Shown here: positions 1 to 64,000 of the stretch, piece after piece
Layout of the letters: every line of letters begins with the position of its first letter
Numbering within the stretch: position 1 is the first letter of the stretch
Assembly: GCA_033551855.1 (NCBI GenBank)
Contig: JAWSUI010000015.1
Span: 13,337-77,336 of the forward strand
DNA: 64,000 nt
Origin: Deferrisomatales bacterium
Lineage (GTDB): Bacteria > Desulfobacterota > Deferrisomatia > Deferrisomatales > JACRMM01
Reading direction: 5' to 3'
Notes under the pieces: generated by a model
Database searches by the model: none
The model's input: only the letters and a program-made list of their open reading frames with translations
What the model was told of the DNA's origin: nothing
Program-made: the position numbers and the translations under genes

Positions 1-334
1 TGGGCTTGTAGACGGCGACGTCGTTGTTCTGGTTCCCCATGCTGAAGACGTCGTTGTGGAAGATCACGTCCCCTGGGTGCAGGTCGTCGCCGAAGTACTC
101 CAGGATGTACTTGCACACCGGCGCCAGGCTGAAGGCCAGGATGGGCAGATTCTCGGTCTGCTCGAGCATGTTGCCCCGGGCGTCGTAGAGCCCGGTGACG
201 AAGTCCTTCGCCTCGCACAGGATCGGGGACCGGGTGGTCCGCGTCATCGCGATGCTCATCTCCTCCGTGATGCTCTTCAGTCGGCGCTGGAGGATGGAGA
301 CCAGGACCTTGTCGATGGGGATCTCACGGCTCAT
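1..334 (-). CDS. Hydantoinase B/oxoprolinase family subunit (5' part; runs off the window)
   Basis: Manual translation from ATG at 334: MSREIPIDKVLVSILQRRLKSITEEMSIAMTRTTRSPILCEAKDFVTGLYD...LHPGDVIFHND. Start overlaps the hydantoinase A stop (ATGA). Confidence 0.9.
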   Translation of the reverse strand, partial: MSREIPIDKVLVSILQRRLKSITEEMSIAMTRTTRSPILCEAKDFVTGLYDARGNMLEQTENLPILAFSLAPVCKYILEYFGDDLHPGDVIFHNDVFSMGNQNNDVAVYKP

Positions 335-2436
335 GGCAGGACCCTCCGCAGGATCTCCTCCTCCTGCTCCCTCAGATACAGTGTGTACGTCCCGAAGCGG
401 TCCACGACGACGTCGAACTCCGGCGTGACGAAGGTGGTGGTGTTCACCTGCTCGATGATCACCGGCCCCTCGAGGCGGTTCCCGTGGCGCAGCCCCATGC
501 CGTCGAAGACGTCGACGTTGGTGAAGCGCTTCTCCCGGGGCAGGTACGCCCGGCGCTTCCCCTTGAAGGCCGGCGAAGGGTCGGCGCCGGCCCGGGGCTC
601 CGGGACCAGGCTCGGCTTTTCGGTGCGCCCCACGGCGGACAGCCGCAGGTTGATCAGCTCCACGGGGGTACCCTTGTCCTCCAGGGAGTACCCGTAGAGG
701 GCGTCGTGCTGGGGGTGGAACCTTCGGGCGACGGCGTGGGGATCGCAGGCCTCGGCCTCCTCCCAGGGAAGCTCGACCCCCACCTCGTGGTACTGCCGCA
801 CGTAGCGCAGGTCGGCCGTCACCTGGAACGTGACCCGCTCCTCGGGAATCCCCTCGCTCTCCAGGAGCTCCAGGCCCTCCCGGCGCATCTCCTGCAGCAG
901 GGACCGGAAGTGGCCCCGGTCCAGGGCGTCCAGCCGGGTCGGGTAGGTGCGCACGAAGTCGTGCTTGAGGTCGGATCGCAGCATCCCGGCAGCGCAGAAG
1001 ATCGAGGACTCCCGCGGGATGAGCACGACCGGGATCCCGAGCTCCAGGGCGATCTGGCAGGCGTGATTGGGGCCGGCGCCGCCGGCCGTGACCAGGGGGA
1101 AGTCGCGGGGGTCGTACCCGTTCTTGACGGCGATCTCCCGCACCGCGGCAGCCATGGAGACGTTGATCACCTCGTACATCCCGGCGGCCGCCCGGGCCAG
1201 GTCCATCCCCAGGGGCTCGGCCACGTGGACCCGGATGGCCTCCTCGGCAGCCTGCCGGTCCAGTCGGATGCGCCCCCCCGCGAAGAAATCGGGGTCCAGG
1301 TACCCCAGCACCAGGTCGGCGTCGGAGCAGGTGGGGAGCTTGCCGCCCCGACCGTAGCACGCGGGCCCCGGGTCCGCCCCGGCGCTCTGGGGGCCCATCC
1401 GCAGGAGGCCGCCCTCGTCGATCCACCCGATGGAGCCGCCCCCGGCGCCGATGGTCACCACGTTGAGCATGGGCAGGCTGATGCGGAGCCGGTCGATGTC
1501 CCCTTCGGTGGTCGTGAGGGGCCTCCCGTCCTTGACCAGGGCCACGTCGAAGCTGGTGCCCCCCATGTCGCAGGTGATGCAGTCCCGGTGCCCCTGGCCC
1601 GAGGAGAAGGCGAGGCCCGCCACCGGCCCCCCCGCCGGGCCGGAGAGGAGCGTCATGGCAGGCTTGGAGATGGCGGCCTCCGGGGAGATGACCCCCCCGT
1701 TGGAGGCCATGATCAGGAGCACGCCCCGGTACCGCAGCCCTTCGAGACGACGGATGAGGCTGCGCAGGTAGCGCTCGAGCACGGGCCCCACGTAGGCGTT
1801 GAGCGCGGCGGTGGAGACCCGGTCGTAGAAGCGGATGGCCGGAACGACCTCGGTGGAGACCGAGACGAAGGCGCCGGGCAGCGCCTCGCGGACGAGCTCG
1901 GCCGCCCGGGCCTCGTGGGCCGGGTTGGCGAAGGAGTTCATGAAGCAGATGGCGACCGCCTCGACCCCCTCCCGGCGGAAGGTCTCGACGGCGGCGGCCA
2001 CGGACTCCTCGTCCAGGGGCGTGAGCACCTCGCCCCGATAGTCGAGCCTCTCGTCCACGGGGAGGCGGAGGCGGCGCTCCACCACGGGCCGCACGTTCTC
2101 GTACCGGTTGTTGTACTGCTCCTCCCGGATGCCCCGGCGCATCTCCAGCGCGTCCCGAACGCCCCGGGTGGTGAGGAGCCCGGTCCGGGCGCCGCGGTGG
2201 GTCAGGGTGGCGTTGGTGGTGACCGTGGTGCCGTGGACGATGGTGGTCACCTTCTCCAGGAACGGCTCGGTCTCGAGGCCCCGGTCCCGCGCCATCTCCT
2301 CGATCCCCTGGATCGTCGCGATGGCGGGGTCCGCCGGCGTCGAGAGGACCTTGTAGATGTGGCTCGTCCCGTCCTCCTCGGTGAGGAGGAAGTCGGTGAA
2401 GGTCCCCCCCACGTCGATGCCGATCTTGTAGGACAT
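331..2436 (-). CDS. Hydantoinase A/oxoprolinase family, ATP-dependent subunit
   Basis: IGIDVGGTFTD, HGTTVTTN, DMGGTSFD, IGAGGGSI, GPQSAGADPGPACY. Start reassigned to MSYKIG (GGAG RBS upstream). Confidence 0.93.
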   Translation of the reverse strand: MSYKIGIDVGGTFTDFLLTEEDGTSHIYKVLSTPADPAIATIQGIEEMARDRGLETEPFLEKVTTIVHGTTVTTNATLTHRGARTGLLTTRGVRDALEMRRGIREEQYNNRYENVRPVVERRLRLPVDERLDYRGEVLTPLDEESVAAAVETFRREGVEAVAICFMNSFANPAHEARAAELVREALPGAFVSVSTEVVPAIRFYDRVSTAALNAYVGPVLERYLRSLIRRLEGLRYRGVLLIMASNGGVISPEAAISKPAMTLLSGPAGGPVAGLAFSSGQGHRDCITCDMGGTSFDVALVKDGRPLTTTEGDIDRLRISLPMLNVVTIGAGGGSIGWIDEGGLLRMGPQSAGADPGPACYGRGGKLPTCSDADLVLGYLDPDFFAGGRIRLDRQAAEEAIRVHVAEPLGMDLARAAAGMYEVINVSMAAAVREIAVKNGYDPRDFPLVTAGGAGPNHACQIALELGIPVVLIPRESSIFCAAGMLRSDLKHDFVRTYPTRLDALDRGHFRSLLQEMRREGLELLESEGIPEERVTFQVTADLRYVRQYHEVGVELPWEEAEACDPHAVARRFHPQHDALYGYSLEDKGTPVELINLRLSAVGRTEKPSLVPEPRAGADPSPAFKGKRRAYLPREKRFTNVDVFDGMGLRHGNRLEGPVIIEQVNTTTFVTPEFDVVVDRFGTYTLYLREQEEEILRRVLP

Positions 2437-2530
2437 GGCGACTCCTGGCCTTGCTATTGGTCCCATCGGTCCCATGGGTCCCAGGCCACCCACAGGGCCC
2501 ACGGGACGCATGTGACCCATGAAGAACCCG

Positions 2531-4159
2531 CTAAAAAATCTTCGGTTCCTCGAACTCCCCGAACGCCTCCCGGAAAACGTCCGCCATCTCGCCCACGGTG
2601 GCGTAGGCGCGGCAGCATGCCACCAGGGGCGGCATCACATTCGCCCCCTCCCGGGCGCCCTTCGCCAGGGCCTTCAGGGAGTCGGCCGCCTCCCGCCCGT
2701 TGCGGGACCGGCGCAGCTCCTTCAGGTCCGCGAGCTTCTCCTCCGCCCAGGAATCGTCGTACTCGTGCAGTTCCACCTCGTGCTCCCCCTCGGTGACGTA
2801 CTTGTTCACCCCCACCTTCACCAGCTCCCCGCGCTCCAGGGCCGCCTGGAACTCGAAGGCCTGCCGCGCCACCTTGCGCTGCACGTAGCCGTCCTTCACG
2901 CAGGCGAGCATCCCTCCCCGGCGGTCCACGTCCTCCATCTCCTCCCGGATCTTCTCCTCCATCTGCTTGGTCAGGGTCTCCACGAAGTAGGAGCCGGCCA
3001 GCGGGTCCACCGTGTCCCGCATCCCCACCTCCTCCATCAGGATCTGGCAGGTGCGCAGGGAGAGGAGCGCCGACCGGGGCGTGGGGATGGTGTAGGCCTC
3101 GTCGAAGGAGCACAGGGCCGTGGTCTGGGCCCCGGACAACGCCGCCGCCAGGGCGTAGTACGCCCCCCGGATGATGTTGTTCTCCGGCTCGGCCTTCGTC
3201 AGACCGGACCCGCCGCCGGCGAAGAGGCCCCGGAGCCAGAGGTTCCGCGGGTCCTTGACCCCGTACCGGTCCCTGAGGTTCTGGGCCCACACCTTCCGGC
3301 CGGCGCGGAACTTGGCCACCTGCTCCCACAGGTTCCCGAAGATGTTGAGGTTGAAGCTGAAGCGCCCCACGAACTGGTCCGGGTGGTAGCCTCGGCGCAC
3401 CACCTCGTCGATGTAGGCGTTGGCGATGCCGAAGGCGTAGGCCATCTCCTGGGCCGGGGTGGCCCCCGACTCCCGGATGTGGTACCCGCAGATGCTCACC
3501 GGGTTCGTGCGGGGCATGGCCTCGATGGAGTATTCGATGGTGTCCCCGATCAGCCGCACCGCCGGGTCCAGGGCGTAGATCCAGGCGCCCCGGCCGATGA
3601 CCTCCTTGAGGATGTCGTTCTGGGGGGTCGCGGAGATTCGGGTCCGGTCGAACCCCAACTTCTCGCCCACGGCCTGGTACATGGCCAACATGATCGAGGC
3701 CACGGCGTTGATCGTGAGCCCGGCGCCGACCTTGTCGAGGTCGATGCCGGCGAAAGCGACCTCGAAGTCCCGCAGGCTGTCGACCGCCATGCCGACGCGA
3801 CCCACCTCGCCCTCGGCCATGGGGTGGTCGGAGTCCAGACCCATCTGGGTCGGCAGGTCGAACGCCACGTTGAGGCCCGTCTGGCCGTGGGCGATCATGA
3901 GCCGGAAGCGCTCGTTGGTCTCCCGGGGGGTCCCGAACCCCGTGTACTGCCGGGTCGTCCACTCCCGCGACCGGTACCCTTCGGCGAAGAGGTTCCGGGT
4001 GAAGGGGTACTCCCCCGGCTCCCCCAGGTCGGTCCCGTAGTCGAACCCGACCGCGGCCAGGTCCTCCGGCCCGTACTTGGCCTTGACCGGGATGCCGGAG
4101 GCCAGAATCACCTCCCGGATGCGGTCCTTTTCGTCTTTCACATATCGCGCGACGTCCAT
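2531..4159 (-). CDS. B12-dependent acyl-CoA mutase, large (substrate-binding) subunit; divergent MCM family
   Basis: PGEYPFTR, RQYTGFG, AFDLPTQMGLDSD, QNDILKE, GYHIRE, DPLAGSY. No B12-binding domain. Confidence 0.93.
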   Translation of the reverse strand: MDVARYVKDEKDRIREVILASGIPVKAKYGPEDLAAVGFDYGTDLGEPGEYPFTRNLFAEGYRSREWTTRQYTGFGTPRETNERFRLMIAHGQTGLNVAFDLPTQMGLDSDHPMAEGEVGRVGMAVDSLRDFEVAFAGIDLDKVGAGLTINAVASIMLAMYQAVGEKLGFDRTRISATPQNDILKEVIGRGAWIYALDPAVRLIGDTIEYSIEAMPRTNPVSICGYHIRESGATPAQEMAYAFGIANAYIDEVVRRGYHPDQFVGRFSFNLNIFGNLWEQVAKFRAGRKVWAQNLRDRYGVKDPRNLWLRGLFAGGGSGLTKAEPENNIIRGAYYALAAALSGAQTTALCSFDEAYTIPTPRSALLSLRTCQILMEEVGMRDTVDPLAGSYFVETLTKQMEEKIREEMEDVDRRGGMLACVKDGYVQRKVARQAFEFQAALERGELVKVGVNKYVTEGEHEVELHEYDDSWAEEKLADLKELRRSRNGREAADSLKALAKGAREGANVMPPLVACCRAYATVGEMADVFREAFGEFEEPKIF

Positions 4160-4244
4160 GAACACCTCGTTGACAGGGGATCGTTGGGACGAACACGACC
4201 GATGGGCCCCATGGGACCGCTACGTCCCGTCGGTCCTGTGGGTC

Positions 4245-4655
4245 CTATTCTCGCGGCGCCCCTCGCCCCACGTTCTCCCGGATGAACCGGATCGTCTCCT
4301 CCAGGGGCGTGCCGCCGGGGAAGATCCCCTTCACCCCCAGCTCACGCAGGGCATCGAAATCCCGGCTGGGGATCACCCCGCCCACGCACACCAGCTTGTC
4401 CGCCGCCCCCTTGTCCCGCAGGAGCCCCATGAGCTTGCGGCAGATGGGGAGGTGACCCCCGGTCATCACCGAGAGGCCCACCACGTCCACGTCCTCCTGG
4501 ACCGCCGCCTGGACGATGGACTCGACGCTCTGGTGAAGGCCGGTGTAGACGACCTCCATGCCGGCCTCCTTGAGCGCGTGGGCTACCACCTTTGCCCCCC
4601 GGTCGTGTCCGTCCAGGCCGGGCTTCGCCACCAGAACCTTGATCTTACGGCTCAA
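4245..4655 (-). CDS. Acyl-CoA mutase small subunit (cobalamin-binding)
   Basis: KPGLDGHDRG DxHxxG motif, GGVIP. TTG start with GGAGG RBS. Confidence 0.93.
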   Translation of the reverse strand: MSRKIKVLVAKPGLDGHDRGAKVVAHALKEAGMEVVYTGLHQSVESIVQAAVQEDVDVVGLSVMTGGHLPICRKLMGLLRDKGAADKLVCVGGVIPSRDFDALRELGVKGIFPGGTPLEETIRFIRENVGRGAPRE

Positions 4656-4768
4656 CTTGGCCTCCGTCTTCGTCCCCCGATTCCGGTCTCGGTCACGGCT
4701 CCGATACCGATAGCGATCCCGATGCCGATGTCCTCACCGAACACCCGTCACGCGTCGATCGTCGCCCG

Positions 4769-5062
4769 TCACCCGTGGCGGTACTGGACGCCGCAGCCTC
4801 CCCGCGGGTACCTCCAGGAGAGGGCATCCTCCCGGCAGGCGACGAGGCAGGTGCCGCACTCCAGGCACCCGGCGTACTCCACCACCATCTGCTGGGCCTC
4901 GTCGTTCCACTCGTACAGCGCAGCCGGGCACACCCGGATGCAGTACCGGTCGGAGCACCGGTCCCGGCAGATCTCGGCGTCCACCGCGATGTGGCTCTCG
5001 GCGTCGTGCTTGATGGCGTTCTTCGTGAGCTTCGCCGCGACGTCCACGTCCTCGCTCCTCAT
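4769..5062 (-). CDS. fixX: FixX-type ferredoxin
   Basis: CIRVCPAALY, CLECGTCLVAC, WRYPRGGCGVQY. Directly downstream of fixC. Confidence 0.88.
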   Translation of the reverse strand: MRSEDVDVAAKLTKNAIKHDAESHIAVDAEICRDRCSDRYCIRVCPAALYEWNDEAQQMVVEYAGCLECGTCLVACREDALSWRYPRGGCGVQYRHG

Positions 5063-5112
5063 CGTTGCGCCCCTCGGACGGGTCGGACGCGTCCGACCCG
5101 TCCGAGGGGCGC

Positions 5113-6399
5113 TCAGATCTTCCGCCAGGGCGCCAGGGCCTTCAGATCCCCCCAGTTCAGCACGTTCCTCCGCAGAAAACCCCACAACTTCGACGAGACC
5201 TTGCCTGGCCGCCCCTTCTCCAGCCGGACCAGGTCGCCCAGGAGCCCGCAGACCTCCCGGGGATACCGGTCGAAGAGGGCTGGGTTCTCCAGCAGCCGCG
5301 GCATCCCCCTATAGGCCTCCAGGTACTTCCAGACGAAGCTCTCCCGAAGCCGCCGGGGGTACCCCGCCAAGCCCGCCTCCGACCAGTCACCCCTCTCCCG
5401 GGCCTCGATGACCGCCTCGGCGGCCATCCGGCCGCTGGCGATGGCGAACTCCATCCCGCGTACGGTGTAGCCCATGTTGAGGGCCAGCCCGGCGGCGTCA
5501 CCGGCGAGGAGGAGCCCGTCCGCCGCCAGGGGCGGGACCGCATCGAGTCCCCCTTCGGGGATCAGGTGGGCGGAGTACTCCAGCAGCTCCCCCCCGCGCA
5601 CCAGGCTCCTCACCCGGGGGTGCGCCTTGAACGCCTCATAGAGCTCCGGGACCTTCATCGAAGCCCCCTTCTCCATGAGGTCCCCCACCCCGACGACGAG
5701 CCCGAGGGAGAGGGAGTCGCGGTTGGTGTAGCAGAACCCCCCGCCCAGGAGCCCCCGGGTGACCGTGCCGACGAAGAGCTCGGCGCAGCCCTCGCCGGCC
5801 TCCAGCTGGAACCGGTCCTCGATGACCCCTGACGGGAGCCCCACCACTTCCTTCACCCCGATCGCCACGGTCCGCGGGGCGGGGCGGTCCCGCAACCCCC
5901 CGGCCTTCCCCACGAAGGAGAGGAGTCCGTCGCAGGCGATCACCGCGTGGGCGGGGATGTCTTCGCCGTCCACCCGCACGCCGGCCACCGCGCCGCCCTC
6001 CCGGAGGAGCTCGGTCACCGGCTTCTGGGGGATGACGTAGGCGCCCTTTGCCCCGACCCGCTCGGCGAGCCAGCCGTCGAGGCGGGCCCGCAGGACCGTG
6101 TAGCTGCGGGGGCGCTCCCCCCCGAGCCCCTCGTCCTGGAAGTCCAGGCGGAGGCTCCGGCCCTCGTCCAGGAGCGTCCACGCCTCGTGGGTGACCGGCC
6201 GTTCCAGGGGGGCCTCCTCCCACCACTCCGGGAACAGGTCCCGCACGCTGTCGACGTAGAGACGGCCGCCCGTCACGTTCTTGGAACCCGGGGCGTCCCC
6301 CCGCTCCAGGACCACGACCTGGAGGCCGGCGTCCGCCAGGGTCTCTGCGGCGGCGAGGCCCGCGAGACCCGCGCCGACGACGACGGCGTCCATCTTCAC
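5113..6399 (-). CDS. fixC: FixC-like ETF:quinone oxidoreductase (FAD)
   Basis: VVGAGLAG, ERG..PGSKNVTGGRLY, EYSAHLIPEGG, GDAAG, RGMEFAIASG. Confidence 0.9.
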   Translation of the reverse strand: MKMDAVVVGAGLAGLAAAETLADAGLQVVVLERGDAPGSKNVTGGRLYVDSVRDLFPEWWEEAPLERPVTHEAWTLLDEGRSLRLDFQDEGLGGERPRSYTVLRARLDGWLAERVGAKGAYVIPQKPVTELLREGGAVAGVRVDGEDIPAHAVIACDGLLSFVGKAGGLRDRPAPRTVAIGVKEVVGLPSGVIEDRFQLEAGEGCAELFVGTVTRGLLGGGFCYTNRDSLSLGLVVGVGDLMEKGASMKVPELYEAFKAHPRVRSLVRGGELLEYSAHLIPEGGLDAVPPLAADGLLLAGDAAGLALNMGYTVRGMEFAIASGRMAAEAVIEARERGDWSEAGLAGYPRRLRESFVWKYLEAYRGMPRLLENPALFDRYPREVCGLLGDLVRLEKGRPGKVSSKLWGFLRRNVLNWGDLKALAPWRKI

Positions 6400-6429
6400 G
6401 GCCGCGCCTCCCCCGAGGGCCGTGACGCG

Positions 6430-7395
6430 TTACCCTTCACCCGTCACCTTCTTCACCGCAGCCGTGAGCGCGGGCAGCACCTCGAGCGCGTCCCCCACCA
6501 CCGCATAGTCGGCGTACTGGAAGATCGGGGCCTTCGGGTCGGTGTTGATCGCCACGACCACCTTCGCGGTGTCCATGCCCATGGTGTGGTGCACCGCCCC
6601 CGACACGCCGGCGACGATGTAGAGGGCGGGGGAGACGGTCTTCCCGGACTTCCCCACCTGGATCGCGTGGTCGGCCCACCCGGCGTCCACGATCGCGCGG
6701 CTCACCCCCACGGCCCCCCCGAGGGCGTCCGCCAGGTCTTCGAGGAGGCGCAGATTCTCCGGCGCGCGCATCCCGCGGCCCCCGGCCACCACGCGCTGGG
6801 CCTCCACGAGGGCCACCCTTCGCGACTCCCGCGGTCGCTCCTCGAGCACCTCCACCCGGCTCGGGCCTGGGAACGCCGAGACCGCTTCCACCGCGGTCCC
6901 GGGCACCGGCGCCGCCCCCCGGTCGAAGCTGTTCGGGCGGAAGGCCGCCAGGCATGTCCGGCCTCCGCACCGATAGGTGGCATAGGCCTTTCCTCCGAAG
7001 ACGGGCCGGGTCAGGAGCAGCCCGGCGCCCTCCCGCTGCAGGTCCAGGGCGTTGGTGAAGGCCGCGGCACCCAGTCGTGCCGCGAGGCGGGGCACCAGGT
7101 CCCGGGCCCGCGCCCCCTCGCCGAAGAGGACGATCTCGGGCCCCGCGGCCGCCAGCAGCCCGCCCAGGACCTCGGTCCAGGCGTCGGAGCAGTAGGGGTC
7201 GAGGCCTGCCCCCGCGACCTTCAGCACCCGGTGCGCGGCACCGTCCAGGGCCTGGGCCGCCTCGCCGTCCGCCCCGAGGACGACCGCCACGACCTCTCCC
7301 TCGGGCCCCGCGAGCCTCCTTCCCTGGGACAGGAGCTCCCAGGTGGATGCCCGGTACCCGCCCCCCTGCCCTTCGCAGACCACCCAGATCGCCAT
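6430..7395 (-). CDS. fixB: Electron transfer flavoprotein alpha subunit (FixB/EtfA)
   Basis: TRPVFGGK, AGGRGM, QVGKSGKTVSP, GVSGAVHH, INTDPKAPIF. Confidence 0.93.
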   Translation of the reverse strand: MAIWVVCEGQGGGYRASTWELLSQGRRLAGPEGEVVAVVLGADGEAAQALDGAAHRVLKVAGAGLDPYCSDAWTEVLGGLLAAAGPEIVLFGEGARARDLVPRLAARLGAAAFTNALDLQREGAGLLLTRPVFGGKAYATYRCGGRTCLAAFRPNSFDRGAAPVPGTAVEAVSAFPGPSRVEVLEERPRESRRVALVEAQRVVAGGRGMRAPENLRLLEDLADALGGAVGVSRAIVDAGWADHAIQVGKSGKTVSPALYIVAGVSGAVHHTMGMDTAKVVVAINTDPKAPIFQYADYAVVGDALEVLPALTAAVKKVTGEG

Positions 7396-7450
7396 GGGAA
7401 CCTCCCGCCCGTGACGTGTGACGCCCCCGGGAACCCCTACCGGCCCCCGG

Positions 7451-8215
7451 TCACAACACCCTCGCCTCTTCCCGGAGCAGCCGCACCAACTCGGCCGCGG
7501 CCGCAGCCGGCTCGCCCTCGACCCGTTTCGCCGGCGGGCGCTGGGTCGGTCCCCGGTAGCTCTCGATCCCCAGGGGGGGCGCCGCCTCGACGCCGAGCTC
7601 GGCCAGGGCAGCCTTGGGCACCTGGGCCTTCATGGCCTTCATCAGCCCCATCACCTGGGGCACCCGGGGCTCGCAGAGCCCCTTCTCCGCGGTCAGCACC
7701 GCGGGGAGGGCCACCCGCAGGGTCTCGCTCCCCCGGTCGGTCTCCCGCGACACCTGCACCGCACCGTCCCGGACTTCCATGGACGTGACCCCCACGACGC
7801 ACGCAACCCCCAGGATCTCTGCCGTCATCGGGCCCACCAGGCCGGCCTCGTCGTCGGTGGCCTGGCGCCCCGCCAGGACCAGATCGAAGCCCTCCCGCCG
7901 GCACACGGCCGCCAGGGCCCGGGCTACGGTGAGGGGATCGGCGTCCGAGAGGGCCGGGTCGTCCACCAGGAACCCGGCGTCGGCCCCCATGGCCAGGGCC
8001 CGCCGGACCGCCTCGGCGCCGGTGCCGGCGCCGGCGGAGACGGCGTAGACCGTCCCCCCCGCCGCCTGCTTCGCCCGCAGCGCGGCCTCCACGGCGATCT
8101 CGTCGAAGAAATTGATGCAGCGCTTCTTCTCGACGTCCACGGATTTCCCGCCCTCGGCCACCTTGACCAGGGCCTCCAGATCCGGGACCTCCTTGACGAG
8201 GACGGCGATCTTCAT
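7451..8215 (-). CDS. fixA: Electron transfer flavoprotein beta subunit (FixA/EtfB)
   Basis: VKEVPD, INFFDEIAVEAAL, ALAMGAD, GRQATDD. Confidence 0.93.
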   Translation of the reverse strand: MKIAVLVKEVPDLEALVKVAEGGKSVDVEKKRCINFFDEIAVEAALRAKQAAGGTVYAVSAGAGTGAEAVRRALAMGADAGFLVDDPALSDADPLTVARALAAVCRREGFDLVLAGRQATDDEAGLVGPMTAEILGVACVVGVTSMEVRDGAVQVSRETDRGSETLRVALPAVLTAEKGLCEPRVPQVMGLMKAMKAQVPKAALAELGVEAAPPLGIESYRGPTQRPPAKRVEGEPAAAAAELVRLLREEARVL

Positions 8216-8299
8216 GGCATGGCTCCTGAAAGGACGAAAGGGACCGAAAGGACGAACAGGACAAGGAGTCGCTGTGGTCCCTTTCGTCTTGTACGTCCC

Positions 8300-9448
8300 T
8301 TACCGCTCCCGCACGATCTCGCGGCCCACGAAATCCTTGATGATCTCGTGGGTACCGCCCCCGTACAGGAGGAAGCGGGCGTCCCGGAAGTACCGCTGGG
8401 GCCCGTACTCCGAGGCGAACCCGTTCGCGCCGTAAATGCGGGTGACCTCGTCCACCACCTTCAGGCACGTCTCCGTGGCGAACATCTTCGCCATGGCGGC
8501 CTCCCGCCGGGGGTTCATCCCCTCGCCGATCATCCAGGCCACCCAGTAGACCATCAGGCGGGAGGCCTCCATCTCGGTGGCCATCTCCGCCAGCTTCGCC
8601 CGGATGAGCTGGTACTCGCCGATCGCCTTCCCAAACGCCCGCCGCTTCCGGGCGTACTCCAGGCCGTCGGCGAACGCCGTGCGGGCCATGCCGAGGGCCA
8701 TGGCCCCCGTCATGCAGCGAACCTCGTTGAGGATCTCTCCCAGGTAGACCACCCCCTTGCCCTGCTCCTCCCCCAGCAGGTGCTCGTCGGGCACGAAGAC
8801 GTCGTCCAGCACCAGCTCGCCGCAGGCCGGGCCCCGGGCCCCCAGCTTGTGGAGGAGCTGCCCGGGCTGGAACCCCGAAGTTCCCTTCTCCACCAGGAAG
8901 AAGTTCAGGGCCTTCATCCCCTGGGAGGGATCCGTCGTCGCCAGCACCGTCGCGAAGTCCGCTGTGGGGCCGTTGGTGATCCAGTTCTTCGTGCCGGTGA
9001 GCCGCCACCCCCCGTCGACCTTCGCAGCCAGGGTGCGGGTGGCCGCGAGGTCCGAGCCGGACTGGTCCTCCGTGAAGCACATGGTGGCGATCTTCTCCCC
9101 GCGCAGGGCCGGCAGGAGACACCGCTCCCGGATTCCAGGGCTCCCGAACCGGTACAGGAAGTGGGTGCCCATCAGCATGTTCATGATCACGGCTTGGGCG
9201 AACCCCACGGAACCCCGGGAGAGCTCCTCGTAGAAGAGCATGCAGGTCACCGGGTCGGCGTTCATCCCCCCGAGCTCCTCCGGGTAGCGCAACCCCAGGT
9301 ACCCGAGCTCGGCAAACTCGCGCCACAGGGAGGCGGGAATCTCGTCCGCCTCGTCGATGTGCTCCACGTGGGGAAGGACCAGCCGGTCCACCGTGTCGGC
9401 CACAGCCCTCCGGAAGAACTCCTGCTCCTCGGTCAGTCGAAAATCCAT
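8300..9448 (-). CDS. Acyl-CoA dehydrogenase
   Basis: FTEDQSGSD, GTKNWITNG, RRAFGKAI, RYFRDARFLLYGGGTHEI. The C-terminal YEGT Glu is Gly, so the catalytic base probably lies in helix G (LNEVR). Confidence 0.93.
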   Translation of the reverse strand: MDFRLTEEQEFFRRAVADTVDRLVLPHVEHIDEADEIPASLWREFAELGYLGLRYPEELGGMNADPVTCMLFYEELSRGSVGFAQAVIMNMLMGTHFLYRFGSPGIRERCLLPALRGEKIATMCFTEDQSGSDLAATRTLAAKVDGGWRLTGTKNWITNGPTADFATVLATTDPSQGMKALNFFLVEKGTSGFQPGQLLHKLGARGPACGELVLDDVFVPDEHLLGEEQGKGVVYLGEILNEVRCMTGAMALGMARTAFADGLEYARKRRAFGKAIGEYQLIRAKLAEMATEMEASRLMVYWVAWMIGEGMNPRREAAMAKMFATETCLKVVDEVTRIYGANGFASEYGPQRYFRDARFLLYGGGTHEIIKDFVGREIVRER

Positions 9449-9588
9449 GTGTCTCGTCCGCTGTCAGTTGTTTATTGTCCGTGGCCGGTTGTCAGTGGTC
9501 CGTTGTCCGTTGTGGGAAAGACCCGGCAGCGACCCGGCGCGGTCCGAGCGGCCTCCCCGGGCGACGGGCAGCGGACAATGGACACACT

Positions 9589-10782
9589 TCAAATGACCCC
9601 CTCAGCCTTCAACCCCGCGAGCTCGTCGGCGCCGATTCCCAGCTCTCCGCCGTAGACGGCCCGGTTGTGCTCCGCCGTCCGAGGGGGGAACGGCAGCGTC
9701 CGGCCCTGCTCCCGCAGGTATGGGGTCATGAAGGGTGGGGGCGCCAGGGTCACCCGGAAGCCGGTGCGGGGGTCGACGGCGGCTAGGAGCTTCGGCTTCA
9801 CTGCCGGGTCCTCGCACACCTCCAGGACGTTCTGCACCTTGGAGACGGGGATGAGCGCCTGGCGGAAGGTCGCGAGGATCTCCTCGGTGGTGTACTTCCC
9901 GGTGGCCTCCGCGATCCGCCGGTTCAGCCGCTCCACGTCCGCGATGCGGCCCGCGTTGGTCGCATAGGCGGGGTCGTCGAGCCCCTCGAAGCCGGGGAGC
10001 GCCAGGAGTCGCTTCCACTGCACGTCGTTCCCCAAGGCGACGTACACGTACCCGTCGCGGGTCGGATAGACGCTCACCGGGGCAAAGAATTCGTGGGTCG
10101 CGCCCCGCCGGGTCATCACCTTGTCGAAGCTCTTGGCCATGGTCACGGGCTGGGTGAGCCAGGACACCGTGGAATCGATCATGGCCAGGTCGATCCGGCT
10201 CCCCTCCCCCGTCACCGCACGCCGGTACAGCGCCCGCATCAGGAGGCCGTACGCGTGCTCGCTGGTGCCCATGTCGGGCAGTGGGATTCCCACCACCTGG
10301 GGTATTCCACCGGCTTCCCCCGTCAGGTCCATCAGTCCTCCCCGCGCCTGGAGCACGGGGTCGTAGGCCGCCTCGTTCGAGTCGGGGCCGAACCCCGTCA
10401 ACCCGAGCCAGATGAGGTCCGGCTTCACCTCCCGCAGCACCTCGTAGTCGATCCCCAGGGGGCCGTAGTTCTTCGGGAGCTGGTTCGTGGCGAAGATGTC
10501 CACCCCGAGCCTGACGATGAGGTCCTTGAGGATCGCCTGGCCCCTGGGGTCCTTGAGGTTGAGGGTCAGGGCCTCCTTCCCGGCGTTGATGGAGAGGAAG
10601 TAGCTCCCCATGTCCTCCTCGCCGGGGGCGAAGGGCCGGCCCACCTTGCGGTTGGGGTCGCCCAGCACCGGGTGCTCCAGGCGGATGACCCGGACCCCGT
10701 CCTGGGCGAGCCGGTAGGTGAGGTACGGGAGGACCGTGGCCTGTTCGAGGCTCAAGACGGTGAGCTTCCGGAATACGTCCAT
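9589..10782 (-). CDS. Class III CoA-transferase (CaiB/BaiF family)
   Basis: YFLSINAGKEALTLNLK, TGFG, AYDPVLQARGGLM (catalytic Asp). Confidence 0.92.
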   Translation of the reverse strand: MDVFRKLTVLSLEQATVLPYLTYRLAQDGVRVIRLEHPVLGDPNRKVGRPFAPGEEDMGSYFLSINAGKEALTLNLKDPRGQAILKDLIVRLGVDIFATNQLPKNYGPLGIDYEVLREVKPDLIWLGLTGFGPDSNEAAYDPVLQARGGLMDLTGEAGGIPQVVGIPLPDMGTSEHAYGLLMRALYRRAVTGEGSRIDLAMIDSTVSWLTQPVTMAKSFDKVMTRRGATHEFFAPVSVYPTRDGYVYVALGNDVQWKRLLALPGFEGLDDPAYATNAGRIADVERLNRRIAEATGKYTTEEILATFRQALIPVSKVQNVLEVCEDPAVKPKLLAAVDPRTGFRVTLAPPPFMTPYLREQGRTLPFPPRTAEHNRAVYGGELGIGADELAGLKAEGVI

Positions 10783-10868
10783 CGGGACCTCTTCTCCGGA
10801 TGTGTTTGTTTTTGACTGTGTATTGTTCTACTCAGTATAAAAATCCGTTTGTCACATTTCGAAGTCGC

Positions 10869-10897
10869 AGTCTAGAGCCCTCTTTGGGCTCTGTCAA
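10869..10897 (-). promoter_or_regulatory. Sigma70-type promoter of the leftward (CoA-transferase) operon
   Basis: Minus strand TTGACA-17 nt-TAGACT. The spacer contains the inverted repeat AGAGCCC-N5-GGGCTCT. Confidence 0.65.
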
Positions 10898-10957
10898 CCG
10901 GGGGCGTTTACGATTCCTAGCGCGACCCTTCACATCGTCGGAAATCCTTTTGTAGCG

Positions 10958-10986
10958 TTGACAGAAGCGAGACCCTCTGCTACGGT
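10958..10986 (+). promoter_or_regulatory. Sigma70-type promoter of the molybdoenzyme operon
   Basis: TTGACA-17 nt-TACGGT with extended -10 TG. Palindrome CAAACA-G-TGTTTG downstream (11027-11039). Confidence 0.6.
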
Positions 10987-11117
10987 CCCTCCCTGCAGCG
11001 GGTCGGCTTCGGGTGCGGTCCGCACACAAACAGTGTTTGGGCAACGCGCAACCGGCGTTGCGGCCCATTCGGCGCAGACCGGGCGCCCCGCCGCCGCTGG
11101 GCATCCGGGAGGAGACG

Positions 11118-12125
11118 ATGCTCCGACTTCCTCCGCTCGACGTCCTCCAGCCCGAAGCCCTCGACGGCGCCCTGGCCGCCCTCGGCGCGCCCGCGCCCCC
11201 ACGCGTCCTGGCGGGGGGCACCGACCTCCTGGTCTCCCTCAAACAAGGACACACTCCCGGAAACGCGGGGGTCCTGCTCAGCATCGCCCGCCTCCCCCTG
11301 CGGGGAATCTCCCCGGGAGAGGCCCGGTGGGAGCTGGGGGCGGGGACCTCGCTCGCCGAGGTGACCCGCTGGGCTGCCCCGGGGGCGCTCGCCGTCGTTC
11401 CCCGGGCCGCAGCCTTGGTCGCCGCACCTCCACTCCGGACCCGGGCCACGGTGGGGGGCAACCTGTGCCTCGACACCCGCTGCGCGTTCTACAACCAGTC
11501 CGCCTTCTGGCGCAGCGGGAGGCCCCCGTGCCACAAGGCGGGGGGAGAAGTCTGCCACGCGGTGCCCGGGAGCCCACGGTGCCACGCCTGCCACCAGGCA
11601 GACCTCCCGCCGGTGTTGATCGCCCTGGGGGCCGAAGTCGAGGCGAGGGGCCCCGCCGGGGCAAGGGTCTTTCCCCTGGAGGAGCTCTACTCGGGGGACG
11701 GCCGGGAGCCCCTGCGCCTGGCGGCCTCCGAGCTCCTGACCCGCGTCCTGCTCCCCCTCCCCCCTCCGGCCGCCGGGGCGGGGTACGAGAAGCTCCGCCC
11801 CCGGAAAGGCCTGGACTTCCCGGCCGCTTCCGCGGCGGTCTACCTGGAGCGGTCCGAGGTCGGGCTGTGCCGGGAGGCCCGGATCGCGGTGGGGGCCGTG
11901 GGGTCCGGCCCGCTGCGGGTGCCGGAAGCCGAGAGGTGCCTGGTGGGCTCCGACCTCGGGGCCTCGGCCCTCGAGGCGGCGGCCGCCGAGGCCCGGCGGG
12001 CCGCGCGGCCGGTCAAGAACGCGGACTTTACGCCGGCCTACCGGCGGCAAGTGGTGGGGACCCTGGTCGCGCGCGCTGCCCGTACCGCGTGGGAGGCGGC
12101 CCAGAGAGGGAGGTCCGAGTCGTGA
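11118..12125 (+). CDS. Xanthine-dehydrogenase-family FAD subunit with HcrB-type [4Fe-4S] insert
   Basis: LAGGTDLL, ATVGGNLCLDTRC..YNQS..WR....C.K.GG..C......C, LRPRKGLDFP. GGAGG RBS before ATG 11118. Confidence 0.9.
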   Translation: MLRLPPLDVLQPEALDGALAALGAPAPPRVLAGGTDLLVSLKQGHTPGNAGVLLSIARLPLRGISPGEARWELGAGTSLAEVTRWAAPGALAVVPRAAALVAAPPLRTRATVGGNLCLDTRCAFYNQSAFWRSGRPPCHKAGGEVCHAVPGSPRCHACHQADLPPVLIALGAEVEARGPAGARVFPLEELYSGDGREPLRLAASELLTRVLLPLPPPAAGAGYEKLRPRKGLDFPAASAAVYLERSEVGLCREARIAVGAVGSGPLRVPEAERCLVGSDLGASALEAAAAEARRAARPVKNADFTPAYRRQVVGTLVARAARTAWEAAQRGRSES

Positions 12126-12631
12126 GCGGGGCACAGAAGGCCATCCTGGAGCTCAGGGTGAACGGCAACCGGCACACGGTCCTCGCGGCCCCAGGGCGCA
12201 CCCTGCTCGAGGTCCTGCGGGAGGACCTGGGCCTGACCGGCGCCAAGGAGGGGTGCGGCGTGGGGGCCTGCGGGACGTGCACGGTGCTGCTGGACGGGGC
12301 CCCGGTACGCTCCTGTCTGACCCTGGCCTGTGAAGCCCAGGGCAGTGAGATCCTGACGATCGAAGGGTTGGCGGAGACCTGGGCAGACCGGGCCGAGGGG
12401 GAGCTCCACCCCGTCCAGGAGGCCTTCGTGGAGGGCCACGGGATTCAGTGCGGCTTCTGCACGCCCGGCATGATCCTCACGGCCAAGGCGCTGCTGGACG
12501 AGAACCCGGACCCCACCGAGGCCGAGGTGCGGGCCGCCCTGTCCGGGCAGGTGTGCCGCTGCACGGGGTACGCCAAGATCGTGGAGTCGGTCCTGGGCGC
12601 CGCCCGCCGCCTCCGGGAGGTGCAGCCGTGA
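12122..12631 (+). CDS. Xanthine-dehydrogenase-family 2x[2Fe-2S] subunit (HcrC/CoxS-like)
   Basis: GAKEGCGVGACGTCTV, SCL, QCGFCTPG, CRCTGY. GTG start overlaps the previous stop. Confidence 0.93.
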   Translation: MSGAQKAILELRVNGNRHTVLAAPGRTLLEVLREDLGLTGAKEGCGVGACGTCTVLLDGAPVRSCLTLACEAQGSEILTIEGLAETWADRAEGELHPVQEAFVEGHGIQCGFCTPGMILTAKALLDENPDPTEAEVRAALSGQVCRCTGYAKIVESVLGAARRLREVQP

Positions 12632-14925
12632 AGCCCGGCCGAGTGATCGGTACCAGCATCCCGCGGCGGGACGCGCGCCTGAAGGCCACGGGCGAGGCCC
12701 GCTACGCGGCGGACGTGAGCCTGCCCTTCATGCTCCACGCCGCGGTCCTGCGCAGCCCCCTTCCCCACGCCCGGATCGTGCGGCTCGATGCCGCCCCGGC
12801 CCTCGCACTGCCCGGGGTCAAGGCGGTCGTGACCGCCGCCGACGCCTCCGGCGTCAAGTGGGGCGTCTTCCGCTACACGCGGGATCAGGAATTCCTGGCA
12901 CGGGACGTGGTGCGCTACATCGGCGAGGAGGTCGCGGCGGTGGCGGCCGAGACCGAGGAACTCGCCCGGGAGGCGGTGTCCCGGATCGTCGTGGAGTACG
13001 AGCCGCTGCCCGCGGTCTTCGACCCCCTTTCCGCCATGGCGCCCGGCGCACCGCGGGTGCACGCGCACGCGGAGCGCAACGTGAACATCCACGTGCCCAT
13101 ACACGTGGGCGACGTGGACGCGGCCCTGGGCGAGTGCGCGCACGTGCACACCGAGCGCACCGAGAGCGAGGAGGAGAGCTACTTCATGACCGAGCCCTAC
13201 GCGGTGGTCGCCCACTGCGACCGCCAGGGCACGGTCGAGGTCTGGATGCCCAACGCAAGCCCCCACACCAAGGCCAAGGGGCTGGCGAACGCCCTCGAGC
13301 TCCCCGTCTCCAAGGTCCACGTGCGCCACGTCACCGTAGGGGGTGCCTTCGGGGGGCGCAGCGACATGTTCCCGGGGGAGTACATCGCCGCGCTCCTCTC
13401 CCGCAAGACCCGCCGGCCGGTCAAGCTCGTCTACACCCGGGAAGAGAACTCCATCGCCGTGCGCCAGGGACACTCCATGGTGGTGGAGAGCACCTTCGGG
13501 TTCCTGCAGGACGGCACCCTCCACGCCGCCGACGTCACCGCGCACATGGACGGCGGCGCCTACTCCTCCACCGGCCCCATCGCCACGAGCGTCCCCTTCC
13601 TGTGCTTCGAGCAGACCTACCGGGTCCCGAACGTCCGGTACAACGGGTACCGGGTCTACACCAACAAGCCCATCCGGGGGATGATCCGCACCCACGGCCG
13701 CGCCTGGGCGTGCAACGTGGACATGCAGCTCGATCTCGCGGCCCGGGCCCTGGGCCTGGACCCCATCGAGATCCGGCGCCGGAACGCCCTCCGGGGCGGC
13801 GAGCACACGCCCACCCGCAGCTTCATCCCGGTGATGGCGAGCCGCGAGACCATCGACGCCGTCGCCGAGGCGAGCCGCTTCCGGGAGAAGTGGGGCAAGC
13901 TCCCCCCCTGGCACGGCATCGGGGTGGGCTGCGTGAGCGTGATGAGCGGCTTCCCCATGGGCATCCGGGGCGGCTCCGCGGCCATGATCAAGTTCGACGA
14001 GGACGGCGGCGCCACCCTGATCTCGGGGGTGGTGGACAACGGCCAGGGCAACGAGGGTGTGGTGCTGCAGATCGCGGCCGAGGCCCTGGGGATCCCCGTG
14101 GACCAGATCCAGCTCACCGCCTCGGACACCGAGGTCACCCCCATCGACCAGGGGGCCTACTCCCAGGCCACCACCTTGGTGAGCGGCAACGCCGTGCGCC
14201 TCGCCTGCGAGGACGCCCGGCGACAGATCCTGGAGATCGCGGCCGAGGCCATGGAGGCCAGCGCCGCGGATCTGGACATCGAGGACGGGCGCATCTTCGT
14301 GCGGGGCTCCCCGTCGCGGGCCATGCCCGTGGCCAAGGCCATCCGCACAGGCCTGCTCCAGGGCAAGGCGGTGCTCGGCCAGGGCAGCTTCGGGCCCAAC
14401 GTGGACCAGACCCGGGAGTGGATCACCAACCCAAAGGGCCAGCTCGCGGCGGCCTTCAGCTACGGCAGCGCCGTGGTGGAAGTGGCGGTGGACCCGGAGA
14501 CCGGGCTGGTGGACGTCCTGGACGTGTGGGTGGCCCACGACTGCGGGCGTGCCATCAACCCCGCGGAGGTGGAAGGCCAAATGGAAGCGGGGGTCGCCAT
14601 GGGGGGCCACGGCGGCATCCTGCTGGAGGCCTGCAAGTGGCACCAGGGCGCCAACCTGAACACCGGCTTCCTGGACTACAAGGTGCCCCTTGCCCCGGAC
14701 ATGCCCCCCATCCACAACTTCATCATCGAGTCCGAGGACCCGGTCGGCCCCTTCGGCGCCAAGGAGGGGGGGCTCTCGATCTCCATGTGCACGGCCCAGG
14801 CGTACACCAACGCCATCGCCGACGCCATCGGGACCTACCTCCGGGAGTTCCCCCACACCCCGGACCGGATCCTGGACGCGATCGAGAAAAAGGGAGGGGA
14901 TGCAGGTTGGACGGAAAGCACATGA
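12628..14925 (+). CDS. Xanthine-dehydrogenase-family molybdopterin subunit (HcrA-like, divergent)
   Basis: KATGEARYAAD, LRSPLPHARI, GGAFGGR, AHDCGRAINP..VEGQ, DYKVP, GPFGAKE. Confidence 0.92.
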   Translation: MKPGRVIGTSIPRRDARLKATGEARYAADVSLPFMLHAAVLRSPLPHARIVRLDAAPALALPGVKAVVTAADASGVKWGVFRYTRDQEFLARDVVRYIGEEVAAVAAETEELAREAVSRIVVEYEPLPAVFDPLSAMAPGAPRVHAHAERNVNIHVPIHVGDVDAALGECAHVHTERTESEEESYFMTEPYAVVAHCDRQGTVEVWMPNASPHTKAKGLANALELPVSKVHVRHVTVGGAFGGRSDMFPGEYIAALLSRKTRRPVKLVYTREENSIAVRQGHSMVVESTFGFLQDGTLHAADVTAHMDGGAYSSTGPIATSVPFLCFEQTYRVPNVRYNGYRVYTNKPIRGMIRTHGRAWACNVDMQLDLAARALGLDPIEIRRRNALRGGEHTPTRSFIPVMASRETIDAVAEASRFREKWGKLPPWHGIGVGCVSVMSGFPMGIRGGSAAMIKFDEDGGATLISGVVDNGQGNEGVVLQIAAEALGIPVDQIQLTASDTEVTPIDQGAYSQATTLVSGNAVRLACEDARRQILEIAAEAMEASAADLDIEDGRIFVRGSPSRAMPVAKAIRTGLLQGKAVLGQGSFGPNVDQTREWITNPKGQLAAAFSYGSAVVEVAVDPETGLVDVLDVWVAHDCGRAINPAEVEGQMEAGVAMGGHGGILLEACKWHQGANLNTGFLDYKVPLAPDMPPIHNFIIESEDPVGPFGAKEGGLSISMCTAQAYTNAIADAIGTYLREFPHTPDRILDAIEKKGGDAGWTEST

Positions 14926-15046
14926 GCAAAGACACGGCAAGTCTTGACAGGATAACAGGATAGATTGGATGAAGTCTGGCAATACACTCCCATAGCGACA
15001 GATATCCCGTCCATCCCGTTATCCCGTCCACGAAAGGTCTGTTCCC

Positions 15047-15481
15047 ATGAAAGCCAAGGCCATCGACCACATCTGCTTCGTCGTGCGCGACCTCGACGAA
15101 GCCGTCGCGCGCTACCGCGACACCCTGGGGATGGAGCCCGACGGGTACTACACGGCTCCCTCGGAGAGCATCCGGGTGGCCCGGTACTACCTGGAGAACG
15201 TCGCCCTCGAGCTCATGGAGCCCACCCGGCCGGACAGCGAGGTGGGCCGCTTCCTCGAGAGGCGCGGGGAGGGCTTCTTCCTCATCTCCTACCGGGTGGA
15301 CGATGTGTCCGAGGGACTTGCGGAGCTCGCCGAAAAGGGGCATCGGACCATCGACCGGGTGCCCCGGGAGCTCATGGGCAACCGGTACGCCTTCCTTGCC
15401 CCGCCCCCCCAGATGTACGGCGTGCTCACCGAGATCCTCGACGGGGAGTTCGACCGGGGCTACGATGAGGGCGGCGGATGA
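15047..15481 (+). CDS. VOC family protein, methylmalonyl-CoA epimerase-like
   Basis: IDHICFVVRDL, LELMEP....S.V.RFL..RGEG, GVLTEI. Confidence 0.8.
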   Translation: MKAKAIDHICFVVRDLDEAVARYRDTLGMEPDGYYTAPSESIRVARYYLENVALELMEPTRPDSEVGRFLERRGEGFFLISYRVDDVSEGLAELAEKGHRTIDRVPRELMGNRYAFLAPPPQMYGVLTEILDGEFDRGYDEGGG

Positions 15482-15532
15482 GGGGCCGGCCGGGCCCCTC
15501 GGCGGCCGAGCGAGCGCGGCAAGCGGGGAACC

Positions 15533-16456
15533 GTGAACCCTGACCCGACCTTCTCTTCCGTCGACGCCATCATCCGGGCGTTCCGGGAGCACCACTACGT
15601 GGCGGACCCCGCGGTCGCCACGATCCTCTACCTCAGCCGGGCGCTGCAGAAGCCCCTGTTCCTGGAGGGTGCGCCCGGCGTGGGGAAGACCGAGCTGGCC
15701 GTGGTCCTGGCGCGGGCCATGGACACCGAGCTCATCCGCCTGCAGTGCTACGAAGGGCTGGACGCCTCCATGGCCCTCTACGAGTGGAACTACCCCCGCC
15801 AGATCCTGGAGATCAAGCTCCAGGAGGTGTGCGGGGACCGGGATCGGCTGGCGCGGACGATCTTCAGCGAGGAGTTCCTGATCAAGCGGCCCCTGCTCCA
15901 GGCCATCCAGCACCCCGGTCCACAGCCCGCGGTGCTGCTCATCGACGAGCTGGACCGGGCCGACGAGGAGTTCGAGGCCTTCCTGCTGGAGCTCCTGGCG
16001 GACTACCAGATCACCGTCCCGGAGCTCGGCACCCTGCGCGCCGTGGTGAAGCCGATGGTCATCGTCACCTCCAACCGCACTCGGGACGTCCACGACGCCC
16101 TCAAGCGCCGATGCCTGTACCACTGGATCGACTACCCGGACTTCGACAAGGAGTACGCCATCGTCCGGAGCCGCCTGCCGGGCGTGGAGGAGCGGCTGGC
16201 CGCCCAGGTGTGCCGCTTCATGGAGCGCATCCGGACCGAGGACTTCCTCAAGCGGCCCGGTGTCGCGGAGACCCTCGACTGGGCCGCCGCCCTCCTCGCG
16301 CTCAACCACCACACCCTGGACGCCCCGGTGGTGGAGGCCACCCTGGGATGCATCTTCAAGAACCAGCAGGACATCCAGGTCTTCCGGGAGCAGATCTGGG
16401 GGGACGAGGGCCGCCGCCGGGAGTACCTGCAGGACGTGAAGGAGAACGTGTGTTGA
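15533..16456 (+). CDS. CoxD-like MoxR AAA+ ATPase
   Basis: LEGAPGVGKTE, RLQCYEGLD...ALYEWNY, LLIDELDRADEEFEA, DALKRRCLY. Confidence 0.92.
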   Translation: MNPDPTFSSVDAIIRAFREHHYVADPAVATILYLSRALQKPLFLEGAPGVGKTELAVVLARAMDTELIRLQCYEGLDASMALYEWNYPRQILEIKLQEVCGDRDRLARTIFSEEFLIKRPLLQAIQHPGPQPAVLLIDELDRADEEFEAFLLELLADYQITVPELGTLRAVVKPMVIVTSNRTRDVHDALKRRCLYHWIDYPDFDKEYAIVRSRLPGVEERLAAQVCRFMERIRTEDFLKRPGVAETLDWAAALLALNHHTLDAPVVEATLGCIFKNQQDIQVFREQIWGDEGRRREYLQDVKENVC

Positions 16457-16496
16457 GCGCTGCCCCTGCGCGGCCCGCCCGGGCGCCGAGGCCTCG

Positions 16497-17279
16497 GTGA
16501 CGCCGGCCGGGGACGGGCCCCGGCCCCGCATCCGGGAGCTCCTGGAGGCCGGCGAAGCCTTCTGCCTGGCCACCGTCGTCGCCTCCCGCGACCCGGCGGT
16601 GCGGGTGGGGGCGAGAGCCGTCGTCCGAGGGGACGGGACCGCCGAGGGGGAGCTCGGCGACGAGGGGGTGGGCCGGGAAGTGCACCGCCTCGCGCGGGAG
16701 GCACTGGGGCGCCGGCGCAGGGGCCTCGTGGAGCCGCGCCCCGGTCTGCAGGTCTTCCTGGACGTGATGGCACCGGAGGCCGAGCTCCTGGTGTGCGGGG
16801 CGGGCCACATCGCCGTGCCGCTGGCCGCATTCGCCCGGCAGCTCGGTTTCGCGGTGACCGTACTGGACGACCGGGCCGACTTCGCGCGCCCGGACCGGTT
16901 TCCGGGCTGCGAGGTCGTGGCCGAGGACTTCGTGGGCGCCCTCCGGCGGCTGCCCCTGGGGCCCGACACCTATGTGGTGGTCATCACCCGGGGGCACGAG
17001 CACGACGCCGAGTGCCTGGCGGAGGTCCTCCCGAAGCCGACCGCCTACGTGGGCCTCATCGGGAGCCGGCGGCGGGTGGCCTTCGTCCTGGAGATGCTCG
17101 GCCGCGAGGGCGTCCCCGCGGAGCGGCTGACCGAGGTCTTCACTCCCATCGGGGTTCCCCTGGGGGCCGAATCGCCGGAGGAGATCGCCCTGTCGATCGC
17201 CTCCGAGCTGGTCTGCGTGCGCCGCAAGGGGCCGGAACAGGCCCGCGCCCTGCGGGACGCCGCAGGGGGAAGCCGATGA
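16497..17279 (+). CDS. XdhC/CoxF molybdenum cofactor maturation protein
   Basis: CGAGHIA, DDR, TRGHEHD, YVGLIGSRRR, PIG...GAESPEEIALSI. Confidence 0.9.
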   Translation: MTPAGDGPRPRIRELLEAGEAFCLATVVASRDPAVRVGARAVVRGDGTAEGELGDEGVGREVHRLAREALGRRRRGLVEPRPGLQVFLDVMAPEAELLVCGAGHIAVPLAAFARQLGFAVTVLDDRADFARPDRFPGCEVVAEDFVGALRRLPLGPDTYVVVITRGHEHDAECLAEVLPKPTAYVGLIGSRRRVAFVLEMLGREGVPAERLTEVFTPIGVPLGAESPEEIALSIASELVCVRRKGPEQARALRDAAGGSR

Positions 17280-17593
17280 CCGACCGGGAGATCTTCGCGC
17301 GCCTCGCTGCGCTCCGGCAGGACGGGAAGGAGGTCTGCCTGGCCACCATCGTGGAGGCGGCCGGCTCCACGCCCCGCGACGTGGGGGCCAAGATGCTCGT
17401 GTGCGCCGACGGCACCACCTTCGGCTCGGTCGGGGGAGGCTGCGGCGAACGCCAGGTGAAGACCGCGGCGCTCCGGTGCCTCCTGACCACCCGTGCCCCG
17501 GAGCTGGTGGAGGTCGACCTCACCGACGATCTCGGCACCCGGGGCGGCGACGTCTGCGGCGGCCACATGCGGATCTTCGTCGAGCCGGCCTGA
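17276..17593 (+). CDS. XdhC/CoxI N-terminal domain protein
   Basis: LATIV...GSTPRDVGAKMLV..DG..FGSVGGGCGE, CGGHMRIFVEP. ATG overlaps the previous stop. Confidence 0.88.
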   Translation: MTDREIFARLAALRQDGKEVCLATIVEAAGSTPRDVGAKMLVCADGTTFGSVGGGCGERQVKTAALRCLLTTRAPELVEVDLTDDLGTRGGDVCGGHMRIFVEPA

Positions 17594-17821
17594 CCCCCCG
17601 GCACCGCTGCCGTCATCGCCATCGGTATCGGTGTCGCGATCGGAATCGATCCCGATCCCGATGGGGATGGCGAGCTCGAGGAACAGGCGCCGCCGGTCTG
17701 GTTAGGGCGCCGTAAAATGCGGGCTGCATCCCCGCCCTTCGGGGGGGCCCGGTGGCATTTCGGTCTTCACTTCGGGAGCCTTGGGAGGAGAGAGATGACG
17801 ACGCACGAAGACTGAGCGCCG

Positions 17822-18976
17822 ATGTCCGACCTCTCCACGCCCCCGCGCCCCGGCCGCCCGGAGTCCCCCGACGGACCGTTGGGCATGGCGGGGAACATCG
17901 TTGCCTTCTCCCGGCTCCTCAAGGACGCCGGGCTCCCCACCCACCCCCAGGCGGTGGTCGATGCCTGCCGATCCGTGGCCCTGCTGGACCTCGGCGACCG
18001 CCGGCAGGTCTACTGGGCGCTCCGGGGCAACCTGGTCACCGACCGGCAGCGCTACGAGGCCTTCGACCGCCTCTACCGCCTGTTCTGGGAAGAGGGGGTC
18101 CGCCGGCTCCCCCGCCGGCAGCCGGCCCCGCTGGGCCGGATCCCCGTCTTCGCCCCCGTCCCCCCCGGCGGGGAAGGGGTGGGGCGGACCGCCCCCGACG
18201 CCTCCGGCGGCGCCAGCCCCGACGAGCTCTTGATCCGCAAGGACCTGCGCACCCTCGCCCCGGAAGAGGAACCGCGGCTCCGGGAGATCCTCCAGTCCCT
18301 CCTCGCCAAGCTCGCCACCCGGCCGGGCCGCAGGTACCGGCCCACCTTCCGGGGCCGCGGCCTGGAGCTCCGCCGCACCTTCCGGCGCAACGCCGCCCTG
18401 GGCGGCGAGCTCGTCCGGCTCGTCCGCCGGGCGAGAAGGGTCCGCCGCCTTCGGGTGGTGTTCCTCGGGGACGTCTCCGGGTCCATGGACGCCTACAGCC
18501 GCTTCTTCCTCCTGGTGGCCCACGCCCTCGGGCGGCAGGAACCCGGGGTCGAGGTCTACGCGTTCTCCACGCGGCTGTTCCGGCTCACCGAGTTCGTGCG
18601 GGACCGGGACGCCAGCCGCGCCCTGGAGCGCCTGGCGCAGCAGACCCTGGGCTGGTCCGGGGGGACGAGGATCGGCCAGTGCCTCGGCGAGCTGCACCGG
18701 GCGCTGGCCCGCCGCCCCCGCCTCCGGGACACCGTGGTGGTCATCCTGAGCGACGGCTGGGACCGGGGGGACCCCGGCCTGGTGCGGCGGGAGATGGCTC
18801 GCCTCAAGGGGGCCGTCTCACGGATCTACTGGCTCAACCCCCTGAAGGGCGACCCCGATTACCGTCCCCTGTGCCAGGGCATGGCCGCCGCCCTGCCCTA
18901 CGTGGACGGCTTCTACCCGGCCCACAACGTGGAATCCCTGGCCCGCTTCACCCGGCAGCTCGTCCGCGTGCGGTGA
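17822..18976 (+). CDS. CoxE-like VWA domain protein
   Basis: DVSGSM MIDAS, FSTRL, WSGGTRIG, SDGWDRGD, WLNP. Confidence 0.9.
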   Translation: MSDLSTPPRPGRPESPDGPLGMAGNIVAFSRLLKDAGLPTHPQAVVDACRSVALLDLGDRRQVYWALRGNLVTDRQRYEAFDRLYRLFWEEGVRRLPRRQPAPLGRIPVFAPVPPGGEGVGRTAPDASGGASPDELLIRKDLRTLAPEEEPRLREILQSLLAKLATRPGRRYRPTFRGRGLELRRTFRRNAALGGELVRLVRRARRVRRLRVVFLGDVSGSMDAYSRFFLLVAHALGRQEPGVEVYAFSTRLFRLTEFVRDRDASRALERLAQQTLGWSGGTRIGQCLGELHRALARRPRLRDTVVVILSDGWDRGDPGLVRREMARLKGAVSRIYWLNPLKGDPDYRPLCQGMAAALPYVDGFYPAHNVESLARFTRQLVRVR

Positions 18977-19057
18977 GCCCACGCCGAAGGAGGTGACCCC
19001 CCGACAACCACCGAACGACCGCAGCGCCGTCTCAACCCACCAGGAAAGGAGCCCCCC

Positions 19058-20422
19058 ATGGACCAGACGAAGTACCTCCTCACCGAGAAGGACATCCCGC
19101 GGCAGTGGTACAACATCGCCGCCGACATGCCCAACCCGATGAAGCCGCCGCTGCACCCCGGCACCGGACAGCCCGTGGGCCCCGACGCCCTCGCACCGCT
19201 CTTCCCCATGAGCCTCATCGAGCAGGAGGTGAGCTCTCAGCGGTGGGTGGACATCCCCTCGGAGATCCTCGACATCCTCAGCCTGTGGCGCCCGACCCCG
19301 CTCTACCGCGCCCACCGTCTGGAGAAGGCCCTGGGGACCCCCGCCAAGATCTACTACAAGTACGAGGGGACGAGCCCGGCGGGCAGCCACAAGCCCAACA
19401 CCAGCGTGGCGCAGGCCTACTACAACATGAAGGAGGGCGTGAAGCGCATCGCCACCGAGACCGGGGCCGGCCAGTGGGGCAGCGCGCTCTCCCTTGCCTG
19501 CAACTTCTTCGGCATCGAGGCGAAGGTGTACATGGTCAAGATCTCCTACGAGCAGAAGCCTTACCGGCGCATGCTCATGGAGACCTGGGGCGGCAAGGTC
19601 ATCCCGAGCCCGTCCAACGAGACGGCGGCGGGCCGGAAGATCCTGGCCGAGAACCCGAATTCCACGGGCTCCCTGGGCATCGCCATCTCCGAGGCGGTCG
19701 AGGACGCCGCCGGCCGCGACGACACCAAGTACGCCCTGGGGTCGGTGCTCAACCACGTCCTGCTGCACCAGACCGTGGTCGGCCAGGAGGCCCAGAAACA
19801 GATGGAGATGGCCGGCGACTACCCCGACGTGATCCTGGGGTGCTGCGGCGGGGGCTCGAACTTCGCCGGGCTCGCCTTCCCCTTCCTGCGGGACAAGATC
19901 GCCGGGAAGGCGATCGACGTGATCGGGTGCGAGCCCACGGCGTGCCCCACCCTCACCAAGGGGCACTTCCACTACGACTTCGGCGACACGGTGGGGATGA
20001 CCCCCCTGCTGCCCATGCACACCCTCGGCCACACCTTCGTCCCGGCCGGCATCCACGCGGGGGGGCTCCGGTACCATGGGATGGCGCCCCTCGTGAGCCA
20101 GCTGCTCAAGGACGACCTGATCCGGGCCATGGCCTTCCACCAGGTGGAGTGCTTCGACGCCGGAGTGCTCTTCGCCCGGAGCGAGGGCATCGTGCCGGCC
20201 CCCGAGTCGAACCACGCGATCCGGGGCGCCGTGGTGGAGGCCCTCAAGGCCAAGGAGGAGGGAAAGGAAAAGACGATCCTGTTCCTGCTCTCGGGCCACG
20301 GCCACTTCGACATGTCGGCGTATGAGGCCTATTTCGCCAAGACCCTCGAGGAGTACGAGCTCCCCGGGGCGGAGCTCGACAAGGCCTGGGACGCGATCAA
20401 GGGGCTGCCCTCGGCCGCCTGA
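19058..20422 (+). CDS. trpB2: TrpB2-type tryptophan synthase beta (stand-alone; indole salvage type)
   Basis: [18 protein letters not shown] (PLP Lys), [24 protein letters not shown]. Confidence 0.93.
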
Positions 20423-20429
20423 GGAACCG

Positions 20430-20460
20430 AGGGGGGGCGGGGCCCGGCCCCGCCCCCCCT
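20430..20460. terminator. GC-rich hairpin between convergent trpB2 and trpD-like genes
   Basis: AGGGGGGGCGGGGCC-C-GGCCCCGCCCCCCCT. Confidence 0.6.
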
Positions 20461-20489
20461 TCCCGGCAACGAGCCGTGTCCCGCTCGGG

Positions 20490-21569
20490 CTACGCCTCCC
20501 GGAACCAACCCCGGCTCAGCCGCTGGGTGCGCTCCGCCAGGGCCTCGAGCTTCGCTCTCGCCCCGCCCGAATCCAGGCCCTGCAAGGCCATCCGGACCCC
20601 CTCCGGCAGGCCCTTGGCGACCCCGGCCGCGTAGAGGGCCGCCCCGGCGTTCAGGACCACGATGTCCCGCCGGGGACCCTGCTCTCCTCCCAGCACGGCC
20701 CGAACGATCGCCGCGTTCTCCCGGGCGTCGCCCCCCGCGATGTCCTCCGGCGACGCGCGCCCCAGGCCGAGCTCCTCCGGCGTCACCGCGTACTCCCGGA
20801 TCGCCCCCTCCCGCACCTCGGCCACCTCGGTCGCCCCGCACACGGTGATCTCGTCCAGCCCGTCCTCCCCGCGCACCACCAGGGCCCGCTCCGCCCCCAG
20901 GGCGAGGAGCGCCTCGGCCAGCACCCGCGGGGACTCCCTGGCCCCCACCCCCACGAAGTGGCAGCGGGCCCCGGCCGGGTTTGCCAGGGGGCCGAGGAGG
21001 TTGAAGATCGTCCGAAGCCCCAGCTCCCGCCGCGGGCCGACCACGTGCCGGATGGTGGAGTGGAAGAGGGGCTCGTAGAAGAAGCCGATCCCGACGGTCT
21101 CGAGGCAGTCCTCCACGGCCGACGGGGTGAGGTCCGGCTCCACCCCCAGGGCCGCCAGGACGTCCGCACTCCCGCACAGGGGCGCCACCGCCCGCAGCCC
21201 GTGCCGCACCACCCGGACCCCGCAGGCAGCCACCGCGAAGGCGGTGGCGGTGGAGACGTTGAAGGTCCGGGTGCCGGAGCTCCCCGAGGCCATGAAGGCG
21301 GCGATCGTCTCTTGGTCCACGTTGATCTCGTCGCGGTCGATCGCCACCAGGGGCGCCCCGGCCCGGATCGAGGGCCCCAGGGAGCGCAGCACCCGGGCCG
21401 CCCCGGCGAGCTCCGAGCCGGTCACCCCCTTCACCCGCAGGGCCATGAGGAAGGCCCCGATCTGGGCGGCAGTCGCCTCCCCCCGGGTCACCTCGGTCAT
21501 GACCGCGATCATCTCACCCTCGGACAGGTCCTCGCGCCCCGCCAGTCTCGCCAGCGCCTCCCGGATCAT
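20490..21569 (-). CDS. trpD: Anthranilate phosphoribosyltransferase homologue with degenerate PRPP-binding motifs
   Basis: TFNVST, GSADVL, RRELGLRTIFNLLGPLANP, DGLDEI are present. DTCGTGG is replaced by AFMASGS and KHGN by RHGL. Confidence 0.85.
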   Translation of the reverse strand: MIREALARLAGREDLSEGEMIAVMTEVTRGEATAAQIGAFLMALRVKGVTGSELAGAARVLRSLGPSIRAGAPLVAIDRDEINVDQETIAAFMASGSSGTRTFNVSTATAFAVAACGVRVVRHGLRAVAPLCGSADVLAALGVEPDLTPSAVEDCLETVGIGFFYEPLFHSTIRHVVGPRRELGLRTIFNLLGPLANPAGARCHFVGVGARESPRVLAEALLALGAERALVVRGEDGLDEITVCGATEVAEVREGAIREYAVTPEELGLGRASPEDIAGGDARENAAIVRAVLGGEQGPRRDIVVLNAGAALYAAGVAKGLPEGVRMALQGLDSGGARAKLEALAERTQRLSRGWFREA

Positions 21570-21907
21570 GCGACCTCCCTTCCCCTTCCCGGTTCCCCCG
21601 CATCGTCCCACCGCCGCAACGCCGCGAGCTTACCCGCTGCCGCGGTGTTCTGCCAGACCTCGGGTCCCAACAGACCCCAAGTGCCCCTGTGTCCCCCTGT
21701 ACCCCCCTCGGGACCGGCGGGAGGCTCCCGCAGGTTCCCATGGAACCCATCCCCCCGCCACCGCTACGATGGGGGCACACGGCGGACCGCTCGGCGTTCG
21801 GGAGTCGGGGGTCCGGCGTCGAGGATCCGGGTTGCGGGTTGCGCGTCCCCGTGTCGAGCGGCCCGGCGTCGAGCGTCCCAGCGACCCAACTCCACCGGAG
21901 GAAGACC

Positions 21908-22618
21908 ATGAGGCACCTGCTTCGAAGCCCTGACGCCCGGACCGTCTTTGCCCTGGCGGCCGCTGTGGGATTGGCGGCGTGCGAAAACGCCCCCGCCCCA
22001 CCGGCGGCGGGTCAGGAGCCGGGCTGGAGCCTGGCGGTCGGCGGCGGGCGTCTCGATCTGGACCTGGACTACGGCGGGCAGTCCCTGAACCTGCCCCTCC
22101 TGGTCGCAGAGCAGGCCGGCGGCGTCACCCGCTACCGGGCGGCGGAGCCGGGGCACGCCGCCGTGGTCTCCGCGGCCCGCCGAGTCTGCCGGGACACCAT
22201 GAGCGGCGTGCCTCACCCCTTCACCGTGGAGGTGCAGATCGACGGCGACCGCCTGGCCGGCTGCGGCGGCCAGCCCGTGAGCCTGCTCGCCGGCTCCTGG
22301 GAGGTCGAACAACTGGACGGCGGGGGGCTCCTGGCAGGCTCCCGCATCACCCTGGAGGTCTCCGCCGAGGACCGGCGGGTCTCCGGCCTGGCCTCCTGCA
22401 ATCGGTTCACCGCCGGCTTCGAGCTCGGCGGCGAGGGCCTGACGGTGGCGGGCCCCGCCTCGACCCGGATGGCCTGCGCCCCTGAGGTGATGGAGCAGGA
22501 AGAACGGTTCCTTCACCTGTTGGCGGGAGCGCGCGCCTTCGACCTCGACAGCGGCGGGAAGCTGATCCTCTCCGGCCCCGCCGGCCGCCTGACGGCCCGC
22601 CGCGCACCGGCCCCATAG
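21908..22618 (+). CDS. META-domain (HslJ-like) lipoprotein
   Basis: Lipobox LAAC; C.DTMSG.PHP; SG.ASCNRF; ASTRMAC...MEQE..F. Confidence 0.85.
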   Translation: MRHLLRSPDARTVFALAAAVGLAACENAPAPPAAGQEPGWSLAVGGGRLDLDLDYGGQSLNLPLLVAEQAGGVTRYRAAEPGHAAVVSAARRVCRDTMSGVPHPFTVEVQIDGDRLAGCGGQPVSLLAGSWEVEQLDGGGLLAGSRITLEVSAEDRRVSGLASCNRFTAGFELGGEGLTVAGPASTRMACAPEVMEQEERFLHLLAGARAFDLDSGGKLILSGPAGRLTARRAPAP

Positions 22619-22699
22619 CGCCGGACGCTCACGAGCCTCCAACAGCGGCCCCTCCGGCGCCTCCCCGGTTCCAGCCGGCGAGGGTAAGGTCTGCTACAC

Positions 22700-23284
22700 C
22701 TACGCGCCCCCAGCCGTTCGTTCGTCTTTCCCGGCGCACGGCAAGGTCTGGAGAAACGCCTCAGCAGTGACGATGGGGCACGGGAGCCGGCCGGCAAGGG
22801 CCAGCAGGTGTTGATCGCCGGTGACCAGGAAGTCGGCCCTGCCCTCTACGGCGAGCAGCAGAAAGGCTACGTCAAGAGGGTCCCGGCACGGGGGTACGGT
22901 GGGCCCTCGGGCCGGGACCTCAGCCGGCGCGGCGTAGGGCAGGTAGTCGGCCAGAAGCACCTCTTTCTCTGCGGGGCTGAGGCGGAACTTGGGACAGGCC
23001 AGAACCCGCACGAGCTCCGCCGCGGTATCCCAGGACTCCAGGGGCCTGAAGGCGCCGCGCTGCCAGGCCCAGCGAAACTCGGCCACGACCTCAGCGACGT
23101 CTTCCTCCCCGAGATCGAGCTCGGCCAGCTTGGCGCGGGGCGCATCGGCGCGCTGGATGCGCACCGGCGTCAGCACGATCTGACCGTTTCTGACCTCGAT
23201 GTCGAAGTACTCGGCGGGACCGATCGCGTTGGTGATCTTCTTGGGCAGGGTGAGCCGGTTCTTGGACGTGAGCTTTCCCAGCAT
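22700..23284 (-). pseudogene. In-frame fusion of AbrB/MazE antitoxin and N-terminally deleted PIN toxin
   Basis: MLGKLTSKNRLTLPK...VLTPV (AbrB) runs directly into ELVRVL..PKF, CRDP.D, VTGD (PIN). The PIN N-terminal DTN motif is absent. Confidence 0.7.
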
Positions 23285-23452
23285 GGCCGGCCTCCCAACG
23301 CAAGGATACAAGGAGTCCTTACTACACCCTTCGGTTTCACTCCTCTCAAGCAGCAGCTCGCCCTTGGGTTGGGCGGGGATCTGGTGAGCTGGAGCGCGTT
23401 TCCCCGTGGGCACCTGCGGCTTCGCGCCCTAGCGGGAGGGGGCTTGCAGATG

Positions 23453-23486
23453 AAGAAGGCCGGCCCCCTCGGGCGCCGGCCTTCTT
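23453..23486 (-). terminator. Hairpin terminator downstream of the enoyl-CoA hydratase
   Basis: AAGAAGGCCGGC-N10-GCCGGCCTTCTT. Confidence 0.55.
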
Positions 23487-23536
23487 GTACCTGGAATGTC
23501 TTTCGTCGCTTCGCGGCGTTCGGGCCCTACCACGCC

Positions 23537-24310
23537 TCAGCGGTCCTGGAAGATCGGCGTGCGCCTCTCGGCGAGCGCCCGCTTTCCCTCCGCGAGGTCC
23601 TCGGTGGCGAGAGACCGGGCGAACAGCGCGGCGAGCTCCCCCTCGTCCTCCGAGGAGCCCTCTGGGCCCAGTGCCAGGTGGCGGAGGATTCTCTTCGTCC
23701 CGCGCAGGGACAGCGGGGCGTTGCCGGCGATCTCGCGCACGAGGGCGAGGGCCTCGCCCTCGGCGCCCGTCGCGGGGACGACCACCGAGACCAGGCCGAG
23801 GCGGCGGCAGTCCGGCGCCGTGTACAGGCGCCCGGAGAAGAAGATCTCCTTGGCTGCGGCCAGCCCCACCGTGCGCTGGAAGCGGGCGTAGCCCGCCAGG
23901 GGGTAGACGAGGCCGAGGCGGGCGGGCGGCATCCCCATGCGCACGTCGTCCCCCGCGACGCGCACGTCGCAGGCCAGGGCGAGCTCGCACCCCCCTCCGA
24001 CCGCGTAGCCTCGGAGCAGCGCCACCACCGGGTACGGGTAGCGCTCGATCCGGTCCAGGAGCGCGTGGAGGTCGTCGCTCCGCGCCGCCGGCCCCGACGC
24101 GGAGAGGCCGGTCAGGTCGTAGCCGGCCGAGAACGCCTCCTCGCCGGCTCCCCGCAGGAGCACACAGCGCGTCGCCGGGTCCCGCTCCAACTCGTCGAAC
24201 ACGGCGCTCAACTCGGCGATTCCCTCGTCCGTCAGGGTATTGCGCTTGGACGGGCGCTGGATGGTCACCCGAGCGAACCCTTCTTCCCGGGTCAGCACGA
24301 TCTCTGCCAC
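23537..24310 (-). CDS. Enoyl-CoA hydratase/isomerase family protein
   Basis: AFSAGYDL, GYAVGGGCELALACD, MPPARLG, NAPLS, EDLAEG..A..ERRTPIF. Confidence 0.9.
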   Translation of the reverse strand: MAEIVLTREEGFARVTIQRPSKRNTLTDEGIAELSAVFDELERDPATRCVLLRGAGEEAFSAGYDLTGLSASGPAARSDDLHALLDRIERYPYPVVALLRGYAVGGGCELALACDVRVAGDDVRMGMPPARLGLVYPLAGYARFQRTVGLAAAKEIFFSGRLYTAPDCRRLGLVSVVVPATGAEGEALALVREIAGNAPLSLRGTKRILRHLALGPEGSSEDEGELAALFARSLATEDLAEGKRALAERRTPIFQDR

Positions 24311-24804
24311 GGCCCTCTCCCCTTGGTCTTCGATGAATGCGGGCCACGCCGCCTTCTCCGGCTTCCGAGGGACCGCGTCCGGGAACGCCCACGGCAGCTC
24401 CCCGCTATCCCTCCTCCGGACGGGCGATCTCCTCCGCTCAGAGACCCGCCCCGTGCCCCATCCGGACCGGCAAAGTATCAGATCTGCGCTCCCCACGAAA
24501 AGGCGAGCGCCCAGGGCAAACGAGGGGACGGGGGATGGGCGAGGCGACCCCAACGGAACCGTGGGCGGCGACGTGGCGTCGCAGGACATGGCGGTCCGCA
24601 GATCGCGATCCCAGGGAGCTCGTCCGAGACGTCACTGCTTTGGAGGACCGGAAGCCCGGTGTCCTCGGTGGTCTTCCTCTCCGCCCTGGATGCGCTTCGG
24701 ATTGCGGACCTGTCCCCAATCGAATCCCCCTGGGCGGCGCACCGGGCCCCCCTTCCCTTCCGGTCCGTCCTGCGGTACGAGTGGGAAGGTAGGAGGACCG
24801 CATC

Positions 24805-25671
24805 GTGCCCACAGCCGACGCCATCACGAACGCCCACGTCGCGGACCGCCTCCGGGAGGCGGCGGATCTCCTGGCGCAGCAGGGCGCCAACCCCTACCGG
24901 GTGGGTGCCTACCGCCGGGCGGCCGAGACCGTGTCCCGCCTCGACCGGGGCCTGGAAGAGCTCTTGGAGAGCGGCGGCGTGGAGGGCCTCGTCGCCCTAC
25001 CCGGCATCGGCCAGGGCATCGCCGGCGCCATCCGCGAGCTCCTGACCACGGGTCGCTGGGGTCAGCTCGAACGCCTGCGGGGCGCCTCCGGGCCGGAGGA
25101 GATCTTTCAGGGCGTCCCCGGGCTCGGCCCCAGGCTCGCCCGGCGACTCCACGAAGCACTCCACGTGGAGACTCTGGAGGGCCTGGAGGCGGCGGCCTTC
25201 GATGGTCGCCTCGAGACCGTGCGGGGGATCGGTCCCCGCCGCGCGGCCGCCTTGCGGGCCACCCTCGAGCGCATGCTGGGCCGGCGCACCCCGCGCACGC
25301 GCCCCGAGGTCGAGGGGCCCCCCGTCGCCCTCCTCCTGGACGTGGACCGCGAGTACCGGGAGCGGGCCGCCGCGGAAGAGCTCCCCACGATCGCCCCCCG
25401 ACGCCTGAACCCGGCGGGCGAAGCCTGGCTCCCCATCCTCCACACCCAGCGGGAGAACTGGCATTTCACGGCGCTTTTCTCCAACACGGCCAGGGCCCAC
25501 GAGCTCGGAACGACCCGCGACTGGGTCGTGCTCTACTTCCATCAGGGCGACGGCGAGGAGGGCCAGCACACCGTGGTCACCGAGACCCGGGGCCCGTTGG
25601 TCGGCCGGCGCGTCGTGCGCGGCCGAGAGCGCGAGTGCCGCAGCCACTACGAGGCGGCGCGGACCCCTTGA
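24805..25671 (+). CDS. Helix-hairpin-helix DNA-binding protein with PolX/Pol beta N-terminal domain
   Basis: N..VA..L...ADLL..QGANPYRV.AYRRAA; three HhH motifs (LPGIG, VPGLGP, VRGIGP). No polymerase catalytic domain. Confidence 0.82.
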   Translation: MPTADAITNAHVADRLREAADLLAQQGANPYRVGAYRRAAETVSRLDRGLEELLESGGVEGLVALPGIGQGIAGAIRELLTTGRWGQLERLRGASGPEEIFQGVPGLGPRLARRLHEALHVETLEGLEAAAFDGRLETVRGIGPRRAAALRATLERMLGRRTPRTRPEVEGPPVALLLDVDREYRERAAAEELPTIAPRRLNPAGEAWLPILHTQRENWHFTALFSNTARAHELGTTRDWVVLYFHQGDGEEGQHTVVTETRGPLVGRRVVRGRERECRSHYEAARTP

Positions 25672-25776
25672 CGTCCGTGCTCGGCCGGGTGCCGTTTCGA
25701 GCGACGGGGAAGAGAGGATCCTTTCGTCCCCCCTCCCTGCGGCGAAGCAGAGGCCGGGGCGCTCTCGACACCGGCA

Positions 25777-26247
25777 TCACCGGAAAGGCGCCGGCCCAGG
25801 CTGCACCTGGACCGGCGACTGGGTTTCCCCGGCGCCGGAGATGCCGGCGTACTTGCCGGTGCCGCCCGAGATCTCCAACGTCGTCTTGGGGCCCGCGGCT
25901 TGGAACCTTGCGAAGACCCTGTCCCCGTCTGCGTCCATGAACTGGCACCGATGGGTGCCGGACGGCGTCCCGCCCTTGATCTCGCCCAACCCGACGCAGT
26001 GAACGGAGGTCATGTCCAGAAACGAGCCCGGCGTCTCGGCACGTACGGGACCGGTCAGCTCGAAGCTGAAGGCGAGGTCGGTCTTCGACTCGACGAGGGT
26101 GGCAGAGTTCCCGACGAAACAGTAGGTGGCGCTGAAGTCGCCCTCCCGCGCGAGCTCGGCGGCCGGGGCAGCTCCAGCCCAGAAGGCCGCCGCAGCGAGC
26201 GCGAGCGCGTGGACCGCAGGGAATGACCGGATGCGCGTTGGGATCAT
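25777..26247 (-). CDS. Hypothetical exported beta-rich protein
   Basis: GGAGGA RBS, Ala-rich signal peptide, D.DGD..F and GGTGKY.GI.G.G motifs. Possibly C-terminally truncated. Confidence 0.65.
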   Translation of the reverse strand: MIPTRIRSFPAVHALALAAAAFWAGAAPAAELAREGDFSATYCFVGNSATLVESKTDLAFSFELTGPVRAETPGSFLDMTSVHCVGLGEIKGGTPSGTHRCQFMDADGDRVFARFQAAGPKTTLEISGGTGKYAGISGAGETQSPVQVQPGPAPFR

Positions 26248-26340
26248 GTCGTCCTCCTCTCGTGTGTGCCCGGAGCCTCGCGCCCGACCCGTTCGGGAGC
26301 TTGTCAGACACATCCGATAGGGTATCCTCGGGTCGCCGAC

Positions 26341-26360
26341 CTGACGGTTCGAACCGTCAG
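26341..26360. promoter_or_regulatory. Perfect 20-bp palindrome in a divergent promoter region
   Basis: CTGACGGTTC|GAACCGTCAG. Confidence 0.5.
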
Positions 26361-26381
26361 ATTTTCGCGGGGGAGAAGCCC

Positions 26382-28367
26382 ATGGCCGCGGAGTCCGCCC
26401 AGCCGATCCGGATCGACCTCTCCAGCGACAAGCTGCACGCCTGCCTGAGACCAGGCCACAGCGTCACCTTCCACTTCAACACCCCCTCGCGCCGCTTCTA
26501 CCTGGCCCTGATCGCGTTCCTGGTGATCTGCATGAAGCGGGCGGGGAAGATCGCCTGGGTGCCCCTGCAGGAGCACCTGGACGTTCTCGCGCTGCTGAAC
26601 GAAACCGTGGGAGGGTCGGCCGGCTCGTCGGACGCGGCAAGCCTGCTGGGCCGGATCTACAGGAAATGGAAGGGTGCCCTGCCCGATCTCCAGAACGCGC
26701 CGCTGTTCCGGGTCCTCGGCAGAGCGAGGGGCACCGAGGCGGAGCGCGGCGCGCCCCCCTCTTTCGCCGAGCGCGAGCGCGACCTCTGGGCCAACCTCTT
26801 CGACTACACGGGCAGCGAGGAAAACGTCAGGCTGCGGTTCTCCCTGGACCGGATCGGGCTGGGACTCGACGACGTGTTGGTCACCTGGGGGGGCCTTCGC
26901 GATCTCGAGGCGTGGGACCGCTTCGTGTCCAGCCTGCAGCGGCCCCGCCTCGAGGGAGCGGAGCTCGCCGCGCCGACGGGGCCGCGGTCTTCGCAACCGG
27001 CGACTGATCCTGTGCGCGAGGTCCCTCCCAACCGGGAGAGCTCCCGTGCGCGACGGCTGGCCCTGTGCGCCCTCGCCCTGCTCCTGGCCGGGGGCGCCGC
27101 CCTGACGGCCTGGAAGATGCGGGGCGCGTCCCCCTCCGGAGAAGCCCCGGTGGCAGCCCGCGCCCCGGCCGCCACGGACAAACCGGCCCTCGCGGTGCTT
27201 CCCTTCGAAAACATGAGCGGCGACCAGGACCGGGAGTACTTCAGCGACGGCCTCACGGAAGACCTCATCACCGCCCTCGCGAAGCTCCCCGACATCCTCG
27301 TGATCTCACGGAGCTCCAGCTTCACCTACAAGGGCTCTCCCGTGAAGGTCCAGAAGGTCGCCGAGGATCTGGGCGTGCGGTACGTGCTCGAAGGCAGCGT
27401 GCAGGCGGCCGGCGATCGGGTGCGCATCACGGCGCAGCTGATCGACGCCGAGAGTGGGCATCACCTCTGGTCGGAGCGCTACGACCGGGAGCTCAAGGAC
27501 ATCTTCGCCGTACAGGACGACATTACCTTCGAGATCACAAAGATCCTCTCGATCAGACTGTCGGGGACCGGAGAGGGATCGCACCTGTTCGCGAAGGGCA
27601 CCGACAACCTGGAGGCGTATCTCAAGCTCCTGCGGGGCAAGAGCCTGATGGGGCAGTTCAGCGGGGACGCCAACCTGCAGGCCCGGCAGCTCGCCGAAGA
27701 GGTGATCGGGCTCGATCCCCGGTACCCGAGCGCCTACTACCTCCTCGCCACGACCACCATGATGGAGGTGTGGCTGGGGGTCAGCAGATCGCCCAGGGAG
27801 TCCATGATGAAGGCCATCGAGGCGGCGCAGACAACGGTCTCCCTCGACGACGGCCACGCCGCGGCCTGGGCGCTGCTCGGGTTCCTGTACGCCCAGGTCG
27901 GCCAGCACGAAAAAGGGCTTCAAGCGGGCGAGCTGGCGGTCGAGAAGGCCCCGAGCTCCGCGGAAGCCCACTCCTTCTTGGCGCAGATCCTGAACTTCTC
28001 GGGGAGGCCCGAGGAGGCCGTCGCTCACAACGACAAGGCCTTCCGCCTCACCCCGCTGGGCCGACCCGGCCCCATCTATCTGCACGCGGCCCACACCTAT
28101 CGCCTCCTGGGCCGCTACGGGGACGCCATCGAAGTGTCCAAGGAGCTCCTCGCTCGCACGCCCAACAGCGTTCCGGCCCGCGTGCAGGTCGTGCTCGCCT
28201 ATCAGGGCTGGAGGCGGCCGGAGGAAGCGCGCTCGGCGGCCCAGGAGGTCCTCCGGTACGATCCCGGGTTCTCGGCCCGGCGCTACGCGAACGCACTGAA
28301 GTACAAGGATCCGACGCTTTCCGCCGATGCACTGGAACAAATGCTGGCGGCGGGCCTGCCGGAGTGA
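26382..28367 (+). CDS. Membrane protein: unknown N-terminal domain, TM helix, TolB-like domain, TPR repeats
   Basis: LAVLPFENMSGD..REYFSDGLTEDLIT.L, YVLEGSVQ..GDRVRITAQLIDA..G.HLWSERYDR, then TPRs. Confidence 0.85.
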   Translation: MAAESAQPIRIDLSSDKLHACLRPGHSVTFHFNTPSRRFYLALIAFLVICMKRAGKIAWVPLQEHLDVLALLNETVGGSAGSSDAASLLGRIYRKWKGALPDLQNAPLFRVLGRARGTEAERGAPPSFAERERDLWANLFDYTGSEENVRLRFSLDRIGLGLDDVLVTWGGLRDLEAWDRFVSSLQRPRLEGAELAAPTGPRSSQPATDPVREVPPNRESSRARRLALCALALLLAGGAALTAWKMRGASPSGEAPVAARAPAATDKPALAVLPFENMSGDQDREYFSDGLTEDLITALAKLPDILVISRSSSFTYKGSPVKVQKVAEDLGVRYVLEGSVQAAGDRVRITAQLIDAESGHHLWSERYDRELKDIFAVQDDITFEITKILSIRLSGTGEGSHLFAKGTDNLEAYLKLLRGKSLMGQFSGDANLQARQLAEEVIGLDPRYPSAYYLLATTTMMEVWLGVSRSPRESMMKAIEAAQTTVSLDDGHAAAWALLGFLYAQVGQHEKGLQAGELAVEKAPSSAEAHSFLAQILNFSGRPEEAVAHNDKAFRLTPLGRPGPIYLHAAHTYRLLGRYGDAIEVSKELLARTPNSVPARVQVVLAYQGWRRPEEARSAAQEVLRYDPGFSARRYANALKYKDPTLSADALEQMLAAGLPE

Positions 28368-28426
28368 GTTGCCCACGACCTCCGGTCACCCCGAGCAACG
28401 AGACGCCCACCGGTCGCCGCTCGACG

Positions 28427-28462
28427 CCCTCACCCCAGGCCCCTCTCCCGGGGGGAGAGGGG
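28427..28462. repeat. REP-like element (CCCTCACCCC..CCCTCTCCC..GGGAGAGGG)
   Basis: Hairpin CCCTCTCCC/GGGAGAGGG. Related copies at 30834-30939. Confidence 0.55.
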
Positions 28463-28678
28463 ATTCAAGGAATGGGGGTTTCTTTATAGGGAACCGGCAA
28501 TGCCGGCGACCCGGAACGCCGTCGGGTCCTGGGAAGGCGCGGCGCCACCCCTCCCGCGTTCCGATCGCCGACGGGTCGTCGAACAGCCCCGCTTCCTCGC
28601 ACGCGAACGTCAGGGCCGCGAAGGCCACCCACCGCGGGTTCCACTTTCCGGAATCCCGGGCCGGGACGCCGACCCTCG

Positions 28679-29698
28679 TCAGGCCGCCCCTTGCGCTAGC
28701 GCGTACTGCCCGAGCGCGGTGGCGAGCGCGCACTCGACCTCCTCGCGCAGGTCCTCCGGGGCCAGGACCTCGGCGTTCGCCCCGAAGCCCAGGACCCACG
28801 AGACGACCTCCGTGGGGCTCGTCGCGGTGAACCCCAACTCCACGCAGCCGGCCCCCGGTTCGGAGAACGTCTGGTCGGCGCTCCAGACCCGCTCCTTCGC
28901 GAACCCCGCGGCCCACCCCCGCAAGCGCACCCGCACCCGGAAGGGCTCCCCCGAGACCACGCCGAAGAACGGCGCGCCTTCCCCCTCGCCCTCCTCCGGA
29001 GGGAAGGTGCGCTTGGTCGGCTCCAGGTCCTCGATGCGGTGCACCGCGAGGAGCATGTCGTCGTGGTCCGGATTGCCCTCCCCGTCCTCCGAGACGTAGG
29101 AGCAGCGCACGTAGAGGGTGTCCCGATAGGACACGAGCCGCCTGGGGGCCACCGCGTAGGTCGCGGGCCCGTCACGGGCGGGGGAGCGGTAGGTCACCCG
29201 GCAGACGCGGTGCTCCGCGAGGGCGAAGAGCAGGCTCTCCAGGATCTCCTGCCGGGGGGAGTAGTCGATGGAGCCGCGCGCCCGCACGAGGCCCCCGAGG
29301 GCGTGGGCCGCCTCGGCTTGGCCCATCCGGGGAAGGAGCGTCGCGGCGGTTGCGATCGCCTCGGAGACGTCGTGGCGCAGCCCCTCGGGAAGGAGGTGCG
29401 CCGAGAGGTCCCGGCACAGCGTGAGGTTCTGGAGGTCGGTCGGCGAGAGGGTCAGGCGGGGGCGCTGCTCGAGGGGCACGGCCTGGAACCACTTCCGGCC
29501 CCCCTCGAACCAAGTGTGGACGACGCCGGCGCCGCTGGCGTTGATCTGGTCCGCCATCGCCGACACGGTCTGCTTGGAGCAGTCGAGCTCCTGGGCGAGC
29601 TGGGGGAGCGAGTACTTGCGGCCCGTGAAGAAGAGGAGCCGGAAGAGCCGCAAAATCCGCTCGGACCGCGTCGTGTCCGCGTCGTGCTTCTTCGCCAT
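28679..29698 (-). CDS. HTH-WYL-WCX transcriptional regulator (PafBC/YafY-like)
   Basis: N-terminal HTH (LAQELDCSKQTV); VTYRSP...VAP.RL..Y...LYV; AVHRI; WVLGFG..AEVLAP..LR. Confidence 0.85.
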   Translation of the reverse strand: MAKKHDADTTRSERILRLFRLLFFTGRKYSLPQLAQELDCSKQTVSAMADQINASGAGVVHTWFEGGRKWFQAVPLEQRPRLTLSPTDLQNLTLCRDLSAHLLPEGLRHDVSEAIATAATLLPRMGQAEAAHALGGLVRARGSIDYSPRQEILESLLFALAEHRVCRVTYRSPARDGPATYAVAPRRLVSYRDTLYVRCSYVSEDGEGNPDHDDMLLAVHRIEDLEPTKRTFPPEEGEGEGAPFFGVVSGEPFRVRVRLRGWAAGFAKERVWSADQTFSEPGAGCVELGFTATSPTEVVSWVLGFGANAEVLAPEDLREEVECALATALGQYALAQGAA

Positions 29699-29824
29699 GG
29701 CACCGTCCCGCACCGAGGGCATTCCGGAAAATAGAACGCCACCGGCCCATCTTCGACCGAGAGGAACGCAACCTTGAGGAGCCCGAGCCCCGCCGGCCCC
29801 GCGGTTGGAGTTGGGAGACCGGTG

Positions 29825-29995
29825 GACGGTAGATTCACATCAGAAGTGCACCACGGGAGAGGGGGCAGAGAGGAGGACATGGTGAGCGTCCGGTAGCGTC
29901 AGGTTCGCGCCAACCAACCCTCGCTCCAGGGGGTGCTCACCATGTCCTACCACCACCTTACACCGGAGGAACGCTGCGTCATCGCCCACCGTGAG
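29825..29995 (+). mobile_element. IS30-family remnant (left end plus about 17 transposase codons)
   Basis: MSYHHLTPEERCVIAH resembles an IS30 transposase N-terminus; upstream GAAGTGCACCAC end-like motif. The ORF then diverges. Confidence 0.55.
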
Positions 29996-30091
29996 CAGGG
30001 GAGCCGCCACGAATCGTCTCTCCTCCATCCTCATCACCACTCTCGGCCAGGGGGGCGGCCACGTTCGGCGCGTGCCGACGACGGCGGCCTC

Positions 30092-31197
30092 TCAGGGCCG
30101 GAGCTCGGCCAAGAGCTCCTCGATCGTCTCGTCGCCCACGGCCGGCAGCTCGGCCAGGGGGCCGGCGGCGATCTTCTCGCGGAAGCGCCCGCCGAAGACG
30201 GGTCTCGGGTCGGAGCGTAAGAGCACGCCGATGGGCAGGCGGTCCTCGCCCCACTCCCGGGTCTTGGCCAGGGCAGCCTGGGAATCGGCGGGGTCGTAGT
30301 CCCCCCCCCAGCTCGTAGACCCGCTCCTTGTACCAGCTGACCGAGTGGGGGCCCCAGGTGATGCAGGGCTGGATCACGTCCACCACCGAGAGGCCGGGGT
30401 GCCGGATGGCCCCCACCAGGAGGTCTGCGAGGTGTTCGGTCTCGGCGGCGAAGCCGCGGGCCACGAAGGTGCACCCCTGGACGATGGCGATGCCGAGCGG
30501 GTTCAGGGGCTCGAGATCCATCCCCTCGAACTGGATGCTCCGGGGCTCCCCCAGGGGAGTGGTGGGGGAGCCCTGCCCCTTGGTGAGGGCGTAGATCCGG
30601 TTGTCGTGGACCACCACCGTGAGGTTGGGGTTTCGGCGCAGCGCGTGCAGGTAGTGGTTTCCCCCCTCCCCGTAGCAGTCCCCTTCCCCCGTCACCACCA
30701 CGGTGGTGAGCTCCGGGTTGGTCACGGCGATGGCGGTGGCCGCCGGCAGGGCCCGGCCGTGGAGGCCGTTGAAGAAGGGCTCTGTTCCGATCTGTGTGGG
30801 CTGACAGGAGTAAGCGGCATCCGCCCCCTCGTGCTCCTCCCCCTTCAAGGGGGAGGTTGGGAGGGGGATGGGGTGCAGCCCCGGCGCTGGCCGGACGACA
30901 ACCCATCCCCACCCTCGCCCTCTCCTTGAAGGGGAGGGAAGTTGGATCTCGTTCGAGCGGTGTACGAGGGCGCGGGAGACGGGCCCCACACGATCCGAAA
31001 CAGAACCTGAAGAAGTTGCTCTTCACATAGTGGGGAAGCTTGGCCGCCTGCCCGATGCCGGAGACCAGACACACCCGGTGGGGCTCCAGCTCCAGGCGGG
31101 CCAGGGCGGCCCGGAACGCCTTGAGGATGGAGAAGTTCGGGCACCCGGGGCACCACTGGATCTCGGCTTCGGTCCGGAACCGCCCGTCATCGGACAT
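30092..31197 (-). pseudogene. korB: 2-oxoacid:ferredoxin oxidoreductase beta subunit, disrupted
   Basis: WCPGC, SGIGQAAK, LHGRALP, GEGD.YGEG, DNRIYALTKGQ.SPT. MITE at 30778-31007 and a +1 frameshift in the C9 run at 30301-30309. Confidence 0.88.
30778..31007. mobile_element. 230-bp MITE with 8-bp target duplication
   Basis: TSD TGAAGAAG at 30770-30777 and 31008-31015. Imperfect TIRs GGCTCTGTTCCGATCTGTGTGGG / GGTTCTGTTTCGGATCGTGTGGG. Removal restores KSNFFNGLHG. Confidence 0.88.
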
Positions 31198-32865
31198 CGA
31201 CCTGCCTCCGTATGCTCGCGCCGGTGAGGGGGAGCCCGTCGTAGCGAAGAACCTCTCCCCGGAGCCCCACCCCGTATTCGGAGCGCAGGAGGCGCGCCAG
31301 CTGGCCCGTGGCGTTGCTCTCCACGACCCAGTACCGCTTCCCCTCCGGGAACCGGTAGTCCGGAAGGGGCCACAGCTCGGTAAAGTGGATCCGGCCGGCC
31401 TCGACGCCGTCCTTTCGGAGGAGCTCCACCGCCTCCCGGATCGCCCCGCCCCCCGGGAGGAGCCCCACCCCACCAGGACGTGCGCCGCCTCGTCCACGCC
31501 CTCCTCCTCCGGGGGCTTCATCGCCCGTCGTAGAGCCCGGAGCTTGGCCAGGCGCTTTTCCATCATGGGCACCGCGGTGCCCGCAAGGTCCTCGGCAATG
31601 TGCCCGTGCTCGTCGTGCTCGTCGCTGTCCGCCGCCACCAGGTGCTCGCTCTGCCCCGGGTAGAGGCGGGGGGAGACCCCGTCCTCCGTGAGCCGGTAGC
31701 GGCGGTACTCGTCGATCTCTTCGGGGTCCGCGAGATGGGTCTCGGGGGCGGACCGGCCGAGCTCGAAGTCTTCCACGGAGAACAGGGACTCGGCGAGGAA
31801 CTGATCGGTGAGCACGATCACCGGCACTTGATACCGGTCGGCGAGGTCGAAGGCCCGCACCGCCTGATGGAAGGCATCCACCGGGTCGGACGGAGCCAGG
31901 ACCGCCTTGGGGAAGTCCCCGTGGCCGGCGTGGACGGCGAAGAGCAGATCGGCCTGAGCCGTCCGGGTGGGCAGGCCGGTGGCCGGGCCGGGCCGCTGCG
32001 CCAGCACGATCACCACAGGGGTCTCGGTCATGCCGGCCAGGCTCAGCCCTTCCGCCATGAGGGCGAAGCCCCCCCCCGAGGTGGCGGTCATGGACCGGGC
32101 CCCCGCGTAACCGGCCCCGACTGCCATGTTGATGGCGGCGATCTCGTCCTCGGCCTGCTCCACGAAGACCCCGGGGCGCTCTTGCTCCTTGGCGAGGAAC
32201 GTGAGGATGCCGGTGGACGGGCTCATCGGATAGGCGCTCAGGAACCGACACCCGGCGCGCACCGCGCCCAGGGCCAGGGCCTTGTGGCCGTCCGCCAGGT
32301 GGTAGCGGCCCCCGCTTCCGGTGAGCTTCCACGGGCAGCGATCGCCGCAGCGCTCGGCAGCCTCCCTGTATCCCGCCTCCGCGGCCTTCCGGTTGCCCTT
32401 CAGCACCTCCTCCCCCTTGGCCCCGAACCGCTTCTCCAGAACTCTCTCCAAGGGATCCAACTCCATGCCCAGGGCCGCCATCAAGGCGCCCACCGCCACC
32501 GTGTTGGCGTAGAGCTTCTTGCCCGCCTCCTCGTCGGCGAGCTGCGCGAAGGGGATACCGATCCCCCCGTCGGTTTCCTCTTCCGAGGAGATCAGGAGGC
32601 CGCCCTCGGCGAGCAGCGGCCGGTACTTCCTGGCGGCGCCCTCGTTGAGGGCGAGGAGGATGTGGGCCCCCTCCAGAGCCGCGTTCCGGGGTGCCTCCCC
32701 GATCCGGAGGGAGAAGCGGCTGTGGCCTCCCCGGATCCGCGACTCGTACTCCTGCCAGGCGAAGACCGCATACCCGTGCGCGCTCACGGTCTCCGCGAGC
32801 ACGCCGCCGATCACCTGGATGCCCTCACCGGCCGCGCCGGTCACTACGACGTTGAGGTCGTCCAC
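31187..32865 (-). pseudogene. korA: 2-oxoacid:ferredoxin oxidoreductase alpha subunit, frameshifted
   Basis: YESRIRGGH, YPMSPST, QAEDEIAA, TATSGGGF, RPGPATGLPT. A 5-bp duplication (CGCCC, 31442-31451) shifts the frame after GWGSSRGA. Confidence 0.88.
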
Positions 32866-33041
32866 TGAGCTCCTCCGCCCGCTGTCCGCGGCCCCGGCCC
32901 CCGGCGGCCTTCGCCGCGCGCTCGCCGTCCGGCGCCCCTCCACCGTCATCCCTCCTCGCTTCCGGCTGCCGCCGGCCTTCCCTCTCCATCGTTGGCCAGG
33001 AAGCGCGACCGGTCAAGGCCTCGGGCGCCCTCCGAGCGGAT

Positions 33042-33060
33042 CGGATAAAACCTTTACCCG
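33042..33060. promoter_or_regulatory. Recurrent 19-bp motif, copy 1 (CGGATAA-N5-TTACCCG)
   Basis: Similar copies at 40118, 40208, 42618, 45767 and 50545, all intergenic. Confidence 0.55.
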
Positions 33061-33249
33061 TTCGGTCCGACGCCGGGCTCCGACGCCGCAAGACTCGCGG
33101 CGCGAGCCGAATCGGCGGTGCCCCCGCCTTGCGCTCGAAGCAGTGTCTGTTATCCAAGAGATCGAGAAATCCCGAGGCGGGCACCCCCCCGGGGCGAGCT
33201 ACCCGCGACGGCTCCCCGCCGCGGTGCCCCTGGCAGAGGAGCTGCAGAC

Positions 33250-33774
33250 ATGACACAGCTCGTGGAGCGGATGCTCCGGGCGGCGAAGCTCGACCCTTCA
33301 CTCTATGAGGAGGTGGAGGCCGACCCCGCCGCCCTGGGTCAGGCACTGGGGGTGGTGGTCCTCTCCAGCGTGGCAGGGGGCCTCGGAGCGCCGGGGGTAG
33401 GGGGGGCCGCGCTCGTGGCGCTGGGGACGGTCTCCGCCCTCCTCAGCTGGTTCATCTGGGCATACCTGACCTACTTGATCGGTGTGAAGGTCATGCCCGA
33501 GCCCCAGACCCGCTCGAGCCCGGGGGAGCTCCTGAGGACCATCGGGTTCTCCAGCGCCCCGGGCCTCGTGCGGATCCTGGGTCTGATCCGGCCGCTGGCC
33601 TGGATCGTCTTCGCCGTGGCCACGGTGTGGATGCTCGCCGCCATGGTGGTCGCCGTGCGGCAGGCCCTCGACTACCGGAGCACGGGCCGTGCGGTCGGGG
33701 TGTGCGTCATCGCCTGGGCCATCCAGGCGGTGGTCCTGGCGCTCATGCTGACGGTCTTCGGAGGCGCCCCGTGA
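33250..33774 (+). CDS. YIP1-family membrane protein
   Basis: RMLRAAKLD..LYEEVEAD, ELLRTIGF..APG, VAVRQALDY.ST.RA; multiple TM segments. Confidence 0.82.
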   Translation: MTQLVERMLRAAKLDPSLYEEVEADPAALGQALGVVVLSSVAGGLGAPGVGGAALVALGTVSALLSWFIWAYLTYLIGVKVMPEPQTRSSPGELLRTIGFSSAPGLVRILGLIRPLAWIVFAVATVWMLAAMVVAVRQALDYRSTGRAVGVCVIAWAIQAVVLALMLTVFGGAP

Positions 33775-33910
33775 GCCGTGGGAACCTCCGGCACCCGGAG
33801 CGGGCCCCGGAGAGCGGAAGGCGGGCAGGTGGGAACAGCGCCCGTGGGTCCTCCCGGGTCCGGAACCGTGCCCGCAGGACCCGGAGACCGCGCAGACGCG
33901 GAGGGAACGG

Positions 33911-35794
33911 GTGAGAGAGCCGCCCCGGAGAGGGCCGAGGATTCCGAGCTGGCGGGTGATGGTCTGGTTCGTGGCCGTCTGGGTGCTGATGAGCTACTTC
34001 CTCCAGACCGCCCGTACGCCGGACCGCCTGGAGCTCTCCTACACCGACTTCCTCTCCCATCTGGAGGAGGATCGTGTCGCAGAGATCACGATCCGCGAAG
34101 ACCGGATCACGGGCACCTTTCGCGATCCGGTCTCCCCCGAGCCCGAGTCCGAGGTCGAGACGCCGGCCGAACCCCGGGAGCACACCCGTTTCGTCACCGT
34201 CATCCCCTCCTTCGGCGATCCGGACCTGTTGGGGAGCCTGCGGGAGAAGGGTGTGACCGTCCGGGCCGAGAGCTCGGCGAGCCCCTGGTACGTGGCCCTG
34301 CTGGTAAGCTTCCTCCCCTGGGTCCTCCTGATCGGGATCTTCGTCTACATGAGCCGGAAGGCCAGGGAACGCATGGGCGGCATGATGGGCGGGCAGAACC
34401 CGTTCTCCTTCGGAAAGTCCAAGGCCCGTCTCTACGAGAGGTCCGAGAGCAAGACCACCTTCGAGGACGTCGCCGGCCTGGCCAACGCGAAACGGGAGCT
34501 CACCGAGGTGGTGGAGTTCCTCAAGGAGCCCAAACGCTTTCGCTCCCTGGGGGCCGAGCTCCCCAACGGCATCCTGCTGGTGGGGCCGCCCGGGACCGGC
34601 AAGACCCTCATGGCCCGGGCTGTGGCGGGAGAGGCCGGTGTTCCCTTCCTGAGCATCAGCGGCTCCGAGTTCATCGAGATGTTCGTGGGGGTGGGGGCGT
34701 CGCGGGTGCGGGACATGTTCCAGAAGGCGAAGAAGGAGGCTCCGTCCATCGTGTTCATCGACGAGGTCGACTCCATCGGGCGGGTTCGGGGCACGGGGCT
34801 GGGGGGCGGCCACGACGAGCGGGAGCAGACCCTGAACCAGATCCTCGCGGAGATGGACGGGTTCGAGCCCCACGAATCCGTCGTGGTGCTGGCCGCGACC
34901 AACCGCCCCGACGTGCTGGACCCGGCGCTGATCCGGCCCGGGCGCTTCGATCGTCGGGTAGCCGTGGAGATGCCCCAGCGCGACGCCCGCCGGGAGATCC
35001 TCGAGATCCACACCCGGGGGGTTCCCCTGGCCGAGGGCGTGGACCTCGACGCCCTGGCCGCGCGCACCGTCGGCTTCTCCGGTGCGGACCTGAAGAACCT
35101 GGCGAACGAGGCCTCCCTGCTGGCGGCCCGAAAGAAGAAGGAGGTCGTGGACGCCGAGGACTTCGCCGAAGCCGTCGACAAGATCCGCATGGGGGTGGAG
35201 CGGGAGGACCTCCTGAACGAGGAGGAGCGAAGGATCGTCGCCTACCACGAAGCCGGCCACGCCCTGGTGGCGCGGCTTCTCCCCGGCACCGATCCGGTGG
35301 AGAAGGTCACCATCGTCCCTCGGGGGCGCTCCCTCGGGCTCACCGAGCAGGTGCCGGAAGAGGACCGCCACAACCTCAAGCGCTCCTATCTGCAGAACCG
35401 CCTCGCCGTCTTGCTGGGAGGACGGGTCGCGGAGCTGCTGGTCTTCGAGGAGCTTACCTCCGGCGCCGAAAACGATCTCGAGAACGCCACCGAGCTGGCC
35501 CGGCGCATGATCTGCCGCTGGGGCATGAGCGAGAAGCTGGGCGCCGTGAGCTACCGGCAGGGAGAGCACCACCCCTTCCTGGGTCGCGAGCTCGCCCAGG
35601 CCAAGGACTTCAGTGAGCACACGGCGCGCCTCATCGACGAAGAGGTGCACCGCACGGTCCAGGAGATGGAGGACAAGGCCGAAGATCTTCTCCGGTCGCA
35701 GCGGGACAAGCTCGATCTCCTCGCCCGGGCGCTGCTCGAGCAGGAGAGCCTTTCCCGGGACGAGCTCGACCGTCTCCTGGGGGAGGGCGGGTGA
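33911..35794 (+). CDS. ftsH: ATP-dependent zinc metalloprotease FtsH (accessory paralog)
   Basis: Two TM helices, [17 protein letters not shown] motif [24 protein letters not shown]. Confidence 0.95.
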
Positions 35795-35904
35795 GGCTCG
35801 CCGGATGGGGGGGAGGCCATCGGCCGGACCCGATCCCGGCTCGGCCGCCGGGCGCGGCACGGAACGCCGGTGACCACCGGACTGCAGCGGCCTGACGGGA
35901 GCCG

Positions 35905-36115
35905 GGTTCGAGGCGGCAAGCGAAGGGGCGCAGGCAACGGTGCGGGGGCGCCTCCTCACCTTCGCCGTCGTCGGCGGAGGAGCGACGGGAGTGGAGTGCG
36001 CCGGGGAGCTGGCCGGGCTCCTCCGCGGGCCCATCGCCCGGGACTACCCCACGCTGCGCCCGCACCGCGCCCGGATCACCCTCGTGGAAGCAGGTCCCAC
36101 CCTCCTCCCCGGCAC
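35905..36115 (+). pseudogene. Type II NADH dehydrogenase-like internal fragment
   Basis: FEAA...LLTFAVVGGGATGVECAGEL...ITLVEAGPTLLP. No N- or C-terminal parts. Confidence 0.72.
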
Positions 36116-36197
36116 CCGGAGCCGGGCAAGGATCTCCTGGGCCGCCGAGCAGGCGGCCGGCGCGTCGCTCCTCGCTTCAGTACGATTCGGCTTCTCC

Positions 36198-37565
36198 TCA
36201 CGCCACCCAGACGGTCTTGATGTTCACGAACTCCCGAATGCCGAAGGCCGAGAGCTCCCGGCCGTAGCCGCTCCGCTTGATACCGCCGAAGGGGAGGCGG
36301 GGGTCGGAGCGCACGCTGGCGTTCACGAAACAGCAGCCCGCTTGGAGCTCCTCGGTGGCGAGGCTCTCCCCGATGGCCGGATCCCCGGTGAAGACCGCGG
36401 CGCCCAGGCCGAACGCGGTGTCGTTGGCCATCCGCACTGCGTCCCGGTCGTCCTTTGCCGACAGGATCGCGGCTACGGGGCCGAAGAGCTCCTCTTCGTA
36501 GGCGGGCATTCCGGACGCCACCTCGGTGAGCACGGTCGGCGGGTAGAAGAAACCGGGGCCGGCGGGAAGCTGGCCGCCCAGGAGGCAGCGGGCGCCCCGG
36601 TCCACGCTCTCGGCAACCTGGCGGTGGAGGCGCCGGCGAAGGTCTTCCCGGGCGAGGGGCCCGACGTCGGTGTCTTCCCGGAGCGGGTCACCGGTGTGGG
36701 CTGCACCCATGCCCTCCACGACGCGCGCCTCGAACTCCGCCCGCAGGCATTCCACGACGATGAGCCGCTTGGCCGCGATACAGCTCTGGCCCGAATTGGT
36801 CAGGCGGCTTTCCACGCAGGTCCTCGCCGCGGCCTCCACGTCCGCGTCGGAGAGGACCACATAGGGATCGCTCCCGCCCAGTTCCAGGACGGTCTTCTTC
36901 AGAGCCTGACCGGCCTGGCGGGCCACTTCGCGGCCGGCGCGGACGCTGCCGGTGAGGGTGACGCCCTGGACCCGAGGGTCCTCGATCAACGCCCCCACCT
37001 GCTCCACGGGCACCAGGAGCGAGCGGAAGAGGCCCTTCGGAAACCCGGCCTGCCGGAAGAGCTGCTCCAGGGCAAGGGCGCACCCCGGCACGTTGGGGGC
37101 GTGCTTGAGAAGCGCCGCATTACCGGCCATCAGGTTCGGAGCCGCGAAGCGGAAGACCTGCCAGAAGGGAAAGTTCCAGGGCATGATCGCCAGGATGGAC
37201 CCCAGGGGCTGAAAGCTCACGAAGCTGCGCGAGGCGTCGGTTGCCACCGCTTCGGGGGCAAGCTGGAGGGGGCCGCGCTCCGCAACGTACTCGCAGACCC
37301 AGGCGCACTTTTCCGCCTCGGCCCGCCCCGCGCGGACAGGTTTGCCCATCTCCTCGGCCATGAGCCGGGCATACTCGCCGGCCCGGGCCCGGAGGAGCCG
37401 GGCCGCTTCCCGCAGGCAGCGGCTGCGCTCCGGGAAGCCCGAACGGCGCCAACTCCGGAAGGCGTGCCCGGCCTCCCCGACGGCTCGTTCGAGCTCGGCG
37501 GGCGATGCCGCGGGGTACGAGCGGATGGGCCGGCCCGTGTTCGGGTTCACCGACGTGAAGGTCAA
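36198..37565 (-). CDS. NAD(P)-dependent succinate-semialdehyde dehydrogenase (Sad/GabD1-like)
   Basis: IMPWNFPFWQVFRFAAP, TGS, LELGGSDP, GQSCIAAKR, EELFGP, PFGGIKRSGYGREL. TTG start with GGAGG RBS. Confidence 0.92.
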   Translation of the reverse strand: MTFTSVNPNTGRPIRSYPAASPAELERAVGEAGHAFRSWRRSGFPERSRCLREAARLLRARAGEYARLMAEEMGKPVRAGRAEAEKCAWVCEYVAERGPLQLAPEAVATDASRSFVSFQPLGSILAIMPWNFPFWQVFRFAAPNLMAGNAALLKHAPNVPGCALALEQLFRQAGFPKGLFRSLLVPVEQVGALIEDPRVQGVTLTGSVRAGREVARQAGQALKKTVLELGGSDPYVVLSDADVEAAARTCVESRLTNSGQSCIAAKRLIVVECLRAEFEARVVEGMGAAHTGDPLREDTDVGPLAREDLRRRLHRQVAESVDRGARCLLGGQLPAGPGFFYPPTVLTEVASGMPAYEEELFGPVAAILSAKDDRDAVRMANDTAFGLGAAVFTGDPAIGESLATEELQAGCCFVNASVRSDPRLPFGGIKRSGYGRELSAFGIREFVNIKTVWVA

Positions 37566-37831
37566 GAGGCCCTCCTTCCCGTGTGTGACCGCTCCGGCAG
37601 GCCGTCCTTCGAGGGCCTGTTGGCACGACAGCGACAGTTGCGTCCGAGTCGGGCGCGGGGCCTTCCCGGAGAGCGGGCAGGCGGCCTTGGAACGCGATGC
37701 TCCGGGCGCACCGAAGGGCCGGAGGGCCGCCCCAAACCGCCTCGCGAGCTGCACTGCGCGCCGGGGTCTGGCCCGCCGGAGGGAAGGATTTACGCCGAAC
37801 GCAGGCGGAGAGCCGATCGCTCGTTGTAGTA

Positions 37832-38761
37832 TTAGCCGCACAACTGCCGGAAGAGCGCCTCCGCGTCGTCCCTCCGGCAGAGCTCGGTGCCCGGGGTGGC
37901 CAGGGCCGCGGTGCCCGCGGCCACGCCGAAGCAGAAGGCCTCTTCCACGTCCTTGCCCCGGGACAGGGCCAGCACCATGCCCGCCACGAAGCTGTCGCCG
38001 GCGCCCACGTCGCTTCGGATCTCGACCTCGGGCACGCGCACGCGCCGGTGGCCGCCCTCCCAGGTGAGGAGGGCTCCCTCGGAGCCCAAGCTCAGGGCCA
38101 GGACCCGGCAAGCTCCCTTCTCCACCAGGTCCCGGCTCGCCTCCCGGAGCGCTTCCTCGTCTTCGAGACGGCTCCCGGTCACGGCCTCGAGCTCGGTGCG
38201 ATTGGGCTTGGCCAGGTAGACCCCCTCCTCCAGGGCGGCCGCAAGGCCGGCACCCGACGAGTCCACCACCATGCGTGCCCCGCCCGTCCTGGCCACCCGG
38301 GAGACCCGGGCCCAGAAGTCCTCCGGGGCGCCGGGGGGGAGGCTGCCGCTTCCCACCAGGTAGTCCGGGACCGGGGCCCAGGCAGCCAAGAGGTCGAGAC
38401 AGCGGCGCCACTCCTCTTCCCTCACCTCCGGGCCCGGCAGAACCAGGCGGTACTCCCGGCCCGACCCGGCCTCCAGGACCACCAGACTTTCCCGAACTTC
38501 CCCCGAGATCGGCACCGGGTAGTGCTCCACACCCTCTTCGGTCAGCATCCGGCCGAGCGCCTCCCCCATGACTCCCCCCGAGTGGTAGACGGCGACCGCC
38601 TCCCCTCCCAGGTTTCGGACGGCCCGCGCCACATTGACGCCCCCGCCGCCCGGGTCTCGCCGGGGCATTCGGCACCGCAGCTTCTGGCGGGGGACCAGGC
38701 GGTCCACGGTCACGTACAGGTCCACGGCCGGGTTCGCCGTGACCGTGAGGATGGCCTTCAT
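37832..38761 (-). CDS. pfkB: 1-phosphofructokinase-family (PfkB) sugar kinase
   Basis: TVTANPAVD, PGGGGVNVAR, SGSLPPG, KPN..EL, VGAGDSF. Confidence 0.9.
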   Translation of the reverse strand: MKAILTVTANPAVDLYVTVDRLVPRQKLRCRMPRRDPGGGGVNVARAVRNLGGEAVAVYHSGGVMGEALGRMLTEEGVEHYPVPISGEVRESLVVLEAGSGREYRLVLPGPEVREEEWRRCLDLLAAWAPVPDYLVGSGSLPPGAPEDFWARVSRVARTGGARMVVDSSGAGLAAALEEGVYLAKPNRTELEAVTGSRLEDEEALREASRDLVEKGACRVLALSLGSEGALLTWEGGHRRVRVPEVEIRSDVGAGDSFVAGMVLALSRGKDVEEAFCFGVAAGTAALATPGTELCRRDDAEALFRQLCG

Positions 38762-38837
38762 GTGCCCGTCCCCGTCGCCGGGCGAACGAGGCCGGTGCAC
38801 GAGGCCGCATCCCTCTGTCCCCCCGTGCCCACCAGGC

Positions 38838-39539
38838 TCACGTCTCTCCCTCACCCAGGTAGCGGCTCTCCCGGGGTCTCAGGTCCTCTCCGAGCTCGTA
38901 CACGAGAGGGACTCCGGTGGGGATCTCCACGCCGGGGATCTCCTCGTCGGAGACCCCGTCCAGGTGCTTGATCAAGGCGCGCAGGCTGTTGCCGTGGGCC
39001 GCGACCAGGACGGCCTCCCCCCTGCGAAGCACCGGCTCCACGGTCGCCCGCCAGTAGGGAAGGACCCGCCGGACGGTGTCCTCCAGGCTCTCGGTCCGCG
39101 GCAGCTCCCAGGGCTCCAGAGATGCGTAACGGGGGTCCTTGCCGGGGAACCGCTCGTCGGTGGGGTCGAGGGCCGGAGGTCGCACGTCGTAGCTGCGGCG
39201 CCAGGTGAACACCTGCTCCTCACCCACCCGCTCGGCCATCTCTTTCTTGTTCAGCCCCTGGAGCGCGCCGTAGTGGCGCTCATTGAGCCTCCAGCTCTTG
39301 TGGACCGGCAGCCACAGGCGGTCCAGCTCATCGAGAGCCGCCCAGAGGGTCCGTATGGCGCGCTTGAGAAGCGAGGTGAAGCAGACCGTCACCTCGATGT
39401 CCGCACTCCGGAGGCGCCGGCCGGCCTCCCGCGCCTCTTCGAGGCCCTTCTCCGTGAGGTCCACGTCGGTCCACCCGGTGAACCGGTTATCCCGGTTCCA
39501 GGTGCTCTCCCCGTGGCGCAGCAGGATCAGTGTGGGCAC
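38838..39539 (-). CDS. gpmA: 2,3-bisphosphoglycerate-dependent phosphoglycerate mutase
   Basis: [43 protein letters not shown]. Confidence 0.96.
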
Positions 39540-39648
39540 GTCCCCAGCCCCCTTCCCGCAAGTCACTGGAACGATACGGTCTTTCCGAAAGTGTCAGGGG
39601 GGCCCCGTTCTCTCCTGCAGGCGCTGCCGGGCTATCCTGCTCTCCCCC

Positions 39649-39948
39649 CTACGGCACCGCCTGGAGCCGTGTCCCCTCCGACGCCAGGACCTCGTCGACC
39701 TCTCTCTCGGCCTCCAGCCAGTCCTGTTCCGGGCTGCCCCCGCGAAATCCCCGCCGCTCGGCCCTGAGGTAGGCCGCCCGGCGAACCATCTCCAACCGGT
39801 CCACGGCGTGCTCCCCTCCGGTGGCGGCCGCCAGCGCCTCGCCGCTGCCGGCCCCGGGCTCGGTCGTCACCCGCGCCCGGCGCGTCCGAGGGGTCTTTGC
39901 CGGAGTCTGGACCGGGTCCTTCTTTCCCTTCGTCCTGGCCTGGGCCAT
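39649..39948 (-). CDS. DUF2934 domain protein
   Basis: AAYLRAERRGF.GG...QDWLEAEREV. Confidence 0.8.
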   Translation of the reverse strand: MAQARTKGKKDPVQTPAKTPRTRRARVTTEPGAGSGEALAAATGGEHAVDRLEMVRRAAYLRAERRGFRGGSPEQDWLEAEREVDEVLASEGTRLQAVP

Positions 39949-40340
39949 GTGCGTCGTCTCCCCTAAAAGGGTGAATTGGTCGGCGGACGAGAGCCGAAGC
40001 GGGTTTGCGCGGAGCTCTCCTTCCCGGCCTCTTGCCCGGGGTCGGCCTCCCGTCCGACCGTCACTATACCCGAGTTTCCACGACCCGCCGAGCCCCACCG
40101 GGACGGAATTGGACGACCGGCCACTCCAATTATCCGAAGGGATCATGCCATCCTCGAAGGACGCCCCCTAGCACCTCCGCCGGCCGGGCGTTGTCCATCC
40201 GGACATGCGGATAAATCCGGTAACCGAAAGGTTCAAACCCGAGGGGACCGCTTGACGCGCCCCCTCCCTGAAGAAAGGCTGTTTGCGAGGGACCCGTTCG
40301 CAAAGAGGCGTCCGGTTTCCCCTCGTACAGAGGAGGGGCC

Positions 40341-41054
40341 ATGCCCGCGGAACAATACGTCTGCCTGGTCTGCGGCTACAACATGGTGGGGGCCCGCCCC
40401 CCGCAGTGCCCGTTCTGCGGGGCCGCCTCGGACCGCTTCATCTCCGGCGAGGAGTGCTCCGCCCGATACCGGGTGGTGGAGACCCCGGTGGCCGACGGCG
40501 TCTTCCAGCTTCGCTCGACTCCGGAGCTGGGGTTGGAACACGCAGCCTACAGGGTGGAGACGGGCTCCCGCACCTGGTGGATCGACTGCCCTTCGAGCTT
40601 CGACCGACGCCTGCCTCGCGCCGACGTGATCACCTTCACCCACCACCACTTCCTCGGCGCTTCGAATCGGTACCGGGAGCTCTTCGCGTGCGAGGTCTGG
40701 ATCCATCAACTCGACTCCGGCCACGACTTGTGCCGAGGGTTCCCCTTCGACCGCCGGTTCGCCCCCGACTTCGTCGAGGACGGGGTCGAGGCCATCCACC
40801 GCAACGGCCACACCCCGGGCTTCACCTTCTACGCCTTCGAGGGCGTGCTCTTCGCGTGCGACTACGTCTTCCTCGAGGAGGGGCGGATGAAGCTCAACCC
40901 CTTCGGCCCCGCCGACGCGACGCTTCAAGGAGCCCGCCGTCTGCTCGCGGCGCTGCGCGGCCGGAAGCTCCACACGGTTTGCAGCTACCGTTCCGTGACC
41001 CCCTTCGAGCCGTGGAGCCGCCAACTGGAGGCGCTGTTGGAAGAGAAGCCCTGA
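40341..41054 (+). CDS. Rubredoxin-like domain fused to an MBL-fold protein
   Basis: CLVCGY...CPFCGA, then FTHHHF and GHTPG. GAGGAG RBS. Confidence 0.78.
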   Translation: MPAEQYVCLVCGYNMVGARPPQCPFCGAASDRFISGEECSARYRVVETPVADGVFQLRSTPELGLEHAAYRVETGSRTWWIDCPSSFDRRLPRADVITFTHHHFLGASNRYRELFACEVWIHQLDSGHDLCRGFPFDRRFAPDFVEDGVEAIHRNGHTPGFTFYAFEGVLFACDYVFLEEGRMKLNPFGPADATLQGARRLLAALRGRKLHTVCSYRSVTPFEPWSRQLEALLEEKP

Positions 41055-41086
41055 CCGAATCGGGGCGCGGCCGCCCCGGCAGGCGC

Positions 41087-41602
41087 TCACGCGAGTGACT
41101 CGATCAGTGTGCGGCAGAAAGCGGGCAGGTCGTCGGGCGTGCGGGAAGTGATCAGGTTTCCATCCCGCACGACCTCCCGATCCAGCCACTCGGCCCCGGC
41201 GTGCACGAGGTCGTCCTTGATGGAGAAGAAGCCCGTCACCTTGCGGCCCTTCACGATCTCGGCCGACGCGAGCATCCAGCCGGCGTGGCAGATGGCCGCT
41301 ACCACCTTGCCCTCGTCGTGCATCTCCCGAACGAAGTCGACCATGGCAGGCACGCGGCGCATGTGGTCCGGGGCGTAGCCGCCTGGGATGACCAGGGCAT
41401 CGAAGTGCTCGGCCCTGGCGTCGCCCACGGCGATGTCGGCCCTGGCCGGCGCTCCGTGCTTGCTCGCGTAGGAGTCGGCACGTGGGGCGACCACGGTCAC
41501 CTCGGCTCCTTCCTCCCGGAGGCGCCGGTAAGGGTACCAGAACTCCTGGTCCTCATAGAGATTCTCCAGGAAGAGGGCAATCTTCCTTCCTTTGAGCCGC
41601 AT
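41087..41602 (-). CDS. PfpI/DJ-1 family protein
   Basis: YEDQE..YP, IPGG.APD, ICHAGW, TSRTPDDL. Confidence 0.92.
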   Translation of the reverse strand: MRLKGRKIALFLENLYEDQEFWYPYRRLREEGAEVTVVAPRADSYASKHGAPARADIAVGDARAEHFDALVIPGGYAPDHMRRVPAMVDFVREMHDEGKVVAAICHAGWMLASAEIVKGRKVTGFFSIKDDLVHAGAEWLDREVVRDGNLITSRTPDDLPAFCRTLIESLA

Positions 41603-41802
41603 GTTCGATCCTCCTTCCCGGGAGCCGGGCCGGGCGGGCACAGGTCTCTGCCCTGCCCGCCCGGAACCACGGTCCTCATCGACGTGTCACTGCCGGCCAG
41701 CCGTCCGCTCCTCCCCCCCGGAGGATCCCCCGGGTCGGGAGGTCCGGAGGGGGCGGGCGGGAGCCCTCGACCGGGTCCCCACCGAGACCGGCGCCGCGAG
41801 GG

Positions 41803-41920
41803 CGACCCCCGGGCGTCGGTCGTGGACCTGGAGATGACCCGGGTGGTGGACGGGACCCTCTTCCGGTGCTGAGCCGATACGACAACGAGTGGGGTTGTGC
41901 CAGCCAGGTGGTGCGGGCAG
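41803..41920 (+). pseudogene. GAPDH C-terminal fragment
   Basis: DPRASVVDLEMTRVVDGT, then after a frameshift VLSRYDNEWGCASQVVR (YDNEWG motif). Confidence 0.7.
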
Positions 41921-42152
41921 CCGTGCGGGTGCCGGGGGAGCGGTTCGGACCCCTCTGACCCCGTCCTGCCTGGTCCCCGACCCGGAGGCAAACCGCTCTC
42001 CCGCTTTACCCTCGGACCTTCGGCCTTCCCGGACCCCGGCCTCAGCGTCAAACAGAACAGCCCGGCCGATTTGGTCGACCTCCTCCCCGCGGCCGGGCCG
42101 TACCGTCTCCCGGAGGCTTCTCCGCAGCCTGCGGACGGCACCCGCCCATCTC

Positions 42153-42443
42153 CTAGCGCTTGAAGCGGGCTGAGGCGGAACGCACCGCTTCGCCCAGTTT
42201 CTCCATGGCCCCTTCGACGCCTGCCTTGAAGTCCTCCCAGGCGCCCTTCCCGGCTGTTTGAAGCTCCTTCAGGCGGGCCTCCGCCTCCTTCTGCTTCTTG
42301 CGAAGGTCTTCGATCTTCTCCTTATAGGCGATCTGTGCATCCGCCTCGGCCTGGTCTGCCTTGGCCTTCAACTCATCGATCTGTGCGCTCCATTCGTCCA
42401 TCTTCGCCTTGAGCTTCTGAACATAGGCATCTTTCTTCTCCAT
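42153..42443 (-). CDS. Small coiled-coil stress protein (sll1863-like)
   Basis: KDAYVQKLKAKMDEWSAQIDELKAKA...AWEDFKAGVE. Confidence 0.8.
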   Translation of the reverse strand: MEKKDAYVQKLKAKMDEWSAQIDELKAKADQAEADAQIAYKEKIEDLRKKQKEAEARLKELQTAGKGAWEDFKAGVEGAMEKLGEAVRSASARFKR

Positions 42444-42685
42444 GGGATACCCCTTTCTCACGATGTCGGGGCTACGGAATACCGCAGCTCCCCTGGGACG
42501 CTACCGGCATCACTCTTGGAAAGCTGGCACTTTGAGCCACAGGCCATACAGACAACGGCCGGCATAGATCCAACATCCGCATTGTATGGCCTGAAAAACG
42601 GAAGGCAAGGAACCGAGCGGATAATAAGGATATCCGAGAGTCCACACCGTGCCCAATGCGGCGACCGGCTGTCCGGGGGGCAGCC

Positions 42686-42865
42686 TCACACCTCTTCCCT
42701 CGTGACCCTTCCCGCGCTCTCCCGCACGGCCTGCACGTCTCTCTCGGTAAAGACGGTCTCGAATCCGCAACCGGGGCACTCCATCACCCGGCCCGGCAGG
42801 ATGTCGGCCAGCGGCCACGCGAACTTGGCCTTGCAGCGGGGACACTCGATGTCGATGTGGACCAT
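42686..42865 (-). CDS. Small CxxC...CxxC zinc-ribbon protein
   Basis: MVHIDIECPRC...MECPGC; GGAGG RBS. Confidence 0.6.
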   Translation of the reverse strand: MVHIDIECPRCKAKFAWPLADILPGRVMECPGCGFETVFTERDVQAVRESAGRVTREEV

Positions 42866-43065
42866 GGGTCGTCCCTCCGGGAAGTGCCGGGAAGAGAGTC
42901 CCTCTCTCCCCGGGGAGTGGGGCACCGCTCTCCTCCTCCCCCGTCACCCGGTCCCCCGGCGGTGCTGCACACCCGTCCGACGAGCGGCGTGGGCGAGGCG
43001 CCCGCCGAGCTCCTCGAGGCCGGGGCGGGAAACGGGGAGCGGCCGGAAACGGTCGGCCCTCGCGG

Positions 43066-43620
43066 TCAGGCGGTTCGCGGCGGTACCACGAGGCCCAACC
43101 CCAGGGCCCGGATCGCGGCCTCGGTGCGGTTGCTCACCCCGAGCTTCTCGTTCACCTGCATGAGGTCGTGCTTGACGGTCTGCTCCGAGACGAAGAGGCG
43201 CTCGGCCAACTCAGCGTTGGTGCAGCCCTCGCAAAGCCCCTGGAGAAGCTCCCGCTCGCGTTGGGAGATCCGGCCGAGCATGCGCGTGCGGTCACCCTGG
43301 AGCTTGCGGTCCACCAGGTGGGGAGACTGGACGGCCTCGCCCGGCTCACTCTGTGCTGTCTTCCCGGTAGATCGATCGGGTGAGCACCTTGCTCCCCGGA
43401 GCCCGGTCGTCAACGAGCCGGGTCGCATCCACGCCGTCCAGGTCCGGCATGGCCAGATCCATCAGGACGACATCGGGGCGGTGCTCCATGGACAAGAGCA
43501 CCGCCTCCCTCCCCCTGTGGCACACCCGACGATCTCTATTTCCGGGTCAGAGGCCAGCACCCGTTCGAAGCACTGGCGGATCAAGCGCGGATCGTCTGCC
43601 ACGAGCACCCGAACGGGCAT
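43066..43620 (-). pseudogene. NarL/FixJ-family response regulator, frameshifted and internally deleted
   Basis: [23 protein letters not shown] in a second frame; ISQRERELL..L.EG.TNAELAERLFVSEQTVK (LuxR HTH). Confidence 0.82.
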
Positions 43621-43955
43621 GCGCAGGCCTCCTCTCCGAGACACGAGATTCCCCGGCAAGGTAGCCCATTCCGCAGCTTCGTCAACCGGCTTCGAGGGCG
43701 GCGGCGAGACTTCTGGGAGCGACAGCGCGGTGATTCCTGCCGGAAGATCCGACCCGGTCCTTGCTCCAGCACCACTCACTACCTGCCTCCGGTGCACCGG
43801 ACCCCGCCGCCCGGTCCAGCACCTGACCGAGCAACTCCTCCCGCTCCCACAATGGGGAGGTCCGGAGCATCCGGGCCTCTTTACCGGGAGAGCTCCTTCA
43901 GGATCCTGCCGAGCTTCGACTGGTGCAGGCGGCTACTTGGAAGCGGTGGGGGTCC

Positions 43956-44308
43956 TCAGTTCCTGATTCGCCGCAGGGCCTCGAACGAGCGGAGGAAGAT
44001 GTCGGTTCCGATGCCCCAGGCACCGTTGATCAGGAAGGCGGCCACCCAGCACCCCCCTCCGCACGGAAAGCGGCGGTCCAGCACGGCGTACGCGCACCCC
44101 CACACGCCGCCCCAGAAGGCGAGCGAGATCACCGCCGGCACCCCAAGGGCCGGGTCGCAGCCATGAAAAAGGGCCCGAAGGGCGCGATCCCCGCACCCCA
44201 GAGCGACGCCAGGGTGAGCTGGTGGAAGACCAGCGTGGCCAGGAACCCCGCGAGGAATCCGAAGAGCCACCGGGAAGGCGACGCAACAGGGATGGCCGAT
44301 CTCGGCAT
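43956..44308 (-). pseudogene. Hypothetical membrane protein, frameshifted
   Basis: GFLAGFLATLVFHQ in one frame; GVPAVISLAFWGGVWG continues in another. Confidence 0.55.
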
Positions 44309-44408
44309 GGGAACCCTCCTCGAAAGATGCCTCCGGAGGCGCTTTCCCCCCTCGGCACGGCCGGGGACCGGCGCACCGGAGAGCCCGGTGCCTCGGCCCC
44401 GAGCGGGG

Positions 44409-45590
44409 TCAGGCCTCCAGGACGCGCTTGACCTCCAGCAGGCGGGCCAGACCGGCCTTGGTGAGGATACCCACCAGCCGGTCGCCCTCCATCACGAGGA
44501 GCCGCCCGGTGCCCTGCGCCGCCATCTTCCGGAGCGCCTCCGCGAGCGAGACCTCCGGCGCCACCCGGTCCCCGTCCCCGATCTCCACCATGAGCTGGCC
44601 GGCGGTGGTGCGTTCGCGCTCCGACTTGTCGAGGTGCTTCACGTTCCGCAGCGCCACGATGCCGGCCACGCGCTCCCCGTCCAGGACGGGAAAGCCCTTG
44701 TACCCGAAGTGGAGAAAGTAGCGGTCGACGAGCTCCGCCACCGTGACGTCGGGGCTCACGGTCACGACGTCCTCCACCATCACGTCCCCCACCCGCACTC
44801 CCTCCAGGGACCGGCGCATCACCGTCTGCTGATACTCGCCCTCGGCGACGGTCCGCAGGAACATCCCGATGAGGATGAACCACAGCCCGCCGACCAGGGC
44901 CCCGCCGAAGATCTGGAGCGCGCCGATCGCCATCAGGGCGTATGCGAATCCCTTGCCCACGTCCGACGCCCACCGGGTGGCCATGGTCAGGGAGCCTGTC
45001 TTCCACCACAGCGCCGAGCGCAGGATCCGGCCGCCGTCCAGAGGGAAGCCGGGGACCAGGTTGAAAACCCCCAACGCGAGGTTGATCCACGCGAGGTACC
45101 GGAGCACGGCCGCCGTCAGGGAAGGCTCGCCCTTCCACAGGGCCGTGATGCCCCAGAACAGCAGGGCCAGGGCGAAGCTGCACAGGGGCCCCACGACCGC
45201 CACCTTCATCTCGGTCTTCGGGTCCCTGGCATTCTCGGCGATCTGAGAGACCCCCCCGAACACGAACAAGGTGATCCCGGTCACGGGGATCCCGGCCCCT
45301 TGAGCCACGAAGGAGTGAGCCAGCTCGTGGGCCAGGACCGACGCGAAGAAGAGCACCGTGGCCACGAGTCCGGCCAGCCAGTAGGAGCCGGGGCTCTGGT
45401 CCGGGTAGATGCGCGGCAGGTAACCGGCCGAGAGGCTCCAGAGGATGAGCACGAAGATGATCATCCACGAGGAGTGGACACGGATACGGATTCCCCGGAT
45501 GGCGAAGAGCTCGATTCCCGACTGCAGGCCTCCGGCCGGAAAGCGCTGCATCGGGGAACCGGAGCGGGAATCGCGCAGCGGCTGGCTCAT
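44409..45590 (-). CDS. Site-2 (M50) metalloprotease with CBS pair (Rip3-like)
   Basis: HELAH, FVFGGV, FNLVPGFPLDGGRILR, two CBS domains. Confidence 0.92.
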   Translation of the reverse strand: MSQPLRDSRSGSPMQRFPAGGLQSGIELFAIRGIRIRVHSSWMIIFVLILWSLSAGYLPRIYPDQSPGSYWLAGLVATVLFFASVLAHELAHSFVAQGAGIPVTGITLFVFGGVSQIAENARDPKTEMKVAVVGPLCSFALALLFWGITALWKGEPSLTAAVLRYLAWINLALGVFNLVPGFPLDGGRILRSALWWKTGSLTMATRWASDVGKGFAYALMAIGALQIFGGALVGGLWFILIGMFLRTVAEGEYQQTVMRRSLEGVRVGDVMVEDVVTVSPDVTVAELVDRYFLHFGYKGFPVLDGERVAGIVALRNVKHLDKSERERTTAGQLMVEIGDGDRVAPEVSLAEALRKMAAQGTGRLLVMEGDRLVGILTKAGLARLLEVKRVLEA

Positions 45591-45849
45591 GGGAATGGAC
45601 GGGCCTCCCCTGTTCTCGTGTGGTCGTTTCGCCGCCAAGAAGCCAGCCCCACGCAAGACGTCCCGAACGGGCTCGCGTGCTCCACGACGATCTCTTCCGC
45701 CACCGGCCCGTCAGAGTACCGGAGACTCTGGGGAACCGACAGCGGAACGCGGTCGATTTACCCGCCCTGCCACCCAAATTATCCGACCGTTCCGCCCGGC
45801 GGTGATCCGGCGGCCGCCCGCGGGGGGTCCGAGTCGGAGTGGGGGATGA

Positions 45850-45965
45850 CGATCGTCGATCACCACCCGCCGTCCCCGGCAATCGACCCGGGTCGATGTG
45901 TGGCGGCGATGCCGGCAGGTCGAGGGCTCGATGTGGCCCCGGATACCGAGAAAGCTGAGCTTCAT
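45850..45965 (-). pseudogene. MBL-fold hydrolase N-terminal fragment
   Basis: MKLSFLGIRGHIE....RHRRHTS..V..RGRRVVID, then the frame degenerates. Confidence 0.55.
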
Positions 45966-46099
45966 CGCGCCTCGGACCTCGGGGGTCGCACCCCGTCCGC
46001 CGCCCCGGTCCCACCCCGCTCCGGAACGGGAGTGTGCGTCTTCCCTTCTCCGCCCGATCTTCCCCGGAAACTCAGACGCTTCCCGGAATCGACCCCGGC

Positions 46100-46385
46100 G
46101 GACCGGGAGGTCGTCGCCGGGGAGATGGATTGCGAGCACCAGGGACGACCCCGGATGGCGGGCGAAGACCACGGGAAGCTTCGGGTGTACGGGACCGCCG
46201 AGGACGGCCGGCTTCTCGGGGCCGAGACGGCCGCCCCGGGCGGGGAGCACCTCGCGCACCTCCCGGCGTGGGCCATCGGCCAGGGCGAGACGGTCTGGAC
46301 GCTCCTGCGCAGGCCCTTCGATCTCCCGGTCTTCGGGGAGGGGCTTCGCCGCGCCCTGCAGGACGCGGTGGCCAAGCTCGAGGGG
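46100..46385 (+). pseudogene. Dihydrolipoyl dehydrogenase C-terminal (interface) fragment
   Basis: G.LRVY....GRLLGAE..AP.GEHLAHL.AWA...PFDLPVFGEGLR.AL (HPxxxE motif degenerate). Confidence 0.65.
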
Positions 46386-46461
46386 CCGACCGGCACCGAG
46401 CTGCTCCTGTGCGAGGCGGCCCCCCCGGAAGAGCCTGTGCCGAGGCCTGGAGGGGAGGGGG

Positions 46462-48885
46462 TCAGGGGCTCGACTCCTGCCCCAGGTCCCACTCCCGGGT
46501 CTTCCCGGCCTCGATCTCGCAGACCTTCCCCTTCACCCCGACCTGGATGCACCGCTCGGTACAGCGAAGGGCGGCGACCTTGAGCTTCCCGCCGTCGATC
46601 TCGAGGCCCAGGCTGTGACCCCGATAGCGGAGATCCATCCGCAGGCTCTCCAACTCTTCGGGCAGCAGGGGGTTGAGCCAGAGCACGTCGCCTCGGGTCT
46701 CCAGCCCGGTGTAGCACCGCCGGATCAGGTCCACCGTCCCCGCCATGGCGCCCAGGTGGATTCCCTCCGGCGTCGTCCCCCCCTGGATGTCCGCCACGTC
46801 GCTGTGCAGGGCCTCGTGAAAGAGCTTCCAGGACCTCTTCCGGTCGGACCGGGCCAGGACCCAGGAGTGCACGACCCGGCTCAGGGAGGAACCGTGGGAG
46901 GTCCGAGCCATGTAGTAGGCGATGTTCTTGGGAATGGTCTCCCGGCTGAAGGAATACCCCAAGGCCTCGAAGAGCTCCTTCAGCTGCTCTGCGGAGAACA
47001 GGTAGAACAGCATCAACACGTCCGCCTGTTTCGAGGCCCGGTACCGGTTCGGGGTGTCGCCCTCCGCCTCCAGGATCCGATCGAGGCGTTCGATGTTCCC
47101 GTGTTCTTCCCGATAGCCTTCCCAGTCGAGCTCCTCCAGGTTCTCGTACCCCTCGAACTGGCTGATGATGCCGTCCCCGTGGAACGGCACGAACATCCGG
47201 CTCGCGATGTCCTCCCACCGCCTGAGCTCCTTGGGGGCCAGGCCCAAGACCTGCCTGAGCTCCTCGCTCCGGCTCTCCGGAAGGACGTCGAGCGCCTGCG
47301 CGGCAGCCCTCAGGACCCAGACCGCGAAGACGTTGGTGTACGCGCTGTTGTTCAGGCCAGGCTCGTCCGCCTCGGGGTAGCCGTCGTGGTACTCGTCGGG
47401 CCCCATGACCCCGCGGATCTCGTAGCGCTCCCGGTCGGGGTTGTAGGTGGCCAGGCTCGCCCAGAACCGGGCAATCTCGAGCATCATCTCCGCCCCGTAG
47501 GCATAGAGGAACTCCATGTCCCGGGTCGCCTGGTAGTACTGCCACACGTTGTAGGCGATGGCCGCGTTCACGTGCCTCTGGAGCCGGCTGTTGTCGGGAA
47601 TCCAGCGGCCGGACTTGGGGTTGAGGTGCAGGCGCTGGCTCTCCTCCCGTCCGTCGCTCCCGCTCTGCCAGGGGTACATGGCGCCGCGGTAGCCCGCCTC
47701 CCGTGCCGACGCCCGGGCCTCGTCGAGGCGGCGGAACCGGTACATCAGGAGCGACCGGGTGATCTCGGGCAGCCGCAGGTTGAAGAAGGGAAAGATGAAG
47801 AGCTCGTCCCAGAAGATGTGGCCCCGGTAGGCCTCCCCGTGCCAGCCCCGGGACGGGACCCCCACGTCGAGGTCCATGCTGTGGGGGGAGACGCTCTGCA
47901 GCAGGTGGAAGATGTGCAGGCGCAGGATGCGGCTGGTCCAGGCACCGTCCGCCCCTTCGCGCAGCGAGAGGCGCAGATCGAAGCGGCTCCACAGGTGCTC
48001 CCAGGCCCCGACGTGATCGTGGAGGAGATCCTCGAAGCTCCCCGCCCGGCCGACCTCGGTGCGAGCCGCCAAGCCGCACTCGGAGATCGCCCGGTCTCGG
48101 GAGTTGAAGAGGGCGACCACCTTCTCCACCGTGACCTCGTCGCCCTGGGACACGGGCACGCGGATGGTGTGGCACGCGTATCCCTCCCGAAGCACTCGGC
48201 CCCGATCGGCCAGTACCAGCTCGCCCCCCCTGCGCACCCGGGTCCGGGCCGCCAACGCGACCTCCCGCAGGGACTGGACGGTCCGTGACTTGAGGAAGAG
48301 GGTCTCCTCGTTCACCTCCTCCGAGGACACCGCTTCCAGGTGGCGGCCGTCGAGCCGGCGGTAGCGCTCCACGCCCTGGTTGGTGACCCGGCCGTCCAGG
48401 GCGCTTCGGAGCTCCACGGTCCCCGACCAGTTCTCGGCGGTCAGGGTGGTCTCCAGTGCCGCCAGGTGGTTATTGCCCATGTGGACCAGCCGCCGTTCCG
48501 AGAGCCGGCTCTCGCGCCCCGCCACGTCCCGGAACCGGATCTCCAGCTTGAGCACCCCGTGCTTCAGGTCCAGCTCCTGGCGGTAGGAGAGCACGTCCTC
48601 CCGCGCCAGCTCGAACCAGCTCCCCCCGTCGACCCGAAAGGTGAGGGCCAGCCAGTTGGGAAGGTTCACCAGGTCCTCGTTCTCCACCACCCGCCCGGAG
48701 ATCTCGGTCTGCAGCCGGTTATAGCCGCAGGCCAGGTAGGTGCCCGGGTAGTGCACCTCCCCCGCGTCCGCCTCCGGAGCCGCCCCCCGGGTGGCGAAGT
48801 ACCCGTTTCCCAGGGTGCAGAGCGCCTCCCTCAGCCTCTCCTGGTCCGGATCGAATCGGTCGTAGACGAGGGTCCAGGGGCTCAT
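46462..48885 (-). CDS. Glycoside hydrolase family 65 (trehalose/maltose phosphorylase-like)
   Basis: EALCTLGNGY, HGEAYRGHIFWDE, GPDEYH, KQADVLML, HGSSLS, EGIHLGAMAG. Confidence 0.93.
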   Translation of the reverse strand: MSPWTLVYDRFDPDQERLREALCTLGNGYFATRGAAPEADAGEVHYPGTYLACGYNRLQTEISGRVVENEDLVNLPNWLALTFRVDGGSWFELAREDVLSYRQELDLKHGVLKLEIRFRDVAGRESRLSERRLVHMGNNHLAALETTLTAENWSGTVELRSALDGRVTNQGVERYRRLDGRHLEAVSSEEVNEETLFLKSRTVQSLREVALAARTRVRRGGELVLADRGRVLREGYACHTIRVPVSQGDEVTVEKVVALFNSRDRAISECGLAARTEVGRAGSFEDLLHDHVGAWEHLWSRFDLRLSLREGADGAWTSRILRLHIFHLLQSVSPHSMDLDVGVPSRGWHGEAYRGHIFWDELFIFPFFNLRLPEITRSLLMYRFRRLDEARASAREAGYRGAMYPWQSGSDGREESQRLHLNPKSGRWIPDNSRLQRHVNAAIAYNVWQYYQATRDMEFLYAYGAEMMLEIARFWASLATYNPDRERYEIRGVMGPDEYHDGYPEADEPGLNNSAYTNVFAVWVLRAAAQALDVLPESRSEELRQVLGLAPKELRRWEDIASRMFVPFHGDGIISQFEGYENLEELDWEGYREEHGNIERLDRILEAEGDTPNRYRASKQADVLMLFYLFSAEQLKELFEALGYSFSRETIPKNIAYYMARTSHGSSLSRVVHSWVLARSDRKRSWKLFHEALHSDVADIQGGTTPEGIHLGAMAGTVDLIRRCYTGLETRGDVLWLNPLLPEELESLRMDLRYRGHSLGLEIDGGKLKVAALRCTERCIQVGVKGKVCEIEAGKTREWDLGQESSP

Positions 48886-50438
48886 CGGGCTTCCCTCTCC
48901 CGGTGCGAGGCGAGCTCCTCCAAGAACCGGCGGACCTCCCCGGGATCCTCCAGGCCGTAGCGGGCCCACGTGGACCGCGGCCCGTCCCGCACCACGATAC
49001 CCACGCCCCGCCCTCGGAGGGCCCGAAAGGCGTCCTCGTCGGTGACGTCGTCGCCGAGATAGAGGGGGACCACCCCGGGGCGGTCGAGGCCGAGGCGCTC
49101 GAGCAGCCAGCCGACGGCCCGGCCCTTGTCCCAGTCCACGTCGGGCCGGAGCTCGAAGATCTTCTTTCCGGTGCCCTTGCGCAGCTTCGGCTGTTCGCCG
49201 AGAACCCTGTCCACCGCCTCCTCCACCTCCGGCTCCCGCCCCGGGTCGGCCCCGCGGAAGTGGACCGCGATCGCGTACTTCTTCCGCTCCACCCGAACCC
49301 CGGCGACGCCCTCGAGCTCGTCCCTCACCCTGCCCTCGGCCTCGTCCAGTGCGGGCAGGAACGGGTCGCCCACCGAGTTTTCCAGCCGGCGGTCGCCGGG
49401 ACCGTGGAGGTCGAAGCCGTGGCTGCCTGCGTAGATCAGATCATCCAGGCCCACCAGCCTCCGGACGTCGGGGAGGTCCCGGCCGCTCACCACCGCGACC
49501 GTGCAGAGCCCGGCCAGACGCCGCACGACCTCTCGGGTCCGATCATCCAGAACCGCCGCAGCGGGGTCCTCCACGATCGGGGTGAGGGTCCCGTCGTAGT
49601 CCAGGAACGCCGCGATCTCGTCCGCCTCCCCGACGATCGCAGCCGCCTGGCCCAGCGCCGACGGCAGGTCACCCATGGGCCCCGGCCGTTCCGGGTCCAC
49701 CCGGACGGAAGCGAAATCGCGGACCACCACGTCCGCTCCGCTCTCCAACAACTCCTCCGCCCCATTCTGCCGGGCCACGCCCACCACGAGCCCGAAGTGT
49801 CCTCTCCGGCCCGCCTCCACGCCGGCTCGGGCGTCCTCCCAGACCACCGCCCGGTTCGGGGCGGCGCCCACCCGCTGCGCGGCCTCGAGGAACAGGTCCG
49901 GCGCCGGTTTGCCCTCGAGCCCCAGCCGCTCTGCCTCCACCCCGTCCACCCGGGCCTCGAACCGGCCGGCCAGGCCGGCCGCCTCCAGCACGGCCCGGCA
50001 GTTCCGGCTCGAGGAGACCACGGCGAGCCGGAACTCCGCGGCCTCGAGGGCGTCGAGGAGGGGTTCGGCGTCCGGGAAGACCGTCACCCCGTCCTTCTTC
50101 AGGCGCTCCAGGAAGAGCTCGTTCTTTCGGTTCCCCAGCCCGCACACGGTCTCGCGGGCCGGGGGGTCATCCGGCTCTCCCCGCGGCAGCGAGATGCCCC
50201 GGGCCTCCAGGAAGCTCTGGACGCCGTCATACCGAGGCTTGCCGTCCACGTACCGGCGGTAGTCCTCCTCTTCGAAGGGGGAAACCTCCCTCCCCTCCCG
50301 TTCGCCCCGCGCCGCAAGGAAGTCGTCGAACATCTCCTTCCAGGCGGCCTCGTGCACCCGCGCGGTCTTGGTCAAGACCCCGTCCAGGTCGAAGATCGCC
50401 GCGTCGTAGTCGCGGCGGCCGAGGGTGAGATCGGGCAT
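48882..50438 (-). CDS. otsB: Beta-phosphoglucomutase-like HAD fused to trehalose-6-phosphate phosphatase
   Basis: FDLDGVLTKT...GKP.PD (HAD), then LDYDGTLTPI, SGR, AGSHG, WDKG, GDD.TDEDAF. Confidence 0.9.
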   Translation of the reverse strand: MPDLTLGRRDYDAAIFDLDGVLTKTARVHEAAWKEMFDDFLAARGEREGREVSPFEEEDYRRYVDGKPRYDGVQSFLEARGISLPRGEPDDPPARETVCGLGNRKNELFLERLKKDGVTVFPDAEPLLDALEAAEFRLAVVSSSRNCRAVLEAAGLAGRFEARVDGVEAERLGLEGKPAPDLFLEAAQRVGAAPNRAVVWEDARAGVEAGRRGHFGLVVGVARQNGAEELLESGADVVVRDFASVRVDPERPGPMGDLPSALGQAAAIVGEADEIAAFLDYDGTLTPIVEDPAAAVLDDRTREVVRRLAGLCTVAVVSGRDLPDVRRLVGLDDLIYAGSHGFDLHGPGDRRLENSVGDPFLPALDEAEGRVRDELEGVAGVRVERKKYAIAVHFRGADPGREPEVEEAVDRVLGEQPKLRKGTGKKIFELRPDVDWDKGRAVGWLLERLGLDRPGVVPLYLGDDVTDEDAFRALRGRGVGIVVRDGPRSTWARYGLEDPGEVRRFLEELASHREREAR

Positions 50439-50675
50439 GCGGAAGAGGCTCCGGGTCGCGGTTCGCCGAGGCAGGTGTCGTTTCCCATATAGCCGCGGGT
50501 CTCGGGGCCCGCAAGCGGACCCGCGTCGCGGAACGGGAGACGAACGGCCTTTCCTCTTATCCGAACGGTTGTTTCGGACCGGCGGGGCCGCGGCAGCCCC
50601 TCGGAGGACCGACGGGCCGGCATGCCCGAACGTCCCAAGCGGCGTCGCCCGCCGGGACGGGAAGGCCCGACGGCC

Positions 50676-51055
50676 TGGCCGAGGAACTGGGCATGGACCC
50701 GGTTGCCCTGCGCCTGGCAAACATCCCTACCGTGAGCCAGGCGCGGGAGGGCAATCCGCCCCACACCACCACGGGCCTCCGGTAGTGCATCGAGCGGCGT
50801 GCCCGGGAGTTCGGCTGGGACGAGGCGCGAAGGCTCACCTGGGAGCAGACCGACCCGGTGCTCCGCCGGGGGGTGGGGACAACCTCCACCCTGTGGTTCG
50901 CCGGCGGGGCGGTCCCCCCTCGACCTTGGGGGTCAAGCGCTTCTCGGACCGATCGGGGAACCTGAACATGGGAGCCAGCAACACCGGCACCGCACCAGGA
51001 CGGTCATGGCCCTGGCGGTGGCCGAGGAGCTGGGGGTCGAGCCGAGCGGCCCGGG
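50676..51055 (+). pseudogene. Xanthine-dehydrogenase-family Mo subunit internal fragment
   Basis: AEELGMDPVALRLAN...GLR*CIE...FGW...RRGVG; VK.FSD.S.NLNMGAS..GT; TVMALAVAEELGV. Internal stop and frameshifts. Confidence 0.7.
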
Positions 51056-51075
51056 CTGCCCGAGGCGAAGCCTCG

Positions 51076-51240
51076 TCAGACCTCCCCCTTCGCCTTTCTC
51101 TTCATGGGCTTGCCGCAGCAGCGCGCATCCACGTCGCAGTCCGTCCCGCACTTCTGCGTGGTGCAGACGCTCGTCACCTCCACCTCGAGGTGGCAGTCGG
51201 CACAGTCACAGACCAGGATGTCCCCCACTTTGACCTTCAT
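51076..51240 (-). CDS. 54-aa 8-Cys mini-protein (desulforedoxin/metallothionein-like), copy 2
   Basis: MKVKVGDILVCDCADCHLEVEVTSVCTTQKCGTDCDVDARCCGKPMKRKAKGEV; GAGGAGG RBS. Not in the ORF track. Confidence 0.8.
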   Translation of the reverse strand: MKVKVGDILVCDCADCHLEVEVTSVCTTQKCGTDCDVDARCCGKPMKRKAKGEV

Positions 51241-51270
51241 CGCCTTCCTCCTCGTCCCCGACCCGGGGCG

Positions 51271-51441
51271 TCATCCGCTCTTCTTCTCGGGACCCTTCCG
51301 TCTCATCTCGGTGCCGCAGCAGCGGAGCTCGGCGTCGCACCCGTCGCCGCACGTTCCCTCCGCGCAGGCCTTGGTCACCCGAAGCTCGACGAAACAGTCT
51401 CCACACTGGCACTGAAACTCGTCTCCCTCTCTCACTCTCAC
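51271..51441 (-). CDS. 56-aa 8-Cys mini-protein (desulforedoxin/metallothionein-like), copy 1
   Basis: MRVREGDEFQCQCGDCFVELRVTKACAEGTCGDGCDAELRCCGTEMRRKGPEKKSG; same Cys spacing as its neighbour. Confidence 0.78.
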   Translation of the reverse strand: MRVREGDEFQCQCGDCFVELRVTKACAEGTCGDGCDAELRCCGTEMRRKGPEKKSG

Positions 51442-51869
51442 CGTCGTCCCTGTTCCTTTCGCCGTGGCGGGGTTCGTGGTCGGGCTCTCGCGCACGGAAC
51501 GAGCCGGGGAGGCCGACGGCGGGTCGAGACCCGGGGAACCGCGACCGCGCCGGTGTCGCCCCTCATCGAAGGATACCCGGACGGGGGCTGGACACAAGCG
51601 GCGGGAGGAGCATTGGACCCTTCGTCTACGAGTTCCATCCGTGCGTTCTGCCACAGCCGCCCGCTCGCGCTCCCGCGGAACCCTGCCGGCGCGCAGCAGG
51701 CTCCCCTCCACGCGAGGGCAGAGCTCTCGTCCCTCGAGTGCATCGCGAAGAGGCACGCACACCGGTTCCTTTCCGCCAGCTCGCGCATCCGACCGAGGTC
51801 CGGGTCGGCGGCCATGCCTCCTCCCTCTTCCGGCCCGGCTTCGCCGAAGGACATCGGGCAGCCGCGGGA

Positions 51870-52577
51870 TCAGGGACCCCGACCCCTGTCGCGGAGCCGC
51901 TTCTTGGTCTCCATCAGGCGCGCCTTCACGTCGATGTCCTTGGGGCAGACCTCGGTGCACTTCCCGTGGCCCTTGCAGCCCCAGATGCCGTCGGCGGCGT
52001 CCAGCAGGCCCATCCGGTCGGTCTCGGCGGCGTCGCGGGAGTCGAAGAGGTAGCGGAAGGCCCGGAGCAGCGCCGCCGGCCCCAGATAGTCCTCGTTCTC
52101 CTCGGTGATGGGGCAGGCTGCCGTGCAGCAGGCGCACAGGATGCATCGGATCGCCTCGTCGATGACCGCCCGGTCCTCCGGGCTCTGGGTCCGCTCCCGC
52201 TCGGGGGTCTCCCCCTCGGGCATGAGGTAGGGGCGGACCGCCTCGTATTTCTCGAAGAACCCTTCCAGATCGACGACCAGGTCCTTGACCACCCGGAAGT
52301 TGGGGAGGGGCTCCACGCAGATGGGGTCCTCCTCGTACTCCCGGACCATCCGCTGGCAGGCGAGCGCGCAGCGGCCGGCGATGAGCATCCCGTCCGAGCC
52401 GCACACGCCGTGGGCACACGACATGCGCAGCGTTAGGCTCGGGTCCTGCTCCCAGCGGATCCGGTTGAGGCAGTCGAGGATCCGGTCGGTGGGCGCGGCC
52501 TCGACCCGATACTCACGGTAGCCGGGCCCGTCGTCCTTCTCGGGGTCGAATCGCTGGATCCGAAAGGTGCGCTCCAT
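51870..52577 (-). CDS. sdhB: Succinate dehydrogenase/fumarate reductase iron-sulfur subunit
   Basis: SCAHGVCGSDG...LAC, CILCACCTAACP, C..HG.CTEVCP. Start reassigned to MERTFRI (GGAGGAG RBS). Confidence 0.93.
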   Translation of the reverse strand: MERTFRIQRFDPEKDDGPGYREYRVEAAPTDRILDCLNRIRWEQDPSLTLRMSCAHGVCGSDGMLIAGRCALACQRMVREYEEDPICVEPLPNFRVVKDLVVDLEGFFEKYEAVRPYLMPEGETPERERTQSPEDRAVIDEAIRCILCACCTAACPITEENEDYLGPAALLRAFRYLFDSRDAAETDRMGLLDAADGIWGCKGHGKCTEVCPKDIDVKARLMETKKRLRDRGRGP

Positions 52578-52618
52578 GGGTGCTCCTCCCGCAGGGACGC
52601 TGCCGGCGCGGCGGCTCA

Positions 52619-52781
52619 GAGGCTCCGAATCCATCCCCGGACCGAGCCAGACGGTCGAGATGCGAGCCGGGCGAGGAGGAAGCCCGCAGCCATAGCTGGG
52701 CTCTACGGCAAGGGCATCCGACGAAGCTCGGCGAAGCAAATCGGCCGTCGCGGCGACGGGAGGGGATCGATTCACAGCCTC
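52619..52781. mobile_element. 163-bp MITE inserted at the sdhA stop codon
   Basis: TIRs GAGGCTCCGAATCCATCCCC / GAGGCTGTGAATCGATCCCC (17/20 identical), flanked by TCA at 52616-52618 and 52782-52784. Internally self-complementary. Confidence 0.72.
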
Positions 52782-54509
52782 TCAGTAACTTCGCTTCTTC
52801 GGTTCGAACCGCCCCGGGGCCACCGGTTTCTTCTCGATTCGCACCTCTTCGCCGTCCCGGTAGGCAAAGGTGTGGGCCAGGAAATTCTCGTCGTCCCGTT
52901 CGGGGAAATCCTCCCGGTAGTGTGCGCCGCGGCTCTCCTTCCGGAAGAGCGCGCTCTCCACCATCACCTGGGCCAGGTCGAGGAGGTTGCCCAGCTCCAA
53001 CGCCTCCAGGACCTCCAGGTTGAAGCGCCGTCCCTCGGACGAGACCCCGATCTCGCGGTAGCGCTCGCGCAGCCCCCGGATCGCCTCCCGGGCGTCGACC
53101 AGCCCCTCCCCGGTCCGAAACACCGAGCAGTGCTCCATCATCTCCCCCTGGAGCTCCCCGCGCAGGGCCGGTACCCGCTCGCGCCCCCGGGCCCTGCGCA
53201 GCGACTCCAGGCGCTCCCGGGCCCCCTCGTCCGAGACCCGGGCGTCGGCGCCGGCGAAGCGGCCTTCGTCGAGCGCGCGGCGGATGGCCTTGCCGGCCCT
53301 TCGGCCGAACACCACGAGATCCAGCAGCGAGTTGCAGCCGAGGCGGTTCGACCCGTGGACCGAGACGCAGGCGCACTCCCCGGCTGCGTACAGCCCGGGC
53401 ACCGAAGACCCGTCGACCCCCCGGACGACCTCGCCGTCCACCGTGGTGGGGATGCCCCCCATCATGTAGTGGCAGGTCGGCAGGACCGGGATCGGCTCCT
53501 TCACCGGATCGACGCCCGCGTAGATCCGGGCGAAGGACGTGATCTCCCAGAGGCGCTCCAGGAGCCTCTCCTCGCCGATTCCGGTGAGGTCCAGGTGCAC
53601 GTGTTCCTCCCCCCCTACCCCCCGCCCTTCCCGGATCTCCTTCAGGATGGCGCGGCTCACGATGTCCCGGGGCGCCAGGTCCTTGTTGGTGGGGGCATAC
53701 CGCTCCATGAACCGCTCGCCGCTCCCGTTGCGCAGGATCCCCCCCTCGCCCCGGGCCGCCTCGCTGATCAGGATCCCGAGGCCCCGGATGCCGGTGGGGT
53801 GGAACTGCACGAACTCCAGGTCCTCCATCGGCAGGCCCCGCCGCAGCACGATGGCCTGCCCGTCGCCGGTGTTGGCGAAGCAGTTGGAGCTGGTGCGGTA
53901 GATCTTGCCGAAGCCGCCCGTGGCCAGAAGGAGGCAGCGGCTCCCCACCGTTCGGAGCTCGCCCGAGGCCAGGTCCAGCAACACCGCTCCCCGACACCCC
54001 TGCCGATCCAGGAGGAGGTCCGCGAGGACGAGCTCGGAGTAGAAGCGGACTCCCCCCTTGACGCACTGGTCGTGGAGGGTGTCCATGATCACCCGGCCAG
54101 TGCGGTCCGAGGCATAGCAGGCGCGCTTGACCGCGGCACCGCCCAACTCCCGGGTGTGGCCGCCGAAGGTCCGCTGGGCGATCTTGCCGTCCTCGGCACG
54201 GCTGAAGGGAACCCCCATGTGCTCGAGCTCCAGCACGGCCCGGGGCGCGTCCCGGGCCAGGATCTCGATGGCGTCCTGGTCCCCCAGGTAGTCGCTCCCC
54301 TTGACGGTGTCGAACATGTGCCACTCCCACCGGTCCTCCTCCTCGTTGCCCAGGGCGGCGGCGATGCCGCCCTGGGCGGCCCCGGAGTGGGATCGGGTGG
54401 GGTAGACCTTGCTGACCACGGCGACGTCGATCCGCCCCGCGACCTCCACGGCGGCCCGCAGCCCCGCGATCCCGGCCCCGATGATCAGGGCGTCGTGTCG
54501 GGCGTCCAT
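52782..54509 (-). CDS. sdhA: Succinate dehydrogenase/fumarate reductase flavoprotein subunit
   Basis: GAGIAG, RSHSGAAQGG (covalent-FAD His), QFHPTG, SEAARGEGG, LAPRD, HYMMGG, HGSNRLG.NSL, ESRGAH. Confidence 0.95.
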   Translation of the reverse strand: MDARHDALIIGAGIAGLRAAVEVAGRIDVAVVSKVYPTRSHSGAAQGGIAAALGNEEEDRWEWHMFDTVKGSDYLGDQDAIEILARDAPRAVLELEHMGVPFSRAEDGKIAQRTFGGHTRELGGAAVKRACYASDRTGRVIMDTLHDQCVKGGVRFYSELVLADLLLDRQGCRGAVLLDLASGELRTVGSRCLLLATGGFGKIYRTSSNCFANTGDGQAIVLRRGLPMEDLEFVQFHPTGIRGLGILISEAARGEGGILRNGSGERFMERYAPTNKDLAPRDIVSRAILKEIREGRGVGGEEHVHLDLTGIGEERLLERLWEITSFARIYAGVDPVKEPIPVLPTCHYMMGGIPTTVDGEVVRGVDGSSVPGLYAAGECACVSVHGSNRLGCNSLLDLVVFGRRAGKAIRRALDEGRFAGADARVSDEGARERLESLRRARGRERVPALRGELQGEMMEHCSVFRTGEGLVDAREAIRGLRERYREIGVSSEGRRFNLEVLEALELGNLLDLAQVMVESALFRKESRGAHYREDFPERDDENFLAHTFAYRDGEEVRIEKKPVAPGRFEPKKRSY

Positions 54510-54651
54510 CGTCCTCCTCCTCTCGGTGCCCGGACCCGGCGCCGGGGACCGGCCGGAACGGCCCGCCTCCGGGGGTCGTGCCACGTCTTCAAACGCCGAT
54601 CCCCGGAGATTTCAGCCGTCAGGGGATCCCGGAGAAGGGGTTCCCGCAGGA

Positions 54652-54691
54652 GATCCGGAAAGCCGCCTCGATCGAGGCGGCTTTCCGGATC
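54652..54691. repeat. Perfect 40-bp palindrome
   Basis: GATCCGGAAAGCCGCCTCGA|TCGAGGCGGCTTTCCGGATC. Confidence 0.8.
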
Positions 54692-54871
54692 GGCACCCTC
54701 GACCGTCCCTCGAGCCGGGCCCTCCCCGGGAGACGCGCCGGAACCGCTCCGGGGTGTCCCCGCTCCGCGCGCTCGGGGCGACGTCCCCGGCGTCCGAGCG
54801 GATTCCCACCCCGGACGCGGCCCAGGGCCGCAGGGGCGCGGGAGGGTCCGCTCGCCGCGGCAGGGCGCCCC

Positions 54872-55162
54872 TCAGGAGGCCTTGACCCGAAAGGTGTCCG
54901 ACCCGCAACTGCGGCACGCAGTCACCGGCGTGCCCCCGGGAAAGCCGACCTCCTCCTGGCACTGAACGCACACCGCCGCGACGGGCCGCTCCAGCGGCTG
55001 CCCTGCGTGCAGGAGGTCCCCGACCTTCACCGGTCCGGCCTCTACCGCCGGGGCCTCCTCGCTCTTGAGCTTCTCCACCTGCTCCTCGTACAGCTCTCGA
55101 GGGACCTTGGCCCCCGGATCGGTCCGGTAATGGTCCGGTACGACCTTCGGTCTCTTGCCCAT
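54872..55162 (-). CDS. Small protein with C-terminal zinc ribbon
   Basis: CVQC...CRSCGSDTF; GGAGGA RBS before MGKRPK. Confidence 0.6.
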   Translation of the reverse strand: MGKRPKVVPDHYRTDPGAKVPRELYEEQVEKLKSEEAPAVEAGPVKVGDLLHAGQPLERPVAAVCVQCQEEVGFPGGTPVTACRSCGSDTFRVKAS

Positions 55163-55324
55163 CGGGTTCCTCCGCGACCCCCTCGGTGTAAAGAGCCCCT
55201 GCCGAAATCCGGTTCTCGGAGTGATGGCAGCGCCTCTCGGCATCGTTATCAGCGATTCCGGAGACGTCAAATGGGAGGGATCCCACCCGACCCCCGGAGC
55301 CAAGGTGCGAGAGCTCCCGACGAT

Positions 55325-55913
55325 AATGGGGATGCCATAGAGCTTTCCCGCCAGCACGTTGCTCGTGCCCCCGAACCCGGCCAGATAGCTTACCCGCGCC
55401 ACCCCCAGACCCGCGTCCTTCCCCTGGGTGCGTCGGAGCGAAAAGTCCACCGGCTTCCGGCCCCGGGCGGCCTGAACGCACCGGGACGCCTTGCTCGCGA
55501 GCGCGGTCACGAAGTTCACTGCGTTGATCACGTAGGTCTCCACCAAGTGGGCCTCGAGGATCGGGGCGGTGACCTCCAAGATGGGCTCATCCACGAAAAA
55601 GGGGCGTCCTTTTCCGGCGACGCCCACACGTCTCCCCAGAATCGGACGCCGGACAGGAAATGGAGAAAATCCGGGGAGAAGATCCCCGTGGACTCGAGGT
55701 AGTCCAGCTCGTCCCTCCCGAAGCGGAAGGACTCCAGGAAGTCGAGGACCGCCTCGAGCCCGGCGGCGGCGAAGTATCCCCGATTTCGTGGGTATTCCCG
55801 GATGTACAGGCTGAACGTGGCGGGTGCGGACATCCTCCGCCCCCAATACGCTGAGCCATGGTCAACTCGTACAGATCGGTCAACAGGGACAGGTTGTGGT
55901 GGTTCTTGTCCAT
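55325..55913 (-). pseudogene. pncB: Nicotinate phosphoribosyltransferase, frameshifted and truncated
   Basis: LLTDLYELTM / ATFSLYIR..P.NRGY..AAGL / EPILEV.AP..EAHLVET, DFSLRRTQG, TSNVLAG in different frames. C-terminal half missing. Confidence 0.85.
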
Positions 55914-55965
55914 CGTCTCCTCCCCGTCTCGCGCAAGGGCGCCTCGCCCGTGCGCACAGCCCCGC

Positions 55966-56950
55966 TCACCGGCGGCGCGCGGAGGGACGGGGGTCGTGGT
56001 GGATGTCGAGTATCGCCCGGGCAAGCGGTCCCGCGATGTCGAGCGAGTGCACGTAGGGGGCTCCCCCGAGCTCCTCCGTCGAGGGGATGCTGTTGGTGAC
56101 GACCAGCTGGCTCAGAATCCCTCGGTCGTGGAGCCTGTCGAGCCGCTCCCGGGCCTTGGGCAGGCCGAGGTAGTGGGAGACCCCGACGTGGATCTCCTCG
56201 ATCCCCTTCTCTTCCACCGGCGCTTCCGCGACCGCGTGGACCGTGCCGCCGGTCCCGATCATGTCGTCCATCACGAGGGCGATCCGCTTTCCGGAAAAGT
56301 CGCCGATGAGCTCCTCGATGGCGGCCGTCTCGGGATGGGGCCAGTGTTTGGAGGCCACGGCGCTCGGAAGCCCGAGGGCGCGGCCGAAGGCGGCCACCCG
56401 GCGAGCCGCCACGAGATCGGGTGCCACCGCGATGACGTCCGACCGCCCCCGGAAGCTCTCGAAGAAGCGCGAGAACAGCTCCAAGGACTCGACCGCGGTC
56501 ACCGGGATGCCGTAGAAGCCGCGGATGGTCTCCATGCGGGGCTCGAACGCACCAGTCGATCCATCCCCGCGCAAGCGTTCAGGTCGGCGACCAGTCGGGC
56601 GGTGGTCGGTTCCCGCCTGGATCTCGTGGGCTTGTCCTGCCGGGAGTAGGCCAGGTAGTGCAAGACCCCCACGACCCGGCTCGCTCCCCACTCTCGGGCC
56701 ACCCGCACCGCACACCAAAGGGCCATCGCGTTCTCGTCGATGCCGCGGCCGCCGCGGGCGTCCCTCAGCGCCTGGCCCACGTAGACGTCCCTGCCCTCAG
56801 GGTCCTTCTCCAGCCAGGCACAGGTCTCCCGGTCGGAGAACTGGAAGTCCACGTCTTCCACGAGGATGGCCCCCTCGATCGATGCGCCCTGCCGCAGCCC
56901 CCGCAGAGCGCAGCGATCCCTTCGGCGAGCTCCATCCCCGAACGGCATCC
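55966..56950 (-). pseudogene. prs: Ribose-phosphate pyrophosphokinase, frameshifted
   Basis: FSDRETC, DVY..Q, YLAYSRQDK, then APD, DDMIGTGGT and VVTNSIP in another frame. Confidence 0.78.
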
Positions 56951-57039
56951 ACAGATCAAGGCTGGGGCGCGGGGGAAGCCGGTCTTCGACGGGGTTTACG
57001 CGAACCACTCGGCCATGCACGGTAGCCCGCCGGAGCAGG

Positions 57040-57560
57040 CCCTCGCCCGCAAGCGTTTGGAGCCCCATGTCGAGCAGATCCGCACCTGGCTCGGCGAGCG
57101 CGACATGACCCTGAAACAGGTCTGGCGCCTCCTGAACGGGCGGGGCGTCGCCGTAAGCTACCCCAGCATCAAGCGCTTCGTGCGTCAGCGCCTGGAACCA
57201 GCCACTCCACGGGTCACCGTGCGACTGGAGACCCCGCCGGGCCGCCAGGCCCAGGTCGACTTTGGCCGGACCCGGGTGATGGTCGCCGGGGAGCGTCCTT
57301 GGACCGGCGGGCCCACAACGCCCACCACGTGGTCATGAAAGGAGAGTCCTACCGCAAACGCCGCCGCCCCCAGGTCATTGAGTCCTCACCCCAGCAACCT
57401 GAGCCCACCGAGGCCCACACTGCCCAATAACCTTGACCCCGGGCCTGCCCAATTCGGCTGACCCTTGACACGCCCTTCCTCGCAAGTTCCTCGTCACTTT
57501 CAGCGCCAACTTTCCTGACTTGCCCGCTCGAAAACCGGGAAGCCACTTGACGCCTCACCA
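57040..57560 (+). mobile_element. Internally deleted IS21-family element (istA fragment joined to istB tail)
   Basis: SYPSIKRFV...RLETPPGRQAQVDFG (IstA) joined to LDR.AHNAH.V.MKGESYRK (IstB C-terminus). Confidence 0.78.
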
Positions 57561-57712
57561 TCCCGTGCTATGAATCACGCTAGGACCGGAGCGGCAGGGG
57601 GAAAAGCACCGGCCCAAGGGCCCTGCGGGCTGCTTCTACCCGGCGGCCTCCTTCCCAGACCCGGGCCGGTCGAATCAACTTCCCCTCCACTATGATTGCT
57701 GGAGGACTCACT

Positions 57713-59461
57713 GTGAGATCCGTCCGACCTCCCCTCGCGACGGCGCCAGCCAAGACGCCGACCGGCGTCACCGGTTTCGATGAAATCACCGACGGCGGTT
57801 TGCCGCACGGCCGAACGACGCTGCTGGTGGGGGGGCCAGGCTCCGGCAAGACCGTACTCTCGCTGCAATTCCTGGCGCACGGCGCGCACCATTGCAGGGA
57901 GCCGGGCATCTTTGTCGCTTTCGAGGAGACCGCAAAGCGCATCTTGGGAAATGCCGAAAGCTTCGGCTGGAATCTCGAGGAGTTGCAGCGCAAGAGAAAG
58001 TTGGTTTTCTTGGACGCCCAGCCGATGCCTGGCCTGGTCGCGTCGGGTGATTTCGACCTTGGCGGGATGCTGGCGGCGCTGGAGGCCCAAGGCAAGGAAA
58101 TTGGGGCGAAGCGCATCGTGTTCGATGCGCTGGATGTCGTATTGACGCTGCTGCCCGACACCGCGGCGAAGTTACGAGAGGCCTACCAGCTGCATCAGTG
58201 GCTGTTGGCGCGCGAACTGACTGCCCTGGTGACCGTGAAGGCCCCACAGGAGGCGGGGAGCCCCTTCATCCACCCCCCATTCGACTCTATGCAATTTATG
58301 GTGGACTGCAGCGTGATCCTCAACCACAGCGTGGTCCTGGGAGTGTCGCAGCGTAATCTGCGCGTGCAGAAGTATCGCGGCTCCAGCTTCGACGAGAACG
58401 AATCGCCGTTTATCATCGGCAAGAGCGGGCTCGATGTCGCCGTCTCGCGGCCGCTGAGCCGCGCCCACAGGGAGGTCACCAACGAACGTGTTTCCAGTGG
58501 CGTGACGCAGCTCGACACCATGCTGGGCGGCGGGTACTTCCGGGACGCAACCGTACTGATCACAGGCTCTCCGGGCACGGGCAAGACCGCCTTGGGTGCT
58601 GCGTGCGCGCAGGCGGCCTGCAATCGCGGCGAACGCACCCTGTTCGTCAGCTTCGATTCCGATGGTGCCGAGGTGATCCGCGGCCTGGCGGCGTTAAGGA
58701 TCCGGCTGGATCGCCACCTGAAGAACGGCGCCCTGCGCATGCTCTCGGCCCGCGCCAGCATCGGCAGCGCGGAGACCTACCTGGTACGCATCAAGGCGCT
58801 GGCGAAGGAGCATGGAGCCCGCTGCGTGGTGATCGATCCGATATCTGCGTTGTCGAAATCCGGCAATGAGCGGACCGCACACAACGTGGCGGAACGGTTG
58901 ATCGACTGGTCGAAGGCCGACGGCATTACGCTCCTTTGCACCAGCGTGCTCGACGAGTGGTCCCGCCAGACGGAAGGCGGCTCGCCGCCGCGGCTCGCGG
59001 CGCTGGCGGACACGTGGATTCACCTCAACTACCTGGTGCAGACAGGGGAGAGAAACCGAGGCCTGTCCATCATCAAGTCTCGCGGGATGGCGCATTCGAA
59101 CCAGGTACGCGAGCTGATCCTCTGCGACAAGGGGGTGACTCTCGCCGACACGTACACGGCGAGCGGCGAGGTGCTGATGGGCATGCAGCGCTGGCAAAAG
59201 GAAAACGACGAACGTGTCGCCGAAGAGGTCAGGGAAATCTCCGATGAGCTCAAGCGAGTCAGCATCGACGCCGATGAGGCCGAGCTCGAGGTGCGAATGA
59301 AAGCGCTGCAGGCGGAGCTCGTCGCGAAACAGGTCGAGAAGGCTCTGCTGACCCGCACCACCGAGAGCCTCGAGGGAGAGTTGTCGCGAAGTCTCACCCG
59401 GCGGAAAGAGTTGCGCGGGGCCGATGCGGCGAAGCCAAGGCGCAAGGGAGCCCGGCCATGA
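57713..59461 (+). CDS. kaiC: Double-domain KaiC homologue
   Basis: PTG..GFDEIT.GGLP.GR.TL..GGPGSGKT, FEE, KYRGS; second domain SSG..LD.MLGGG, GSPGTGKT, KSRG.AHSNQVRE. Confidence 0.93.
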   Translation: MRSVRPPLATAPAKTPTGVTGFDEITDGGLPHGRTTLLVGGPGSGKTVLSLQFLAHGAHHCREPGIFVAFEETAKRILGNAESFGWNLEELQRKRKLVFLDAQPMPGLVASGDFDLGGMLAALEAQGKEIGAKRIVFDALDVVLTLLPDTAAKLREAYQLHQWLLARELTALVTVKAPQEAGSPFIHPPFDSMQFMVDCSVILNHSVVLGVSQRNLRVQKYRGSSFDENESPFIIGKSGLDVAVSRPLSRAHREVTNERVSSGVTQLDTMLGGGYFRDATVLITGSPGTGKTALGAACAQAACNRGERTLFVSFDSDGAEVIRGLAALRIRLDRHLKNGALRMLSARASIGSAETYLVRIKALAKEHGARCVVIDPISALSKSGNERTAHNVAERLIDWSKADGITLLCTSVLDEWSRQTEGGSPPRLAALADTWIHLNYLVQTGERNRGLSIIKSRGMAHSNQVRELILCDKGVTLADTYTASGEVLMGMQRWQKENDERVAEEVREISDELKRVSIDADEAELEVRMKALQAELVAKQVEKALLTRTTESLEGELSRSLTRRKELRGADAAKPRRKGARP

Positions 59462-59748
59462 GCCGGCGCATCCGGTTCCAGTTCCGGCTCTATGTCGCAG
59501 GCGACGCACTGAACTCTGCACAGGCCGTCGCCAACCTCGAAGCATTTTGCCGGACACACCTGCCGGATCGACACGAAATCGAAATCGTGGATGTGTTTCA
59601 GGAACCGAAGCGCGCGCTGGCGGACAGCATCTTCCTGACCCCGACTCTGGTCCTGTTCGCGCCGCTCCCCGCCCGAAAAATCGTCGGCACACTCAGCCGG
59701 GCGCAGCTCCTGCTGCAGTGTGTGGGATGGGAAGCCCTCGCCGCATGA
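59458..59748 (+). CDS. kaiB: KaiB homologue
   Basis: RLYVAG...NS..A..NL...C, IVDV...P..A....I..TPTLV...P.P.RKIVG.LS. Overlaps the kaiC stop. Confidence 0.92.
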   Translation: MSRRIRFQFRLYVAGDALNSAQAVANLEAFCRTHLPDRHEIEIVDVFQEPKRALADSIFLTPTLVLFAPLPARKIVGTLSRAQLLLQCVGWEALAA

Positions 59749-62162
59749 ACCGCATGAACCGGAAAGAGCCACCACCCGCGTCCGACGCGAACGAGGAAGT
59801 CGCCGCGTTGATCGAGACGCTGCACCAGGCCGAACGACGCCTGGAGGAGCTGACGGCGGGCGAGGTGGATACGGTGGCCGACCGTGAAGGCCGGACGATG
59901 TTGTTGCGCCGGTCCCAGGACCACTTGCGTCACCACGAGGCCGCCAAGCAGGCAGCCGTCCTCAACGCACTGCCCGCGCATGTCGCCCTCCTGGACGCCC
60001 AGGGGCACATCTCCTCAGTGAACGAGGCGTGGCAGCGATTTGCCGTTGCGAATGCGCTGCGGGGTCCGGCCTACGGGATCGGCCTCAATTACCTGGATAT
60101 TTGCGACAGGGCTCGGGGCGGCGACGCTTCCGAGGCACATCGGGCCGCCGCCGGCATCCGTTCGGTCCTGAGCGGCGAGCTGGGGACGTTCTCGATGGAA
60201 TATCCCTGTCACTCGCCAACGGAAAGGCGCTGGTTCCTGATGACGGCGTCCCCAATGGCCGCTGTCCGTCCCCATGGCGTCGTCGTCATGCACGTGGACA
60301 TCACCGATCGCAAGGAGGCGGAGGACAGGGTCGGATCCCTCAACCGCGTCTATTGCGTCCTGAGCGGCATCAACGCGCTGATCGTGCGCGTGTGCGATCG
60401 AGACGAGCTCTTCAGGGAGGCGTGCCAGATCGTGGTCGAAGCGGGCGGGCTCCGCATGGCGTGGATCGGTATCGTGGACCCGGTTTCGACGAGGATCGTC
60501 CCCGTCGCCTCCGCAGGCGTGGGCGAAGAGCTCGTGACCTTGCTCAAGGAGCGCTATGCATCGACCGAAGATGCGCCGCCCGGGATGCCCTTGACCTCGC
60601 GGGCGTTCAGGGAAAAAAGAGCCGTCGTGATCAATGATCTGCAATCCAGCCCGGCGGTCGAGCTCGGCAAGGAGCTCACCGAGCTCGGAATGTGCTCCCT
60701 GGCAATCTTGCCGCTGCTCGTCCCGGGTGGAGCGGTAGGCGTGTTCGTGCTGTACGCCGGCGAGAGTGAATTTTTCCACGAAGAGGAGGTAAAGCTGCTG
60801 ATGGATCTGGCCGGCGACGTCGGATTCGCGGTCGACCACATCGCCAAGCAGGAGCGGCTCGATTACCTCGCCTACTACGACGCGCTCACCGGGCTGGCCA
60901 ACCGCAGCCTATTTCTCGAGCGGGTGGCGCAGTTCATGCGCGGCGCTGCCACCGGCGGGTACAAGGTGGCTTTGTTCCTGATCGATCTTAAGCGGTTCAA
61001 GAACATCAACGACAGCCTCGGACGGTCGGCCGGCGACGCGCTCCTGAGGCAGGTGGCGGAGTGGCTGACCCGCATCGCGGGGGATGCCAACCTTTTGGCG
61101 CGTGTGGGCGCGGATCATTTTGCCGCGGCGCTGCCGGAAGCCAGGCAGGAAGGCGCCGTGGCCCGGTTTCTCGAGAAGACGATGAAATCCTTTGTCGGGC
61201 ATCCGTTCCGACTGGACGACACCGTGGTGCAGGTCGGCGTCCAGGTCGGCGTGGCGCTGTTTCCGGAGGATGGCACAGACGCCGCCGGCTTGTTCGGACA
61301 CGCCGAGGCCGCGCTGAAGACGGCGAAGGCCAGGGGCGATCGATACCTGTTTTACAGGCGGGAAATGACCAAATCGGTGGCCGGCAAGCTCACCCTGGAG
61401 AACCAACTGCGCCGGGCGCTCGACAATGGACAATTCGTGCTCCATTACCAGCCCAAGGTGAATCTCACGAGCGGCAAGCTCAACGGCGCCGAGGCGCTGA
61501 TCCGTTGGAATCATCCGCGCAAGGGCCTGGTGCGGCCGGGCGAGTTCGTACCGATCCTGGAAGAAATCGGTTTGATCTTCGAAGTGGGGCGCTGGGCGCT
61601 GCACAAGGCCATCGAAGACTCACTGCGCTGGAGCGGCGCGGGCCTGGCCGCCGTGCGCATCTCGGTGAACGTGTCTCCGCTGCAGCTGCGCCAGCGCGAC
61701 TTCATCGCCGAGATCAAGCGGGCCCTCGGCAGCGACGCGCAGGCGGCAGCGGGACTGGAACTGGAAATCACCGAAAGCCTGATCATGGAGGACGTCCGGC
61801 ACAACGTCGCCCGCTTGCGAGCCATCCGCGCCCTGGGCGTAAGCATAGCCATCGACGACTTCGGCACCGGGTTCTCCTCGCTCAGCTACCTCTCCAAACT
61901 GCCGGTGGACACACTGAAGATCGACCGCTCGTTCGTGACCGACATGACGGCCAGGCCGGAGGGCCTGGCGCTGGTGTCGGCCATCATCAACCTGGCGCAT
62001 TCGCTGAAGCTCGACGTGGTGGCGGAGGGCGTCGAGACCGAGGAGCAGGTGGGCCTGCTTCGGTTGCTGAACTGCGACACCATGCAGGGCTACCTGTTCA
62101 GCAAACCGGTCCCCGGAGAGATCTTCGAAGCAAGATTTCTGTCCGCGCCTCCCGGCGGGTGA
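59745..62162 (+). CDS. PAS-GAF-GGDEF(degenerate)-EAL protein, probable c-di-GMP phosphodiesterase
   Basis: PAS (EYPCHSP..RWF...HVDIT), GAF, YD.LTGLANR, GADHF, AEALIRW, LEITES, DDFGTGFSSL, AEGVET, QGYLFS. Confidence 0.92.
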   Translation: MNRMNRKEPPPASDANEEVAALIETLHQAERRLEELTAGEVDTVADREGRTMLLRRSQDHLRHHEAAKQAAVLNALPAHVALLDAQGHISSVNEAWQRFAVANALRGPAYGIGLNYLDICDRARGGDASEAHRAAAGIRSVLSGELGTFSMEYPCHSPTERRWFLMTASPMAAVRPHGVVVMHVDITDRKEAEDRVGSLNRVYCVLSGINALIVRVCDRDELFREACQIVVEAGGLRMAWIGIVDPVSTRIVPVASAGVGEELVTLLKERYASTEDAPPGMPLTSRAFREKRAVVINDLQSSPAVELGKELTELGMCSLAILPLLVPGGAVGVFVLYAGESEFFHEEEVKLLMDLAGDVGFAVDHIAKQERLDYLAYYDALTGLANRSLFLERVAQFMRGAATGGYKVALFLIDLKRFKNINDSLGRSAGDALLRQVAEWLTRIAGDANLLARVGADHFAAALPEARQEGAVARFLEKTMKSFVGHPFRLDDTVVQVGVQVGVALFPEDGTDAAGLFGHAEAALKTAKARGDRYLFYRREMTKSVAGKLTLENQLRRALDNGQFVLHYQPKVNLTSGKLNGAEALIRWNHPRKGLVRPGEFVPILEEIGLIFEVGRWALHKAIEDSLRWSGAGLAAVRISVNVSPLQLRQRDFIAEIKRALGSDAQAAAGLELEITESLIMEDVRHNVARLRAIRALGVSIAIDDFGTGFSSLSYLSKLPVDTLKIDRSFVTDMTARPEGLALVSAIINLAHSLKLDVVAEGVETEEQVGLLRLLNCDTMQGYLFSKPVPGEIFEARFLSAPPGG

Positions 62163-62197
62163 CGATTGAGGACGAAGATGCTGACCGCGGTCGGCAG

Positions 62198-62898
62198 ATA
62201 GCTCGTGTCCGTCCGGAAAAGCCTGTTTTCGGCAAGAAGGCGCCTTGGTGAGATCGCATGAGGTCTACGTCTCAACCCTCCGTGGGCAGGGCAACCGGCT
62301 TACCGGTTCACAGTTCGGGTTTTGTGTGTCAAGTTTTCCGTCAAGCTTTGTGGGGTGGACGCACTCCTCCCTGGAAGTGGGCGTCGTTGGCGCGGCTCTA
62401 ATCCGCGGCCAGCCGGATTCTCGCCATGGTGAACAACTTGTGCGACACCACGATGCTCCAGACATAGCGCTGAAAGTGCTCCCAACCGGACCAGGTGCAC
62501 CGGCCCATGCCGAAGGCTCGCTTGAGCGCCGAGATCGTCGACTCGATACCGGCGCGAAACCGCTTGAGCTTTCGATAGATCCAGGTGCTGCGCACCATGT
62601 CGGAGATGGCGATCCCCCGTCTCTTGGCAAGGCAGCAATCCTGGACGCCTTGTGCCTTGGTCCACTGAAGGTTCTCCTTGGACGCGAAGCCCCCGTCGGC
62701 GCTCACCTGCCGAGGGGCGCGGCCGTGGATCTCGACGTGACGCTCCAGCATGGGGCGAAACAGATCCGAGTCCGCAGGGTTTCCCTTCTCCACACGCACG
62801 TCCAGCACCAGGTTGGAAGCCCCGCCGGCCAGGCAGATCTTGTGCCCGTAGTGGGTCCCCCGGCGATCCTTCACGATGATGTCCGTGTGCTCCTCGAA
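62198..62898 (-). mobile_element. ISNCY/IS5-like DDE transposase C-terminal fragment with element end
   Basis: FEEHTDII.K.RR.T.YGHK, GNPAD, ADGGFAS, FRAGIE..IS.LKR.FG..RC.W.G. 5' part displaced by the RAYT unit. Confidence 0.75.
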
Positions 62899-62942
62899 CC
62901 CTAGAGGTGTCAGACCTACGAACCCTAGAGGTGTCAGACCTA
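62895..62942 (+). repeat. 24-bp tandem duplication at the RAYT element end
   Basis: CGAACCCTAGAGGTGTCAGACCTA x2. Confidence 0.9.
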
Positions 62943-63992
62943 CACAATTCACTTCTCGAGCGCCCGCCTGGCTCGGTCAACCGCTTCGGCGAGCTCGGTG
63001 GAGCGCGAGATCTCCTCCGCCGCTCGCCTGCTGGCCTGGGTCACCCCGGAAAGCCCAACGCCGAACGCCTCTCCAATCTCCCGGAGGCGACGACCGCTCA
63101 TCCGGTGGCAAAGGTATAATGCCACTCGCCGTGACAGTCGCGGATCGACCCCAAGCTCCTCTTGCGCTGCCTGCCGGATGGCCTCAATCGACGGCCAGTC
63201 CGCAAGAGACCGCAGAGCTGCCAGATCCCTGTCCGCCGGCTTCTCTTTGAGAAACTGCTCCTTCACCCACTCCACGAACCCGGCGCTTCCCAGAAGCGTC
63301 GAGGCCACGACCTCTTCCAATGGGTTCGCGCACTCTCGCCCCAGTGCCGCCTCCACAAACCTGCGGTAGGTCTCCTCCGCATCCCGGGACGCGGCACCGA
63401 AATCCCCCAACACCACGTTTCGACAAAGCCACTCGGGCGGCTCCGCGGTGCCAATGTATGCCGGATAGCTCGACCACCGGTACGCCTCCGGTCGGTCCAC
63501 CATCTGCGCTCGCACTGGGTTTAGGTGAATGTAACGCGACAACTCCAGACCGTATTCACCCCGTTCCACCAAGATGGCTTTGTACCGGCCTTGGAGCAAG
63601 TGCCCGCAGCGCCGCCGCTTCGTGTTGAAGTAGTTCGTGTACGCTCCGTTGACGTGTCGCATGATCTCTGAGAGGTTGCCGAGCGGCGTCTCCACCAGCG
63701 CGTGATAGTGGTTCGTCATCAGGCAGTAGGCATGGAAGCGCGCTCCGTACCGAACGGTCGCCGACTCGAGGTACTCCAGGAACTTCCCCCGATCGCGCTG
63801 GCTCTTGAACAGCTCTCGTTTCTCGTTGCCACGCGACGTGACATGGTAAAATGCCCCGGGATACTCGATACGAAGCGGCCTTCCCATCGACCTTTCCCTT
63901 TCCCTTCCACTCCCCTCGAACTTCCTGCGGAATCTGCCGTCGCCCTTCGTCAGTCTACCTCCAAACGTGAATTGTGTAGGTCTGACACCTCT
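62927..63992. mobile_element. RAYT/IS200-like element bounded by perfect 26-bp inverted repeats
   Basis: AGAGGTGTCAGACCTACACAATTCAC (62927-62952) and its exact reverse complement (63967-63992). Confidence 0.85.
62949..63887 (-). CDS. REP-associated tyrosine (HUH/Y1) transposase with C-terminal HTH
   Basis: R.LR...PGA.YHVTSRGN, YCLMTNHYH (HUH), RYIHLNPVRA, YRWSSY; C-terminal L.EIGEAFG HTH. Confidence 0.92.
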   Translation of the reverse strand: MGRPLRIEYPGAFYHVTSRGNEKRELFKSQRDRGKFLEYLESATVRYGARFHAYCLMTNHYHALVETPLGNLSEIMRHVNGAYTNYFNTKRRRCGHLLQGRYKAILVERGEYGLELSRYIHLNPVRAQMVDRPEAYRWSSYPAYIGTAEPPEWLCRNVVLGDFGAASRDAEETYRRFVEAALGRECANPLEEVVASTLLGSAGFVEWVKEQFLKEKPADRDLAALRSLADWPSIEAIRQAAQEELGVDPRLSRRVALYLCHRMSGRRLREIGEAFGVGLSGVTQASRRAAEEISRSTELAEAVDRARRALEK

Positions 63993-64000
63993 GCCTCTCG

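Follow-up and report, generated by a model that had tools for sequence, protein, structure and literature searches.

The window (the whole 64,000 nt stretch of DNA that was analysed, from a Deferrisomatales bacterium) begins inside a gene cluster, and all genes listed there by a first-pass annotation were found as intact ORFs on the strands assigned to them. The minus strand carries the first 334 bases of a hydantoinase B gene (HydB; 1..334), followed by ATP-dependent hydantoinase A (331-2436), a B12 mutase large subunit (2531-4159), its B12-binding subunit (4245-4655), FixX (4769-5062), FixC (5113-6399), EtfA (6430-7395), EtfB (7451-8215), an acyl-CoA dehydrogenase (8300-9448) and a class III CoA-transferase (9589-10782). 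The divergent promoter region (10783..11117) is a 335 bp spacer with 59% GC, compared with ~70% elsewhere, and contains two sigma70-like sites directed toward the left (minus-strand) operon where 0.0 were expected. On the plus strand are the three subunits of a molybdoenzyme, here called Mo2: a FAD subunit with an HcrB-type four-cysteine [4Fe-4S] insert (11118-12125), a 2Fe-2S subunit (12122-12631) and a molybdopterin subunit (12628-14925). A gene for a VOC-fold protein comes directly after them (15047-15481), then CoxD, two XdhC-type genes and CoxE for molybdoenzyme maturation (15533-18976), and TrpB2 (19058-20422). A TrpD paralogue (20490-21569), transcribed from the minus strand toward TrpB2, belongs to neither operon. 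The single divergent operon pair described earlier holds for the iaa and Mo2 genes.

The cluster extends ~13 kb leftward of the window. HydB is mostly in this flank (whole gene, contig C15 11928-13670, minus strand). The left operon continues with two PaaK-type CoA ligases (C15 10366-11655 and 8988-10271), a second XDH-family enzyme, here called Mo1 (C15 5199-8929), YqeB (C15 4367-5179) and a TRAP transporter (C15 1111-3990); a thioesterase gene lies beyond on the plus strand (C15 444-980). The first-pass annotation had suggested looking here for a CoA ligase, a thiolase and a hydratase. The ligases are present, but the cluster, left extension included, has no thiolase or hydratase genes.

Orthology of the core genes to the iaa pathway

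Locus L029 of Aromatoleum buckelii was used as the reference cluster instead of that of the studied strain EbN1, because EbN1 was not among the 29 loci matched by the published EbN1 iaaF primer; 28 of these lacked an iaa-type cluster. Nine A. buckelii proteins (IaaC, E, F, G, H, I, J, K and L) have their best match in the host cluster at 40-70% identity. Whole-genome searches against A. buckelii U120 gave reciprocal best hits for IaaC (hydantoinase A, 58%), IaaF (acyl-CoA dehydrogenase, 45%), IaaH (mutase large subunit, 56%), IaaK (Mo1) and IaaL (CoA-transferase, 40-42%). IaaE (HydB, 70%), IaaG (B12-binding subunit, 59%, a one-way best hit), IaaI and IaaJ were best hits in the host genome (G000) with the reverse search made against L029 only. 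The L, S and M subunits of Mo1 are 45, 53 and 42% identical to those of A. buckelii. Tree support was 100 for the mutase and IaaF, and Mo1 grouped with IaaK at 99 in a quick tree. The GGG that replaces YEG in IaaF, a signature defined in PMC8360864, was seen in 1/14 host acyl-CoA dehydrogenases (2 unreadable), namely the one in the window. The window mutase has IaaH-type motifs that the host's two other mutases are without. The iaa-like core proposed earlier, for which reciprocal searches and phylogenies had been suggested, is thus orthologous to the Aromatoleum iaa-type cluster. IaaB, the indoleacetate-CoA ligase, has no host orthologue (best matches 32-33%, elsewhere in the genome), and the best host matches to an IaaP query consisting of the first 380 aa were 28-34%. 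An IaaA-like protein (50%) is encoded on contig C3, adjoining indolepyruvate oxidoreductase.

Judged by this orthology, the steps from uptake to 2-aminocinnamoyl-CoA very probably follow the iaa pathway. The TRAP transporter would import indoleacetate, a PaaK-type ligase would form indoleacetyl-CoA, Mo1 would hydroxylate C2 and IaaCE would open the lactam with ATP. IaaL would transfer CoA, IaaGH would convert (2-aminophenyl)succinyl-CoA to (2-aminobenzyl)malonyl-CoA, and oxidative decarboxylation by IaaF would yield 2-aminocinnamoyl-CoA, with electrons passing to ETF and FixCX. The EtfB motif is DDE, versus DGDT in the other ETF type of some relatives, a motif we take to mark ETF type. ETF-FixCX is the predicted electron sink for IaaF and a candidate for the acceptor left open in PMC8360864. 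The ETF/FixABCX genes had been considered a new addition. They are present, but PMC8360864, citing Schuhle 2016, already gives dedicated ETF genes to iaa operons predicted for the strict anaerobes D. anilini, NaphS2 and F. placidus. The core pathway is known; the variant with Mo2 and accessory genes appears to be new. IaaH-type mutase occurs in 85/401 sampled genomes of the host phylum, which points to widespread breakdown of indole acids among its anaerobes.

TrpB2 and TrpD had been offered as independent pointers to an indole substrate. TrpB2 scores over the TIGR01415 cut-off. Contig C18 carries trpB1, within its trp region, and housekeeping trpD (58%). TrpB2 was found in 9/39 genome regions and 8/80 metagenome loci around Mo2. 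Its catabolic-operon setting, and the indolepyruvate oxidoreductase that often follows in several lineages, suggest catabolic use. It may feed indole in via tryptophan and indolepyruvate, though we propose this with some reserve. The TrpD paralogue scores 333 against 199 for TIGR01245, and lacks the GTGG PRPP loop and the KHGN motif. These are functional motifs of anthranilate phosphoribosyltransferase, and with both lost, anthranilate binding is not given. TrpD was called degenerate only if GTGG was absent; GTGGS variants are ordinary. TrpD occurs in 0/39 Mo2 genome regions, yet TrpD paralogues recur beside such clusters in other loci, and a second, separate degenerate TrpD occupies the same place in another lineage. 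The idea that the TrpD link is due to chance was dropped on this account. 

A second molybdoenzyme without the catalytic Glu

The first-pass annotation had taken Mo2 for the ring hydroxylase. Its large subunit is 33% identical to IaaK, versus 45-47% for Mo1, and in a quick tree Mo2 forms a 4-hydroxybenzoyl-CoA-reductase-like clade separate from that of IaaK. The catalytic Glu is absent in 120/120 Mo2 homologues, with Leu716 (Leu/Met) at the HcrA Glu726 position. Hydroxylation requires this Glu to activate the Mo-bound oxygen (PMC10420851). The hydroxylase assignment is not borne out: by sequence, Mo2 is distinct from IaaIJK, and the true IaaIJK is Mo1, left of the window.

The VOC-fold protein had been listed as an epimerase-like addition to the pathway. 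Its best family is TIGR03081 (methylmalonyl-CoA epimerase), at 83.7 bits against a cut-off of 114.95. Leu replaces the second metal His, and relatives may have a different apolar residue there; both His are metal-binding residues of methylmalonyl-CoA epimerase. The VOC gene is present in 22/39 Mo2 regions, and in 13 Mo2 regions no mutase gene was seen beside it (two of these end at a contig edge). The canonical epimerase of the host adjoins another mutase on contig C3. From its gene neighbourhood, the VOC protein is a companion of Mo2, not of the mutase. Mo2 does share its enzyme family with IaaIJK, and benzylmalonyl-CoA is converted by methylmalonyl-CoA epimerase (PMC8360864). With Mo1 grouped with IaaK and the VOC gene following Mo2, however, it is scarcely credible that Mo2 is the IaaIJK hydroxylase and the VOC protein a benzylmalonyl-CoA epimerase.

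The closest sequence and fold to Mo2 is 1RM6 (TM 0.89; AlphaFold model with pLDDT 80.5, which confirmed the fold only). The TIGR03193-5 cut-offs were not reached: the large subunit scores 596 bits against 994 for HcrA, and the FAD subunit is under the TIGR03195 cut-off. A true HcrA is encoded elsewhere in the host genome (1164 bits over 994). The [4Fe-4S] insert aligns Cys for Cys with 1RM6_B and is kept in 35/35 relatives. Such inserts are found also in oxidases such as PaoB, so the insert gives no reaction direction. Mo2 has Ala210 at the conserved Gln position (Gln214 of HcrA) and keeps HcrA Arg248 and His360 (alignment numbering). The active-site segments, as aligned, are lined by polar residues that are new to Mo2 and invariant in it: His213, His356 (120/120), Arg358 (119/120) and Glu713 (120/120). 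Atlas places Mo2 in a cluster of 246 members, most commonly from Thermodesulfobacteriota.

Distribution was examined in 401 genomes of the host phylum, 85 with IaaH-type mutase and 316 without. The mutase is present in 67/68 Mo2 genomes and Mo2 in 1/316 mutase-negative genomes, counts that span related, non-independent genomes. An iaa core gene lies around Mo2 in 20/39 genome regions and 35/53 long metagenome loci. IaaE was found in 25/68 Mo2 genomes; the mutase is the better coupling marker because many hosts use another hydantoinase. Mo2 is not obligatory, since 18/85 mutase genomes show none and full searches of three near-complete ones did not find it. The best Mo2 matches in genomes G225, G264 and G306 were rejected as other enzymes because they keep the Glu. 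The host and 62/67 other Mo2 genomes have BamB (63/68 together), and 58/68 have Oah, which together would offer a sink for the Mo2 product. A proposal that hosts of class II reductase require Mo2 failed, as BamB is present in 12/18 Mo2-less mutase genomes. Mo2 is probably part of the indoleacetate pathway.

On balance we favour an iaa-orthologous cluster for anaerobic indole-3-acetate degradation joined to a Glu-less Mo2 that would reductively remove the ortho-amino group downstream of IaaF. The specific assignment of Mo2 as an HBCR-like reductive deaminase of an ortho-amino aryl-CoA at this point is tentative. Mo2 would convert 2-aminocinnamoyl-CoA to cinnamoyl-CoA and ammonia, or 2-aminobenzoyl-CoA to benzoyl-CoA and ammonia, and the product would be passed on to class II benzoyl-CoA reductase in the host. 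The first substrate is favoured because no IaaP was found: at 45% identity or more, IaaP is in 0/123 Mo2 regions and 0/20 mutase regions of Mo2 genomes. It was found in just 1/18 Mo2-less mutase genomes, where many regions are short. That genome, G306, has IaaP (59%) divergent from the CoA-transferase at the position Mo2 holds in the host; A. buckelii likewise carries IaaP but lacks Mo2. Proposals that aminobenzoyl-CoA is reductively deaminated go back to 1991, and the accessible literature names no characterised enzyme for it; Mo2, with its altered active site, is a concrete and widespread candidate. For D. anilini, PMC7500099 proposes that HBCR-like proteins reduce 4-aminobenzoyl-CoA. Against this role, loss of Glu takes away the residue expected to protonate a leaving group, and simple deamination leaves unexplained the saccharopine-dehydrogenase-like and class III aminotransferase genes beside Mo2 in 21/39 regions. 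Nor is prior removal of one ortho substituent always needed, because the sulfate reducers D. anilini and D. multivorans grow on 2-fluorobenzoate (PMC5742626). It is rather doubtful, though conceivable, that Mo2 founds a Glu-independent xanthine-oxidase-family class, the missing reductive deaminase of amino-aryl-CoA, replacing IaaP in strict anaerobes, some of which would also burn free indole via TrpB2 and indolepyruvate oxidoreductase.

The VOC and other partner genes of Mo2 would be accounted for, as would the missing Glu, if Mo2 reduced the ring of 2-aminobenzoyl-CoA (or of a quinolone cyclisation by-product) with the amine kept, and the VOC protein, joined in other hosts by the imine-reductase-like and aminotransferase partners, turned the enamine into 6-oxocyclohexenoyl-CoA for Oah, which is encoded in 58/68 Mo2 genomes. 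This is unlikely: BamB is already widespread in these hosts, ring reduction without ATP should be energetically demanding, neither the saccharopine-dehydrogenase-like nor the aminotransferase gene was found in the host genome, and the former was found in none of 9 other searched genomes of its order. We consider it quite unlikely that Mo2 replaces IaaP oxidatively, hydrating 2-aminocinnamoyl-CoA and then oxidising it to the 3-oxo ester. The XDH-family Michael hydratase is a precedent for water addition by this enzyme family. In its favour, IaaP takes the place of Mo2 in G306 and was not found near Mo2, and 45/68 Mo2 hosts have an IaaA-like thiolase. However, the Glu needed for hydroxylation is missing, and with this query 23/68 hosts show no IaaA-like thiolase.

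IaaA, B, M and P are missing from the cluster, many relatives have a different hydantoinase (31-38% to the host's) beside the mutase, and the top named hydantoinase family is caprolactamase, under its cut-off, all of which would suit another N-heterocycle or a lactam. That is very unlikely given host IaaC and IaaE of true type, nine best hits in one cluster, the GGG motif, and the recurrence close by of TrpB2, indolepyruvate oxidoreductase and TrpD. Loss of both the Glu and the Gln that flank the metal could also mean that Mo2 has no organic substrate and serves in electron transfer or sensing, or that it is a relic lacking its cofactor. The new invariant polar residues and the maturase genes after Mo2 in its operon make this highly improbable.

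Comparison with known systems

The host cluster resembles the Aromatoleum iaa pathway (IaaA-M, P, Q, R) in the nine shared proteins, GGG and mutase motifs. It differs in having PaaK-type ligases for IaaB and TRAP for IaaM, and no IaaA, IaaP or regulator; it adds ETF-FixCX, Mo2, VOC, maturases, TrpB2 and the degenerate TrpD. CoxD/E accompany Mo2 in 11/39 regions. The dedicated ETF is common to the host cluster and the predicted strict-anaerobe operons of PMC8360864. D. anilini tags 00136-00154, in a proteome table that does not include indoleacetate, match the host in listing a CoA-transferase, ETF and mutase, together with TRAP, a phenylacetate-CoA ligase, a hydantoinase and a Mo enzyme. The same table has a second Mo enzyme at tags 00164-00166, known by annotation, not sequence. 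Like HcrABC (1RM6; TIGR03193-5), Mo2 has three subunits, the [4Fe-4S] insert, equivalents of Arg248 and His360, and the closest fold, but identity is about 32-35%, Glu726 is Leu/Met, Gln214 is Ala, and Mo2 forms a separate clade. Host TrpB2 passes TrpB-like cut-offs as does TrpB2 of indole salvage, and differs in its catabolic-operon location and in the indolepyruvate oxidoreductase that follows it in several lineages.

Iaa genes of the divergent operons

All genes listed in the first-pass annotation, which had proposed an anaerobic indoleacetate (iaa)-like cluster, are intact ORFs. They form two divergent operons separated by a 335-bp spacer. The left operon continues into the 13.3 kb of contig that precede the window, with hydantoinase B, a pair of PaaK-type CoA ligases sharing 73% identity, a second XDH-family molybdoenzyme (Mo1), YqeB and a TRAP transporter; a thioesterase lies beyond these on the opposite strand. 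The nearest named mutase homologues are from Deferrisoma and Deferrisomatales (83–85%). Immediately to the right of the cluster, reading of the sequence revealed a META-domain protein (21908–22618) and an ORF resembling an AbrB-type and PIN-like pair, fused or adjacent (22700–23413). At the right end are KaiC-like and KaiB-like ORFs (57692–62162), where GC falls to 62–67%.

A reference locus was found by exact search with the published iaaF primer of strain EbN1 (PMC8360864), which matched the beginning of an acyl-CoA dehydrogenase gene from Aromatoleum buckelii U120 (locus L029). Neighbouring genes encode a thiolase, ligase, hydantoinase A and B, mutase subunits, Mo enzyme, CoA-transferase, binding protein, two regulators and 3-hydroxyacyl-CoA dehydrogenase, the same gene set as iaaA-M, P, Q, R (PMC9613470). 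Iaa names were assigned by this gene-set match, and the reference proteins are those of A. buckelii, not EbN1's own. For nine of them the best match in the source genome falls in this cluster: IaaC (58% identity), IaaE (70%), IaaF (45%), IaaG (59%), IaaH (56%), IaaI (42%), IaaJ (53%), IaaK (45%) and IaaL (40%). Searching back against the complete A. buckelii genome confirmed IaaF, H, L, K and C; for IaaE, G, I and J the search back covered L029 only. The GGG motif, the defining mark of IaaF (PMC8360864), occurs in the cluster's acyl-CoA dehydrogenase, its sole carrier among 14 paralogues (two unreadable), and this protein groups with IaaF (tree support 100). Four motifs shared by the cluster mutase and IaaH take a different form in the two other mutases that the genome encodes. 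The nine best matches, five whole-genome confirmations and both sets of motifs bear out an iaa-like core. Judged from its genes, the iaa cluster is genuine and of the type reported for strict anaerobes.

No IaaB orthologue was found in the source genome, and IaaP, queried with its first 380 residues only, gave best matches of 28–34%. The first-pass annotation had suggested looking left of the window for a ligase, thiolase and hydratase; the two PaaK-type ligases are there, but the IaaA-like thiolase (50%) is on contig C3, adjoining indolepyruvate oxidoreductase. That region (C3:99686-109900, L118) contains a Sigma54 activator, acyl-CoA dehydrogenase, long-chain-type CoA ligase, the thiolase, indolepyruvate oxidoreductase alpha/beta and TRAP genes, which may supply indoleacetyl-CoA or beta-oxidation steps. 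Mutase regions of relatives (L251-L268, L234, L243) carry a different hydantoinase pair, 31–38% identical to IaaC/E, at the same position in many iaa-like clusters, hinting at a different ring-opening substrate. In another genome (L008:4722-10022) a split B12 mutase (42–47% to ours) lies between two acyl-CoA dehydrogenases; by identity it is not iaa.

Mo2, a Glu-less partner enzyme

The molybdoenzyme inside the window (Mo2, 11118–14925, + strand) had been taken for IaaIJK. However, IaaK matches Mo1 at 45–47% and Mo2 at only 33%. A quick tree placed Mo1 with IaaK (support 99) and 37 Mo2 sequences in a separate clade (support 100) on the HcrA-like side. By sequence and fold alike, the nearest solved relative of Mo2 is 4-hydroxybenzoyl-CoA reductase (HBCR; HcrABC, PDB 1RM6), and the four-cysteine insert of HcrB is present in 35/35 Mo2 FAD subunits. 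Mo2 scores below the HcrA cut-off, and a true HcrA is encoded on contig C29. At the column of HcrA Glu726 (numbering derived from alignment to 1RM6) Mo2 homologues have Met (97/120) or Leu (23/120), and at Gln214 Ala (119/120). The Glu is absent from 37/37 genome copies and 77/77 readable metagenome copies (three more were unreadable), these sequence sets overlapping. In hydroxylation this Glu activates the Mo-bound oxygen (PMC10420851). Equivalents of Arg248 and His360 are retained. Mo2 is, on sequence grounds, an uncharacterised Glu-less, HBCR-like partner enzyme of the iaa cluster.

Besides the true HcrA-type enzyme, the C29 region (9870–20552, L120) encodes a second enzyme, of HcrB type, which scores below the cut-off and retains the Glu; two CoA ligases are nearby. 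D. anilini has a table entry for a Mo enzyme of three subunits (H567DRAFT_00164-00166; 756 aa in the large one), ten tags away from iaa-like genes; its abundance is low, and it was detected in 0/3 benzoate replicates, yet in most of those with 4-aminobenzoate, aniline or phenol (PMC7500099 Table S1).

Of 401 evenly sampled genomes from the phylum, 68 carry Mo2, 85 an IaaH-type mutase and 67 both, as counted with fixed E-value cut-offs (two candidates scored per genome in one search) over fragmented assemblies and related genomes. The single Mo2 genome lacking the mutase has IaaE. Among 39 Mo2 genome regions, chosen for top score or long contigs, 20 contain an iaa core gene, 22 a VOC gene and nine TrpB2; an iaa core gene is also present in 35/53 metagenome loci of at least 10 kb (the long ones among 80). 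Mo2 is absent from A. buckelii. This co-occurrence indicates that Mo2 is tied to the iaa pathway. In 21/39 regions (L063:11038-13549, L065, L067 and 18 more) Mo2 is accompanied by a gene resembling saccharopine dehydrogenase and by a GSAM-like class III aminotransferase. The former is present in 42/68 Mo2 hosts (55–89% identity) but was not found in the source genome or in the nine others of its order that were searched.

The VOC protein (15047–15481) had been called epimerase-like. This role is doubtful because 13 Mo2 regions that show no mutase gene contain the VOC gene, and because the protein lacks one metal His. A paralogue (45%) is encoded on another contig (C39:16324-21680, L117). It is flanked by genes for an alpha/beta hydrolase and for a member of the benzoate-CoA-ligase family, and a DMSO-reductase-family enzyme is encoded downstream.

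Proposed role of Mo2

Most Mo2 hosts possess the benzoyl-CoA route: BamB is encoded in the source genome and 62/67 other Mo2 hosts, and Oah in 58/68. In the source genome bam-like genes adjoin the class II benzoyl-CoA reductase BamB (C16:16208-27303, L124), and Oah is at C1:71024-72103. One genome (G306) has an iaa cluster lacking Mo2, with IaaP (59%) divergent from the CoA-transferase, the position of Mo2 in the source genome. IaaP of at least 45% identity was found in 0/123 Mo2 regions, 0/20 mutase regions of Mo2 genomes, and mutase regions of 1/18 Mo2-negative genomes (many regions short). We infer that Mo2 acts after IaaF.

The most economical reading is that Mo2 performs an HBCR-like reduction expelling the ortho amine, a tentative proposal with the balance leaning somewhat against it. 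The 3-oxo ester is prone to cyclise to a quinolone, and reductive deamination would bypass it. For the para case, proteins that resemble HBCR and are induced by 4-aminobenzoate have been put forward (PMC7500099). Counting against deamination, BamB also occurs in 12/18 Mo2-negative mutase genomes, the Glu that Mo2 lacks would be the obvious donor of a proton, and the pair of dehydrogenase and aminotransferase genes in Mo2 regions is left unexplained. Growth of two sulfate reducers on 2-fluorobenzoate, on which two other strict anaerobes did not grow (PMC5742626), also counts against it.

Indole entry and comparison with known clusters

TrpB2 (19058–20422, + strand) precedes indolepyruvate oxidoreductase in five genomes from the same order, two from another family and further metagenome loci, which suggests that indole would be converted to tryptophan by TrpB2 and then to indoleacetyl-CoA via the oxidoreductase. 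Indole conversion through TrpB was shown in bifidobacteria (PMC11085991). In the source genome the oxidoreductases are elsewhere and TrpD (20490–21569, − strand), convergent on TrpB2, occupies their place. It lacks the GTGG and KHGN motifs, and five related genomes keep the protein (83–91%), three of them next to TrpB2. A separate degenerate TrpD clade is convergent at the Mo2 operon end in L131 (11192–12247) and L182 (15685–16740), and lies 5 kb past indolepyruvate oxidoreductase in L198 (21448–22272).

No description of Mo2 was found in the literature searched, which included few subscription papers and no query aimed at a Glu-less enzyme; Schuhle 2016 may show these genes. FixABCX had been put forward as a new addition, but predicted iaa operons of strict anaerobes with their own ETF were already reported (PMC8360864), and a similar gene set appears in the D. 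anilini proteome table (PMC7500099). The iaa core is therefore known in kind.
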